Source: Basidiobolus meristosporus CBS 931.73
Taxonomy: Eukaryota; Fungi; Basidiobolomycota
Assembly (NCBI GenBank): GCA_002104905.1
Contig: MCFE01000036.1
Coordinates: forward strand, 141,584 to 205,583
DNA: 64,000 nucleotides
Reading direction: 5' to 3'
This document shows positions 1-64,000 of this stretch, piece after piece. The position numbers and the translations under genes were made by a program. Under the pieces are notes generated by a model. It was not told the DNA's origin. It ran no database searches and was given only the letters and a program-made list of their open reading frames with translations. Positions within the stretch are counted from its first letter, which is position 1; each line of letters begins with the position of its first letter.

Positions 1-818
1 GTATTCTCTAGGATTTGAAGGTAATGATCTAACTAACTAGACTTGTTCCGTTGGATAATGCCACATTGAGCCATGAGTGCCAAATAGTGCCATAGTATGC
101 CTGAGAGTCATAGCAGACCTAAATGTGGCCACAGAGTGTGACATATAGTTATGCATGTTCATGCAAAGCAGCCCTTATGTTTCACCTACGGTGCAGGAGA
201 AAATCAATTTTTTAACCTTCTTTTTGGGATCAAAATTGCGCATGACATAAAAGAGCACAGACAGACTGAAGATATGCATCTGGTACATAATACCCATGGC
301 ACTCTAAATCTAGCCCCACAGGCTTGTAGCATGTCACAAAAATGCATGGCACTATCTTGGTCCACTGGTACTATCTGGCACTATAAGTGCTTTGTATAGG
401 TTCTACTTTAGGGCTAATATTTAAATATAGTGCCAGATAGTACCAGTGGACCAAGATAGTGCCATGCATTTTTGTGACATGCTACAAGCCTGTGGGGCTA
501 GATTTAGAGTGCCATGGGTATTATGTACCAGATGCATATCTTCAGTCTGTCTGTGCTCTTTTACATCATGCACAGTTTTGATCCCAAAAAAAAGGTTAAA
601 GAATTGATTTTCTCCCGCACCGTAGGTGAAACACAGGGGCTGCTTTGCATGAACATGCATAACTATATGTCACACTCTGTGGCCAAGTTTAGGTCTGCTA
701 TGACTCTCAGGCACACTATGGCACTATTTGGCACTCATGGCTCAATGTGGCACTATCCAACGGAACAAGTCTAATAAGTTAGGTGAATATTTAGGTGGAA
801 TTACAAACTCTTACAACA
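1..818 (-). repeat. 3' LTR of the copia element (partial, interrupted by the foldback at 37-774)
   Basis: Positions 1-36 and 775-818 match 6110-6190 of the other LTR with 2 substitutions and one 4-bp gap. The LTR begins TGTTGTAAGAG on the minus strand at 818. Confidence 0.95.
37..774. mobile_element. Non-coding foldback/MITE-like element: 349-bp inverted arms, 40-bp spacer, TAA target-site duplication
   Basis: 37-385 is the near-perfect reverse complement of 426-774. TAA flanks both sides (34-36, 775-777), and the intact LTR has a single TAA at this site. Confidence 0.93.
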
Positions 819-827
819 CTCCCACTC
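819..827 (-). other. Polypurine tract of the copia element
   Basis: The minus strand reads GAGTGGGAG immediately before the 3' LTR start TGTTG. Confidence 0.8.
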
Positions 828-1152
828 AGCAATATACTAATACTAACTAGTCCTAATTTTGGCCTAAGATATCCAAATTGTCTGTAGCTAATGGGTTGGT
901 AAATATGTCTGCAATCATCTCATCTGAAGGATATTAAAATAAGCTAACTAAGCTATTCTTTATTGATTCATGTTTGGAATGATGTCTAATATCTATGTGC
1001 TTAGTTCTAGCATGAAAAGTTGGATCTCTACCCAATTGTATACATCCTTGATTATCTTGAAATAAAGTAATAGGAGTTTTTTGAAATAGGCCTAAATCTG
1101 TAGAAAGCTTTCTTAACCACATTGCTTCTTTAGTAGCTTCACAGGCTGCCGT

Positions 1153-2223
1153 TGTGGTGGTGTATAGGTCCAAGGGAGAGATACGTCCAACACTTCTCAA
1201 GTGTTTTGTGTGTGGGGTGTTCACTGGGTGCGATAACCACTGGCAAAAGCTTGCTAGGAATACTTGGGTTCTGTTTCTAATCTAATGTGAAGGGGAATAA
1301 AGCCACAAGCTTGTCAAGGGAAAACTATTGAGCTACAATCCCCAACTTAGTTGGCGTCTTGACAAAAGTATGTGCTGGGTTCAGCGTCCTTTGAGATGAC
1401 AATGTACTAAAGCTTCCAAAGTCAAAACAACTGTAAACTCCACCAGCAGGGACTTGATAAGAATGCAGCTGTGGTCAATAGTTACAAAGACAGAAAAGTA
1501 TCTTTGCCTGTACAAGAACAAACTTGGGAAAGAATCAAATATAATAAAAGATACCTACTCTGAGTATTCCTCACAAGTAGTGCCTCCAAGGTCAGTTGGC
1601 TGTCAGCGCGGATTCCTGGGAGTGTCCTGTGGTCTAGGGTTGGAAGTTCAGGTAGCAGCAGGTAGCAGTGATCACACCAATCAACAAGTCGGTATATTGA
1701 TAAAAGGGATGATGATTTATTGTTGAGGGATAGCCTCCCTTATATGCTTTTCTCACTGGCGAAGTGATTACTAATCATGGTGTTCCAGAAGGTTCCGGAG
1801 ATCAATAGAAATCTTAATGACATCAGAATGACCTAAGAATGTTCTAAGTAGGTGCTGGAAGGTTCTAAGAGGCACAGCACATCCAACCAATCAGGAATCA
1901 GTATTCTGAAACCTGTGTAACATGGGAATACCATATATGGTATGGAAATGATAGGGATGGTGACATGGGCTGATCATGTGTCACGGGTACTGGCGCAGGT
2001 ACTTGCCTAATATAGAAGTACTTATAGCTAGTAATCTTACATAAAGTGAGGGGCAACTTATGCAATAAGGTAAGCAGGTGTGATAGTCAACCGGCTTATG
2101 GGATAGTACTGATTGGGTAAGACAAATGGGATAAAACTAAAATAAGTGTAGTAGTGATATAGGGAAGTAGAAAATAAGGGAATGAGCACATCTGTCAGTG
2201 GGTGTCACTGTCACCCCACTACA
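1153..2223. mobile_element. Solo LTR (1071 bp) of a different family inserted in the copia RNase H region
   Basis: Ends are TGTGGTGG...CCACTACA with a CCGT duplication at 1149-1152 and 2224-2227. Removing the insert restores ...SATEAEYT-AACEATKEAMWLRK, the conserved copia RNase H motif. Confidence 0.9.
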
Positions 2224-5200
2224 CCGTATACTCTGCCTCTGTGGCAGAAAGTGCTACAGTTGGTTGCTTTCTTGAGTTTCATGAAATTGCTCCTTTACAG
2301 TAAAGAAAGGTGTATTTTGTGGTGGATCTTGTGTCTTCCAAGTTTTGTCCCCAATCAGCATAAGAGTATCCCACAAGATCCTGTTCTGAATCCTTATAAG
2401 TATATCTTAAGCAGATATCAGCAGTTCCTTTTAGATGTCTAAAATCCACTTAACTGCTGCAACTTGATCAGATCCATAGTTCTGATTATGTTGGCTGACA
2501 GCTCCCACTGAATATGAGATACCTGGACATGTTCCAAGCATGATATACATCAGACTGCCAACAATAGATTGATAAGGAGAGTCAGGGCTCTCAGATGGCA
2601 CCAAGCTCTCTTGATTTTGTTGAGTTTTGACCAAGTTAAGGTTAGTCTCCATTGGGGTGGCTGCTGGTTTACAGTCTTCCATTTGATACTTCTTTAGTAT
2701 ATCTCAAATATACCAGGGTTGGCTTAGGGTGATAGTCTGGGTACTTCTGTCTACGGAGAACTTAATCCCTAAGTAGTAACTGAGTTCTCCTTGATTGGAC
2801 ATCTTGAACTTCTTAGATAGGCTGAATATGATCACTTCCAGTGTTGGTAGATTATTGGCAGCTATAATAAGAGCATCCACATATAGGGCTAATAGAGCTG
2901 GATTTGCTCTATCTGGCTTATAGTATATACTGCAGTCAGCATTACTCCTTTTGAAACTCAAAGATTCCAAATAAGAATCTATCTTGCAATTCCAGGCTCA
3001 TGGTGATTATTTGAGACCTTATAGTGACTTTTTAAGCTTGCAGACCAAACGGGGGTTATCTTGATCAGCAAACCCATCAGGCTGGTCCATATACATGACC
3101 TCATCATGTTCTCCATTCAAAGATGCAGTTTTTACATCCATTTGATGTATGAAAAACCTGTATTTGGCTGCAATAGCCAATATTAGTCTTATGGAATTAA
3201 ACCTGGCTACCAGTGCAAAGGTCTCAGTATAGTCAAGTCCTTTTGTTTGAAAGTATCCTTTGGCTACAAGTCTTGCTTTGTATCTTTCAATTGTACCATC
3301 AGCCTTGTATTTTGTTGTGAAGACCCATCTGCATCCAATTGATTTTGGTTGATTGGCAATTTGACTAAGTCCCAAATTTGATTTTCCATTGGGGCCTGAT
3401 ATTCCTCAGTCATTGCAGATCTCCAAAACTTTGTCTGAGGGCTATTTAGGGCCTCTTTTACAGTCTGGGGCTCATCAATATGAACTTAATAGGCATAGGC
3501 TAAGTTTGTACCCTCATTGGCTATTTCTTGTCTGATTAGATCTCCAGGCATTTGATACTGGAATGATCACTTCTGGGATATTCCTGGGCACTGTTTCAGG
3601 CTGGACCGTGGTTGTAGAGCTCTCTGGAGTGAAAATTCTCATTGTTTTGCTCTGATTCAATCCTGACAATTGGTGGACTTGAGCTCAAATTTTTGTCATC
3701 ATCTGATGTCATTTTTTGTTAAAATCTTGAATTTTGATCAAACAACACATCCCTGGACTTGTCAGCTTCTTTTCTTTGGTAATGTAGAGTCTGTGTGCCT
3801 TACTCTCAATGCAGTAGCCCAAAAATATGCATTTTACACTTTTTGGCTCAAATTTTGACCAATTTCCAGGCAGTTTCTTGGCATATAATGTATTCACCAA
3901 TATTCTTAGATGCTTTGCACTTAGTCTGTACCTATGCCATGCTTCAAATGGAGTAGAATCATTAAGTATTCCTTTATAACTCCTATTTTTAAGGTATACA
4001 GCAGTGGCAACTAATTCTGCCCAACAATTATAAGATAATTTTTGATCATGGATCATAGATCTTGCTGTATCAATTATTGATCTGTTAGCATGTTCTGCTA
4101 CTCCATTTTGCTGTGGGGAGTATGGTACAGTAGTCTCTTGCTTTATCCCATGAATTTTGCAGAAGTGGATGAAGAGTTTTGAGGTATATTTTCCACCATT
4201 GTCAAAGTGTATTTTCTTGATTTATTCACCAGTTTCTCTCTCCATCATGGCTTTAAACTCCCTGAGCTTAGACAGAGATTCTTTCTTTCTCTCCATGGAG
4301 TAGACCCACATATATCTTGCATAATCATCAATAAAAGTGATTCAATACTTCATCCCACCTAAGGATAAGTTTTGCATAGGTCCACACAGATCTGAGTGAA
4401 TTAGATCTAATTTTTTCTTGGTTTTGATTAACGCAGAGCTCTTGAACAGTTTTTGGGCTTGTTTCCCATATATGCAGGCTTCACAGTGCTCCAAATTAGC
4501 TGGCAGATCAATTTTTATTCCAGAAATTAGCTGATCTTTGATCATTTTGCACATATAATCAAAATGATGTGTCCAAATCTCCTGTGCCAAAGCATTGGTG
4601 TTTCTTCATTTAAATTACTTATATTGGCTTCCAGATATGATGGAATATAAGTTAACTTGTATAGATTTTGGTCTCTGATACCTGAAACAATATGGGCACC
4701 ATTTTGATCAGTGATCCTGCATCCAGATTTGTCAAAGCTGAAACTGAGTCCTTCTGCTGTGGCCTTACTTACAGATAGTAGGTTCTTGGCTATTTATAGT
4801 ACATAGAGTACTTCTTTGAAGGTCAATGTATGGCTTCCTTCACTGCTGCTAAGGTTTACTTGGATAGTTTCTTCTCCCACTGCATCAAGTGTTCTATTGT
4901 CATCCATGAAAACCTTCTTAATTGGAATTTCTTGAAATTGGGTAAAAAGTTCTTTTTGGTGTGTAAAGTGTTGACATGCTCCAGAGGCAATATACCACAT
5001 CTGAGAATCCTTTTTTGGGGTAATACTTCATGTAGATAGGAATAGTCTATCTTCAGTTGTTGCAGCATTTCCATATTCAGGCTTCTTTTGCTGATTATCT
5101 CTCTTTTTGAGACACTGGTCTGATGTGTGTCCTTTCCTTTTCAGTAGTTGCAAAACAAGTTGCTGTGGCCTTTGTATGGTCTTGGGTACCTCATTTGTTG

Positions 5201-5845
5201 GTTATCATTGCTTATTAAAGCATTTTTCTCTTCCTTGTTATTGGCACTGGATTTTCTCAATTCTTCATCCAGGAGCCTTCCATATACGTAATTTAAGGTC
5301 AAATCTTCAGTTCTGGACTCTAGGGCTGATACAAGGCCCTGAAACTTTTCTGTCAGGCTATCCAGGATGGTAACTATCACATCCTCATCAGTAGTTGGTA
5401 TGCCCACAGATTCCATCTCATCCACCAGCATGGTAATTCTGTTAATTAGATTTTTTTGTTTCTTCTCCTGGCAGCATCTTTGTGGTAAAGAATTTTGTCT
5501 CAGATACACTTTCTTAGCAGCTGAACATGACTGGTAGGTGTCTTCTAATGCCTTCCAGGAATTCTTTGCTGTTTTTGCTCTTGAGCATTGATTTAGCATT
5601 TTGTCTTTAACATTAAAGCAAATGCAGTTAAAGGCACTTTGTTCTTTCTTCTGGTACTTCAAGGCTTCCTCTCCCACTTCTTTAGGATGGCATTCTTCTC
5701 CCATGGCAATATCCCAAAGGCATCTTTCTTGAGCAGCATCTTCATCTTCACCTGCCACACTTGGTAGTTGGATCCATCCAACTTTTTGGCAGAGGGAAAA
5801 ATTCCTGTAATAGCAGTAGTAGACATTGCAGAGAGTGAGAGCTTG

Positions 5846-5857
5846 GGGCTCATAACC
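5846..5857 (-). other. Primer-binding site complementary to the anticodon arm of initiator tRNA-Met (half-tRNA type)
   Basis: The minus strand reads GGTTATGAGCCC directly after the 5' LTR end TACAACA. This is the complement of GGGCUCAUAACC in fungal tRNAiMet, as in Ty5 and copia. Confidence 0.85.
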
Positions 5858-6190
5858 TGTTGTAAGAGTCTTGGAGATATTGGAAGTGACTTGGGAGAAC
5901 AAGTAGATTGTGTGGCTTTCACTTAATGATTTATTGAATGTAAAAGTAGTATTTATACTTTTACATGGTCTTGGCATAAAAGACACCCAGACTAGATTAA
6001 GGAAGGTCCCAAGAGCATGTGTGCATAGCTTGGGGCTGCTTGGACAACTTATCTAATTTTCATGTTCTGGGTAAATATTCCAAGTAAATCTCAACAAGGA
6101 ATTTGGTCAGTATTCTCTAGGATTTGAAGGTAATGATCTAAGTGACTAAGCTAGGTGAATATTTAGGTGGAATTACAAATTCTTACAACA
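5858..6190 (-). repeat. 5' LTR of the copia element (333 bp)
   Basis: TGTTGTAAGA...TCTTACAACA inverted termini; homologous to 1-818, 57322-57654 and 58333-58625. Confidence 0.95.
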
Positions 6191-6766
6191 ATAGTCGTAC
6201 TTCTACTTTTAAATGGTCCTGACAAAACAAACACATTGAATGTGTTTGGGAAGGTCCCAAGAACATTAGATTTGGAGGCAACAATCCAAATGACTAGGTT
6301 AATGTTAGACCATGTCAGCTGGATTCTCCATCCCCCCTGCCAATTGCAATGATTGTCTTATAGATGAGAGGTACAAATCATGCTTGATGTTGGTATCTGA
6401 CACTCAAGTTACCCAAATATTTACATATGTACGTATCTACTACGTGACCGCCATGGCCTTCAATTGTTAGTGTCATTTGTATCCAATTGGCCCCCTACAA
6501 TAGGGATCTTGATGGCCCAGGCGGAACATGATCTGACGTGATAGCCAACCCATATTTAGTTAGCCGCTTGAAATTCATCGCTTTCGTTTGGAATGGTACA
6601 AGTATATAGGATGAGAGCTGCCAGCCGAAAGCTACTATTCTTATGCAGCACTTGCGGTGCATGTGAATGGGTGCATCCTTCGCTTAGCAGAAGATGTATG
6701 CCATGAGCAGTAGCGAATCCTTAATCTCAAGGTAACCGCTGCTGACGCTCAGGTACTTGCCAATGC

Positions 6767-7522
6767 TTAGCGTGTGGTATACCCACCATTGGCAAAGGTG
6801 GTCTGGCCAGTAATCCACCACCCCTCCGTAGCAAGGAACTTGATGAGCGGAGCAATGTCTTCGATCTTGGTCAACTCCCCGCTCATGCCATTAGCCTTGT
6901 GATAGGCAACTGCATCAGCACCCTCCATGGGATAGAAGAATGGCGTGTCCATAGGCCCCGGGGCAACATTGGTGACGGAGATTCCTCGACTACCAAACTC
7001 CTTGGCTGCAGCACGAGTGAAGTGCTCCACAGGTGCCTTGGCTCCAGCATAGGTGGAGTAGAGTCCAGTGAATGCGGCAAGGAGAGCTGTCACCACCGTG
7101 TTGATCTTGCCGCCTTGATTCAGTCGCTTCCCTGCCTCCTGAATGAAGAAGTAGGCGGACTTCGAGTTCACGGCAAACATCTCATCGTACTGCTCCTCAC
7201 TGGTGTCCACAATGGGCTTTTTGAGCACTTTGCCAACCGTGTTGATGGTGATATCCACGCCACCATACTTCTCGACGGCTGTATCGAATAGACGGGTCAC
7301 TTCCGAGACCTTGGTTAGATCGCCTTGGAAGCCGATGGCATCTCCTCCACTGTTCTTGATCGCTTCAATGGTCTTCTCGGCATCTTGCTGGGCACTCTGA
7401 CTGTGGTAGTGGACAACCACCTTCGCCCCCTGCGCCCCGAAATCTCTGCTGACCAGGCCACCTAGATTTTTAGCACCTCCAGTTACAACGATCACCTTGT
7501 TCCTGAGCGAGGAGCGAGACAT
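6767..7522 (-). CDS. Classical short-chain dehydrogenase/reductase, copy 1 (251 aa, intronless)
   Basis: TGGAKNLG Rossmann motif and YAGAK catalytic YxxxK. The start is placed at ATG 7522 by alignment with copy 2. Confidence 0.93.
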   Translation of the reverse strand: MSRSSLRNKVIVVTGGAKNLGGLVSRDFGAQGAKVVVHYHSQSAQQDAEKTIEAIKNSGGDAIGFQGDLTKVSEVTRLFDTAVEKYGGVDITINTVGKVLKKPIVDTSEEQYDEMFAVNSKSAYFFIQEAGKRLNQGGKINTVVTALLAAFTGLYSTYAGAKAPVEHFTRAAAKEFGSRGISVTNVAPGPMDTPFFYPMEGADAVAYHKANGMSGELTKIEDIAPLIKFLATEGWWITGQTTFANGGYTTR

Positions 7523-7934
7523 TCTTGATATACGGGCCTCACACTCAAGCAAATGCGCTTATACATCTTTCGGCGGGTATGTCGCTAGCCTTTGAAGCCT
7601 CCCTTCCGCAGTTCACCCACCTACAGGGAACCGACCTTCTCCCAGGGCATTTTCCATCCTTTCAGTTTGCTCGGGTGATTGGTGTGCGGCCTGTTGTCAT
7701 ATCGCTCCATTCGGGGTCTTCGCTGCCTGAACCAGATTCCAAGGTTTGCTGGACAAGGCTAGGGAAGTTTCTGCATGACCATTTGCCGCCACCGGCCTGA
7801 GCTAAATCCACTTCTGGTCGATAAGGACTCGCTGGTCCAAAACGTCGGGAGAAGCGTGGGTCGGTGCGTAATACAATGCGTCACGACTGAAGATCCTGAT
7901 ACATTGATCGGTTCATGCTGAGAATCCCGCCGCA

Positions 7935-8825
7935 ATGAACCATCCGTCACTGGAAACTTGGATTCACTCGTCTCTGTCAACGTATGCTCTGCTCGCCATG
8001 CCAGCTGCACGTGACCTTGCGGACGGGTATCGTTTTCTCTACCGTATATATGATGCGCCGGATGGCCTTGTCGTGAATACAAAGGGGCAAATCTCGCCGA
8101 AGGAGGCAGCTTGTATGGCAAAGTGTATGTCAGCCATGGGTACACTGCGTTTGCCAATACGCCTCCCATGGAATCCCCAAAGTGGGCGGAAATATGGAAC
8201 CCAAGCATTCCACCGTTTGATCCATTTAAGCTCACCTACCAAGCCAAGCCGTACAGCGGATTTCATCGGGATTTGGAGTGCCAAGGACAAGCGGCGACAT
8301 TGAAACACGTCGAATTACACCTACTTGGTTGGCCATAGGATTTAGGTCGTTTCATCCAGAAGACGGAGTGGTTCGGTTTACTCAAGCCAAATTACGATCC
8401 TCGACTCGTGGAAGATCTGGATTAGCAGGAGATCGGGATCATCTGGCTAATATATGTCACTCAATCCTGGCAAAAAGAACCACCACAATCAATCTCCAAC
8501 TATCTACAGGAAAGAACGATTTATTGAACAACCGATGTGGAGCCAGTGATGGGCCACTTGGGTAACATATCAATGGGCTCCTCCATGAATTTCCTATCCG
8601 TGAACGAAAGAGTCCGTACACAGCATGACCCATTCCCAATCAAGTAGCCAGAGCACCGAAGCCTGGAAAGATCTGACCACACAGGGGTCATACGAAGGCA
8701 TCGAAAACTGGTGGCACAGCCGAACACAGGTGATGCCGAGGTGCGACACTGGAATTGGATTCGCCAAGAACGATCCTAATCGGTATCCCCGCAAGCGCGT
8801 TCTCAGGAAACCAGCAACCGTATGA
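7935..8825 (+). pseudogene. Unidentified fragmented coding-like region divergent from SDR copy 1
   Basis: Protein-like stretches lie in different frames (WAEIWNPSIPPFDPFKLTYQAKPYSGF; DLGRFIQKTEWFGLLKPNYDPRLVEDL; YEGIENWWHSRTQVMPRC). I could not join them by clear introns and recognised no family. Confidence 0.25.
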
Positions 8826-8979
8826 CGGAAGTTAAATCTCCCTCCATAAGAGTGGTGTGGCAGAGGAGGGCACAGTCTCAAACGAGCCCGGTTTCTTTCG
8901 GATTTGGCTAAATTGGCCGCTCACTCGATCAGCTGCGTAATATAAATCTCCCAGTGGGCCACTTCGCCGTGAGCCTGAC

Positions 8980-10284
8980 ATGTTGAAGACCTCGCTAGGA
9001 CAACTGATAGTTCTATCCCTCACCTTTTGCTTCATCCAGGGCACCTACAACATCTACTATGGCTCGGGGACCCTGGGTGGCATAAACGTCTCCACCTCAG
9101 TTGGAAACAACGTGGCCCTGTACTCGACGTTCTCGATCGTCTCCGTCTTCGCCGGCAGTGCTCATAACGGCCTGGGGCCCCGGGTGTGCATCATCATCGG
9201 CGGGATCACCTACATGATCTACGTAGCCAGTCTTTGGTATTATCTTTATACGGGAAACACCTTCCTCTCCATTATCGGAGCGTCCATGGTGGGCTTTGGT
9301 GCCTCCCTGTCTTGGGGCGCTGCAAACACGATCCTTATGGCCTATCCTATGGAAAACCAGAAGGGCCGATTCTTCGGGATCTTCTGGATTCTCTTCAACC
9401 TTGGCTCTCTAATCGGGGGATTCCTCCCACTCATGCAGGTTGAGCTGAACTATGTTACCATTGGGTTTCTGTGCCTGATGCTGGTTGGAGTGTCTGTCGC
9501 GTGGCTTCTGGTCCCGCCGGCTCTGGTGATTCGAGAGAACTCGACGTACGTTTCGGATCCATGCAGGTTCAACCTCTTCGATGAGCTCTACCAGATCTAC
9601 AACTCCTTCCGGTGCCAGTACCTGCTGTTGCTGTTCCCCCTCTTCTTCTACTCGAACTTTTTCTACGCATACCGACTTGGCCATTTGATCCACGATAGCT
9701 TCACCGATCGCACGCACATGTTTAACACCGTTACCTACTGGGCGGCCCAGATGCTTGGCGCGTTTACCTTCGGCCAGTTCTTGGACTGCTCACTGATCAC
9801 CAGATCGAAGAGAGGGAATGTAGGCTTGATATTCGTTGGGGCCTTTAGCTCGCTGACTTGGATAGGCTGTTTGGTTTTAGAGCTAAATCGATCCCACGGC
9901 CTGACCGCGCCAACGGACCTGGTCGACAGTAACTACAGCTCAGCTCTAGTGCTGATGTTGCTGTGCGGGTTTGCCGATGCTATAGTCCAAAGCTACTGCT
10001 GTTGGATCCTCGGGGCCAAAACTAACAATGCAAGTATCTTGTCAAGATACGGGGGAATCTACAAGGCAGTGCAGAGCGCCGGCGCCGCAACAGCCTGGTT
10101 CATCTCCACCACCAGCATCCCCTCCTGGCTGGTTATCGTGATCAACTTCTCCCTGTTCTGCATTGCTCTGCTTCTCGCCTACTTCGTCGCGAGAGGCATT
10201 ACCAACACAAACTACCACCTGGTCCTCGGGTCACATGACGAGGACCTGATAGCCCCCATGAACACCCGGAAGTCACGCAACTAA
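8980..10284 (+). CDS. UNC-93-like MFS membrane protein (434 aa, intronless)
   Basis: About 12 hydrophobic segments. ALYSTFSIVSVFAGSAHNGLGPR, MAYPMENQKGRFFGIFW and YGGIYKAVQSAGAATAW fit the fungal UNC-93-like family. Confidence 0.8.
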   Translation: MLKTSLGQLIVLSLTFCFIQGTYNIYYGSGTLGGINVSTSVGNNVALYSTFSIVSVFAGSAHNGLGPRVCIIIGGITYMIYVASLWYYLYTGNTFLSIIGASMVGFGASLSWGAANTILMAYPMENQKGRFFGIFWILFNLGSLIGGFLPLMQVELNYVTIGFLCLMLVGVSVAWLLVPPALVIRENSTYVSDPCRFNLFDELYQIYNSFRCQYLLLLFPLFFYSNFFYAYRLGHLIHDSFTDRTHMFNTVTYWAAQMLGAFTFGQFLDCSLITRSKRGNVGLIFVGAFSSLTWIGCLVLELNRSHGLTAPTDLVDSNYSSALVLMLLCGFADAIVQSYCCWILGAKTNNASILSRYGGIYKAVQSAGAATAWFISTTSIPSWLVIVINFSLFCIALLLAYFVARGITNTNYHLVLGSHDEDLIAPMNTRKSRN

Positions 10285-10617
10285 AGCCGAAACCGCCTGG
10301 TCACACTTGATCCCATTCGGATTTCAACCACTGTGGATCAGCGCAGCCCAGACAGCCGACGGAGATTCCATTACTCATACTGCTGAACCCAGTACACCGA
10401 ACCATTGAGTATACGTTTGGCCGTGTGGGTGAAAATTAAGCCCACACGGCGAATCCCTTGATCCTGCCCCAATTCACATGTACCTCCAAGAGAATCGAAG
10501 CAAACCACACTGAAGTAATATAAAGTTTATAATGTTCCCGCACAGATATATCTCTTTCTTTTTCTCTCTCGCATGAAGTGTACACTACCATAGCATCATT
10601 CTAAGAACGAGGTGGAG

Positions 10618-11021
10618 TCAATACTCCTCGTCCTCGTCTTCGTCATAGCGCTTACGAGGCCGGCGGTCAACGGGCGAGCCGGAGGCCTCACGTTCGTTGG
10701 TCTCTTGGTTAATCTTGTCACAAGCGTCAATCCACTCGCTGTAAACGTCAATGGGCTCACTCAGGTAGTTGATCATGCACTGGAAGCTTGCCGAGCAGAT
10801 ACGGCAGCTAAGGTGGCCTATCTTACTATCCTTCTCACTACATGGAAACAATATGGAGGCTTGGTCAACGAAAAGGTGGAAACTTGTATATAGTGGGTGG
10901 GCTTCTCTTACAGTCGACAGGATATAGACTTCTCGTGGTTGCAAAACAGGCAGTTGAACGTGGTGTCCAGTACGACTTTTCTCTTCGCCGGGGCTTTACT
11001 GCTGGATTTACGCTTCCCCAT
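10618..11021 (-). CDS. ELF1: Transcription elongation factor Elf1/ELOF1 (2 exons; intron 10838-10911)
   Basis: The spliced product [51 protein letters not shown]...[15 protein letters not shown] has the Elf1 zinc ribbon. Confidence 0.95.
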
Positions 11022-11279
11022 TTCCTATTGAATGTAAGTCACAACGGGCTAGACTAACCACCGGTGGACTAAAACCCAATCGGCCACCCCCTGTCTTTTT
11101 ATACGCCTGGCCTGCATTGTCAAAGGCATATTCTTCAAAAGTAGGTTATTTGTTGTATTTAATGGGCCCGAGCCACGTGACAGGGAGGGAAAATCCTGCC
11201 CCCCTCCCCACTTATTCGTTGGATCAATGAAAGATCGAATGGCAGCTTGATTCAGCCCCGTCTACCTGACCGAAACTCG

Positions 11280-13777
11280 ATGAATAATAGAAAGCAGACA
11301 AGACGTCTGGATCCAGTGAAGGAAAACCAGATCAGAGAGGACGAGCTCCTCGCGCTGGAGTTGCAGGTTTGAGGTGGATCAACCACCGAGCTTTAGTTGA
11401 AAACCGGGGAAGTGGACTCAGACGTAACCGCAAGTTTTCTCCCCACCTCACTGTAGAAACAATTCGATCTCGAAGAGCGTGAATATTTGGCGAGAACCGG
11501 AGGCCCAACCATTCCCCCCTCCGTCTATTCTGAAAAAAACTCCCCCTCGACCTCACGAGCCCCTCTCGGCTCAGAGGCCAACTCCTCCACCTTATTTAGT
11601 CTTCTCCAGGTCCAGGATGCACCTGCTGAACAAAATAGAGGGCGGATTAGTTTAGAGCAGTTACTGCAGGTGTTTGGTTGTTTTTGAGCTGGTATTAACT
11701 CCAAACTTCAAGAGGCTAACTCTGTTGTTTCAAAGGGAGGTTTGAAGGCCAGTGTGCAGTTTAATTACCTGGTAGACGTTGACTGGTTCATGTCAAAACT
11801 ACCGGCAAACAACCGGGAGATCCCAATTCTTTTTGTCCACGGGATGTCGGGAGCCAATTCAGGCGTTTTAATGGTAGTTGGCTTGTTACGAAAGTTTGGC
11901 CGGGCGGTTTTTCTAAGCGAAGGGTTCCCTAATCTGATTATTTCGCACCCGCTTAGGAACAAGTGCGGCGTTATAGCAACCTCAAAACACACCTACCTCA
12001 ATTGCCACCCTATGGAACCCACCACAGTAAGGTTGTGAACAACCCTTGATTTCTCTGGAAACCAGCTACTCAACCAGAGCCCAGGTCATGATCCTGTTTT
12101 ATGAGGAGCATGTGAGAATCGTGATCCACACCGCGAACTTGGTTCCTCAGGATTGGAGGTAGGTGGATTCCCGCTAGGAGGAGTTGATTCGAGTGATTGA
12201 TCTTGCTCGCCTTCGCTTTAGAAACAAAACCCAGGCGGCCTACGTGAGGTAAACGAACCGAAGCATCATACAAACTTGGCCGGACCCACCATAACCTCTC
12301 AACTAGCCCGCTGCTACAGAAGAAAACGGACATCGGACGATCCACCGTGTTCGAGCGAGATTTTTTGAGCTATCTGGCTGCTTATGGGAATATCCTGAAC
12401 AGCACTCGCGACAAACTCTCGAAATACGACTTTTCCCCGTGCAAGGTTAGCAACTCCGGAGTGCGTCAGGCGGACGAATGTTCTAATGGTTTGTGGGGGG
12501 CGTTGCTAGGGCACCATCATCGGCTCCGTTCCCGGACGACACGCCGGCACCGAGCTGCATAAATGGGGCCATATGAGGGTCCGAGAAATCTTATCCACGA
12601 TGGCACTGGGAAAGCAATTTCAATCGAGCAGCCTGATACTTCAAGTAGGTCCATTCCGCACCCCACCCCACCATCGGGACAACGCAGGAGTAAGCTGAAC
12701 CCCGACAGTTTTCGAGCATTGGCTCGCTAGGGAAAACGCCAGATTGGCTGACCAAAGAACTCGGCGAGAGCTTCTCCAGATACCAGCCGGATGACCAGCC
12801 TAATCAGAGCAAAAGAAGAAAGATGGAAGAGCGTAGCATCCGAGCTGATCAATTCACCCCGCCGGACATTAAATTGATTTTCCCTACTGTCGAGGAAGTC
12901 AGGAACAGGTAGGGACTGGCGGGACTGGCGGAAGAGGTGGACACTGGCTTACTTCTCCATTCCATAGTTTCGAAGGATATGCCGCTGGAGGGTCCATTCC
13001 TTATGACCTCAAGAATTTCCTGAACCAGCAGCACTATTTGCAGAAGCACATGTGCCATTGGAAGGCTAACGACCAAGGCTTGAACCGGGCAATGCCACAT
13101 ATCAAGGTGGGTAGTCCTTGACCAGCCTCTCTGACGAATCGGAATCCCACATCTCCCAATCCTTTAGACGTATGCTCGAGTCACGGACAGCGGAGAGGAG
13201 CTTGCGTGGTGTATGGTCACCTCCTCAAATCTTTCGAAAGCGGCTTGGTAGTTGACGTGGCCTGATATCACAATGGCATTGCTTCCTAATCCCGATCCAT
13301 CCACTTCCAGGGGAGCCCTCGAAAAGAAATCCACGGCCAACCCTCAGCTCCACATTCGCTCTTTCGAGCTGGGAGTGCTGTTTTCCCCGCAGAGTGTTGA
13401 GGTTTCTAGCCACCCCAAATGAATCAGTACGGCATAGGTTCTTACGTTCCATTCTAGCCCGAGAGTGGTGCCGAGATCTGCTTAACCCCCAAAAAGCGCC
13501 TCATGGACAAAGCCTCGGGAATCCAGCGATACTGGTGTCCTTTGCCGTACGATTTGCCGCCTTCGCCATACAGCACATCAGGTATGTTCGGCCACCTTGC
13601 ACCAAGCTACGGAAACCATGCTCACACGGTTTACATGGGGATCATCAACACAGATAAGCCTTGGGTACGTGAGTTCATAGCAGCAGCACACATGGCGCAT
13701 TAGCTAATCATGCCTTGTAGGTGTGGAACGACAAATATCCAGAAAGCGATTTATTTGGACGAACCTGGCCGCATTAG
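11280..13777 (+). CDS. TDP1: Tyrosyl-DNA phosphodiesterase 1 (multi-exon)
   Basis: Exon pieces QFNYLVDVDW, GTHHSK-VMILFYEEHVRIVIHTANL, FPTVEEVRN, AMPHIK, VTSSNLSKAAW, IRSFELGVL and PYDLPPSPY, including both HxK motifs. The ends are inferred from splice signals. Confidence 0.92.
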
Positions 13778-14306
13778 TATCTATCTCGTACAGCAATCCC
13801 GAACAGCAGACAGTACATCTCGCCTAGGATACACGGAAATAAACAGTTGAAATGGGATTTGTTTGGCAATTAGCAGTTGAAATGGGATTTGTTTGGCATC
13901 CAATGCAGATTGTATAAATTGACCAATGTTACAAAAGCCAATGGTATAATCAAACTCATCAATCATCGTACATTGGAGTTGGTCAGGAGAACAGTTATGC
14001 CAGTGAGTTCCCAGGATTCCCAGAATGCCCTCAATTCCCTTAATTCCCTTAATTATGATTGAACAGCAGGGGTATTCACGCCTAAATTCTAGCTTGCGAT
14101 GGCCGCTGGGCGAGATTGGCTAGACGCGACCGATTGTAATCCAGAGTGGTGATAGGAACAATTTATCCTAGGGGTGAGCGCAACCTATACTGCAACTCCT
14201 CCCCCAATGGTTTATTACTCATACCCATATTAATCATCACCGCACCACTCTAAATCCTTCTTTTTCCTTCCTAAGCCGTCCTTCCCCCGTTTACCGTACA
14301 TTCCCG

Positions 14307-15097
<791 letters not shown>

Positions 15098-15357
15098 GGC
15101 GCCGCCTGGCCATCTTTGTCCGATCGATCTTCCACATCGCATCCCCCCTTTTTGCTTGGACTTCCACCGCTACTGTTTAAATACTTTCTAATTTATTTCT
15201 TAATTCTCACTGGCAATTCTAATAAACGTCCGTCAACTGGAGACTGCGGGGGTATTCGGGCGCTGGTCCCAACGTATTTATTCCTATCCACATTCAATCA
15301 TGCATTCTAAGCCAACGAAATTTATTAACAGGGCCATTCCGGTCTTGAATTCGAAAA

Positions 15358-15840
15358 CTAGATCAAGGTCTCGTAAGCGATGGGGTAGATGGTGGTGGGA
15401 GCGTTGTCCTTGGTGGAGACGTGGCGAGCGTCACGGGGTTGGGCGGGAAGACGCTTGAGATGAATGGTTTGGCCGGAGGCCTTGGCGTCCTTCTTCTTTT
15501 GGGCGTTTTCCTTGACACGACGCAAGAAATCGTCACGGCACTTGGAGTGCTTGATGTGCTCCACACGGATGTTCACACGCTTCTCCATGTAGCGGTTACC
15601 GACACGCTTGTTCACGATGACTCCGACGGAGGTCTTGGTGACGTTGTAGACGATACCGGTTCTGCCGTGGTAGAACTTGTGGGGCATGCCCTTCTGGATG
15701 GAGGCGTTGGCCTTGATGTCGACAATGTCTCCGACCTTGTAGGTCTTCAAGTAGGTGGACAGCTTGACGGGGCCATGTTCACGGAATTTCTGAGAGAACA
15801 GGTGGCGGGTACGAGCACGATAACCGAAGGAGTGGGGCAT
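15358..15840 (-). CDS. RPL21: 60S ribosomal protein eL21
   Basis: MPHSFGYRARTRHLFSQKFR...GMPHKFYHGRTG; uninterrupted 160-aa ORF with strong codon bias. Confidence 0.98.
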   Translation of the reverse strand: MPHSFGYRARTRHLFSQKFREHGPVKLSTYLKTYKVGDIVDIKANASIQKGMPHKFYHGRTGIVYNVTKTSVGVIVNKRVGNRYMEKRVNIRVEHIKHSKCRDDFLRRVKENAQKKKDAKASGQTIHLKRLPAQPRDARHVSTKDNAPTTIYPIAYETLI

Positions 15841-16201
15841 TGTTCACTAAAATAGAGACAAGAACTGGTTGAGTGAATGTGCCACCAAGTCTACACTACG
15901 CTAACTACCCCGCCCAACCACAGCTGATAAGTACCTGACACTGGTTTCTACCTTTAAAGCGCGTGAAGGAGAAAAGGAGGGATCCCGATTTTGCTATGTC
16001 CATAGTTTTGTCGATTCTTTGGGCCGAAAAAAAATTCAAGATCTCACAGGGGTCCTTCCCGCGCAGATGATCCACTGATTATTGGGCAGGACAAGGGTGC
16101 TCCAAGGTTTTTTTTTCAAACAAGTCACCGTCACTTAAAAATGTGGACTTTGGTTTATGATGCCGCCTTTTCCCTTGGTCGGACTTAAGTAACGGCACAT
16201 C

Positions 16202-16988
16202 ATGGCTCCCCCAAGAAACTGTATTCAGCATGAACAGGAATAGGATGATTTCAAGCGGTTGCGGTTGGAAATTCCCTTTTATTTTTTTTTTCGTTTTTTC
16301 CTCACAGCGACCTGTTCTTATGAAGAGATACTTAGCATATTCTCTGGGCATGAACGAATAAGACAGTCTAGCTAAACGTTACCGGAAAGTTCCTGCTCGG
16401 TATGAGGCACTGGACTTTACCGAATTGTTCTATTTTCTAGGCTCCAAGACCTACAAGGTTCCCAGACGTCCTTTCGAGAAGGAACGTATTGACCAAGAGT
16501 TGAAGATCATTGGTGAGTACGGTCTCCGTAACAAGCGCGAGATTTGGAGAATCGGATACACCTTGTCCAACATTCGTCGTGCCGCTCGTGAGCTCCTCAC
16601 TTTGGATCCCAAGGACACCCGTCGTCTCTTCGAAGGTAACGCCCTTATCCGTCGTCTCATCCGCATCGGTGTCTTGGACGAGTCCAAGGCCAAGCTCGAT
16701 TACGTCTTGGGTTTGAAGGTCGAAGATTTCTTGGAACGTCGTCTTCAAACCCAAGTCTTCAAGCTTGGTTTGGCCAAATCCATCCACCACGCCCGTGTCC
16801 TCATCAAGCAAAGACACATCCGTGTTGGTAAGCAAGTCGTCGACATTCCCTCCTTCGTTGTCCGTTTGGAATCCCAGAAGCACATCGACTTCGCTTTGAC
16901 CTCTCCTTATGGTGGTGGTCGCCCTGGCCGCGTCAAGAGAAAGAGAATGGCTTCCGCCGGTGGTGACGCCGAGGAAGATGAGGAATAA
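16202..16988 (+). CDS. RPS9: 40S ribosomal protein uS4/S9 (exon 1 16202-16220, intron 16221-16440)
   Basis: The spliced product reads [40 protein letters not shown]...[16 protein letters not shown]. Confidence 0.97.
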
Positions 16989-17448
16989 CTTCAGCAACCT
17001 TCTGTTCTATTTCACGAACCCTCTGTCTCAATAAAAGACATGATGAATTAATCTTTTAATCAACATTCTTGTGGCTGCCTAATTTGTTGACTAAAGTTTG
17101 TTAATCGGCCCATCGTTGCCGGATCATGAGGAATGTTTACATATGCAGCCGCATCCAATGGGCATGATTGCCCTCGGTATCTCATGGAAGAGAATTGCCG
17201 AATCCCATTGATCACCACAGCCATGATTGGGCATGGGAATGCAGAAAGGCTCTTTTTAATTCCCTGGAGCCGATTTGATTAGTCCATAGCACCAGGCAAT
17301 ATATGATAGAAATCTCCTTACACATGCCCATTTTCCCACCGATCGCTCCCCCATTTTTTTCAATTCATAATAAACCTGCATTCAACGGACTGGCATTTCC
17401 CAAAGCTCCCTTCTCTGTCTCCTTTCCTGCCGTCATCAAACTCACAGT

Positions 17449-17649
17449 ATGTCCTCCCTGACCGAAAAGCTCTCCCTGAAGTACTACCAGTACGAACTAG
17501 TCACCGCCCTTTACATGTTGGAGCCATGGGAGAAGGCCTGCTTCAACACTATCGTCGTTTTGGGCTTCTTGCTTACCCTCTACACCACCGTCATCTACGT
17601 TCCTGAGTACGCCTCCTCCGCTCTTACCAAGATCTCCGCATACTATTAA
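17449..17649 (+). CDS. Serine palmitoyltransferase small subunit (ssSPT/SPTSS family, 66 aa)
   Basis: YYQYELVTALYMLEPWEKACFN followed by a TM segment matches the SPTSSA/B family signature (Y..LVT.LYMLEPWE). Confidence 0.88.
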   Translation: MSSLTEKLSLKYYQYELVTALYMLEPWEKACFNTIVVLGFLLTLYTTVIYVPEYASSALTKISAYY

Positions 17650-17922
17650 AAAGTATGTCTGAAGCCGAACAACCGTATAGCAAGCTAGAACCCCGGAAGT
17701 TTACTACGCTAGTTTATTTCATAATACCTTCGTTAATAGAACCTTGACCCGTATCAACCTCTATCTTTATGATATTTGTACTTTAATACTTTCCTTTGTA
17801 GTAAACTAACTCAACTCATAATTAAATATTTGGTGAACCACAGTAGTCAACCGGTTCTTTTCCCCTTTTCTTCTCTAGAGCGGGGGCCATGTTCAAGTCG
17901 AGAGAGTTCCTCGCCAGTCCGT

Positions 17923-20676
17923 TCAGCTCTTCTTGAAGACCGAGCCAAGTAACGTCTTGAACGAGTCGAATTGTCGCGGTTGGATGTATTTAGGCAGGGT
18001 GAAGTAGAACGAGCAACCCTCCTGCGTCTCGGGTCGGACGAAGCGTAGATTCTCCAACATGAAACCTTTCATACATTTAAGGATCAACTCCGCCCTCTTG
18101 ATCACCAGATTCTCCGGGAACAACCCGAGCTCGAGGTTTTCCGTCAGCAATAGCATCGGCAGTTGGAGGGTGTTCACATCGTACCGTTGACATGTCTTGA
18201 GAACGTTTCGAAGCCCGGTGATGAGCGGCGATCGTTGTGTGAGATTGATGTCTTTCGCCTCTGGGAGCTATGAGTTATGGAGATGTAATGGGATGTGGGA
18301 CGAAGGCTTGTTCGCAAGTCACATAAAAAGATACGTTCAGGCCCAACGAACAAATGGAATACCAGATGAATCATGGGAAGGTTGGAATGCCGGGTGATGA
18401 AAAAGTCGCCTGTAGCAAGGTCACAGCGTTAGGACCAATACAGAGAGAGACCGACGTGATGCGTACCTGGCTGTGGCAAGTTGGGCTCCTGGAAGTCCTC
18501 TTCTATCGTTTTCATCTGGCCTTCAACATCCTCGAAATGGAACTCGGTTGTTTGCCGGCATTTGCGGAAAAATGCTGAGATATTATGGGCCCGGTTAGCA
18601 AGGCGTAGGGTTTGAATGGAGCCAGGAAGGTTGGCTACCTTGGTTTGCGGACTTTCCCTTGATGTATTTCGGCCAGTCTTTAAGCTCCAACAGAAGCAGC
18701 GAGGCAGAGAGATTCTCTGAATAGAGCGATGTGGTGGTTTGCGCATGTATCTCTTGGTTATGCTCGGCCTCGGCTCCAGTTTGCATGGTGCTTTCCAAAT
18801 CTGCTACCTGGAGTCTCAAGTTGTATCTGGATTTGACGTGAGTTCCAAGTGAAATGGTCAGATTCTCAACGAGCTCCGTCTCTTTAGTCAACCGACGCCT
18901 AAGAAGTGAAGAGAATGTAAGCACACCTTCGCCACAAACAGTCACACATGTAAAGCAGCCAACTCTGAGTCGTTTTCATCGAATTTAAGGTTCTCCATCG
19001 CTTTCCCCAGCCAGCCGCCCAGTTTCCGCATGGATGGATTGGAGTTGGATGACAGCTGGGCCTGACGCTGGTTTAAAAATGACATCGGGGACCAGGATTT
19101 GGTTTGTTTCGAGAACGACTCGTTGCTGTTCACTCGACCGAAAAGCTTTTTACGGGACGGGTCAGCGCCACGATAGGAAGAGTCGTGCTCTTGCTTCCTG
19201 CTTTGAATCAGTTTCTTTTCGTGAAGTTTCACTTCGATGGCTTGGGGGTTTTCCAGCAGCAGCATGACTGCTTGTTCCTGTTGTGTTGATGCAGCTAAGG
19301 TCAGATCAATGGTCAGCAGCAGTAACTTCACAGTTGAACGTACAGTGTTTCTATTGGTGATTTCTAAGGCGCATGCCGCTTGGTCTCGACTGAAGCCCAT
19401 TTCCTGAAGTTCCGCAATCGTTCTGTCAAGGGCAGGGTCTTCTGGCTATAGTTCAGGGTTAGTCAACGTGCCAGAGTCTTATACGAGTGGGCTTTACAAA
19501 CCGGTGGGGCGTTTGTGGTTTCGGCGGTTGGCATGAGGCTAGCTAGCTCCTGTGTTGGATGAGGGTATCTCTCGGTAAATTCCAGAAACGTGGCGTCCAA
19601 AATAGACTTGTCCACATGATCCTCTGCTCTCAATTGATGGTTTTCATACTCGGCCAGCTTTTCTTGGTGCTTGCTGTAGAGGATACGTACGAAATTGGTG
19701 AATTCCTGGCGCTGGCTGGCCTTGGTCTCCTCTAGTGTGCTGCCCCAGGTAGCCTGGGCCACCTCCATTTCCTACAGAAATAAAATGAGCATTATCTCTG
19801 TGTAAACGCGCGAGCTTGACTAGCCTACCTCGACATGTCTTGACACTAGGTTGGTGAAGTCCTGCTCGTAGTTACCGCGTTCCACTGCTCGTTCCATCCG
19901 TATTGCATGTCTGTCAACAACAGACACATGTTTAATGAGGGGCCACTTGTCAATAAATCGAGTATGTGTCTACCTGTCTTGGATTTCCGTTAGATTTCTT
20001 TCCATCTGTTTGTGTATATCCCGCATCTTCTTTGCATACTTCTTTTCCAATTCCAATAAATACGAATACACAGTAGAGAACGGGGAGAGCACCAAGGCCT
20101 GATACGCTTTCGGAAAACTATCCTGGATGATCACATATCAATGCACATTAACGATTCCCATGATCGTCACAAGTACAAGGGCATGAAAATGGCGTGTACC
20201 TCCTCATGTTGCTTGGCAAAATTCGAGGTAAACTCTTCGTAGGAGAGCGTTAGCGCTTCAGAGGTTGCTTCAGACTCTAATTGTGACACGTCGAAAACCA
20301 GTAAGTATGCATTCGAGGGAAAGAATAGTACTGGTTGCAGACGGACGAAATCTCAGCCCGAACCTCCCTTGAAATACCTACCAGCCTTGGTTAGCCCTTC
20401 GAGATGAGCGTCCATTTTTAATTGGAGTAATGATAGGACCGTTGATAGTATGTGATGCTCAAGATAAACCGGTAATTTATGCTCCCTCATGAATCTCCTC
20501 ACTACATCTAGGAAAAGCTGTCCCTTTAACATATGCAGAGTACATTTGGTGGGCACATTTTCTAGGCTGGTTCTCTCGTCGGATTCTTCGCTGGTATTCT
20601 GGACGGATTGAGGTAATGTGAACGTGAGTGTGGCGGTTAGATCGCAAGGAGCCTTTATTAGTGACGAGCTCCACAT
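17923..20676 (-). CDS. C12orf4/FERRY3 (DUF2362)-like protein with an internal UBA-like domain (multi-exon)
   Basis: CRQTTEFHFEDVEGQM, HLVFHL, GLRNVLKTCQRYDVNTLQLPMLL and KRAELILKCMKGFMLE recall C12orf4. MGFSRDQAACALEITN...QAVMLLLENP is UBA-like. Confidence 0.72.
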
Positions 20677-20907
20677 TACAATATCCTACTGACTAGAGAA
20701 GTAAAAGATGTATGAATGGAAGGTTGGTGGTGGTGGAATAGTGATGATGGATCCAAATGAGGATGCACTCCGATTTTGGTAAAATTGTTTGTATAAATGC
20801 ACCAATATCGATCCAAGTACCCCAGGATCTCAACTACCAGATGTTTATTATTCGGTTTGGTATATGGAGGTGGTAGGTGAACGGTGTACGGTGGGTGAGA
20901 GCGCCAT

Positions 20908-22431
20908 CTATACTGGCTTCTCGTCTGGTTTGATACCAAAGTGCTTCACCTGTTTGACGTGCTTCAGAACGAAGCTGACCGGAGAGTCGGTAGATTCCTT
21001 CAGGTGTTGGTAAAGCTGCAGAGGCTTTTCCTCTGGGGTCAAGGCTCTCTCTGTGAGAAATCTTTAGCACATGCGCCAACAAACCATCAAGTGAAACAAT
21101 TACCGGAATTCCCAAAGCAAACAACCAGGCAGTAATTCTTCCACTCATCGTGGATCTTGTATTTCTTCAGTGCGCCAGCAATCACCTTCCGGCATGGATC
21201 GTCTAGTGAAATCCTGAAGCTCTTGTAGGCTTCATTTGCACGGTCCAGCATTTTGTCGCTGTAAACTCGAATCGCCCCCTCACCTGCGCTCTCCGTGTTG
21301 TGTGGGCTGTGCCCGGAGGGGTACATATTGTGCTAAGATTGGGTCAGTCAGTGCATTGAGGTCTGGGAAATAGATTCACTCACCACCGATCCGTTATCGC
21401 TGAGTGATGGTCGAGATTGGGTGTGTCCGAGGTGACTCCCAGAACAATGGCTCTCACAGGGTGAAGACGGGGAGGGTGGAGTGTGAGATGAGTCTACATA
21501 GGCTCGCTGAGTACAATGCTTGGAGCCAGGGGAAATGCTCGTATTGTTCTTGTGATTCGAACCACCTAGGAATTTGGTGATGATCGGTGCCGGCCGTCTT
21601 TGTGACGTATTTTCCTCCTAGTATATCAAATGTTAGAGCTGGTTCGAACCTGACAACAGTTCCAAGCAACCTTCTCTGGTTGGACCAGCTTCCACACTGG
21701 CCTTAGCTCCTCCCTTAACGTGGACAGATCGCTAGTTAGCCGACCGATTTCCTGCTGTAAGCTTTGTATTAACAAGTCTATGCAACTGGGTTACTAAAGC
21801 GGAATTATACAATGGTAGCAAAACTCTCCCTACCCCGGTCTTTGAGTGCGGCGTGGAATTTTCGATATTCCTCCGAATAGTTGCCTCCCTCATCGTCCTG
21901 GTGTCGGAGTAAGAGAATGGATTTAGCGAAATTAGCCGCATTCTATGGGTGTTCGTTGACGCGTTGGTCCGCAAAATATCACTCTTGTCCCTACCAGGTC
22001 ATGTTCTACAGCTTGGTTTTCAACGAACGATAAGGAGAAAAAAGGGAATTAGATTCTACGAATCGACACCATAGAAGCTCGTCTAGACAGCTTACAAGGG
22101 GGTATGTAATCATCCGGCTCTATAGGGATTTGGTGCTCCGTCTTCAGGTGATAAATAGCTTTCAGCAATTGTAGTCGCTTCCCTACGGAACGTATAGAGA
22201 GTTCCTTCAATGCATCGTGGTCAAGATGTAAAAGAACAGAGCCGGTGATCAGATTATCTGAGGGTATTCAGAAGCACGAGAAGTAAGTCTGGTATGTACA
22301 GAGGGAAACGCAATAGGAGCAAGCTAATCGGAGAAATGATTACCTCGAAAGGGGCTCTCGTATGCTTCGTAACCCATTGTTCTCAACCATTCACATACTT
22401 CCTGGACTCCCCAGTTGGTCACATGATCCAT
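20908..22431 (-). CDS. STE50: Ste50-like MAPK adaptor (N-terminal SAM, C-terminal Ras-association domain; multi-exon)
   Basis: SAM: MDHVTNWGVQEVCEWL...DNLITGSVLLHLDHDALKELSIRSVGKRLQLLKAIY. RA: YKSFRISLDDPCRKVIAGALKKYKIHDEWKNYCLVVCFG-ERALTPEEKPLQLY. Confidence 0.88.
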
Positions 22432-22749
22432 ACTTGTACTTCCGCCGCTAGCGACCCGGTATTCTATATACTATATTATCTTCGTGCTGTACAAGACCTC
22501 CTCAAGAGAACTACGTAGCCACGATGTTCACCCAAGAGAAGAAGGTTTCAAGTTCGAGAACGCACCCAGTACCAGAGTAAAAATCGACACCCCTCCAACA
22601 CAATAAATTACGATATAATCACGATTTATTCAGGATCGCAGTGGGATCGCAGTGGGATCGCCTCTAGGCAGCAATCACAGAAATACACTCGACCGGCACG
22701 AATGGAAGTTGGATGAATGTATTAAGAAATATTACAATGTCTACATGAA

Positions 22750-24672
22750 TCAGAATGGGGCATTCTCGTTGGCCCACAGTTTGAACGTGCGATCGAAGCC
22801 TGTGGAAGCGATCAAGTTGCCATCTAAAATGGAGTTAGAACGAGCGGGCAAATCGGACCTACAGGAGACCTTACCTGCGGCAATATCGACGCTCATGACT
22901 TTTCCTTCATGGCCCGAGAGAGACTTGATCAATTTCCAGGTGTCTGCTGACCATATCTTGATGGTCCCATCGTACGATGAACTTGCGAGGTACAGCCCTG
23001 ACACGTTGGGTGTTCCCTCCATGCGGCTAGTCTCGTACGCCTCTGAAGCATGGAAAAAGCGCACGTCGGAAACAAGGGAGTTGTGTGCGGGGATCGTATA
23101 CAACGGGCGCATGGTTCGAAGGTCGAAAATCTTCAGCGTGTTGTCCTCACTCCCCGTAACCACTTGATATCCGTTGGGGGAAAAGTCGATGCCCAGGATA
23201 TCCTTGACGTGGCCCTCCAGAACCATGGCGCTTCTTCCAGTCCGAAGATCCCAGATACGGCCAATGGCATCCAAGCCGCTAGATGGATCGGAAAGTTGAG
23301 AAACAGAACATGCGATTCTTGAAGGATCATAACCTCACCCAGTAGCAGCCAGAGCACCGTCGTTCTGGAAAGCAATTGCATACACCTCGCGCGAATGCCC
23401 CTCCTGGAGTAAGAGCTCCTGTGTGGTCTCAACGTTCCACAGCCTCCATGTGCCATCAAAACTAGACGTGGGTTAGTACGATTTTACACAAGAGGGCGGT
23501 GTAAATGACTCCACCTTGCTGAGCCAAGGTACTGTCCCGATGGATGGAAGCCGACTCGAGAAACGCGCTGCGTATGGCCAAGCAATGAAGACACAGGGGT
23601 TTCACTTTCCAAGGACCACAGATGAATATTCCCGTCCGCCCCGCCAGAAGCCAGGTTCACGGCACTACGACTCAATGAAAGGGTTGACTGCGGATGGAAC
23701 GCAAGGCCGCCAACACGGTCGGTGTGTCCTACAAGCTTCTTGATTGGCGCACTGGTACACAAGGGAGTAAGCACAGGATACTAACCTCGCAGATTCAACG
23801 CGTTCGAGCAGTTTGGCACGTTCCAGAGTTTGACCATTCCTGTCCAGGAGCCAGTGGCAAGGATCTTGGAGTCAGGAGAGAACCGGCCGATCGAAACTGG
23901 TCGATCATCACCAATCTGTGAGCTGTAGTTCGCGTAGCCCTAGTTCATGGATTTAAGTCCAAAGCCCAGTTCTACGGAGTGGTGAATATCGGCGTACCTG
24001 TATTTCTGTGTACAGCTCTTTGCGTGCCGACTTGATCTGCGCCAAGGGTGTCTCATGCTCTGAGCGTTGTCGTGCAAGGCGTTGCTTTGCCCTAAAAATC
24101 CCCTCGGTTAACAAAGTGCCCTCGTTTTCCCGTGGGTGCTTATATACCTTGGCAACGAATAATAGGCGATGTTTCGTCTCGCTACGAGCAGTTCAGTACT
24201 ACCCTCGGTGAAGAACTCCTCCTCCTTGTCCGAGTCAGAGCCGCTATCGCTCTCAGCTCTGTCCGAGTCGGCGTCAGCGCCATCCAATTTAGACAGCAAC
24301 ACTCTCAAACGATCACGACGCTCCGCAGGCTAGCAAATCAACACCGTCTAGTTAACGATTGACAAACAGATACAAGCTAGACATCATACCCCTTCAGCGA
24401 AAAGACATTGCGGCTCCCCTAACTCCCTAAGTTTGGCACGAACTCTGCCATCGTCGGTTGGTACGGCGAGAGAGCGAGCACGTCTCTTTCGTTCGAATTC
24501 ATCGAGGATCATCTGATGCTCCTCACGCGCTCTCAACGACGATTCTGAAAAGTCATAGTTGCTATCTTCCGCTGGTATCAAAGGAAATGCATGTCTCAGT
24601 TAGTCTTTGCATGGGGCAGATTGCCTTCGTCTTCTAAATACCCAAGTTTTCAAGATCGATTCCGTCGGACAT
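22750..24672 (-). CDS. PRP4: U4/U6 snRNP WD40 protein Prp4/PRPF4 (multi-exon)
   Basis: [24 protein letters not shown] and [25 protein letters not shown] are followed by seven-blade WD40 repeats ([28 protein letters not shown]). Confidence 0.94.
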
Positions 24673-25239
24673 GTTGAAGTAACTGAGTGCCACTAAATTT
24701 CGTGGACCACCGCCGAATATTATATAGGACTTAAGCACAAAATCGATTTTCAGGAAAAAAAGAGATTTAACTAAATAAACACATATTCATGACCCAAATG
24801 ACCCAAATGACGGTGATGCTAGGGATGCTTAGGCATCTTAGTGATCCAAAATACAAGCAGCTTTATATTAAACTAAGTAATCAATGGAAGGGTCGATTGA
24901 ATATCTTGATGCTCTTGCTCTTTTTCGAATATTAGCCTCGAATGGAAGGCCAGAAAGACATGTAAATACTGGTGGGGGAGGGGAAAATTACATGGTGGGG
25001 ACATCGAGCGGGAATGAGGATTAAAGAGAAAAAGGAAGAGACATTCAGATAGAAGTGAACGAGACGGCAACCGGAGTGGATAAGAAAAATAGGCCACAAG
25101 CCCTGAAACAAGCTATTAATAAATGTATTGAGTACTTCCCGTCCGGTGTACACACTGCCAGAGTTGGTCGGTAGGGAAACTGTATGAACCATGGACAGCA
25201 TGATGACCATACATTAAGTTTGTTAGAATACTGATTCGC

Positions 25240-28200
25240 TTATCGGATCTCCTTGGCTGTCTGAGAGGTCGGCGTGGACACCACCGATGAGTTTGAGAGG
25301 GATCGGTTCAACGCCAAGCTGTTCAAGCTCGGCTTTCTGAGCTTCACGTAGTTCTCGCACCGTTTGAGGAGGTCTTTGGATGAGAGACCGCTGCTGCCCT
25401 CTATCAAGCCTTGCTCTTGCAAGATGTCAGCGACATTCGAGGGGATCTAGTGAGGGAGGAGATTTTAGCCGGATGTCGCGAGCAATTCCAATTGTGTTGT
25501 TCCGTACCTGCCACATCTCGTCCTGGTACTTGAGCAATGCGTACACCGTTTCGATGGACAAGAAAGACTCGTCCTTGACCGGGTCCTTCGAGTTGGTGTA
25601 GAGGATATTCGGAGCAACCACCGTAGCCAGATTGGCCAGATCCATCTTACTGCCAGCGTCTTCACCGACATGGGAGAAGTTCGAAACCCATCGGAGGAAA
25701 ATAAACAACGCCTCCATCGTGTCGCGATGCGGCTTTGGCATCAGACAGCACGCCAAGTGGATGACTTTCCTTCTATCGTGCTCGTTGGGTAATTCTAGCA
25801 TCGGAAGCAGCGTTAGTGCCAGTTTGGCGTTAGTGGTCGGTTGATAAGGGTGGACTTACTTTGCGCAGACACAAAGAGCTTTTGCAATTTGAATGTGAGC
25901 AGAGGATCTGGCAGTTCACGAAGGTATTTCTTCAACAGCGCGGCAATCTGGATGGCATTATCCTTGGTCAGGTCAATATCGGATGGCTCCTTGTCGATAA
26001 TCTCGGTGAGTTCACGGAGTCTTCGAATATTTCCATTCTTTCTGAAGATTCCTTCCACGGTCATATCTAAAGGAGGGTTACTCACGGGGTTCGTCCGATC
26101 GTCAAAGAGTGCTACTTACCCATTTCACTTAGTGCCCGGATGCTCTTTTCAATGAAGATCGGGATTCGAATTCGCCCGGGAATAACACCGAGATCGGAAT
26201 CCACGCCGTATTTCTCTACCATTTGGTCCAGGCTAAGTCCAAACGTGCCATCCACTTGTGAAGATCGTTAGTGCATGGGCCAGCAATAGGCAGCAAGATG
26301 GTTGCGCGTACCTTTGACTTTGCCCGGCTTCTTGTTTTGCTTCAGCCCGGTTTTGAACCGGTCCCATATTGTTACCTTTCGGGTGTCGACCAGGCTGAGT
26401 AGCTCGTCGAAACTGATGAATTTCTCAATGAGCGGCGATAAATTGACGATTGCCAGATGCTTCACAATCAAGGTTTCTAGCTCAGATAACTCAGAAAGAT
26501 AACGCTTCCGGCCACCAACCGACGGAGGTGGGTGTGTGATAAGTGGCTTGGTATGCGCGCCAGAGATGGGCCTCTCTATGACGGTTCCGGATTTGATTTG
26601 GTGCTGTGTAAGCACAGGATACTCGCCAGAATTGGTTTGCTCCAGCTTGGGTGACTGGACCACCTTGATCTCATTATCCTTGTCAATGAACAGATTGACA
26701 AGGGAATGAATGGAGCTTGAGTGCTGGTGATGTTCTACGACCGTTTGTCTTCGGGCATGTGTCATGGATTCGGTCAACTTACGGTCAACCTTACGGCTAG
26801 GTATCTGCTTGACGGTTTCGTCCGTTTCGTTCTTGGGGCTAGACGGCTCGTCCAAGTCGTCCGACGTATCGGACTGGGTGAGCTTTTTATCGGAAAGGGT
26901 GGATGAGGCAGTAAGTGCATCTTCTGTAACGAGCGAGTTAGCACGTGTGCAGGCTGATTGTCAACGCATATGGAATTACCATTAACATTAAGTAGAGTAT
27001 AGAGTCGCTTAAGAGCAACGCGTAATAAGAAGGCGTATTGCTCCAGCTGAGTGACATAGCGAAAGCCATGCGCCCGGGCACTCTTCTTGGTGCAATTGGG
27101 ACAGTATATAAGAGAATGTTTTTCATCGAACGTTGCCTCAAAGAACCTGGCATGCAAGGGGGTGGAACACCTGTTACACTTGAAGCACTCGGTGTGCCAA
27201 CGATAGGTTTCGTACTGAATACACTCCCCTTCTATCGTAGTGCGGCATCCAAAGCAAAGATCCGAAGTGATCTCGCTAACACGGATGTACGGCCTTCTTG
27301 TGGCGGCGTCATTTTCACCGAACTCAACCAATTTGTTGAGGAAGGCGTAGATGGCCGTAGCACTACCGTACCGATTTTCCTGTCACGGCAAGAGAGGTTA
27401 GATGAGCCTTGAGAAAGGATTGGGCGCTCTGTGGCTACATACCAGTTTTAATGCGGCGGTTAAAGCGATTCTAATGAGGACTTTCAGGTAATGCGCTAGC
27501 CCAGCAACCAAGGTTAGAAGCTCCTGGGTAATGCCCATCCTCCGTACACCTGACTCCTGTGTATGTGAGAGCAGCGAAAAGAAGCTCACGATTTTTTTAC
27601 ATAAGAGCTTGGGTTCTTTGGAGTGCTCCATATCTAAGAAAAGTCGCTTGGTTAGACAGGCGAGCTACGTGGCATGGTTCCAGAGTCAAATCACCTGTAT
27701 GATCGTCATAACGAGCCAACTGTTCTTCTAGATCATCCACAGCGGAAAATAAAATCTCGACGTGGTTGATAAAGTTCTCTGCCATCTTGACACCCTCTAG
27801 ATACTCGCCATTAGATACATGCAGCAGCATGTCGGAAATACACGCTGCAGAAGACTCTTCAAACGCAGATAGAATCGTCCATATTTGGTAGACTTTGTCC
27901 TCCATCCGTCGTTGGTCATACTTCAGCTGCTCTGTTGTATGCGATTTGGAATCGACTGGAATAGAAAGCAAGTCTTTAGCAATTGAACGCTGCCATGCCT
28001 CATCAGGGTGGATTTAACTTACAGGCCTCGTCATGCTCATCCTCGCTAATCCCGTTACTCGACGCAAGCTTGACGTTCCAGAACTGGATTAAGCCGCAGT
28101 TAGAAAGACATTCCCAGTCGAAGTAGCGTAACCGCCGCCATTACCTTATGAATCATATAACACTCTGGATGCCAATGTTCATTGAAACCGTTACGATTCA

Positions 28201-28967
28201 ACTCCACAAATTGCTTTAGAATAGCAGTTTGACAACCGCAACAACGGACGGCGAATAGGACAGAGTAATGATAGTGACAATACACCTTTCCCTCATTTTC
28301 GTAGTACGAGTCTTGAGGACCGAACACTGTGGGACATACAGAACAAGTAAAATGCTCTACATGATACCGCTTGTCTAAAGCAGTGATGTACGAGCCGTAG
28401 AGAATTCCTCCACAAGCCTCGCATACCAAATTCAATCGGCGATAATAATCCTTTTCACATATAGGGTATTGCTTTCCATCTTGCCCTACAACTGGAAAGA
28501 ATTTAGCTGCTACACTTTGATCGCAATCCTATTGTAAGTCGTAAGTGATCCTGTTCAATCAATGGCTCAAAAAAAGATTAAAAAGGGGAAAGGTAGATGA
28601 TCAAGATCGTGGGTTTGCATCTGTGCCACACAGCCGCAGTGCGAAAACCAAGGCGATGAGACAAGTGTGCGTGGGATGCTATGCGCATTAGAAAGTAAAC
28701 AAAAACTGTCTCTCTTACCAAGCAACGGAAACAAGTTAGATGATAGGTTCCATTTAGCGCTCGTACAAATTGACCGGTCATTGGCTCCTCACATTTTGAG
28801 CAAGTCTGACTGATGCCATTACTGGTTTCTACATTTTTTACGACGTCTTTAGGTGGCGAAATGCGTTGTGTCGATTCGTTAGGGATGGCTAAGTACGAAA
28901 CATTTTCTGGCGAACTGACGACCACATCCTTCGCATTACTGGTGGGGTTGCTTTCGGGATTATCCAT
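25240..28967 (-). CDS. LRG1: LIM-domain RhoGAP (Lrg1/Rga1 type; multi-exon)
   Basis: Several LIM domains (CSKCEEPMTGQFVRAL..HLTCFRC; CEACGG..HVEHFTCSVC; CCGCQTAILKQF; CFGC..WHTECFKC) precede a RhoGAP domain (VEGIFRKNGNIRRL; KMDLANLATVVAPNIL). Confidence 0.92.
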
Positions 28968-29634
28968 GTGTGTAGGATAGAATGAACAAGGTCAAACTGG
29001 GAGCTAAACACACAGACAAGTATAACTATTTTGACTGTTGAAGCTGTCTAAAAGTGACTGTAGCCGAAAGAAGTGATACTGGAAAACACGAAATTCAGGA
29101 GAAGAATAAAGGACAATAATATCGTTTTCAATTCACCTTGGAATTCATGTTTTGCCCAGCAACATGCTGCCCAATCCTGGAACTCATTGATTGGCCCCCA
29201 CCTTCATTTAGATCTATATCCCCAGTGACCACATATCGCATCTTGTGCAAATGTCAGAGCATCTAAATCCACCCATATTAAGGATATATAGAAATTATTA
29301 GTGGAAATCCGTTGCATAGCTAAGCTACATCGACCACCATCACAAACACCAGCGCTAAACGAAAAAATTTCCTTCCTTGAGAGCTCTAGTCAGATTCATT
29401 AATCCGAATATGCTGTAAACATCCGTATTTGTGAGTGCACCAGCCAATGAAGTAGCGGCATTGCGTGGATCGAAAAAAATCCCCCATTGCACTACTAAAC
29501 CACCATTTACCAGGGTTCTCCGTGAAAGGAGAATATTTTGACTAAAACAACGTCTACTTTTCATGGATCTTTCTTAATTGGTGTGTGGTGCTTGGTTGTG
29601 GCTTACAAGTAAACACACCCACCCTCTTTACATA

Positions 29635-29814
29635 TCTCGCTCACTCACGCCCATTTGGTTACACGTAAACACGCACACTGCCTACACTTCTCCATTCACA
29701 AGCACACTTCACCACTCTCGCTCACTCGCGCCCATTTTGCTACACGTAAACACTCACACTCCCCACACTTCTCCATTCACGCATCGCAAGCACACTCTAC
29801 TACCCTCGCTCACT
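29635..29814. repeat. Degenerate tandem repeat, about 2.2 copies of an ~81-bp unit
   Basis: TCTCGCTCACTC(A/G)CGCCCATTT..TACACGTAAACAC..CACTTCTCCATTCAC recurs at 29635 and 29716, with a partial third start near 29805. Confidence 0.8.
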
Positions 29815-30193
29815 AGCTCACCCACGTATCACAATTCGTGTCGCGGCCCTCAACAACGACGCCGGCGGGTATTCCTCATCAAAAGGATCCGATCGGTTTG
29901 TTCCGGTATGGCTTATGCTAAACACTGCGATTAAAGTTGGGTGGATTTGGGAGTGGATGTCACAGAGACGTACCCCACGGAGAATAGAGAGTGGTGGGGA
30001 ACTGAAGACCAATCATGGGGAAATGGTCGGTATTCTATTTCATCATGGGTAACTTCGCTGGCATTGAATGGGGAATTGGTGGAGTAGACCAGGGTTGCTA
30101 CGAAAATTCTACCCCAAGCCATAATAACAACTCCATCACTTAACCGAAACTGACAGTCAACCATCTTGCTCTGTTCTGTCTTGGTTAGGTAAA

Positions 30194-32084
30194 ATGCTTA
30201 GAAATACTGCCCTTCGCGTGGCTGCCCGTCAAGCTCTTGGTCGCAGCGCTGCCTCTATCGTAAGTGTCCTTTCACCCTTCCCACCTGCATCCCTGAGGCA
30301 ATTCAGATAAACATAGACAACCCAAATCATTTCTGCTTGTGCCCTCTACATATGCCCTAGGCCATTACGTAGCGTCTACACTTCCACATCCTTGTATTGT
30401 ATAATAACCATCAACAACAATCTGTAGGCTCGTCACAATGTCGGAGCTCTCTCCATGGCTTCCAGACTTTTCACTACTTCCTCCGTAGTTTCCGCCGGAG
30501 CCAAGCCAAGTAAGTGGTCTATCTATTGGAGCTGTTTGCACTGATGATGCTAACGTCTGGACAGCCACCTCCGAGGTTTCCTCCATCCTTGAGGAGCGTA
30601 TCCTGGGTCTCTCCGATTCTTCTGATATCAATGAGACTGGCCGTGTCCTCTCCGTCGGTGATGGTATCGCTCGTGTCTATGGTCTTAAGAATGTTCAAGC
30701 CGAAGAGATGGTGGAGTTCTCCTCCGGTGTTCAAGGAATGGCTCTTAACTTGGAACCCGACAACGTCGGTATTGTCGTCTTCGGTAACGATCGTTTGATC
30801 AAGGAAGGTGACACCGTTAAGCGTACCGGTAACATTGTCGACGTTCCTACCGGTGAGGGCCTTCTCGGCCGTGTTGTTGACGCTTTGGGTAACCCCATTG
30901 ATGGCAAGGGCCCTATCCCTGGCGCCACCCGCCAACGTGTCCAAGTCAAGGCTCCTGGTATTATCCCTCGTCAATCCGTTCACGAGCCTATGCAAACTGG
31001 TATGAAGTCCATCGACTCCATGCTTCCCATTGGTCGTGGACAGCGTGAGTTGATTATTGGTGATCGTCAAACCGGTAAGACTGCCGTCGCCCTCGATACC
31101 ATTCTCAACCAGAAGAAGTGGAACGATGCCGATGATGAGAGCAAGAAATTGTACTGTGTCTACGTCGCCATTGGTCAAAAGAGATCCACTGTCGCCCAAT
31201 TCGTCAAGACCTTGGAGGAGAACGATGCCATGAAGTACTCCATCGTCGTTGCCGCCACTGCCTCTGAAGCTGCTCCCCTTCAATTCTTGGCTCCTTACTC
31301 TGGATGCGCCATGGGTGAGTACTTCCGTGATAACGGCAAGCACGCCCTCATCGTCTTCGACGATTTGTCCAAGCAAGCCGTTGCCTACCGTCAAATGTCT
31401 CTCTTGCTTCGTCGTCCTCCTGGTCGTGAGGCTTACCCTGGTGATGTGTTCTACCTCCACTCCAGACTTTTGGAGCGTGCCGCCAAGATGAACAAGAACT
31501 TCGGCTCCGGTTCCTTGACTGCCCTTCCCATCATTGAAACTCAAGGTGGTGATGTGTCTGCTTACATTCCTACCAACGTTATTTCCATTACCGATGGACA
31601 GATCTTCTTGGAAGCTGAATTGTTCTTCAAGGGTATCCGTCCCGCCATTAACGTCGGTATTTCCGTCTCCCGTGTCGGATCTGCTGCCCAAACTAAGGCT
31701 ATGAAGCAAGTCGCTGGTTCTCTTAAGCTCTTCCTGGCCCAATACCGTGAAGTCGCTGCCTTCGCCCAATTCGGTTCCGATTTGGACGCTTCCACCCAAT
31801 TCTTGCTCAACCGTGGTGCTCGTCTCACCGAGTTGTTGAAGCAACCACAATACAAGCCTCTCCCTGTTGAGCAACAAGTTGCCATCATCTTCGCTGGTGT
31901 TAACGGTTTCTTGGATAAGGTTGATGTCAAGCGTATTGTCGAGTTCGAAGGTGCCTTCCTTCCTCACATGACTTCCAACCACGCTGACCTTCTTGAGGCC
32001 ATCAAGAAGGACGGACAAATCACCGATGCCACTGATAAGAAGCTTCGTTCAGTTATCCCTGAATTCGTCAAATCCTTCATCTAA
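30194..32084 (+). CDS. ATP1: Mitochondrial F1 ATP synthase alpha subunit (introns 30260-30427 and ~30511-30565)
   Basis: Presequence [17 protein letters not shown], then [19 protein letters not shown] (Walker A), [21 protein letters not shown]. Confidence 0.98.
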
Positions 32085-32331
32085 ACTGGATTGATTTGAG
32101 TTCACATTTTGCATCTTGTTATATCTTTATTTTGGTGAGTTATCTTTGTAAGTTTAGCACCATCAACTTTCACTTACTACAATCAACAATAAAACCGCTC
32201 GTCTGCATGATTTGATGAAGTGACTTTATTCTGGATTGTTTCTACGCTTAATTGGCAATGATGCCTGGTTCATGGGGTCCATGCCAATTTTTCAACGACT
32301 AATGCTATATTCTATTAGATATGTTGGGGAT

Positions 32332-34299
32332 TTATAGTGATTTCGTGTCGGCAGGCTTGTGTGAAGTGTGGCTACCTTCCGAATCGTAGTGCTTGATGTC
32401 GTCTTCAGGGGAGAAGAGCGAGGGACTGTCAAGTGCTTCGTTCGCTATGGCGGACGTCCGTTCGTTGGAGTTGGGGAATGGACTGGGAATCAATTTTTTA
32501 CGCGGTTTGTCCGCCGATGACTCTGACTTGTCAGCAGGATGGAGTGTAGGGCTGGTGCGAGTGGGGTTTTTTCTTCCTTGCCATTCGGGAATCTCCTTCA
32601 AGTCGGTGTTCTGTGAAGTGGCATAGTTTCTGGTCACGTTAGTCACGTTTTTGAGTCCCTTTTCGGTAAGTTTCGAGAGTGAGTTGGGGCGTGAAAGATG
32701 GTTTCTTTCTTGTTCTTTGTCGTGTTGGAGATGGGCTTGCGGTGGTGGGGACAATAGATCGTTGGTGCTCAGAGGTTCGGGTGTAGGGTTAGAATCCATT
32801 TCCGGGGCTTCGCTTTCCTGGGTAGAGGTGTCGCCCTTGTCCTCAAACATCTCAGTGGGAGTTGTAAGCTCATCACGGCCCAAAGGAGTATGCTCCGCAC
32901 TGTGAGGCAGGGCTTTTTCGTCTTCGGGAGACGGTGGACTAACCACAGTGTCGACGCGCGGGCTTGTTGGCCCTTGGGAGGGATCTTTCGGCTCCGCGGC
33001 ATCATCAAATATTCCACCGGTTCCATGTGAGGGGAAGAATGGGTAGTCATCCATGTTGGGGAGCACCAGGGCCTCATGAATCATGTCATGTATGCGGCGC
33101 TCAATTGCTTGAATGATCATGCCGAACTTGAGTTGCTTGTCAGAAACAATCGGCTCGATGTTAAGGGACATCACTGGATCTTCACAAAACCCTAACCAAA
33201 ATCGGTTGGTTGGCGGTGGTTTGACCTTCAGGTGCATTTTTCCAGAGAGCTTCTTGAGAGTAACGGCCAAAACCAGGTTGACCTTGAGTGGCTTTAACCT
33301 TGCAGTAACCGATATAATAGCCTCGGTCTCCACCTCAACACTAAATCCCCCTGTGTAATCGATGCAGAACTCAGCAGTCATCTCTCCATTGGGTTGCAGG
33401 TCAAGTAGCTTTGGGTTGGTGATGGTTGGCATGCTATCTCCGACGTGAAGATCGCGTACCGCAATATCGCCTAGGAACGAGGGTTTTTTCACTTTCGAGC
33501 TCTTGAGGACTATTTTCCGAATGAAATAATCTTTGATGGATTGCGTTTTATAGATGCTGAGGAATAAGCGCCCAAGAAAGGCATTCAGCCACTGTGTCTG
33601 TAGGTGATGCTCGTCTGAATGAACTGTGCGGATCAAATGGTATATGGCTGCGTGATCGAAGTCGGTGGCGTTTCTCTCCACCTTGGATTCCTGAGAATTT
33701 TGGCCTATACGAGAAGCCCGAAGGAATCCCAGGAACCAGTCTTCCTTCTCCACGGGAGTTTTGGCAAAAACAAAATACTCTGAATGCGCGTTAACTTCTT
33801 CAGTTCGAAGTTTGAGCTGAATTGGCAAGTCTTTGTGGAACACTTCGTTATCAGGCAGCGAGGTAGGGTAGATGGAAACGTCGTATTTCATAAGGTTGAT
33901 AATGCCCAGACACGTGTGCAGTTTTTCATCTGTGTATAGCCATATAGTTTCTCGATTCAGGATGACATAATAAAAGTCTTTACGGGTGCCGAGTCTTCCT
34001 TCTATAAATTGCTTCAGACCTAGGATCAGCAGGGAGGAGAAATCGACAGGTGCATTTCTTGGGACCAGAGTATGGGGAGGGGTAATTCGCAGCCAGCCAA
34101 CACGGCTGTCTTGCAGAACATCTTTATCCACCAACAGAGGTTTCTCCATTTTTTCAAACTCACACTTCGGCGTGGATTTGGGCCATGTTGGTATTCCATT
34201 TATCCATAGATATAGCGGCACCAGAAGTAGCAGAAGCACCATGGGGGCTATGACAATGCCGCCTAAAAAGAAGGCCGACACATGTGCGATAAGGGACAT
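32332..34299 (-). CDS. NVJ2: Nvj2/TEX2-like lipid-transfer protein (N-terminal TM, PH-like, SMP domain; intronless)
   Basis: TQWLNAFLGRLF...KPSFLGDIAVRDLHVG...KPPPTNRFWLGF...LVLPNMDD is the SMP signature of Nvj2/TEX2, and FAKTPVEKEDWF is PH-like. Confidence 0.85.
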   Translation of the reverse strand: MSLIAHVSAFFLGGIVIAPMVLLLLLVPLYLWINGIPTWPKSTPKCEFEKMEKPLLVDKDVLQDSRVGWLRITPPHTLVPRNAPVDFSSLLILGLKQFIEGRLGTRKDFYYVILNRETIWLYTDEKLHTCLGIINLMKYDVSIYPTSLPDNEVFHKDLPIQLKLRTEEVNAHSEYFVFAKTPVEKEDWFLGFLRASRIGQNSQESKVERNATDFDHAAIYHLIRTVHSDEHHLQTQWLNAFLGRLFLSIYKTQSIKDYFIRKIVLKSSKVKKPSFLGDIAVRDLHVGDSMPTITNPKLLDLQPNGEMTAEFCIDYTGGFSVEVETEAIISVTARLKPLKVNLVLAVTLKKLSGKMHLKVKPPPTNRFWLGFCEDPVMSLNIEPIVSDKQLKFGMIIQAIERRIHDMIHEALVLPNMDDYPFFPSHGTGGIFDDAAEPKDPSQGPTSPRVDTVVSPPSPEDEKALPHSAEHTPLGRDELTTPTEMFEDKGDTSTQESEAPEMDSNPTPEPLSTNDLLSPPPQAHLQHDKEQERNHLSRPNSLSKLTEKGLKNVTNVTRNYATSQNTDLKEIPEWQGRKNPTRTSPTLHPADKSESSADKPRKKLIPSPFPNSNERTSAIANEALDSPSLFSPEDDIKHYDSEGSHTSHKPADTKSL

Positions 34300-34816
34300 T
34301 TAGGAGGCCAAGGGAGTCGATGGGAATCCAATAATAGCAGGTAATGGAAAGAAAGCAATAAAAGGAAGGACACAGATCAACGCTTCAAGTCTTGTAAGTA
34401 TATAAAGTAAAGAATATATATATTTAGTGGGTGGCAATCAGAAGTAAGGAACAGAGCTGACGATGCATTGAGTGAAATACCAAGGTTCAGGCAGGTATGG
34501 GAATTAGGGCCCAAAAAGGAAACACTCGATAACATAATGATGTATTCATTCCTCCATTACTCCATTTCTCCATTACTCCATTCCTCCCTTACCACTTTAC
34601 CTAAATCCAGTTTAATTCACATCTGGGCTAGCAGTTATACCAACAGCTATGCCAAGTTGGATCCAAGAGAAATAGATTCCTGATGATTGGCCGAAGACAA
34701 TTTGTTTATTGTTTTGCTGGAGTGACCAAAGGTTTTGTTTACATGGTTGAGTTAAAGTAATCAAGAATCATCGTTCTTGAACGTCTACTAATCTTTCTTC
34801 ACCACCAAGTTCACTC

Positions 34817-37443
34817 ATGAGCTCGAACAGCGACATCGCTTCTGCGTTGGCGGAGAACGTACCGAGAATATTTCAGGAGGTTCAGAAAACCGTCGCGAAT
34901 CATCGCAAGCTTGCCAATGTTCTACGAAAGCTTCAAGAAAAGGCCTCCCAGGTCGGAAAACGAAAGCTCGACAACCAGTTCCTATCTGGAGAGCAGAGCT
35001 TCAACCTGGAATTCACCCGAAACCTGAGCAAAATCCTTCCAGTCAAAAAAAGGGAGCCTGCAGTGGACAGGGTCATCAAGTTCGTGCAAACCTTCATACA
35101 GTATAGCCAGGAGAAGGACAATGCTGCTGATAGCGATGCCCAACAGGACCCGGAAGCCTCCGAAGAAACCCTGTCCTCGCGTTTTGTTGAGTATCTGATG
35201 AAATATCTTTTGGGGGGCGTGAATGCGAAAGATAAACCAGTGCGCCTAAGGGTTTGCCAGATGATTGCTCTCACCATCAACTCCCTTGGCGAGATAGACG
35301 AGGATCTCTACAACGAGCTCAAGTCAAAGTTGCTCGATTGTGCCAGGGACAAAGAAGCCAGTGTTCGTGTCCAGGTGGCTATCGCGCTTTCGCGACTTCA
35401 GGATACCGACGACGAGGTGGGAAGCGTGACGGAGAAGCTCATCGAGATGCTCAGAAATGATCCAAGTGCCGAAGTCAGACGCGCCGTATTCTACAATATC
35501 GAACTCACCGAGGCAATTCTTCCATACATCCTGGAGAGAGCACGTGACGTGGATGCCACGAACCGCAAGTGTATTTACTTGAGATCAATGATTGAGATCG
35601 GCGACTTCAGAATCCTATCCATCGACGACCGCGAGAAGCTTTTGAAATGGGGATTGTCGGATCGTGATGCCAACGTCAAGAAAGCATGCAGTAAGATGCT
35701 CTCCGAGCACTGGATTAGCCAGGCTGACAACAACCTCCTCGAGTTCCTGGAGAGACTCGATGTCATCTGCAGTGATGCTGCTGACAGTGCGCTCAGCTCA
35801 TTCTTCGAGGCGAACCCAGAAGTGTGCGATAGTTTCTCCTTCAACGACCAATTCTGGGAGAATCTGACACCAGAGAGTGCATTCTTGGCGCGCGTGTTCT
35901 GCGACTACTGCAAGAAGCATAACGAAGAGAAGCTAGAAGAAACCCTGCCAAACGTCACTCAGCATGCTGTCTACCTTCAAGAATACAGCCAGCTCATGTT
36001 GGTAACCGAAGAGGGGGACGCGGCAAAAACCGAGCTAGAGTTCATTGTGAACCAGCTGTTGTTAATGGCGGGACACCTTGATTTCGCAGACGAAATAGGT
36101 CGCCGACATATGTTCACGCTGTTGAAAGAAACACTCATCTATACCGACGTGCCTGACAACCATCTCTCCAATGTTATCGCAATCCTGAAGAAGATCTCGG
36201 TCAGTGAAAAAGACTTCACCCGGCTAATCATTGAGATCATCATTGATGTCCGCGAAAGCACCGAGGAGGCACTTAAAGAAAAGTATCAAGATCAAGATCT
36301 GGATGAAGACGAGGATATGGAAAAACGAATCCTCGAGGCACTGGCCACCCTGAAATGCCTGAACATCGCCAAAAACATGTTGGAGCGCAGTAACGAAAGT
36401 CTACGCGACAACTCATCCATGTACGGTTTGTTGAATGAGCTCATCATTCCGGCCACACAAAGCTCGGAAGACATCTTGAAGGAAACGGCGATTCGTTGCT
36501 TGGGTCTCTGTTGCCTGCTCGACAAGAACCTTGCCGCCGAGAACTTCCAAGTCTTCATCCACTGCGTGCTCGAGGGCCATATTGAGCTGCAGGAACAAGC
36601 GTTGATGATTATATTCGACTTGATCATGCTCTTCGGCATTGGCTCGCTCACCGCCAAGCTGGATGACCCCAACATCTTGGACCAATTGTTCCAAGAATGT
36701 ATGGATTGTGATGTGCCAGAGATCCTGGCCATTGCCACTGAAGGGGTCTCTAAGCTGTTCATCTGCAAGGCGCTAACAGATACAGACCAGTACCTTCCGT
36801 ACTTGGTCACCGGATACTTCCATCCCAAAACGGCTGACAATCAACGCCTTCGCCAGTGCCTCAGCTACTTCTTGCCCGTTTTCTGCCACTCGTCACACAA
36901 AAACCAACAGGCGATGATAAGGATTGCTCCCCAGGTGATATGCGACCTAGTTCAGGTACACAAGGAGCTCAATCTGGACGAAGAGATGGTATCTCCATTG
37001 CAGATAGGCCAGCAATTCGCCGATTGGACTGATTCCCACAAACTAGTCAGGTAAGTAAGCCAAGTGCTTGGTGGAGATCTCGTGGTTCTCGCTCTAACGA
37101 TTCATTGATTGCCTGCAGATCCCAGTTCCCTCAAAGCGAAGAGACCGACCATGGCATGCATGCTGAACTGGTCAAGGAGTTGCTACAGTTGACGGAGAGC
37201 GAGGCAGCCGGTTCAAGAAAAACCCTGCTCCAGATTCTCACCAAGTTCAGAGTGGACGAAACCGCGGGCGAGGAACGTCTACAACGACTATTGAACGCCA
37301 TCGAACGGTTCAAGAAGCAAAACCCAGTCATCGACGCTGTCTCGCGCAACGCGCTGAAGCGTTTGGAAACGTCGGTACTGACAGCGCTGGAAACTCTTCA
37401 ACAACAAGAATCATCTGCTGATGAAGCGGCCACCTCGCCCTAG
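34817..37443 (+). CDS. YCG1: Condensin subunit G (Ycg1/CAP-G); intron ~37051-37119
   Basis: HEAT-repeat protein with FQEVQKTVANHRKL, AKDKPVRLRVCQ, DPSAEVRRA, ERARDVDATNRK and NQRLRQCLSYFLPVF. Confidence 0.93.
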
Positions 37444-37574
37444 ACTGACCAAACCACTCTTCTCACCCCTGTGTATATTCCTGCCCCACCCTTCCATTCC
37501 CTTCATCGTTTTGTTTGGTAGAATATTGTCGAATATTGTCGAATATTTTTATATATAAATGGATGAAACTGGCT

Positions 37575-38649
37575 TTATTTCACCAGCGGCGGTGGTTGGG
37601 ATTTGTGGCTTTGCAGTGTATTCATGGCCTGCCAGAGCGTATCACATATCTTGATTCGTGTGGCTGTGTGCTCCCAATTGGCAGTTTTGGATTCCTCAAG
37701 CAGAGTGGACAAGTCGATGGGGTCGCCGAACACCACCTTCAGGGTCTGACCCACCCGCGGAATCGGTATCCTCCTACCTTCAGGCATGATGTCGGACATC
37801 CCTTTGAAAACAATCAGCACCTACGACAACGGACGCCTCGGAGTTCTCCTACCTTTGTGCCAGAAAGGAACCACGATCGGGGGTTTCTTGGACTCCATGA
37901 TAATCCTCCCCACTCCCCATTTGAAACGAATCAACTTGTCGGTCTGATTGACCTTGGCCTCGGGAAAAATATGAATCTAACTTTGGTTACTCTTCAATCC
38001 TGCCTGATACAGTGAATCTCTTTGGACCCACCCATTTTCCGTCGTTCATCCGGTCTATCGCAAAATCGACTGCTGGCTGGTATATTCCATCCCCTCTAAC
38101 GATCGGAACCGTCTGTCCAAGATAGAAAAACAACGAAAAAGCCCTAGCATCAATTGTGTTTGAAAATCCCCAATTTCAGTCTCCATATTTACCTGGACTT
38201 ACTCATTGGTGAAGCAGATCTCTCGCGCAGCTAGACACCATCTCATGTACTCTCTTTTCCAGAACGCTCTCAAGGGGAATACGTGAAACAACAACGGATC
38301 ATCAAGTCTGGTCCAGCAGCAGTAGGCAAACAGTCGGATTAGCCAAAGATGTCTGCCTTCGATCCTTGCGGTCACTTACACTGAGGTGTGGTTTGCAACT
38401 ATAGCAGGAGAATAGAACGATTAAACAAATGCTTTTGTTCGAAATTACAGAGCAAGGGTCCTTACTTGTGATGATTGGTCTGTCTCTATTCGGATCGAAG
38501 AGTAGTTTTAGAAAAGGCTCGAGGTTGTGGACCTCAGTGGTGGTTGTACATTTGATGAACATTTTGCCAAGCAAGCCTACACTAGTCATCACCAGGCTGC
38601 TCCCAAGATTCCACAGTCGGCTGTTCTTCGGGATAACGCGAATACTCAT
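37575..38649 (-). CDS. TAZ1: Tafazzin, cardiolipin transacylase (multi-exon)
   Basis: SSLVMTSVGLLGKMF...HNLEPFLKLLFDPNRDRPIIT, an NHxS/DDPLL acyltransferase region, and C-terminal IPRVGQTLKVVFGDPID. Confidence 0.9.
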
Positions 38650-39124
38650 GCTATATCAAGGGCTTCTGCTTGGACCAGGAAACTACTTTGCGTCCACCAC
38701 CGACGAGGTTCACAAGTTGAATACTATACTTGCCATTGTACTAATTTATTTTGGCAGCCAGACAGATGTGCCTAATCACTGATTTGCTGCCCCTCCGTCC
38801 ATCTAGCCATCCCCAGCAAGCGCAATCTACTTTTGGGGATGGAATCAGGAATATTGCTAAATATAATCGTAGGAGAGATCGTACTGAACACACTTATGGA
38901 AATTTCGGAATCTATTCTTGGCTGGCTCTTGTTTATTGTCTAGGAAAACCACGGAAGAGAATAGAGATGTGGCAGGTATAATATGGGGTGGATAAGCAAA
39001 TGCGGCACACTACAAGCTATAAGCTAGAAGACCTGATGCGAAGAAGAATGTACACAAATATATGATGGAGAAACTAAGGAAGATTATTAACGTAATATCT
39101 ATAATAAAGAAGAAACCACGGAAT

Positions 39125-40977
39125 CTAATGATGATGCAAAAAGTTCCTCACAGAGCAACGTCCGATCTCTTTGTACATGGCTGAGCTCATACTTTGAGCT
39201 GCAGTTCGTACTTGCCCTGCCTGGTCATGTCCAGAGAGATATGCTCCTTCGAGCCGTCGGGTCGTTGCACAGTAATCTAGAAAAAGAAAGATTTCAGCGT
39301 GCATGTCCAGGTTAATCACTCATGTGCCAAACTGGTTACATACCACTTCTTTGTTCGCGGAAAGAAATTTGGCGTTGTATTTATCCGATTTGAAATCGTT
39401 CACCATGATCGCGTCCCCTTTTTTCAACCATTGGCCATAATACGACAATTTCCCGGACTCTGCGTATACTCGGATGATGCTATTTTCAAAGGGGAGACGA
39501 CTCACTTTGCTTTGTGCTTGTGGAGACTGACGTTACTCTATGGTGCATGTGAAATAGTCCGCCTTAACGATGAGTACCTGTTGCAAGCTATTCAAGGGTT
39601 AATGACTTCCCCTAAGCACACGGTCTTTCAAGAACATACCTGAATAAGGGCCAAATCTTCGCTGATTTCCGCTGGATCAAGGCTGGACACCAAATGTAGG
39701 CTAGTTAAGGATACTGGCGAGATGGCATCTGGATTATTCAAATCTTGACAGCGCAAAAAGGATATTAAACTCTGGCATCATGAGCTTGGCCGGGGTGAGA
39801 TTTGTTTCATGCAACCGCGGTATCTTTCGACTTACAGGCTCTGTATCTAGTAGTTGACATTCGATATCAGTATTAGCGACCGCTGACCATGAACAAAGCT
39901 GATACTTACAAATCTCCTCGTCCAATCGCTCGTACTCTTTTTTGAGCCGGTGCTTCTTACTCACAGTGTCTTCTGATAGCGTCGCTTTGAGTGATTTCCT
40001 AGCATTCTGCATGTGAGGTACGATAAATACGTGCTACGCACATCATGCATTTCTCATTGTTTACCTCGAAGTCACAGCGAATCTGATATTCGGTTCCGAT
40101 ATTTATATTGTTAATCGTGAATAGCTGCGCATTTCGGAATGCATTGGCCATATCGATCACGGCTCTCCTTTTTCTTTCCACCTCTTCTAGCAAAGGTGTC
40201 AACTCTGGGTGATTTTCTAGCAATACAAAGTCGTTGGAATGGTGCTTAGCGAGAATACGATTCATAGAAAAGGAGCCTGTACCATTTTCAACCATCTTTA
40301 TCTCATCCTCTAGTTCATGCAAACGTTCACGGTATATCCTTGGGGCCGGTTAGAATCACTGCTTTCACCGTTTTTAAAGCTTATTATGTTATTTATACCT
40401 ATCACGAAGTTTTGCAAACTCCAACTCAATTTCGCGTAATGAATCCAATGCTTCATGATGCTGGTCTCGGACGACTACCCATTCGATGTATGAGAATAAG
40501 CAATTCGAAAAAACAACAACTTGACGTGAGTGTTTACTGACCTTGATCTTCATCATCGTGTGTATGGGCCGGGGTCAAATCATCGAGTGTTGTGTCAACA
40601 GCGGCAGGAGGATCTAATGGCTCTGAATGTTCGGAAGCCTCTGAGCCGTTTTGCTTGCCAGAAGCCGGTGAAGATGGACAAGAAGGCGTAGGTGACAGTA
40701 GTGGCGAGTTATTTTTACTTTCCGTAGGCGAGTCCGGAGCATTCTCTTGATGATCGAGCTGCTTTTCGCCTTCTTGACTTTTTGCTGGGGTTAAATTCTC
40801 TGAGGGGATTTCTGAGGGTAGAACTGGATTATGTTCAACGCTCTTTGGCTCCTGTGCACAGGTTACGTTGGAAAGCGAGACATCAGAAGAAAGGACACTG
40901 GAAAAGGAGCTGGATAGATTTGCTGTGGAGTCAGCCTCGGTTTTGGAACTGATTGAGGAAGCAATCTCTAAGGTCAT
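39125..40977 (-). CDS. Sds3-like family Rpd3/Sin3 HDAC complex subunit (multi-exon)
   Basis: A low-complexity N-terminus precedes HHEALDSLREIELEFAKLRD and HELEDEIKMVENG..HPE...LEEVERKR. The start is uncertain. Confidence 0.72.
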
Positions 40978-41505
40978 ATGAACGAAGGCTATTGAGATTT
41001 AGAAGCAGCGGTATTTTCCTCGAGAACTTTAGAAGCAGTGCTTGGTGACAGAGAAGTACACGACGATAGAAAAGGAGCAATTTTCTTTGGACAGCGGAAA
41101 CAACCGACCCACAAAAGAGAAACTATGGCTAAAAGTAGGCCTAGGAAAAAACGAACAGGACTATTGTGTGTTTACCGCACTATGAAGCCATGGTCAGGAA
41201 AACTTGGGAAAAAATATATATATTGATCACGGGGTTGGAATTCAATGGCGGACTGCTCTTTATTCAAAGCATATATTGATTAATTCTTCACCTAAGCTAG
41301 TCAAGTTCAAAAGTGCCAACCAATTGCCCAATCAGTGCATATCAACCTAAACCATATAGGCTACAACTTGATCGACTCGATGTATGATTTGTTTATTGGT
41401 GTGGTGGGTGGTGAGTGGGTGGTGAGTGGTATGTGGTATGTGGTATGTGGCATGTAGCACTGATGTTCAAAAAAATAAGCTCAGTACTGCTGATGCTCAG
41501 TGCGA

Positions 41506-42561
41506 CTAACGCTTAAGAAACTCCATAGTGAGTTCAAAAAACTCCTTTGGTTTCTCGGCATGCACTAAGAATGTTGGAAAGCCGGTTAATGGCTGAGTCG
41601 GTAAGATAGTAAGATCTACTTACCCCAATGTCCTGCATCAAGCTCGGCAAACTGTACGCTTGGGAAGAACTCCTGGATGGCACGATGGTGCTTTTGTTGG
41701 ACGTAATGCGACTTGCTACCAGATACAAACAGGGTAGGCCCTTCGAAGCGCTTTAGCCCTTCTTCAGTTGGAAACTCGCCAAGATCCTCAAGATGGTTCT
41801 TGATAATATCCAACGGTATACGCCAGGAATAAGCTCCACTGGGATTCTTCCTAAGATTCGTCATCAAAAACATGCGAACCCCATGATCCTAAATACTGCA
41901 CATCAGTACAATCATTACCTCCATCAAGCCCTGTCTTACTCACTGGGATATAACTCATCAATTCATTGTCAGCAGCACTCTGCTTTGTATGCTTGCTCTC
42001 TTCAACCTGCTTCATGGCGCTTATAAAATGGCCGATGTCACCAGAAAGTTTAAGTGAAACTGGTGACATATCAACCACAACTAGTTTTTCAAGCTGCGCA
42101 GGTTCGTTTAGACTGAGAGTCATAGCAACTTTTCCGCCCCTTGGTATACGAAATGAAAACCGTCAATGAAGGTGTGTGTTTCCTTGAGGAAAGTTCGCTT
42201 ACATTGAATGCCCCATGAGGTTCACTTTGTCAAGGCCATTCTGCTTTAAAAACTCGGACACATCTTCAGCCATGACTTCATAATTCAAGGGCTCAATATG
42301 GGGACTTTCACCATGATCTCTCAAATCCAAGGCGTACACATCCGTATTGAGGCTACTGGAGTAGCTTTTTGCAAGTGTCTTCCAGTTTTGTTTAGAACCG
42401 AATAGTCCGTGAAGAATCACTAAAGGTGTTTTTGCTTGCCCCTTTACTGGGTTAACGGCTTCATATCGGTCATGAACTAATTTAATGCTGGATCTTTGAC
42501 TACAGAGGCTACCGTGGAAATTACGCTTGGCGAACAAAGTGAAAGAATTTCGCATGAACAT
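41506..42561 (-). CDS. ABHD11: ABHD11/Imo32-like mitochondrial alpha/beta hydrolase (multi-exon)
   Basis: PLVILHGLFGSKQNW, DLRDHGESPH, GHSMGGK nucleophile elbow, LDAGHW-VHAEKP. Confidence 0.88.
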
Positions 42562-42889
42562 TTTCGCCAAGTGTACAGGTCGAGTGTGTGCTGGAACTGC
42601 CCGAATGAAGACCATGCTATCATAGACGTGAATTCCTTCCGAATAACCATATAAATACGCTGGAGCAGTCACATGATTGTTCAATAATAAAGATGGGAGG
42701 CTTGCCCAGAAGTTGGCATAAATTAACAAGTCTCCAAGCAATTTTTCGGATAAAAAAGAAGGTCGAAATTTTTTGAAACTCTGGATCACAAGTAAAAAAG
42801 GTCGAAATTTTTACTGTTACCTTGCAAAGTGAAAATTTCGCGCTACCTGTACTTGCTCAACTTAGAACTAGAGGTTGTACGTTTTGAAA

Positions 42890-43602
42890 ATGGTTTTTCC
42901 CAACGCTATTAGAATTATCAAGAACACAGCTCGTGGAAACTCTATCGGCAGCGTCTCCCTATATAACGTTGCCTATTTCCATCACCGACCAGCTGTCTAT
43001 GCTAAGGATGGCCTCTTTGGCTTCTTCAAAAAGGACTCAGCTGACGCCCAAGTGACCGAAACTACGGAAGCTCAAGTAGAGTCTACCGTTGAAGAGTCGA
43101 CCGAAGCTCCTGCTCAAAAAAGGAGGTATGGGCAGTCTCACACGTAAACTTGGCTAAATTTATCTATTCACAACTCTCGGCCTTATCAGAAAAGCGCCAC
43201 TTACCCCCGAAGAACTTGAGAACACCATCAAAGACATTGTAAAGGAGTATACTCAGACTGATGATTCCAAATGGCGCCAGGTCAAATTCGACGACAAGAA
43301 GGTTAAGTACCAGGTAAGAGCCACACATATATGGTACACACGTCTATATAAGCATGAGCGTTAAGCTTTTTACATAGATTCTTCAAGAATGCATGCTCAA
43401 GTGCCAACGTGAAATCCCCAATGCCAGTCTAAACAACATGCAAAATATTCAAGATTTGTTACACTTCTACTTGCAAGAGGAAACACCATTTAAGTCGGTA
43501 CATCCTGTTGCCGAATGGTTCCAGAAGAACAAGGCTCAGTTCCCACCAAATATGCACTTTGTCAAATATGATAAAAGAACGAAGAAGGCACACAATCACT
43601 AA
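42890..43602 (+). CDS. Probable mitochondrial ribosomal protein mL50 (3 exons)
   Basis: A basic presequence precedes KWRQVKFDDKKVKYQ-ILQECMLKCQREIPNASLNNMQNIQDLLHFY, which resembles the Ribosomal_L50 pattern. Confidence 0.6.
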
Positions 43603-44094
43603 TTGGAATACAGCATTCTCCGTCACTTCCAATACACAAACTTTCATATTTAGGCTTCACTATTTTCTTCAATAAACCTCTCGTCATTGCATCACAAACA
43701 ACCTCTCTTCCTAGACTGCACTCTTGTCTCGATATTTGAAGAGTACCCCAACCCCGCCATACGCTGCCGGTATCGGAGGAATGATCTATAAACTAATGCT
43801 AATGCCTTCGGTAACATCCAAAAGAGATATTCTGGAATGGATTATTATCATTTACTCTGTGGCGAATGTCGAATTCATGGATGAAAAAGTTTTAGTAGAA
43901 AAACAAGTGCAGTCAAGAAAAAAAAAGGGCCTGAGATGGAAAATCATGACAGCAGCAGTGAAGCATATACACAAATTATCGATTCTGCGTATTTTTTCTT
44001 TTCGACCACTCCTACAGGCCAAAGCACACGCTTTCTAACTCAGTACAGGCGTGTACGATAATTTAATTCCACTTTGGATTATTGAAAGTTGAAT

Positions 44095-47000
44095 ATGAAG
44101 GAACACGTCGTGGAGAGTGCACCCAAGAGAATGTAATCCCCCTTTACTAAGTCATCAAGCTAGTGTCTGGTTGAGTCAGCCAATAACCATTGATTTTATG
44201 AAATTAGTAAGCACATCCAATTCGGAGTGCTCTCTCCTCAACAAATGATGAAGCTTGCCGAGTTTGAAGTTACTCAGCGTGATCTTTACAACATCCCTGA
44301 TCGCACTACTGTCAAACATGGTGTTCTAGATATGAGACTGGTAAGCCAATTCTTACCTAGTAGGCTGAATCTGAATCTACCTGCCTACCAATACTCACAA
44401 ATTCGCTTCACTTGGTAGGGTACGTCAGATAAGACTGCACTTTGCGAAACTTGTGGCTTGAAAATGGCTGATTGTGTGGGTCATTACGGTTATGTCAAGC
44501 TTTGCCTCCCCGTATTTCATATCGGCTACTTTAGATCAATCATTACCATCCTACAGAATATCTGCAAAGTACGTATACTGCATCAGCTATAGCAGAATAT
44601 TAATCCAGAGAATAACCGCTCTATAGACTTGTAGTAGGGTCTTACTCGAAGAGGGAGATAGGCGTATTTATCTGAAGAGACTTCGTGCTCCTCGCTTAGA
44701 GAATTTACAAAGGCGTAACATTGTTAAAGCAGTAAACGATAAGTGTAAAAAGGTCGTTTATTGCACTTATTGCGGTGCTACAAATGGTAAAGATGGATTA
44801 TTCTCGAATTCAGCGAACCTGTTCTAACTGAACTTCTAACCACAGGTGTTGTAAAGAAGGTTGGTCCGTTGAAGATCACTCACGAAAAGTTCCGTGCGAA
44901 GAGAACTGCCTCAGAGCAAGAAGCTTTCAAGCAAACCTTTGAGAATGCAATTGCATTTACACCGGAGTTGAAGGCACATGTTGGAAAGGCCCAAGAAGAT
45001 ATGAACCCCTTGCGTGTGTTCCAACTTTTTGAAAAGATAACTTCAGAGGTATTTTATACCGATACTTCGCAATGTAATTTTTAAGTACTTACTTTGGTGC
45101 TCGACAGGATTGTGAACTGCTTGGCTTAGATCCGGAAGAAGGAAGACCTGAGTCTTACCTTTGGAGGGCACTTCCTGTTCCTCCTGTTTGTATTAGACCT
45201 TCTGTTGCTCAAGACGGGGCAAGCACTGAGGATGATTTGACAGTCAAATTGACAGAAATCATCTTTACTAATGCCCTTATCAAAGCTGGGTTGGAGAAAG
45301 GCGGCTCTATCATGAACCTGATGGAACAATGGGAATTCTTGCAACTTTCTGTCGGCATGTACATCAACAGTGACATTCCAGGTCTGGCTAACAATATGGG
45401 CGGAAAGCCTATTCGTGGCTTCTGCCAAAGACTGAAGGGTAAACAAGGTCGTTTCCGTGGAAATTTGTCCGGAAAGCGTGTCGATTTCTCCAGTAGAACA
45501 GTCATTTCCCCGGATCCTAATTTGCGAATTGACCAGGTACGCATTTATCTACACTTTAGCCAAAACCTTTCACGATACTTATTAAGCGTATGCTTAGGTT
45601 GCGGTGCCAGAGTATGTCGCCAAAGTACTCACCTTCCCTGAGCGTGTCTTCGAACATAACATTGAGCGCCTCCGCAAAAACGTTCTCAATGGTCCAGATG
45701 TTCATCCTGGTGCCAACTTCATTGTACAAGGAAACGGTTTCAAGAAATACCTAAAATACGCCAATAGGGAGCAGATCGCGGCTGACCTTCGAATCGGTGA
45801 TGTCGTCGAGAGACATCTGTCCGACGGAGATGTTGCTTTGTTCAATCGTCAACCATCACTTCATAAGCTCAGTATCATGGCGCATTATGTAAGGTTCTCT
45901 CGAATAGTCACCATTTTGAGTCAGTTGCTAAGCAGTTGTCATCTATAGGTTACTGTAAAGCCCTGGCGTACTTTCCGTTTCAATGAGTGCGTTTGTAGTC
46001 CTTATAATGCTGATTTCGATGGTGATGAAATGAATTTGCATGTGCCCCAGACAGAAGAAGCTAGAATGGAAGCCATTGAACTTATGGGAGTAAGGATGCA
46101 TTTCTTACAATGCGAATATACTTATTCGCTGTTATGTAGTTATTTGTATTGACTTTTCCTCTCTATCTAGGTCAAGAACAACTTGGTAACTCCTCGTAAC
46201 GGTGAACCACTGATTGCCGCCACTCAGGATTTTATCACTGCATCTTATCTACTCTCTAGCAAAGATCGTTTTTATAACAGAAGCCAGTTCGTTCAGATCT
46301 GCTCATATATGCAGGACGCAAACATTCATATAGATATCCCACCACCAGCCATCCGTAAACCTGTCATGCTTTGGACCGGAAAGCAAATCTTCAACGTCTT
46401 GATGAGACCAAACAAGCAGTCTAAAGTGATGGTTAATTTGGAGACAAAGTGTAGATCTTTCGAGAAGAAGGAAGGTCGTGCGCCTGACCTTTGCCCCAGC
46501 GATGGATACCTCGTTATCCAAAACAGTGAACTCATGTGCGGTGTCATGGACAAATCTATCGTCGGAGATGGAAACAAATACTCCTTATTCTACGTTGTGC
46601 TCAGAGATTACGGAGCCAACGAAGCAGCTATTCGTATGAACAGACTTGCTAAGCTGTGTGCTCGCTGGTTAGCCAACCAGGGCTTCTCTATTGGTATTAG
46701 TGATGTTCAGCCTGGCTACGTCCTCCGCACCAAGAAGGATGCACTGGTTGAAACTGCCTACCAGCAGTGCGACGAGCTCATTTTCAAAAGTAAAAATGGA
46801 GAATTGGAGAACCAACCGGGTTGCGACGAAGACCAAACACTGGAGTCGCATATCTCTGGAGTACTCAGCAAGATTCGTGATGACGCTGGTCAGATTTGTT
46901 TGACTGAGCTCAACAAGTACAATGCTCCCTTGATTATGTCCATTTGTGGTTCTAAAGGTTCCAAGATTAACGTGTGCCAGATGGTGGCTTGCGTCGGTCA

Positions 47001-48807
47001 GCAGATTATTAGTGGTAGTCGTATCCCTGATGGTTTTGTTGATCGTTCTCTACCACATTTCTTGATCAATTCGAAGACCCCTCCCGCCAAGGGTTTCGTG
47101 AGAAACAGTTTCTACAGTGGTCTTACACCTACCGAGTTCTTCTTCCACGCTGTGTCTGGTCGTGAAGGTCTTGTCGATACTGCCGTCAAAACTGCCGAGA
47201 CTGGTTACATGCAAAGAAGACTGATGAAGGCACTCGAGGATTTGACGACCCATTATGACCTCTCTGTTCGTAGCTCTTCTGGTGGTGTTGTTCAATTCTG
47301 TTATGGTGACGATGGTCTGGACCCCGCTACATTGGAGGGAGACGGACAACCTGTGGAATTCAGTCGTAACTTGATGCACGTTAGAGGAGTTACTCCCGTT
47401 GGAAAGGATCATCCATTGCTTCCCTATCAAATCACCAAGATTACCCGAGAGGAGCTCAAGAAGCCAGCATTCACAAAGGTCTGCAACAGCGCCTTCCTTG
47501 AATCAGTCGAAACCTTTGTTCGTGAGCATGTTGTGGAGCAACTAGCGGAGATTAGAGGGAAGAATGGAATGAACGAGGCTCTGGACGAGCCTAAAGTCCC
47601 CAATGCCAACATCGACAAGAAGATTAGCCCTGCCGTTAGAAAAATGATTAACAACAAGCTAACCATCACCGAGCCTCAACTCAAGGCATTCCTCAACATA
47701 TGTTTGTCCAAGTATATGAAGGCTAAGATCGAACCTGGATCAGCTGTTGGTGCCCTCGGTGCACAGAGTATTGGTGAGCCGGGTACACAGATGACACTCA
47801 AAACTTTCCATTTTGCTGGTGTAGCTAGTATGAACGTCACTCTTGGTGTGCCTCGTATCAAGGAAATCATTAACGCGGCCAAGGTGATCAGTACACCCAT
47901 CATCACCAGTAAGCTTGTCTGTGATGACAATATCCAGTCCGCTAGAATCGTGAAAGGTCGAATCGAGAAGACATTGTTGGGTGACATTGCAGAGTTCATT
48001 GAAGAAGTCTACAGACCTGAAGAATGCTACATCGGGATCAAGATTGATCTTGATGCCATCCAGAAACTCCAACTGGAAACCGATCTGTATCAGATTGCCA
48101 ACGCAATTGTTGCGGCACCTAAACTCAAGATCACCACTAGCAACGTTCAAGTACATAAGCCAGACCGTGTCCGCGTTTATGTACCTCAGAAGGAAGCATC
48201 TACGTTGTATTATAACCTTCAAGCTTTGAAGCGAGCTTTGCCTCAGGTTATTATCAAGGGTATCCCTTCGGTTAACCGTGCGGTTATTAGCGAGGTTACC
48301 GGTGGTAAGGTTCAACTTCTGGTTGAGGGCTACGGATTACGCGAGGTCATGACGACCGAAGGTATCGTAGGGACCGAGACGACTTCCAACCATGTCATGG
48401 AGATCCAGAAGGTGTTGGGTATCGAGGCTGCTAGAAATACCATCTGTCATGAGATCCAATACACCATGAGCAAGCACGGTATGACCATCGATCCTCGTCA
48501 CGTGATGCTTCTTGGAGATATCATGACATACAAGGGCGAAGTGCTGGGCATCACCCGGTTCGGTATTGCCAAGATGAAGGACAGTGTTCTAATGTTGGCT
48601 TCATTCGAGAAGACCACCGACCATCTGTTCGATGCTGCGATGTATGCTAAACGGGATTCCATCGAGGGCGTGAGTGAATGTATCATCATGGGTATCCCCA
48701 TGCCCATCGGTACTGGATTGTTCAAGCTTATTCACAAATCCGAGCAAGAAACGTTGCCCAAGCCACGCTCCTTACTCTTCGACAACCCAGAGTTCCACGT
48801 TAATTAA
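44095..48807 (+). CDS. RPC1: RNA polymerase III largest subunit C160 (multi-exon)
   Basis: MKEHVV..KRI; GTSDK..CETCG..CVGHYG; [25 protein letters not shown]; [21 protein letters not shown]; [15 protein letters not shown]; [12 protein letters not shown]. There is no CTD heptad repeat. Confidence 0.97.
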
Positions 48808-49018
48808 AACTATCCCCTTTCTATAATCTCCACCCGACACCCTCCCCCCTCACTCATACTCATTCGGATGACTTCTATTCATGCATCATCTCGTATACTT
48901 CTCTAGAATTGTATTGATCAAATGTTAATCCTGATTTATTATCAGCAAATAAATGGGAAAAAATCTGTAGAAATAGAGACACGGTGTGCTGGCAGCGTTT
49001 ATTTATGAGCTTTACGAA

Positions 49019-51900
49019 TTAATTAGACGGCTTCGGAAGGATGTTCTGATTGATGGTTTTAAGCAATTCCTCCATTTGCCGAAGCTGGGCCCCAAGCCGG
49101 TGGCTATGTTCGGGGTCATGCTCTTGCGAGCCTACTTGCTGCTGGGATTCAGGCACAGCGCTCACAGCATTCACACCGTTCACAGCGTTGTTAGCGACAA
49201 GTTTGGTTAACCGGGTTTCGGTGGATTGGATCTGCTGCGACAGATTACGGATCTGGTACCAACCGATTGCGTTCGAGACGCAGAGTACAATTAGCACGAG
49301 TGCAACCAGCGTTGTGGAGGAAGTAAGGTTCAGTTTGTTTAGGAATTGCTTCAGGGCCGATGTCTCAGCTGGTGGCGGGGCCACCGGCTCGATGGTTGGC
49401 TCGGTGTTACGTCTACTCTTGATGCGCACCTGTTTCTTGGCTTTCTTACTACTCTTGGGGGCTGGCTTTTCCGAGGCGACGGTATCGGATGAGTTGTCCA
49501 CGACATGACGTACAATAAAGTTTTCGGTGTCCTTGGCAACAATCACACTTCCATCGTGCGTACTGCGCTCGATTTGACCTAGAAATTCGACTGCTGTTCA
49601 GTAGAGCCTCCTAGAAATCACACTAATACAAGAACATACTCTTGAACCACGAAGTCTTGTGCCATGTTATGGCAGCAGTTATAACCATGCGGGTCTTCCC
49701 ATTACCAGCATGCATAAAGCAGGTGCGTGTCTGGGGATTGAAATAGGTGCCGTTGGGAACATCTGGGGTAGATATGGTAGCCACTACAGAGGTGTATCTA
49801 ACAGGTGTCAATCTAGGGCCGCCCCATTAACCGTTTGAAGGCTGTGATACATACTTGTTGAAATCCTTATGATCAATCTCTTCGATAACTGTACATTTCG
49901 TTTGTTTTGGTCCTAGTTTCGAATGTTAGAGTCGACCTCCTATTCCATACCGAGAAGAAACCATACCAAAGGGCACATTGATGGGCATTGTATAGATCAG
50001 CGTTCTCTTGCCTTCGACCCAAGGTGTAACCTCGACATCTTCAAAACCAGTTATTGCGATGCTATGGGTAAGTGCTAAACGTGTTGGGTCAAGTACCTTT
50101 GTTTTTGTTCTCGATGAGAAATTCTTTCATTCCCTGGCTACCTTCACCATAAAGAATATCGTAGACCCTGTTTAAAGGCGCTGGGATGACGGTGTCTATA
50201 AGGAGGTTTTTGAAATGGTTGCTGTTGCAGCCACAGACAGTTGCTTTCGCATTATTCAAGGAGGGAGGCACATCATTGCGGAGAGTAGCATTCGAGTCTC
50301 TCGAAAGCGTCTGCGGGGCTGTGGAATTCAGTTGGGATGGATGAGCAACACTGTTGTCAGACCCAGTGGACTGTTCGGCGGGGTTGCTGTCGAAGCTGCC
50401 TTCCTCGGAAAGCTCGTCCGAATTATACCCGTCTGAATCGCTTCCTGAATCTGCCCGAGGGCCCACGCTATATGGGGATTCCAAGTTGGTCTCTGAATCA
50501 CAATAGGCAAGATTCTCGACCAGAGCGGGATGATTCTTCCTCCATAAATACACCAAGCAGTTAAAGGCAGCTTCTCTGGCCAAGAATGACCCAAAGAGGT
50601 ACTAAACCGGTGATATCAATACAGAAACTCTTATGCATCCAAGTTGCCTAGAAAATACCTTGCTTTGTAGCGTTGAAATGAGGATCGCGTTTGGAACAAA
50701 GAAAGCCATATTCCTTCGCTCAATGGAAACAACCTCTTTGAATTTGATAACGATCTGGCCATTCGAGGATGTTGGGTATTAGTGAGCCGATCTCGCCCGC
50801 AGCATAGCAGGACACTTACGTTGGTTACAAATCCAAAGATGTTGGCATAGAAGCAGATAAAATCTTCGGTAATGTACATTCGTCCATGGACTAGAATGTC
50901 TTTTTGTATAGCACAGGTATAATCTTTCGAGTGTTATCGTTCATTGTTAGTGGGTGCTGCTTATTCGCCAAGTTCAATCTGCTTACCTTCTATTAGGACA
51001 GCACTGGGTGGGATATCCTTGAACAACTGATGAAAGTCTGTGTTTTTCTTTCTGTTGGCTGTGGTCTTGCTGGAGCCTTCAGAATCATGTGCATCTTCCT
51101 TGATGTTGAAAGTGTTACTTCGAGGTCTGGCACGTCTGAGCAGACTTGAAGATCTGCCTATATTTCTTCGGTTAGGTGCGCTCTTGGATCTACATAGAGT
51201 TATGTCGAAATCGGACGAGGAATCGTCCAAGTCGGAATGGTGTTCTTGGTTGTCGGGTGGATTGTTGTTAAGCTGCTCCAGATGCTCCAAAGTTGATGTT
51301 GGAGATCCAGCAGTAACGGGGGAAGCAACAGACAGATCTGTAGCTGATGTGGCCATGGCTGGTTGGTTTATTCGAGATATATACGGTGGGGAGTTTTTTT
51401 GCGGCTCTTCGAAGGTGTTGGGGTTAACGCTCGAAGGGAGAAGTTTTGTCGGAGTGTTTGCTTGCTTGGCTGTGCTTATCAAGTTCAAAGTGGAGGCAGC
51501 ACCTGCAGCGGCGTTTAAGAAGGATGAGAAGAGATCTTTGGTTGGGCTATTGAGGGACACTAGTGTGAGAAGCGATTGCGGGACACTTAGATCACTCGGG
51601 ATCGAGTAATTTTTCGACGTAATATGTATAGGGATTGGCGCAGAAGGCGGTAGGGAATTCTTTGAGAGAGTATTTGGTATTTTAGGAGTTCGGGGGGACT
51701 CAGGTGGTTCGGTTTGAGTTTGTGAAGTGCCGGAATTCGACCTAGTGCATTCTTTAGTATTTGTCTTAACAGGGGTGTGTGGAGGGGAATATATAAGGCG
51801 TTTTTCCATATTACTCAATGGCGGGTTAGGGGGTAACCGGAAAGTGACTAATACGGTAAAGACACTCACTTACGTTTCGCAAGTTTGGCGGGTAGATCCT
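49019..51900 (-). CDS. LAM/Ltc-family sterol-transfer protein (GRAM + VASt/StARkin + C-terminal TM; multi-exon, 5' end uncertain)
   Basis: GRAM: TDFHQLFKDIP...YITEDFICFYANIFGF. VASt start: VIPAPLNRVYDILYG. C-terminal TM: LVALVLIVLCVSNAIGW. A splice donor at 51873 indicates further upstream exons. Confidence 0.85.
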
Positions 51901-52620
51901 GAGAGAACAGGGAAAATAGTCAAGTCACATTATTATACATGATTATTGAGGTTGAGTCAGATGAAAATATTACCTGATTGAATTGCTACCAAATACGCAT
52001 TATGATGATGACACGGAACGTGTGATGATTATATATATCTTGTGAAGTGTTACCTTGATCTGCAGTGGGTGCTGGCTGTGGGCGCTGGCTGTGGGTGCTG
52101 GCAGAACTGTTCCGACCAGATGACAAATATTCCCTGGCGAAGTGCTATATTGAGTGATATATTGGTACCATCTAATTCCGATAATTCCGCGGCTCTGATC
52201 TCCGTTGGTAGCGTCGGAAGCGTACGGTTGAAAGTGCCATAATTAGTGGAGCACTCTACCCCGCATCAATGGTGGTGTGTATTTGATGCAAACCGCAACC
52301 GACTGGGATGGTTTTTTTTGTTTTCGCATGCGATAGGCTTTATTCAGTCCCGAGGCTCCATTCCTATATTACCAATTTCTGATTTCAATCCCGAGGTTCC
52401 TTCCCAATATTGACAGTTACTGATGTCATTTTCTTAATCATACGTGTCTTAATGTTGGTTTAAAGTTTAATTCTGTTTAGTAAGCTAACTGCTTAATCAC
52501 AAACAATCCGATTCTGAATATATGCCTAGTATTTGATTCAAGTTTAATTGTGCTTGATGGTTCATCAACACAGAAGATAAAGTTGTTCGGTCGTGAAAAT
52601 TTCCAAGATACTTTGCTCTC

Positions 52621-55154
52621 ATGTCAGAAGCTGCACCCAGCATAGTGGTTGCAGAGGGTGTTACCCCTCTGGAGGTGGTATCAGATTCAAAACCCAGTCC
52701 AGCCTTACGTACTCCAAAAAAACGTGGTAGGCGTCCTAAGGATGGCGGAAGCGGAAAAAAACCTGCCTACAAATATGTCAAGAAGGATAGATCTATGGAC
52801 TGGAATCATGCAACATATGTACCACAGAGCGATAAACCTATATATAAGCTTAGACAGGAAGAAGCCAAACCTTGCTCGTATAGTAAGGTCAAGTCAAAAT
52901 TCCAGCAGTATCACTTGATAGAGGAAAGGTAATAATCGATGATTGGATAGTATACTACTTTGTCCAACGAAGACCCCTGGTATTAACTCATTTCTCAGTC
53001 TTGCCAAAAACTATCTTCCCGACATAAACGTAACTTCCCAGGTCAGCTTCGAGCATCACTCTACGGAAGGCACAATATGCTCTCGACCGTTAACATCGCA
53101 CATGTTACGTACGTGCCTCACGTTGATTCCAGATGTCTACTCAATTATTTATTTTTCTGGATTCTATTTCTTGAATAGCAAATCGTCGAGGCTTTCTTCT
53201 GAATAGTGGCGGCTCAGTTTGGGGGTTGGATTGGTGTCCTGAAATTCCAAGTGGAGGTACACTAGAAATCAGAGCGGCAATGATACACGATCGCTGAGCA
53301 GCCTTAAAATTTTAGAGAACCAATTCCTTGCAGTTGCTGGATACAAGGGGACGACCGGCGAGCATCACATCATTGGTGAACGAGAGACCAACAGTACTGG
53401 CTATATAGAAATTTGGAATCTGGGGCCTATAGCGAATGATGTAATGTATGAATATCATATCAAACTACAACCATTACCATGAATTAGACTCTCTAACAGC
53501 AATACCACGATGACAGTGACGAGGAAACAGAGTTCCGACCTTGGGTAGATATATGCTTTGTACACCTTAACGGTTGTGTATGGGATCTAAAATGGTGTCC
53601 TTATGGGGCGTACGACACTTCGGTATGTAGTTTAAACTTCGAGCAATGTTCGGGATTCGTTGCTGACCTCGGATGAGATAGAAAGAGTGGAATGGAGAAG
53701 ATGAAATACCAAAGATTGGAATCATTGCTGCTTGTTTTGGAGATGGCACTTTGAAAATTTTTAGCGTTCCAAACCCGGATGTGCTTAGGAAAAAGCTAGA
53801 GAAGCAAGGCCATTCATATGCCCCCAACAAGACAATATATGGTAGGTTTTACCACGCTAAGCTAAGCTTGTGTATTGCGACGAATAATTTCTCACCTACT
53901 GTAGTGCAGCTTGATGAAGTGTTGTTTGAGGCTCAATTGCCCGACACATCCCTTTGGAATCTGAGTTGGGGCGGGCACAAATGGCTATCTACTGGATGTA
54001 CCAATGGTATAAGCGAGTGTATGCGTGTGGCAAAGACTACAAGAAATGAAACCTGAAATATTTTCTTTTAGGAAATATAGCTGTGTGGGATGCGGAGAAT
54101 GCTATTATGCGAAAGAACTCGGACTTCCCGCTATTACCAGCCGATGGTGTTGTATTTTTCCGTAGCAGGCTGATAGACAACGTTCCAACTAATTAGGTTG
54201 TACATCAACATACAGACTATATGGTGCACTACTTGCCCGCTCACGATTCATGTGTTAGAAGAGTCTCGTGGAGAAGCGTCGAAAATACTGATTATATTGT
54301 AAGTTGCGGTCACGATGGCCGCTTGCTAGTTTGTGATCTTAGGGATCCCTACACTGATATGCTTACGCACCGTATCCGAGGTAAGATCATTTCACCTATG
54401 CGCATAATCCAGGAGTAAAGCCAACGTATGCATCTAGCCTTTTTGATGGCCGCATCCTGGGTGAAATTCGAATCTTCGTACAGTATTGTATTTACGGATG
54501 CAGAAAATGGTGTGCGCTTAACAGAGAAGGATGATATTAAAAAATCCGTGGGAATTATCACCCATAAAGGATGTATATGGGTATGTATTCTGACGGCGAC
54601 TATGTACTAGTGTTAGGAATAAGTTACTCATGTGTTGTAGCACGTAGATTGTTCCTCTTTACACCCTTTCGTTGCTAGTGGAGCATCCGATGGATCGGTT
54701 AGATCAACGAATTTGCGTCACTTGAGAGCTAGAAATCAGGCAAGTGTTTTTACCGGGGTAACCGAAGTAATGTGGGTCTAATCCCCTTCCAGATGACACT
54801 CTACACCTTGAAGAAAGACTCTGAGAAGAACGAGTTCATTTACGATGATAATGTCGTGTTTGAGGTAATCCGAATCTTCCGCACCTCGATTGCCTGCCTG
54901 ATATTGACTCCTATTCCACTGTAGCCGTTAGTTGCTCACAACCACACACCAGACAATTTATTCACAATGTTTTTCGCGCCAGAAGTGGCCATTCAACGGG
55001 TGCGTCTCAAGTACTTGTTTCGAGCATGGATGCTTTATTGACTTTTCGAATCTTTTGTTCCTAGGTTTCGTGGTGTCCCAACCCACAATCTGCGGCGTGG
55101 ATAGCCTCTGGAGGAACAGCGGGACTGGTTCGTGTCGAATCAGCAAGTAGGTAA
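52621..55154 (+). CDS. TFC6: TFIIIC subunit Tfc6/Sfc6/GTF3C2 (AT-hook + WD40; multi-exon)
   Basis: N-terminal AT-hook KKRGRRPK; WD pieces WLSTGCTNG, AHDSCVRRVSW, SCGHDGRL; C-terminal AAWIASGGTAGLVRVE as in GTF3C2/Sfc6. Confidence 0.8.
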
Positions 55155-56162
55155 ACGGTGGCTTATTCGGGCCTCAATAGCACGTTTCCGACTGGTTTGA
55201 TACAAAAATAGTCAAAAAATGAATAAAATCCAAATAATGAGATCAAACTATCAGAGCTTTGGTTTTGAACACTAGTGCTGATCTGAACCTTACACTAAAT
55301 AGGTTTCGTAATGACGATAGCCATATGCAGTCTGCTTCTAGATGACGGCCGAAGGGTACCACAAAATAACATCCGCACTGCAAGGATTAATCATTGGCAG
55401 CGCATAGGTCTGTGTCGTGACCAAATCATCCTAGCTGAGTTCGAATCGAGCAGTTATTCTTCGCCACCAGTCTATATCGAATGGTTGCTTGAATTCAACC
55501 CAATCCCTTGCTCTACTGCGAGCCGTTTCTATGCCGTGTTATCCTTCTTGACATTAGTAATACGCCTTGAATCTAATGCCATCTGTGATCCGATCATCTG
55601 TTATGACTGGAACCAATGGATAGCTTTCCCAGTCTGTCAATTCGATCATCTGTGCCAGTTGGTTTTAGCGTCATCATTAACAACACAACCACAATAGCAA
55701 AGTTTCAATGCGGAGTTTGGTGGATCAATTTTGAGTGAAGACTGGCCAACAGATTGCTCGGGATCCGCAGTTCTGCTGGATATTTTCCCATACCTTACTC
55801 CTACACCACTGTAGGATATATGGCCAATCCGACATCCATCTACATGTACCACAACTCATATTTACGGAGTAACGTGATTGCTGGCCATCTTCATGAACTT
55901 GATTCGCGGCCACCACAAACAATGGTATTGAGAAAGTTCTGGCGATGAGCTATGAAAAGCTACAATTCATCTCGACTGCCACTCATTTGCCAATCCTTGA
56001 CCATTTTGGCGTCACTAGATTAAACCAACCATGGGGACACGGTGACGAAGGCTAGCTGAACTACGGACAGGTGATGCCAAAGCCTATTGACACATCAACT
56101 ACTGGGTATATAAATGGATTTTCTGGCGCAAAATCCATACATCAATTACTAAGCAACCGATT

Positions 56163-56918
56163 ATGTCTCGCAGCTCACTCAAGAACAAGGTGGTCATTGT
56201 AACTGGAGGTGCTAAAAATCTAGGTGGCCTGGTCAGCAGAGATTTCGGGGCGCAGGGGGCGAAGGTGGTTGTCCACTACCACAGTCAGAGTGCCCAGCAA
56301 GATGCCGAGAAGACCATTGAAGCGATCAAGAACAGTGGAGGAGATGCCATCGGCTTCCAAGGCGATCTAACCAAGGTCTCGGAAGTGACCCGTCTATTCG
56401 ATACAGCCGTCGAGAAGTATGGTGGCGTGGATATCGCCATCAACACGGTTGGCAAAGTGCTCAAAAAGCCCATTGTGGACACCAGTGAGGAGGAGTACGA
56501 TGAGATGTTTGCCGTGAACTCGAAGTCCGCCTACTTCTTCATTCAGGAGGCAGGGAAGCGACTGAATCAAGGCGGCAAGATCATCACGGTGGTGACAGCC
56601 CTCCTTGCCGCATTCACTGGACTCTACTCCACCTATGCTGGAGCCAAAGCACCTGTGGAGCACTTCACTCGTGCTGCAGCCAAGGAGTTTGGTAGTCGAG
56701 GAATCTCCGTCACCAATGTTGCCCCGGGGCCTATGGACACGCCATTCTTTTATCCCATGGAGGGTGCTGATGCAGTTGCCTATCACAAGGCTAATGGCAT
56801 GAACGGGGAGTTGACCAAGATCGAAGACATTGCTCCGCTCATCAAGTTTCTTGCTACGGAGGGGTGGTGGATTACTGGCCAGACCATCTTTGCCAATGGT
56901 GGGTATACCACGCGCTAA
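56163..56918 (+). CDS. Classical short-chain dehydrogenase/reductase, copy 2 (251 aa, intronless)
   Basis: Same motifs as copy 1. A TATA-like TATATAAA lies near 56108 and AATAAA near 56960. Confidence 0.95.
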   Translation: MSRSSLKNKVVIVTGGAKNLGGLVSRDFGAQGAKVVVHYHSQSAQQDAEKTIEAIKNSGGDAIGFQGDLTKVSEVTRLFDTAVEKYGGVDIAINTVGKVLKKPIVDTSEEEYDEMFAVNSKSAYFFIQEAGKRLNQGGKIITVVTALLAAFTGLYSTYAGAKAPVEHFTRAAAKEFGSRGISVTNVAPGPMDTPFFYPMEGADAVAYHKANGMNGELTKIEDIAPLIKFLATEGWWITGQTIFANGGYTTR

Positions 56919-57178
56919 GCATTGCTAAATGTTTGGTGATTGGTTGTAAATTCAATGTCAATAAAATATATTAGATCTGAAGGAACAGACACCAAGTTGG
57001 TGTGGTATCAAATACTGTAAGTACTAATATCATCTGTATATAATTGGCATTTTTTGTTCTTTCCCAAAATTACAAGCTGTTCAACCAAATTTGTGAGGAT
57101 AACTCTGGCTTGGTATGGGTAACAAGGCCAAAGGAAGTCTTATTCTTTATAATGCTCAGCTACCATCAAAAACATATC

Positions 57179-58175
57179 TGTTGTATCCAAGAGAAAAGTG
57201 TAGTAAAACTCTTGAATGGTTTAACTGAGCCCAAGTGACAACCAAGTGCAGAATCTTAGAATTGTCAGAGAGTGGTGGAAATATTAGCAGAGAGATTCTA
57301 GTTGAATATTGGTCTTGTATATGTTGTAAGAGTCTTGGAGATATTGGAAGTGATTGGGAGGACAAGTAGATTGTGTGGTTTTCACTTAATGATTTATTGA
57401 ATGTAAAAGTAGTATTTATACTTTTACCTGGCCTTGGCATAACAAACACATAGAATAGGTTAAGGAAGGTCCCAAGAACATGTGTGCAAAGTTTGGGGCT
57501 GTTTGGACAACTTATCTAATTTTCATGTTCTGGGTAAATATTTGAAGTAAATCCCAACAAGGAATTTTGGTCAGTATTCTCTAGGATTTGAAGGTGATGA
57601 TCTAAGTGACTAAGTTAGGTGAATATTTAGGTGGAAATACAAATTTTTACAACAGTATATTGCAGGGTTTGGCTATAAAGGCAACAGGGTTGGTTTGCTA
57701 TGCAGGCTAGGCTTGGTGTTCATGGGAGTGCTAGATATGCTAGGCTTGGGTTGAACCTAGAATGTAATTGTTGAGTTCTTAATTTTGCTGAGACACAATA
57801 TTGATTTTGTTGAGACACACACTAACCAAAAGGCTCAGTAAGCTTTATTGATACATTTCTGATCAAGTTGAATTAGTAAACACCAAGAGACTGGACTAAT
57901 CAAAATCTGTTGGGGCATCAACAGGTGCAAAAGATAAGTGAAAATTGCATCATTCATCAGCTGATGTCTTGGCAACTGCTAAGCAGTTGGATAGATCTCA
58001 GATGACTAATCACTTGGAAAGGCTTAGTAGATCAGTTGAGGATGTAATGACCACATGAAATTGATCATGTGTGACAGCTAAAAATAGATTCTGAGAAGTG
58101 ATAAAATAAACCACAACAGGGATTAGTTTTGTTTGGGTTAGGGAAAATCAGTTAGGGGGGACACAGTCACCAACA
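57179..58175 (-). repeat. Diverged solo LTR related to the downstream chromovirus LTR, inverted and interrupted by a copia solo LTR
   Basis: 57179-57321 and 57655-58160 are reverse-complement matches to 59354-58720. The ends are TG...CA, and no TSD was found. Confidence 0.88.
57322..57654 (-). repeat. Solo LTR of the same copia family as 1-6190, with a GTATA 5-bp TSD
   Basis: 333 bp and colinear with 5858-6190; GTATA at 57317-57321 and 57655-57659. Confidence 0.95.
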
Positions 58176-58332
58176 GGTAAAATCATTATTTTAGTTGAAA
58201 CAAAGAAGCCAGCACTACTGTTGTAGCTTTGATACAAGAGTGTATAGCTGAGGGGAATTTGTAGGTAAGTTAATAAGGAGAGATGGTAGTTCTTAAGTGC
58301 TCAAGACACTGTGCAGTTGGAAGGGGGGTAGC

Positions 58333-58625
58333 TGTTATAAATATTTGTAATTCCACCTGAATATTCACCTAATTTGGTCACTTAGATCATTACCTCCAAA
58401 TCCTAGAGAATACTGACCAAGATCCTTGTTGGGATTTACTTAGAATTTTTTCACCAAAAATATCAGGTACCCAGAGCATAAAAATTCTCAAAGTTGCTCA
58501 AGCAACCCCAAGCTTTGAACACTTGTTCTTGGGACCTTCCTAAACCTAATCTATGTGATTGTTATGCCAATACCATGTGAAAGTATAAATAGTACTTTTA
58601 CATTCAATAAATCATTAAGTGAGAA
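58333..58625 (+). repeat. Truncated, more diverged copia-family LTR in the opposite orientation
   Basis: TGTTATAAATATTTGTAATTCCACC...CATTCAATAAATCATTAAGTGA is a reverse-complement match to the 5858-6190 LTR. Confidence 0.85.
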
Positions 58626-58657
58626 GGGTTAGGGGAGGGAAAGTCACCAAGGCAGGT

Positions 58658-59354
58658 TGTTGTGCATCAACATTTAAAACTTAGCCAATTTTACTCCGTT
58701 TGAAAATCTAGTACCCTAACTGATTTTCCCTAACCCAAACATAACAAATCCCAGTTACAGTTTATTTTATCCCACCTCAGAATCTATTTTTAGCTATCAC
58801 ACCTGATCTATTTTCAAATGGTCATTACGTTATCAACCTATCTGCCAAGCCTTCCCAGGTGATTAGTCATCTGAGATCTATCCAACCACTGTGCAGTTGC
58901 CAAGACATCAGTTGATTGATGATGTAATTTTCATTTATCTTATGCACCTATGAACACCCAAATTGATTTCAATCAATCCAGTCCCTTGGCGCTGACTAAT
59001 TCAACTTGATCAGAAAAGTATAAATAAAGTTTACTGAACCTTTTGGTTTAGTGTGTGTCTCAACGAAATTAAGATTCTGTCTCAGCAAAAATAAGAATCC
59101 AACAATTCCGTTCTAGTTTCTATCCAAGCCTAGTATATCTAGCACTCCAAAGAACACCAAGCCTAGCCTGCCTAGCAAACAAATATCATTGCCTTTATAG
59201 CCAACCCAGCTATATCCAAGACCAATATTAGATCAGAATCTTTCTGCTAATATTTCCGCCACTCTCTGACAATTCTAAGATTCTGCACTTAATTGTCCCT
59301 TTGGTTCAGTTAAACCATTCAAGAGTTTTATTACACTTTCTCTTGGATACAACA
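58658..59354 (+). repeat. Chromovirus 5' LTR (697 bp)
   Basis: TG...CA ends and a TATAAATAAA box at 59019; the 3' end is defined by the inverted relative at 57179. Confidence 0.92.
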
Positions 59355-59395
59355 TTTTTTTTTGTTGAATTCCATTACATTCAGCCAATTAGAAG

Positions 59396-62300
59396 ATGTC
59401 CTCAGCAGCAAGCAATCCAAACCTTTCCATGTTGGAAGAAGCCAGAAGAAATCAGGAAGAACTTACTGAACAGCTTGAAAACATCATGCTTGAAAGAAAT
59501 ACCATGATGATTGAGCACTCAAAGCTTGCCAAAACAAGATCTGATAATCACCGTAGAGATGAACTCCTTGAAGTTATATCCGGTTACCAAGATGAAATTG
59601 GAATAATTAAGGAAGCACTGGAGAATATTGCCATAGTAATTGACAGCATTGGAAATCCACCAAGCCTTGCTCTGCATCAGCCACCAAGAAGTCATGCCTT
59701 TGAATCCTCCAGATCTACATCTCCTTCTAGACCTGCCCCGGTGGTTGTCCCAAGATCCTTGCCTGTTTATGCTGAAGGCACCAATGCCATCAAGAATCCA
59801 ACTGAGTTTCTTTACAAGTTTAGTCACGTCTTAGCTGCACACCAGCTAGACCCTGACACCAACTGGGCTAGACTTCTGCCTCTCTGTCTCACAATGCAAG
59901 ATGCTGACTGGGTTGAAGTGAACATTCCTTCCAATAGTACGTGGAAAATTGCCCAAAACCTCTTTTGCAGCCATTTTGAAGATCCTCTCAAGAAAGCACA
60001 TCTGAACTGCGACTTATGGAAAACTAAAATGCAAAAAGGTGAATCTGTGCAACACTTCTGTGATAGATTCCAAAGACAAATGAGATTAGCTGGAGTTAGT
60101 GATGATAATCCATCGCTTACTGCTCATTTTCTTTCAAACTTTTCACACCAGCTACAGAGCAATATTGCTATTGTCAAAGCATGCAACCCTGCATGTACCT
60201 ATGACCAGATCTCAGAGATATGTACACTGGCAATCACCTTGACTGCAGCTGTTAGCCAGACTTCAGGCAGCTCAACCCAATACCCCACAACAGCCGGAAA
60301 AGAGACCAGTCATGTGACCAAGAAGCAGTCAACCGCTACTAAGCACTGTGAGCTTCATGGAAAATGCTATCATTCTACCAGTGAATGCAAAGGCATCACC
60401 AAGCAGTCAAACAAGTCAGGAAACACCGCAGAAAAGCAGCAAAACACCAAAACTGATAATCCATATGCTGATGACAAGTGCTTTAAATGTGGAAATAGGG
60501 GACATAGATCACCTGCCTGTCCTGAGAAGAACTCCACACCATCAGCCAAAATTACCCAGATCCTTGATGATCATTCAGCCAATGATACAATGGGGTATGA
60601 AGAAGCATATGAAGAACTTACAGTTCAAGATTATCACAACCTCTTTGAGTTTCCGGCTAAAATTGCAACTGTCCAAGAAAAGAAGCAACCAATCACACAG
60701 CTCAAAGCCATAGAAGTGCCACTCACCCTCAATGGCCAATCATACGTAGCACTACTGGATACTGGATCATCCAACTCTATTGTATCACCCAATGTAGTCA
60801 GAGAACTCAATTTGGAGATAGAAAAACGACCAGGAAAAATCATTCTTGCAGCTAAGGATCTCTCAGCCCCAAGAATTGGCATTACCAACCCAATCAACAT
60901 ACATTGTGGCTCAGTAACCATAATCCATCAGATGGAAGTGATTGACATACCAGATGGACCTCAGGTAGTCATTGGTCTGGACACCTTCACCAAACTTGGC
61001 TTTCACATAGGCGGACTACTGGTTTCCTATCCAGGAATCACTAAATCTCAGCCGCTCATAATGGATCAAATCCCAGAGATTATCTCATCCCAACCGGAAG
61101 AAGAAGAGTTAACCCCAACTTTTCAAGAATATTCTCAATCAGTCAAATTAGATATTCAGCCGGCCATAGAGAGAAATCAGGCCATTCCAAGGAACAGCTT
61201 CTGCACCATCCCAGAGTCCATTGTTACACTAGAGACCCCACCTGGTGAGTCAACATGGAGGAGGCAATACCCAATTCCGCATTCATGTCAACACTTAGTT
61301 GATGAGATAGTCCAAAATGGGCTGACAATGGGATTATCACTCAAGCCCCTGTCAACACAACATTCAACAGCCCTTTGACGCTTGCACCAAAGAAAGATGC
61401 TGATGGAAATCTAACCCTGAAGAGACCCTGTTTGGACCCCAGACCTCTGAACAAGCTTCTCCAAGATGACAAGTTTCCAATTCCAAGAATCCAAGATATC
61501 TTTTCCGCACTATCAGGAGCAAAAGTATTCTCCAAGTTGGACTTGAAGGATGCATATCACCGATTCCAGATCCATCCTGATCATCAGCATAAGACTGCCT
61601 TTACTTGGAATAATATGCAATGGATGTTTCAGGGAGCTCCCTTTGGCCTAAAGACACTTACCAGCAAGTTTCAGAGAGTCATGACTATAATACTCAAGAA
61701 TGCACCATACGCATTGGTATTTGTTGATGATGTCATCATATTCTCCACTAACCGTGATGATCATGCAACCCATGTCACTGATGTAATCAACAGACTGACA
61801 ACTGCTGGACTGATTCTCAATGCTGAAAAGTGCAGTTTTGCCCGCCTCAAAATCAATCTACTTGGATTTATAGTCACACCAGCTGGCCACCAATTAGATC
61901 CTTTCAAACTGGTCAATATCCCAGAATGGCCAAAACCCACTAGCGCCAAGCAACTTCAACATTATCTTGGAGTATTCAACTATTTCAGGGAACACATACC
62001 ACTCATGTCCTCATTGAGTGCCCCTTTAGATGCATTACGCCATAGCCCTGATCTCACCTCAGCCTGGAACAAGACTCATGACCAAGCCTTTGAGTCACTC
62101 TGCCAACTGCTTCCACAAGCACCCACCTTATCCTACCCAGACTTTACTAAGCCCTTTATTGTTGCTACGGATGCATCTAATGTTGGGTTAGGGGCAGTCC
62201 TCTATCAAGATGAAGACCAAAATCCGCCTCACTGGATCTCTTTCCAAGCCAGGTCCCTACAACCTGCTGAGAGAAACTACTCTGCTACCAAGAAGGAGCT

Positions 62301-63879
62301 ACTTGCCATAGTCTTTGCGTTGAAGAAGTTTCATCAGTATCTATGGGGTAATCCTTTTACCTTGTAAACTGACCACCAAGCCCTTGTCTATATCCACACT
62401 CAGAAGACTCTGACTCCAATGCTTACCAACTGGCTTGATACTCTACTTGATTATGAATATACAGTTATTCATTGCCCAGGAATTCTCAACATCCTTCCTG
62501 ACCACCTGTCAAGACTTTTTCCAACTTCACCTTGGGAGGGACATGTGATTACTGATGTAATCAGTAAACTCTCTACAACTTCCAAAATAATTCCTCAACT
62601 GGATTCAGCAACTTGGAAAATCCCACCTGAAGAACAAAGGAAAACATTGATACAGAGGAGTCATTTACTTGGCCACTTTGGAGCTGACACACTTATGAAG
62701 AAGCTACACTCTGATGGATATCACTGGCCAAATATCAAAGTTGACTGCTTAGAATTTGTCAAGTCGTGCAGAGAATGTCAACTTTACAATATCAGCCGCC
62801 ATGGATTTCACCCTTTGAGCCCCATCCATGCAAGCCTTCCTATGGATCATATTGCAATTGATCTAGCTGGACCTTTCACCACTAGTGATGATGGTAATCA
62901 CTACCTCTTTGTAATTGTGGATGTCTGCACACGTTTTGTCTTCCTCAAAGCTATCCCAGACAAGTATGCTGCCACTATTGCACAAGAACTATTCAAGCTC
63001 TTCTGCCTTTTTGGATTCCCTAAGGTCATTCAATTGGATAATGGAACAGAATTTGTGAATCACGTGATCAAAGCCCTTTGCCAGAATAGCGCCATTGATC
63101 ACCGTCTGATCACTCCATATCATCCCAAAGCTAATGGACTGGCTGAAAGACATGTTCAGACCTCAGTGAACATCATCAGGAAATCTATCAAAGGTATCAA
63201 GAAGAATTGGGACAAGTACGTTCCAACTGTACAGTATGCTATCAACACCAAAATTGCCGCTCTACATGGATCAACACCATTTTCCTTGATGTTTGGAAGA
63301 AGATACAACCACTTTGGAGACTACCAGAATACAGAGTTAGCAAGTTTGAATACAGATAAGCTAAAGAACCGGCTTGAGTACCTTACCAACATTGTCTACC
63401 CTGCTATCAGTGCCAGAAGTAAGGCCTCTCAGCAAAAGATGACTTCAACGTATGCCTCAAGACACAGGAACAGCAGCTTCCCAGATGGGTCATATGTCAT
63501 GACACTAGATCCAATCCGGCAATCTAAGCTTGACCCCAAGTATGAAGGACCATTCAAGGTTGTCAGACGCACTACTGGAGGATCTTATGTACTTCAGGAT
63601 AACACTGGAGCACTGCTACCCAAAAACTTTCCACCTTCTTCACTCAAACTTATTTCTCAAGACCCAGTAACTTTGGAATCCTATGAAGTTGAAGCTATTG
63701 TGGACCATGATGGAGAAGAACCAAATTGCCTTTATTTAGTCAAGTGGAAAGGCTATGATGCCAAACACAACACCTGGGAACCTTACACCAACTTTGATGA
63801 TGTTGCCATTATTGATCAGTATTGGAGCCGCAGAGGAACCCAGAAGGTATCAAAAAACTCCTCTTCCGGAAGGAAGTGA
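59396..63879 (+). pseudogene. Chromovirus gag-pol polyprotein broken by one frameshift (~61315) and one stop (62365-62367)
   Basis: CFKCGNRGHRSPAC knuckle; ALLDTGSSNS protease; FVDDVIIFS RT; VATDASNVGLGAVL RNase H; IAIDLAGPF / DNGTEF integrase; YEVEAIVDH...YLVKWKGYDAKHNTWEP chromodomain. Confidence 0.95.
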
Positions 63880-64000
63880 TGTTGTGCATCAACATTTAAA
63901 ACTTAGCCAATTTTACTCCGTTTGAAAATCTAGTACCCTAACTGATTTTCCCTAACCCAAACATAACAAATCCCAGTTACAGTTTATTTTATCCCACCTC
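63880..64000 (+). repeat. Chromovirus 3' LTR (partial)
   Basis: Identical to 58658-58778. Confidence 0.97.

Follow-up and report, generated by a model that had tools for sequence, protein, structure and literature searches.

Near-identical, inverted dehydrogenase genes bounding a 48.6-kb gene block in Basidiobolus meristosporus: probable old paralogues homogenised by ectopic gene conversion

Interlocus gene conversion and concerted evolution occur in the duplicated genes of yeast and in the palindrome arms of sex chromosomes. Inverted duplications are also found at the breakpoints of chromosomal inversions, where they result from staggered breaks, as in Drosophila and Anopheles. In the methylotrophic yeasts Ogataea polymorpha and Komagataella phaffii, mating type is switched by flip-flop inversion (PMC6692504; bioRxiv 10.1101/2025.09.09.675088). 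In the fungus considered here, Basidiobolus meristosporus CBS 931.73, approximately 5% of the genes are candidates for horizontal transfer (HGT) from bacteria, and 61% of these candidates are without introns (Tabima et al. 2020, PMC7466969).

The window, meaning the whole stretch of DNA that was analysed, is the terminal 64 kb of contig MCFE01000036.1 of this strain. It contains two inverted arms (6761-7522 and 56163-56924) of 762 nt each, which are 97.9% identical and enclose 48,640 nt. Each arm consists of a 251-codon open reading frame for a short-chain dehydrogenase/reductase (SDR), at 6767-7522 on the minus strand and at 56163-56918 on the plus strand, so that both are directed outward. 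This agrees with the initial annotation, which had described a near-identical, outward-pointing SDR pair on opposite strands, one at each end of a 48.6-kb block. The features of the window are as follows.

1-6266, no strand: left retrotransposon array
6761-7522, minus strand: left arm, SDR-L, intronless (coding sequence 6767-7522) plus 6 common nt past the stop codon
7487-7522, minus strand: 5' edge of SDR-L, putatively unconverted (coding nt 1-36), with 6 differences from SDR-R
7548-7622, minus strand: promoter region of SDR-L (approximately -100 to -25), containing a TATA-like motif
7523-56162, no strand: block between the arms, 48,640 nt, with ordinary, mostly intron-bearing genes
8980-10284, plus strand: UNC-93/MFS transporter gene, the leftmost gene of the island
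52621-55154, plus strand: WD40 gene (555-aa model), the rightmost gene of the island
56049-56124, plus strand: matching promoter stretch of SDR-R
56163-56924, plus strand: right arm, SDR-R (coding sequence 56163-56918) plus 6 common nt past the stop codon
57164-64000, no strand: right retrotransposon array

When the two copies are aligned, identity runs from the first base of the ATG to 6 nt past the stop codon, with unalignable flanks on both sides, and the coding sequences differ at 16 of 756 nt. The initial annotation had allowed that many dispersed SDR copies could make the pairing a matter of chance. The protein cluster at 90% identity has SDR-L and SDR-R as its only members, and tblastn across the 64-kb window detected no third copy, so the pairing is not a chance one among many copies. 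The layout resembles that of the Ogataea and Komagataella flip-flop loci in that inverted repeats bracket a block of tens of kilobases, between which recombination would invert the block without loss, and in that repeat-rich chromatin adjoins a repeat. It differs from them in that the genes beside the SDR repeats encode an UNC-93/MFS transporter and a WD40 protein and are not mating-type genes, and in that the repeats are a metabolic enzyme gene whose likeness conversion would account for. In addition, transposon arrays lie beside both SDR repeats, whereas in the yeasts silencing chromatin, of a centromere or telomere, adjoins one repeat only.

Pfam matches and gene calls show that the interior consists of ordinary genes, in keeping with its earlier description as an island of housekeeping genes between the SDRs. 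The island holds roughly 25 genes, among them those for UNC-93/MFS, Elf1, Tdp1, Arf, RPL21, RPS9, a PRP4-type WD40 protein, a RhoGAP-LIM protein, ATP synthase alpha, an SMP/PH protein, condensin Cnd3, RPO31, a GRAM/VASt protein and a WD40 protein. Annotation of the middle of the island, where the SMP/PH ORF of 655 aa lies, derives from Pfam searches on single ORFs, with RPO31 and others searched as single-exon ORFs.

Unique spacers (6267-6760 and 56925-57163) separate the SDR pair from the retrotransposon arrays, which begin at a distance of about 500 nt on the left and 246 nt on the right, and the same copia family is present at both ends, within the approximately 0.6 kb of each SDR that had been reported for it. 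The left array contains a degenerate copia element with gag at 5141-5986 (Pfam Retrotran_gag_2) and a 336-bp LTR (TGTTGTAAG...CTTACAACA) at 5858-6193. In the other LTR of this element, a foldback insertion of 735 bp interrupts the sequence at 40-774. An LTR fragment is also present at 6190-6266, and copia sequence extends at least 3.2 kb leftward beyond the window. The right array comprises an inverted gypsy solo LTR (57164-58157) with a copia solo LTR nested within it (57322-57657), a second copia LTR in the opposite orientation (58332-58625), and a full Ty3/gypsy chromovirus that runs from 58649 past the contig end, with ORFs at 59396-63879. This gypsy element, which adjoins SDR-R, is apparently intact and carries reverse transcriptase (RT) and integrase ORFs. 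The left copia LTR at 5858-6193 is 92.9% identical to the nested LTR at 57322-57657 and 81% identical to the LTR at about 58332-58625. The possibility that SDR and LTR had been duplicated together as a larger mirrored unit was considered and rejected, since the LTR in the mirrored orientation (58332-58625) is only 81% like the left one and the sequences that separate SDR from LTR are unrelated on the two sides.

Both SDR ORFs match Pfam adh_short_C2 and adh_short, with E values of about 1e-35 to 1e-45, among them 1e-45 and 2e-36. Their translations carry TGGAKNLGG, a glycine-rich cofactor motif, and YAGAK (YxxxK), and the nearest solved chains are 5thk (E=1e-100) and 3ksu (E=1e-93). Judged by these motifs and matches, SDR-L and SDR-R are classical short-chain dehydrogenases/reductases. 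After the pair itself, the nearest relative is the orthologue in the sister species B. ranarum (86% aa), and past this all organism-named matches among the best 120 listed are bacterial (69-76% aa). In a tree that took in the top matches only, with no eukaryote besides Basidiobolus, the Basidiobolus clade stands beside Sphingobacterium sequences. With bacterial sequences as its closest kin beyond the genus, the SDR gene is a candidate bacterial transfer; the initial annotation had noted neither this nor the confinement of identity to the coding sequence. A similar SDR cluster from Ascomycota is listed in Atlas. The gene is thus probably bacteria-derived, and the similar Ascomycota SDRs bear on the direction and the uniqueness of such a transfer. 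It is intronless amid mostly intron-bearing fungal genes, and its context is eukaryotic in both Basidiobolus species. In lacking introns, lying among fungal genes, having bacterial best matches and fitting the composition of its neighbours, the SDR is like the HGT genes of Tabima et al. 2020 (PMC7466969). Its GC3 of 0.62-0.63 is inside the range of the neighbouring genes (0.52-0.78), B. ranarum genes being generally lower, and this comparison of GC3 with neighbouring and B. ranarum genes gave no signal of GC-biased conversion in the SDR.

The differences between the two copies are clustered, with 6 of the 16 falling in the first 34 nt (clustering test p=0.0007). Across coding nt 1-36, SDR-L and SDR-R differ at 6 sites and SDR-R and B. 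ranarum at 4. Across nt 37-756 (720 nt), SDR-L and SDR-R show 10 differences (about 1.4%), and either copy differs from B. ranarum at about 177. Expressed as sites unique to one sequence, the first segment has 6 for SDR-L and 4 for B. ranarum and the rest has 6 and 173, respectively, a contrast (Fisher p=3e-6) in which the boundary was picked post hoc and the 5' segment is just 36 nt long. The 5' edge includes a TCC/AGC serine codon switch between SDR-L and SDR-R, which takes two steps and so fits an old divergence of this edge. On these counts, the 5' end of SDR-L appears to be at least as old as the species split, and the remainder is about 1.4% diverged. The paralogues have a dS of 0.035 and a pS versus B. 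ranarum of 0.76, which is saturated. As synonymous sites have been homogenised too, purifying selection is no explanation for the jump in identity at the limits of the coding sequence.

When polarised by B. ranarum, 12 of the 16 differences are derived in SDR-L, 8 of them nonsynonymous; SDR-R has just 3 derived changes, all of which are synonymous. Outside the 5' edge, the nonsynonymous/synonymous derived changes number 5/1 for SDR-L and 0/3 for SDR-R (Fisher p=0.048). The tree joins SDR-L and SDR-R with support of 99/91 and then B. ranarum with 100/98, with a branch of 0 for SDR-R and of 0.034 for SDR-L. By this polarisation, SDR-L is the derived copy, under relaxed constraint, and SDR-R is the conserved copy.

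The probable explanation, in our assessment, is that the pair consists of old dispersed paralogues that are alike through ectopic (interlocus) gene conversion. The paralogues would be old copies of a probably bacteria-derived dehydrogenase gene, seated where the gene block meets the retrotransposon arrays. In the latest conversion, SDR-R would have served as the template and overwritten SDR-L from approximately codon 12 up to the point where the coding homology ends, a mechanism and a direction that we infer from the sequence pattern. Only the coding sequence would have been similar enough to pair, so that identity would halt at the coding boundaries, and after the conversion SDR-L would have drifted under relaxed constraint. 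As in known interlocus conversion, identity drops sharply at the limit of homology, synonymous sites are homogenised, the edge of the tract keeps an older divergence, and the tree signal with the outgroup is discordant along the gene. Unlike in known cases, the partners are 48.6 kb apart and not adjacent, the gene itself is a candidate for acquisition from bacteria, and the copies border retrotransposon arrays.

Upstream of the coding sequences, the promoter stretches of SDR-L and SDR-R are about 65% alike and collinear. Their local alignment score of 18 was attained in 0 of 300 shuffles and 0 of 940 real-sequence comparisons, a slim margin over the background maximum of 17.5. This weak and collinear likeness suggests an old duplication at the DNA level that took in the promoter.

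B. ranarum provides a comparison within the genus. Contigs 488 and 18 of this species match window positions 8890-19265 and 37120-55155 in collinear order, and synteny begins about 90 nt upstream of UNC-93 and stops at the WD40 stop codon. The left junction in B. ranarum is identical in layout, with a copia-family LTR followed by UNC-93 in the same orientation. At the B. ranarum sites orthologous to the two island edges, the SDR is absent, and one close copy sits elsewhere. At its right end the island has an evolutionary breakpoint with respect to B. ranarum, in which a subtilase gene comes after WD40 and the genes beyond WD40 occupy positions 1-8000 of contig JASJQH010000018.1. A search with the C-terminal exon of this subtilase against a representative library located no B. 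meristosporus orthologue; the matches were a B. ranarum paralogue on contig 280 and a remoter B. meristosporus subtilase array on MCFE01000383.1 (58-67%, tblastx). The initial annotation had pointed to gene order in relatives as informative. That order is conserved where the B. ranarum contigs cover the island, and the conservation does not take in the SDRs, neither of which is present at the B. ranarum edges.

Several points count against the conversion model. One is that B. ranarum is without an SDR at both sites, as a result of which the old-paralogue view requires that one lineage lost or relocated copies, or that a duplication came after the species split and is yet old. Another is that the 3' limit, just 6 nt past the stop codon, is sharper than expected and lacks a tail of old homology. 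The marginal promoter likeness, the post hoc boundary of the mosaic contrast and the shortness of the 5' segment stand on the same side.

Among the other readings, we regard as unlikely a recent RNA-mediated copy, in which the RT of a neighbouring LTR element would have reverse-transcribed SDR mRNA, with the resulting cDNA then integrating at the left site or converting it. The confinement of identity to the coding region is in line with such a copy, as are the absence of SDR-L in B. ranarum and the position of both SDRs 0.25-0.5 kb from LTR arrays, with the apparently intact gypsy element adjoining SDR-R. However, the repeat contains no poly(A) tract and no UTR, its identity starting at the A of the ATG, and no TE sequence directly abuts SDR-L or SDR-R. 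The weak similarity of the promoter stretches, which are untranscribed, also argues against an RNA intermediate, and the old-looking 36 nt at the 5' end would be unexpected in a fresh retrocopy. Because the gene is intronless, introns give no help here, and an RNA-templated and a DNA-templated event are indistinguishable in this respect.

Somewhat less probable again is that the arms are the scar of an inversion, with a single SDR duplicated in inverted orientation by staggered breaks when the 48.6-kb block inverted. As in the Drosophila and Anopheles cases, the inverted duplicates lie exactly at both ends of the segment, and the right end is a breakpoint relative to B. ranarum, as noted for the subtilase after WD40. 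Unlike in those cases, both limits of the repeat coincide with those of the coding sequence, which is improbable for random staggered breaks, and the mosaic of ages inside the repeat does not fit a single event. A similar promoter stretch is found at both copies, but under this model only one of them would have kept the native promoter. In addition, B. ranarum has the same left junction (copia-family LTR, UNC-93 and orientation), and the covered parts of the SDR island reveal no inversion with respect to the sister species. The proposal that the SDRs are the duplicated ends of a past inversion is therefore disfavoured, on account of the repeat bounded by the coding sequence, its mosaic ages and the promoter likeness at both copies.

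The mosaic pattern indicates that the SDR copies have recombined, and thus the precondition for a flip of the block is present. This upholds the view of the two copies as recombination partners, one copy appearing to have overwritten most of the other. Under the conversion model, inversion of the block could arise now and then as a neutral by-product, because mitotic or meiotic conversion is sometimes resolved as a crossover. There is only a slim chance that the pair mediates recurrent, reversible inversion with both orientations coexisting among B. meristosporus nuclei or strains; if true, an early-diverging fungus would possess a natural flip-flop of large size, with an acquired bacterial gene as the recombination substrate.

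We consider very unlikely an active invertible segment, in which the SDR pair drives recurrent and possibly regulated flipping of the block in the manner of the mating-type flip-flop of methylotrophic yeasts. Repeats of 762 bp at 98% identity are adequate substrates that appear to have interacted, and a crossover within the SDR coding sequence would keep all genes intact. Against this, the one CBS 931.73 assembly has a single orientation, the block showed neither mating-type nor regulator genes and its analysis revealed no recombinase gene, the TE arrays on both sides offer no obvious asymmetry to use, and the arrangement at the left junction matches that of B. ranarum. The inversion of the island put forward in the initial annotation thus finds one orientation in one assembly, together with covered parts of B. 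ranarum that are collinear and share the left junction. The accompanying analogy with mating-type switching fails on content, as no HMG, homeodomain or alpha-box domain was detected in the scanned ORFs or called island genes, a survey that small exons may escape. Nor would the predicted exchange of chromatin neighbourhoods be expected, since with TE arrays at both ends a flip would carry no genes from one neighbourhood into a clearly different one. A programmed or regulated switch at the SDR pair has no support, and the locus seems not to represent a new regulatory device.

Least probable of all is an assembly artefact (a haplotype join or a palindromic read chimera). In its favour, the window stops at a contig end within a repeat, and a misjoin could have occurred in either TE array. 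Against it, unique sequence of 1.0-1.5 kb ties each SDR to unique island genes, and the 16 differences between the copies are non-randomly distributed. The flanks of the two copies are unrelated, so that these are neither alleles nor a read palindrome.

Read as the product of ectopic conversion, the SDR locus would be a clean example of conversion acting over 48.6 kb between inverted copies of a probably bacterial gene. It would also be a simple test case for large neutral inversions arising from such pairs. Ectopic conversion in B. meristosporus would bear on the dating of paralogues, on counts of horizontally transferred genes in the genus, and on how structural polymorphism is judged.

The repeat finder returned two inverted arms of 762 nt, 98% complementary and separated by 48,640 nt, each carrying a short-chain dehydrogenase (SDR) open reading frame. 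With the left frame (SDR-L) on the minus strand and the right frame (SDR-R) on the plus strand, both genes point outward, and transposable element (TE) arrays lie beyond them.

Features at the two ends of the gene block
5858-6193, left array: 336-bp LTR of a degenerate copia element, termini TGTTGTAAG...CTTACAACA
reaching 6266, left array: LTR fragment
6761-7522, minus strand: left inverted arm, 251-codon SDR open reading frame (repeat finder)
56163-56924, plus strand: right inverted arm, 251-codon SDR open reading frame (repeat finder)
from 57164, right array: inverted gypsy solo LTR, with a copia solo LTR nested in it
57322-57657, right array: the nested copia solo LTR
58332-58625, right array: further copia LTR
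58649-64000, right array: full Ty3/gypsy chromovirus, running off the contig end

The structure described in the initial annotation, a near-identical inverted SDR pair bracketing a gene block with a common copia family outside both copies, is real and was correctly given; copia LTRs of the left and right arrays are 92.9% identical. Rather than being two of many dispersed copies, the two SDRs are the sole members of their 90%-identity protein cluster, and a search of the whole 64 kb found no third copy. Pfam adh_short_C2 matched both frames (1e-45 and 2e-43), placing them among the classical short-chain dehydrogenases, with two uncharacterised bacterial enzymes (5thk and 3ksu) as the nearest solved structures. 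The window runs from position 141,584 of contig MCFE01000036.1 (205,583 bp; assembly GCA_002104905.1) to the end of that contig.

Several further observations concern the TE sequences. The chromovirus retains three long open frames, for gag-protease (660 aa), RT-RNase H (330 aa) and integrase-chromodomain (486 aa). Its two LTRs are 97.7% identical over the portion that can be seen, and it may have been recently active. In the left array, the outer copia LTR is interrupted by a 735-bp foldback (MITE-like) element (40-774; arms of about 364 nt at 22-385 and 426-789, 95% complementary), with a duplicated TA (or CTA) on both sides of the insert. Same-family copia elements, matching window 1153-2223 at up to 94.6% identity, adjoin a tandem S8 subtilase array on B. 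meristosporus contig MCFE01000383.1 (L007, 1596-5711), so the family is dispersed in this genome.

The two SDR copies align from the first base of the start codon to 6 nt past the stop codon, and outside these limits the flanks are unrelated and unalignable; what the loci share is thus the coding sequence and not a chromosome segment. Within it, the 16 differences are unevenly placed, with 6 of them inside the opening 34 nt (permutation p=0.0007) and none across a run of 239 nt. The B. ranarum orthologue (76% nt and 86% aa identity) served as outgroup.

Differences within the SDR coding sequence
CDS nt 1-36: SDR-L against SDR-R, 6; SDR-R against B. ranarum, 4
CDS nt 37-756: SDR-L against SDR-R, 10; SDR-R against B. 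ranarum, 177

Over nt 1-36, SDR-R is nearer to the B. ranarum gene than to its own paralogue, whereas over nt 37-756 the two B. meristosporus copies hardly differ. Site patterns show the same split: nt 1-36 hold 6 sites unique to SDR-L and 4 unique to B. ranarum, nt 37-756 hold 6 and 173 (Fisher p=3e-6 for a boundary picked post hoc). Paralogue dS is 0.035 whereas synonymous sites are saturated between species (pS 0.76), so protein-level selection cannot account for the likeness of the two copies. The 5' edge also contains a serine codon switch (TCC/AGC) requiring two steps, which fits an old divergence. Upstream, the two promoters share weak collinear TATA-containing similarity from about -100 to -25, whose score of 18 exceeded 300/300 shuffles and 940/940 real window-sequence comparisons, though the background maximum came close at 17.5. 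Taken together, the mosaic, dS, codon switch and promoter results fit old paralogues with recent ectopic conversion from SDR-R to SDR-L.

When polarised by B. ranarum, 12 differences are derived in SDR-L (8 nonsynonymous) and 3 in SDR-R (all synonymous). Changes assigned to the period after the putative overwriting number five nonsynonymous and one synonymous in SDR-L compared with none and three in SDR-R (p=0.048), suggesting that SDR-L is under relaxed constraint. In agreement, the protein tree joins SDR-L and SDR-R (99/91) and then B. ranarum (100/98), with branch lengths of 0.034 for SDR-L and 0 for SDR-R.

Among the best 120 SDR matches, all organism-named ones after B. ranarum are bacterial (69-76% aa; Betaproteobacteria, Nitrospira, Sphingobacterium, Streptomyces and others), the remainder being unnamed metagenome proteins. 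In each of two independent assemblies the gene, itself intronless, is surrounded by fungal genes that have introns; its GC3 is like that of its neighbours. In both lack of introns and host-like composition it resembles the HGT candidates of Tabima et al. 2020 (PMC7466969), which make up ~5% of CBS 931.73 genes and of which 61% are intronless. In a tree of these matches, built without other eukaryotes, the Basidiobolus clade falls together with sequences from Sphingobacterium, and the protein atlas holds a similar Ascomycota SDR cluster; for these two reasons the SDR is kept as a candidate bacterial transfer.

The window was compared with three contigs from the B. ranarum AG-B5 assembly (GCA_040143965.1). 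Contig JASJQH010000488.1 starts within a same-family copia LTR (L004, 3-347; 66-67% identical to the window LTRs, same orientation), with UNC-93 beginning ~1.0 kb past it and no SDR between the two. The order that follows (UNC-93, Elf1, Tdp1, Arf, RPL21, RPS9, SPT small subunit, Fy-3/UBA) is collinear with window 8890-19265. Contig JASJQH010000018.1 is collinear with 37120-55155, from Cnd3 through RPO31, GRAM/VASt and WD40; a subtilase gene comes after WD40, where neither an SDR nor a TE is present. The two species agree in gene order over the covered parts of the block and in having an LTR followed by UNC-93 at the left junction. The comparison speaks to these interior parts of the block; outside the repeats, the contig ends in a TE on the right, and on the left copia sequence takes up at least 9.5 kb, continuing past the window start. 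A search for the B. meristosporus orthologue of the post-WD40 subtilase found only paralogues.

In B. ranarum the sole close SDR is carried by contig JASJQH010007183.1, where its neighbours are a HAMP histidine kinase and a GH18 chitinase and the flanks are not shared. Both SDR copies are lineage-specific at their present sites, or else were lost in B. ranarum, and the gene has moved at least once within the genus. The same 17-kb contig also encodes K7432_006731, distantly paralogous to the UNC-93 of the window (46% identity); this may reflect an old SDR/UNC-93 linkage or mere chance in so large a gene family. The B. ranarum LTR ~1 kb upstream of UNC-93 corresponds in position to the start of the B. 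meristosporus left array, marking either an ancient TE boundary or a repeated insertion site; the LTR-to-UNC-93 spacers do not align. Elsewhere, a NOC4/CBF (ribosome biogenesis) gene stands between alpha/beta-hydrolase and MRPL50 in B. ranarum (L005, 6534-8312), at whose place B. meristosporus has only 265 nt (42480-42745), and NOC4 sequence is absent from the entire window. The Tdp1 (tyrosyl-DNA phosphodiesterase) gene is modelled at 318 aa in B. meristosporus (11790-13251) and at 536 aa in B. ranarum (L004, 4286-6800), although the DNA aligns across the full span, and the shorter model is probably truncated.

The SDR pair is adequate as a recombination substrate. Conversion between the copies would mean that they have paired, and because conversion is sometimes resolved as crossover, it is plausible that the block inverts now and then. 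Such an event would be close to neutral, since crossover within the coding sequence swaps only near-identical 3' halves. The proposal that the copies are duplicated ends of a past inversion is disfavoured by the coding-only limits of the repeat, the mosaic of ages within it and the similar promoter stretch kept by both copies. A programmed switch, which had been likened to the mating-type flip-flop of methylotrophic yeasts, is improbable: scanned frames and called genes revealed no mating-type-like or regulatory gene at the repeats or in the block, TE arrays at both ends leave no evident asymmetry, and the left junction is arranged alike in the sister species. An assembly artefact is unlikely because unique sequence ties each copy to unique genes and the flanks are unrelated.

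The probable explanation, in our judgement, is that SDR-L and SDR-R are old, conversion-homogenised paralogues of a probably acquired SDR gene at borders of TE arrays and genes. The coding core of the left copy would have been recently overwritten by ectopic gene conversion with the right copy as template, in a tract that would have ended short of the left copy's 5' edge.

Follow-up and report, generated by a model that had tools for sequence, protein, structure and literature searches.

A conserved and probably regulatory RNA fold in the first intron of the RPS9/uS4 gene of Basidiobolus and other early-diverging fungi

Feedback of ribosomal proteins through their own pre-mRNAs is known mainly from budding yeast. 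In the yeast genes RPS14B, RPL30 and RPL22B the encoded protein binds a structure located at, or abutting, the 5′ splice site of its own transcript and inhibits splicing; to our knowledge, none of the three has been reported to pair the branch site as well, with the branch adenosine bulged. Splicing can also be promoted by a helix that links the surroundings of the 5′ splice site with the branch region, as in the so-called zipper stems of yeast, which begin at a greater distance from the splice site and do not occupy the splicing signals. For RPS9 itself, the yeast genes regulate themselves and one another through their introns (Plocik and Guthrie 2012; PMC3315480), and covarying stems in the introns of RPS9A and RPS9B raise intron retention (Rangan et al. 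2025; PMC12350175). PMC3315480 further states that over-expression of RpS9 in Drosophila induces non-productive splicing, that the animal forms consist of an alternative 5′ splice site in Drosophila and of cassette exons in vertebrates, and that bacterial S4 represses its own operon by means of a structured mRNA (Tang and Draper 1989, cited therein).

The DNA considered here, referred to as the window, is a stretch of 64,000 nucleotides from Basidiobolus meristosporus CBS 931.73, in which the uS4/RPS9 gene lies on the plus strand, head-to-head with RPL21 (minus strand, 15358-15840). The RPS9 gene of Gigaspora margarita (locus L016) also adjoins a divergent RPL21. In a protein search the translation of exon 2 was 100% identical to the S-9 protein of B. 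meristosporus CBS 931.73, and it contains the Pfam domains Ribosomal_S4 and S4, so that the host gene encodes uS4/RPS9. The gene model agrees with the public protein ORY04334.1 (P0002, 100%), and the exon/intron structure of the public gene model (L002, MCFE01000036.1) is identical to that of the window gene. The parts of the gene are as follows.

16202-16220, plus strand: RPS9/uS4 exon 1, ATG GCT CCC CCA AGA AAC T, coding for MAPPRN plus 1 nt, which fits P0002
16221-16440, plus strand: RPS9 intron 1, 220 nt, from GTATTC to TAG
16422-16440, plus strand: pyrimidine-rich tail of the intron and 3′ splice site UAG, with junction 16220/16441 present in runs X3 and X9
16441-16988, plus strand: RPS9/uS4 exon 2, with the Ribosomal_S4 and S4 domains and the stop codon at 16986-16988

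Evidence from RNA was taken from Logan contigs of four runs aligned over 15300-17100, bearing in mind that such contigs drop rare isoforms and that the stretch occurs in no run recorded as RNA. Contigs of runs X3 and X9 skip precisely 16221-16440, and one X9 contig shows 4 differences from exon 2 in 388 nt. An X3 contig with a loose end at 16441 has exon 1 of the paralogue L004 joined to exon 2; as loose ends at this position carry the exon 1 of other paralogues, the paralogue introns are removed at the same site. Run X10 contributed one near-identical unspliced contig (16192-16406), which may be DNA; it lacks 6 nt at 16255 and another 6 nt at 16278, and both deletions fall inside the loop of helix P0 described below. 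Very deep contigs of runs X1, X3 and X9 over 16692-16944 resemble animal, possibly human, RPS9 mRNA.

The intron had been singled out by the original prediction for its length and its weak donor, GTATTC, and both properties hold against the neighbouring Rac-like gene, a comparison of three introns only, which measure 91, 61 and 60 nt by eye. Their donors (GTACGT, GTAAGC and GTCAGT) have G at +5 in 3/3 cases, where the RPS9 donor has U. B. meristosporus has four RPS9 genes (the window gene, L003, L004 and L005) and B. ranarum has five RPS9 loci (L007, which is syntenic with the window, L009, L008, L006 and L001). All nine Basidiobolus copies carry an intron of 170-241 nt at the identical codon position, beginning with GTATTC or, in L009, GTATTT. 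The public model of L005 uses a wrong ATG; the true exon 1 (ATGCCTCCAAGAAACT) lies at L005:1461-1476 and is followed by GTATTC.

Outside Basidiobolus the intron was located at the same position in three further fungi. In Conidiobolus coronatus (L014) it is 258 nt long, starts with GTATTC and contains ATGAAGAGACCTATAGCAGCTCTTCTGGACACGAACGAAC and the hairpin GGAAAGCA...TGCTTTACC. The Spiromyces aspiralis intron (L015, Kickxellomycotina) is 401 nt long, with GTATTT, AAAGAGAGAATCAGCAAACTCTCTGGACATGAACGAG and GGGAAACG...CGTTTCAC, and that of Gigaspora margarita (L016, Glomeromycotina) is 464 nt long, with GTATTT, AAAGAGAGAGATAGCAAACTCTCTGGACACGAACGAATG and GGGAAAGC...GCTTTACCC. The comparison thus covers 12 loci in four lineages, namely the nine Basidiobolus copies together with L014, L015 and L016. 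The RPS9 gene of Neoconidiobolus thromboides has lost the intron, so at least one lineage can do without the element. Within the window intron the shared element consists of the following segments, listed in order from the 5′ end.

16221-16226, plus strand: 5′ splice site GUAUUC, non-consensus (U at +5), GUAUUY in 12/12 copies
16224-16238, plus strand: 5′ arm of helix P0, supported by duplex energies and an arm-swap test
16239-16310, plus strand: variable loop closed by P0, which holds the pyrimidine tract 16275-16303 and CACAG at 16303-16307
16311-16324, plus strand: 3′ arm of helix P0, ending in GAA, which pairs with +4 to +6 of the 5′ splice site
16322-16358, plus strand: near-invariant core GAAGAGAUACUUAGCAUAUUCUCUGGGCAUGAACGAA, with homologous blocks in L014, L015 and L016
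16324-16328 with 16341-16345, plus strand: possible hairpin H1, AGAGA:UCUCU, possible in all copies
16333-16336, plus strand: loop motif UAGC, within the core
16346-16358, plus strand: apparently unpaired GGGCAUGAACGAA, within the core
16359-16383, plus strand: spacer whose length is conserved (25 nt in each of five copies); GCUAA at 16371-16375 is conserved as well
16384-16421, plus strand: branch-point hairpin, in which GGAAAGUU pairs with GACUUU-A-CC and the branch A at 16419 is bulged

Helix P0 is predicted to form between intron positions +4 to about +18 and a segment that ends in RAA immediately 5′ of GAGA, which is invariant. The window has two stretches of pairing, UUCA (16224-16227) with UGAA (16321-16324) and GAACAGG (16232-16238) with CCUGUUC (16311-16317); to give other examples, L008 has UUCUUUAAAA:UUUUAAAGAA, Conidiobolus has UUCA(A)UGAUAUAU:AUAUAUCAUGAA and Spiromyces has UUUCAGGC:GCCUGAAA. 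The arms differ between clades, and the cognate duplexes reach -7 to -16.8 kcal/mol in 12/12 loci, whereas non-cognate arm combinations across clades are mostly weaker than -6 kcal/mol. In an arm-swap test, from which the shared UUY:RAA triplet was excluded and in which each of seven clades was represented once, the cognate total was -58.9 kcal/mol versus a permutation mean of -23.5 (sd 7.2), and among the 5040 permutations the identity alone attains the cognate total. Within the excluded triplet, position +6 covaries with the R of RAAGAG over the 12 copies, being C-G in nine and U-A in L009, L015 and L016. The loop that P0 closes differs in length and sequence in every copy, from about 30 nt in L003 and L004 to more than 200 nt in Gigaspora.

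The second helix lies approximately 25 nt past the core, where all copies can be folded as GGAAAGU...ACUUU-A-CC, such that the 3′ arm is the branch site itself and the branch adenosine (16419 in the window, 21 nt upstream of the 3′ splice site) is bulged. The branch site reads CUUUAC or CUUGAC, and the copies with CUUGAC have GGCAAG in the 5′ arm; in L009 the hairpin is AAAAU:AUUUU. Over nine sequences 95.8% of the alignment cells are paired, with double changes in 4/8 pairs, and over 12 sequences 93.8% are paired, with compensatory changes again in 4/8 pairs. The covariation score for the 12 sequences was reached by 0/500 shuffles, and sliding the partner by one column lowers the pairing to 52-62%. 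Both predicted helices, P0 and the branch-point hairpin, therefore show compensatory changes.

Between the two helices lies the core, which across lineages has the form AAGAG-N5-UAGC-N7-CUGGRCAYGAACGA. In the nine Basidiobolus introns it is AAGAG-N5-TAGC-N3-TTCTCTGGGCATGAACGAA, of which the final 19 nt (16340-16358) are invariant and occur once in the window. Among these nine copies the 37-nt core reaches a mean pairwise identity of 0.90, versus 0.68 at the third codon positions of exon 2 and 0.88 over exon 2 as a whole, and 78% of core positions are invariant, versus 30% of third codon positions. Judged by this comparison of sequences, the intron element is under stronger constraint than the synonymous sites of the exon. 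For GGRCAYGAACGA no conserved pairing partner was found, and it is probably single-stranded. The pairs of the possible hairpin H1 never vary between copies, for which reason H1 is neither supported nor refuted. In the taxa outside Basidiobolus a variable hairpin is inserted at the 5′ end of the spacer.

A covariance model built from seven Basidiobolus copies was run on both strands of 107 kb of sequence. It recovered the window intron and the held-out loci L014 (E 1.8e-6, full length), L005 (5.1e-6), L001 (1.6e-5), L016 (E 3.3e-4) and L015 (E 2.4e-3), these E-values being rough, as the calibration was shortened. No further match was found in the 107 kb, and every match lies inside the first intron of RPS9. 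Folded alone, the whole intron is no more stable than shuffled versions (z = 0.31), so that the structure is visible by comparison only. RNAalifold, applied to nine sequences, returned only the invariant AGAGA:UCUCU stem, since MAFFT cannot align the variable loops.

Searches of Rfam yielded no relevant family, whether with the region (E<=10), with the whole window (gathering score) or with the Spiromyces core alone, and no family of Rfam 15 matches the element. The available portions of the RPS9 paper (PMC3315480) and of two surveys of structured RNAs in fungi (PMC8216456, PMC5640933) do not describe an RPS9 intron element outside the budding yeasts. By Rfam and these three papers, the element would be an undescribed RNA family.

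Several other pairings and identities were considered. Pairing of the 5′ splice site GUAUUC with a GAAUA located after the core fits Basidiobolus and Gigaspora only and was superseded by P0. A stem UAUUCUC:GA-AC-GAAUA, which is similar to the U6 internal stem-loop, and a stem UCUUAU:AUAAGA between segments before and after the core are both confined to Basidiobolus. A pseudoknot between the loop sequence UAGCA and a downstream UGCUA is a possibility; it comprises 6 bp in Gigaspora and Conidiobolus, is of 3-5 bp or absent elsewhere, and shows no covariation. A U12-type intron was rejected by eye, as the 5′ splice site has no AUCCUU core. The three matches to the invariant 19-mer in a metagenome scan (L010-L012) are unrelated and due to chance, and one of them we take to resemble a bacterial NusG gene.

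The comparison of the 12 loci shows an old and constrained RNA fold in which part of the sub-optimal 5′ splice site, and all of the branch site, are paired around an invariant core. The reading that we favour, and consider reasonably likely, makes the 220-nt intron a splicing sensor, a structured RNA that acts in cis to control how the RPS9/uS4 pre-mRNA is spliced. By analogy with the known RPS9 circuits, this control probably serves the autoregulation of uS4. The fold would mask positions +4 to +6 of the 5′ splice site, which are contacted by U1 and U6, as well as the branch site, which is contacted by U2. A trans-acting factor that reads the invariant unpaired core would stabilise the fold when present in excess. 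Free uS4 is the most likely candidate for this factor, given the parallels of yeast RPS9A/B, Drosophila RpS9 and E. coli S4. Stabilisation of the fold would block splicing, and the unspliced frame, which reads 13 residues and stops at the TAG at 16241-16243, would be non-productive, the RNA being degraded by nuclear decay or by the nonsense-mediated pathway. With uS4 in short supply, the weak helices would open and the intron would be excised whole (16220/16441). The output of repression would accordingly be intron retention and not a poison exon.

Yeast RPS9A and RPS9B are alike in the uS4 host gene, in having a first intron near the start codon and in having conserved, covarying intronic stems, with the position of the yeast introns probably differing from that of the Basidiobolus intron. 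They differ in that the yeast structure is described as a putative pseudoknot close to the 5′ splice site, and neither a branch-site hairpin nor GUAUUY is reported in the available portions of PMC3315480 and PMC12350175; moreover, the yeast structure belongs to one yeast family whereas the Basidiobolus element spans several early-diverging lineages. Animal RPS9 shares the gene and, presumably, a non-productive RNA as output, yet uses alternative sites or poison exons in other introns (PMC3315480). The Basidiobolus intron, by contrast, has no conserved alternative site, and what is conserved in it would mask the constitutive sites. Yeast RPS14B, RPL30 and RPL22B involve different proteins and folds. 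The E. coli alpha operon is similar in that the orthologous protein S4 controls its own mRNA by means of a structured leader, but there the structure is an mRNA pseudoknot that controls translation and not splicing, and a pseudoknot in the RPS9 intron is only possible.

The main rival to a regulatory role is a purely architectural, splicing-promoting one, in which folds of the zipper-stem kind would constitutively bring together the 5′ splice site and the branch site of an exceptionally long intron, both of them weak, and so secure its efficient splicing with no feedback by uS4. Zipper stems are known from yeast ribosomal-protein introns, for example RPS17B, where the intron sequence that separates the 5′ splice site from the branch region is looped out by a long-range helix (PMC12350175). 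P0 is likewise a long-range helix that loops out a variable 30-220 nt and would bring the branch point effectively closer to the 5′ splice site, and the contigs show only the fully spliced form, apart from the one X10 contig. However, unlike zipper stems, P0 begins at +4, within the site of U1 and U6, and covers +4 to +6, while the second helix pairs the branch sequence; covering the splicing signals in this way should make them harder, not easier, to recognise. Selection for efficiency would be answered most simply by consensus signals, yet GUAUUY has been kept in all lineages examined, and architecture alone leaves the invariant, unpaired 13-nt stretch unexplained. A constitutive splicing aid is regarded as unlikely, though it deserves to be kept in view.

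The original prediction placed the regulation elsewhere, proposing an inner acceptor at 16307, with or without an inner donor at 16400, that would yield a stop-containing isoform subject to nonsense-mediated decay. Its sequence features are real: the pyrimidine tract 16275-16303 is followed by CACAG ending at 16307, G/GTATGA is found at 16399/16400, and joining 16220 to 16308 gives T/CG ACC TGT ... AGC TAA with the stop codon at 16373-16375. A T-rich run followed by AG occurs shortly upstream of the core in most copies, and animal RPS9 does use alternative splicing coupled to nonsense-mediated decay (PMC3315480). The precedent on which the proposal drew, that is, intron-dependent regulation of RPS9, is documented for yeast and Drosophila (PMC3315480, PMC12350175).

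The proposed sites are nevertheless not shared between copies. The inner donor has no counterpart in any other copy, even the syntenic B. ranarum L007, and GTATGA (16400-16405) lies in the variable apical part of the branch-point hairpin. The inner acceptor, whose conservation in relatives had been suggested as a check, lies in the variable loop of P0; its AG is displaced by one base in the syntenic orthologue L007 (CTCAAGG), and L004 has no AG upstream of the core. The TAA falls within the conserved GCUAA motif, and an in-frame stop is unremarkable, as it is expected in any non-coding stretch. No convincing branch site was seen by eye upstream of 16307. A search of the contigs of the four runs for junctions 16220/16308 and 16399/16441 found neither, which is weak evidence against the isoform, as contigs drop rare isoforms. 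The hidden exon is thus not conserved in the sequences compared, and the inner acceptor, inner donor and stop appear to be no more than chance. The general idea of autoregulation through the RPS9 intron gains strong, if indirect, support from the conserved RNA element, while the poison exon or alternative 3′ splice site loses its comparative support, and as a regulatory device the latter is given very little weight. The conserved anatomy points instead to blocked splicing, that is, retention of the intron with its stop at 16241-16243, as the more probable output.

A further proposal is that the core and branch-point hairpin are cis look-alikes of segments of the U6 and U2 snRNAs and hence a decoy of the RNA core of the spliceosome. 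The element has the order and spacing (segment pairing with +4 to +6)-GAGA-N4-YAGCA-N6-CUG, as compared with ACAGAGA-UGAU-CAGCA-GUUCCC-C(UG) in U6, which continues with a final UG after the C, in parallel to the CUG of the element. The U6 sequence as printed in PMC3445587 ends ...CAGCAGTTCCCC. On the U2-like side, GCUAA-N8-(branch-pairing segment with bulged A) may be set beside GCUAA-GAUCAAGU-GUAGUA of U2 (Xenopus U2 19-46, PMC2199211), and the pairings of the element with the intron's own 5′ splice site and branch site are backed by covariation. In its fullest form, in which U6-like and U2-like modules occupy the intron's own reactive sites as a self-masking decoy that a protein could lock or release, the proposal is improbable.

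Against the resemblance, the Rfam models of U6 and U6atac give no match at E<=10, and ungapped identity to the yeast U6 core (PMC3445587) is only 11-15/23, no more than chance would give, while about 56 chance windows with at least 14/23 identity to that core occur in the 64-kb window alone. No analogue of helix Ia was seen, the analogue of helix Ib (UAGC:GCUA) lacks covariation and is weak in several copies, and the stem similar to the U6 internal stem-loop is, as noted, restricted to Basidiobolus. The resemblance was also noticed after the fact, and true look-alikes of the snRNAs are highly improbable. The least credible explanation, which has very little probability, is that the intron hosts a stable small RNA, such as the snoRNA that the original prediction named as its own refuting alternative, processed out after splicing: ribosomal-protein introns often carry snoRNAs and the conserved part is about 100 nt long, but this interval has no Rfam match, no C/D or H/ACA boxes were seen by eye in its conserved part, the whole intron folds no better than shuffles, and the splice site and branch site are themselves part of the conserved helices, which points to a role in the pre-mRNA.

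Taken as a splicing sensor, the RPS9 intron element is unusual in its phylogenetic breadth and in the predicted double masking of splice signals. Structured RNA elements of fungi usually do not extend beyond one family or subphylum (Gao et al. 2021, PMC8216456). Here, Basidiobolus and Conidiobolus share one element with a kickxellomycete and with an arbuscular mycorrhizal fungus, with the same intron position, the same odd donor and two covarying helices, and as such it would be among the oldest intronic regulatory RNAs known in fungi. A masked 5′ splice site and a branch site with bulged A, arranged around an invariant core, provide a testable model of a splicing gate that may be operated by uS4 or by another factor. 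The element also allows one to ask whether the RPS9 circuits of yeast and animals have descended from it or have independent origins.

Several public models of RPS9 in Basidiobolus begin downstream of the exon that precedes the conserved intron. At the B. meristosporus locus L005 (MCFE01000253.1), the canonical exon 1, ATGCCTCCAAGAAACT, is found 40 nt upstream of the annotated start of ORX92909.1 (P0123), a protein with the N-terminus MASICD, whose start ATG seems to be wrong and to lie within the intron. The helix P0 formed at this locus is strong (-16.8 kcal/mol). In B. ranarum the public models (P0124) of the RPS9 loci L006 and L007 are 166 aa long and begin at an internal ATG, leaving out exon 1 and the conserved intron.

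First exons of RPS9 recovered upstream of the public starts
L005:1461-1476, B. meristosporus, canonical exon 1, directly followed by GTATTC
L006:1194-1212, B. ranarum, normal MAPPRN exon 1
L007:1202-1220, B. ranarum, normal MAPPRN exon 1

The B. meristosporus paralogue L003 is annotated as a protein of 179 aa (P0121) with a shorter and different C-terminal part (…FALTLPMRKRMAS…). Either an extra intron was called wrongly or the copy is decaying, yet L003 retains an intact intron element. In Neoconidiobolus thromboides, the PRN codons of RPS9 (L013:1201-1811) are not followed by an intron, and in this lineage the element has gone along with its intron.

Within the 3′ arm of P0, CUGUUCU (window 16313-16319) exactly matches Xenopus U2 snRNA at nucleotides 40-46 (sequence printed in PMC2199211). 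This identity is confined to the window clade. In human U2, the match extends to CUGUUCUUAU. The CUGUUCU identity is probably due to chance.

A Rac/Cdc42-like GTPase gene has three ordinary introns that serve as a useful local background. Their branch sites precede the 3′ splice site by 14-22 nt.

Introns of the Rac/Cdc42-like GTPase gene
14342-14432, 91 nt, GTACGT, branch site TTGAC
14505-14565, 61 nt, GTAAGC, branch site CTAAC
14747-14806, 60 nt, GTCAGT, branch site GTAAC

Over window 16692-16944, inside exon 2, contigs from runs X1, X3 and X9, which are mixed samples, are very deep, with many differences and loose ends; they resemble an animal, possibly human, RPS9 mRNA.

RPS9 is arranged head-to-head with RPL21 in the window.

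15358-15840, minus strand, RPL21
16202-16988, plus strand, RPS9

The same arrangement is shared by most Basidiobolus copies (window, L003, L004, L006 and L007) and by Gigaspora margarita (L016). This divergent pairing of two ribosomal-protein genes, RPL21-RPS9, is very old, and the two presumably have a promoter region in common.
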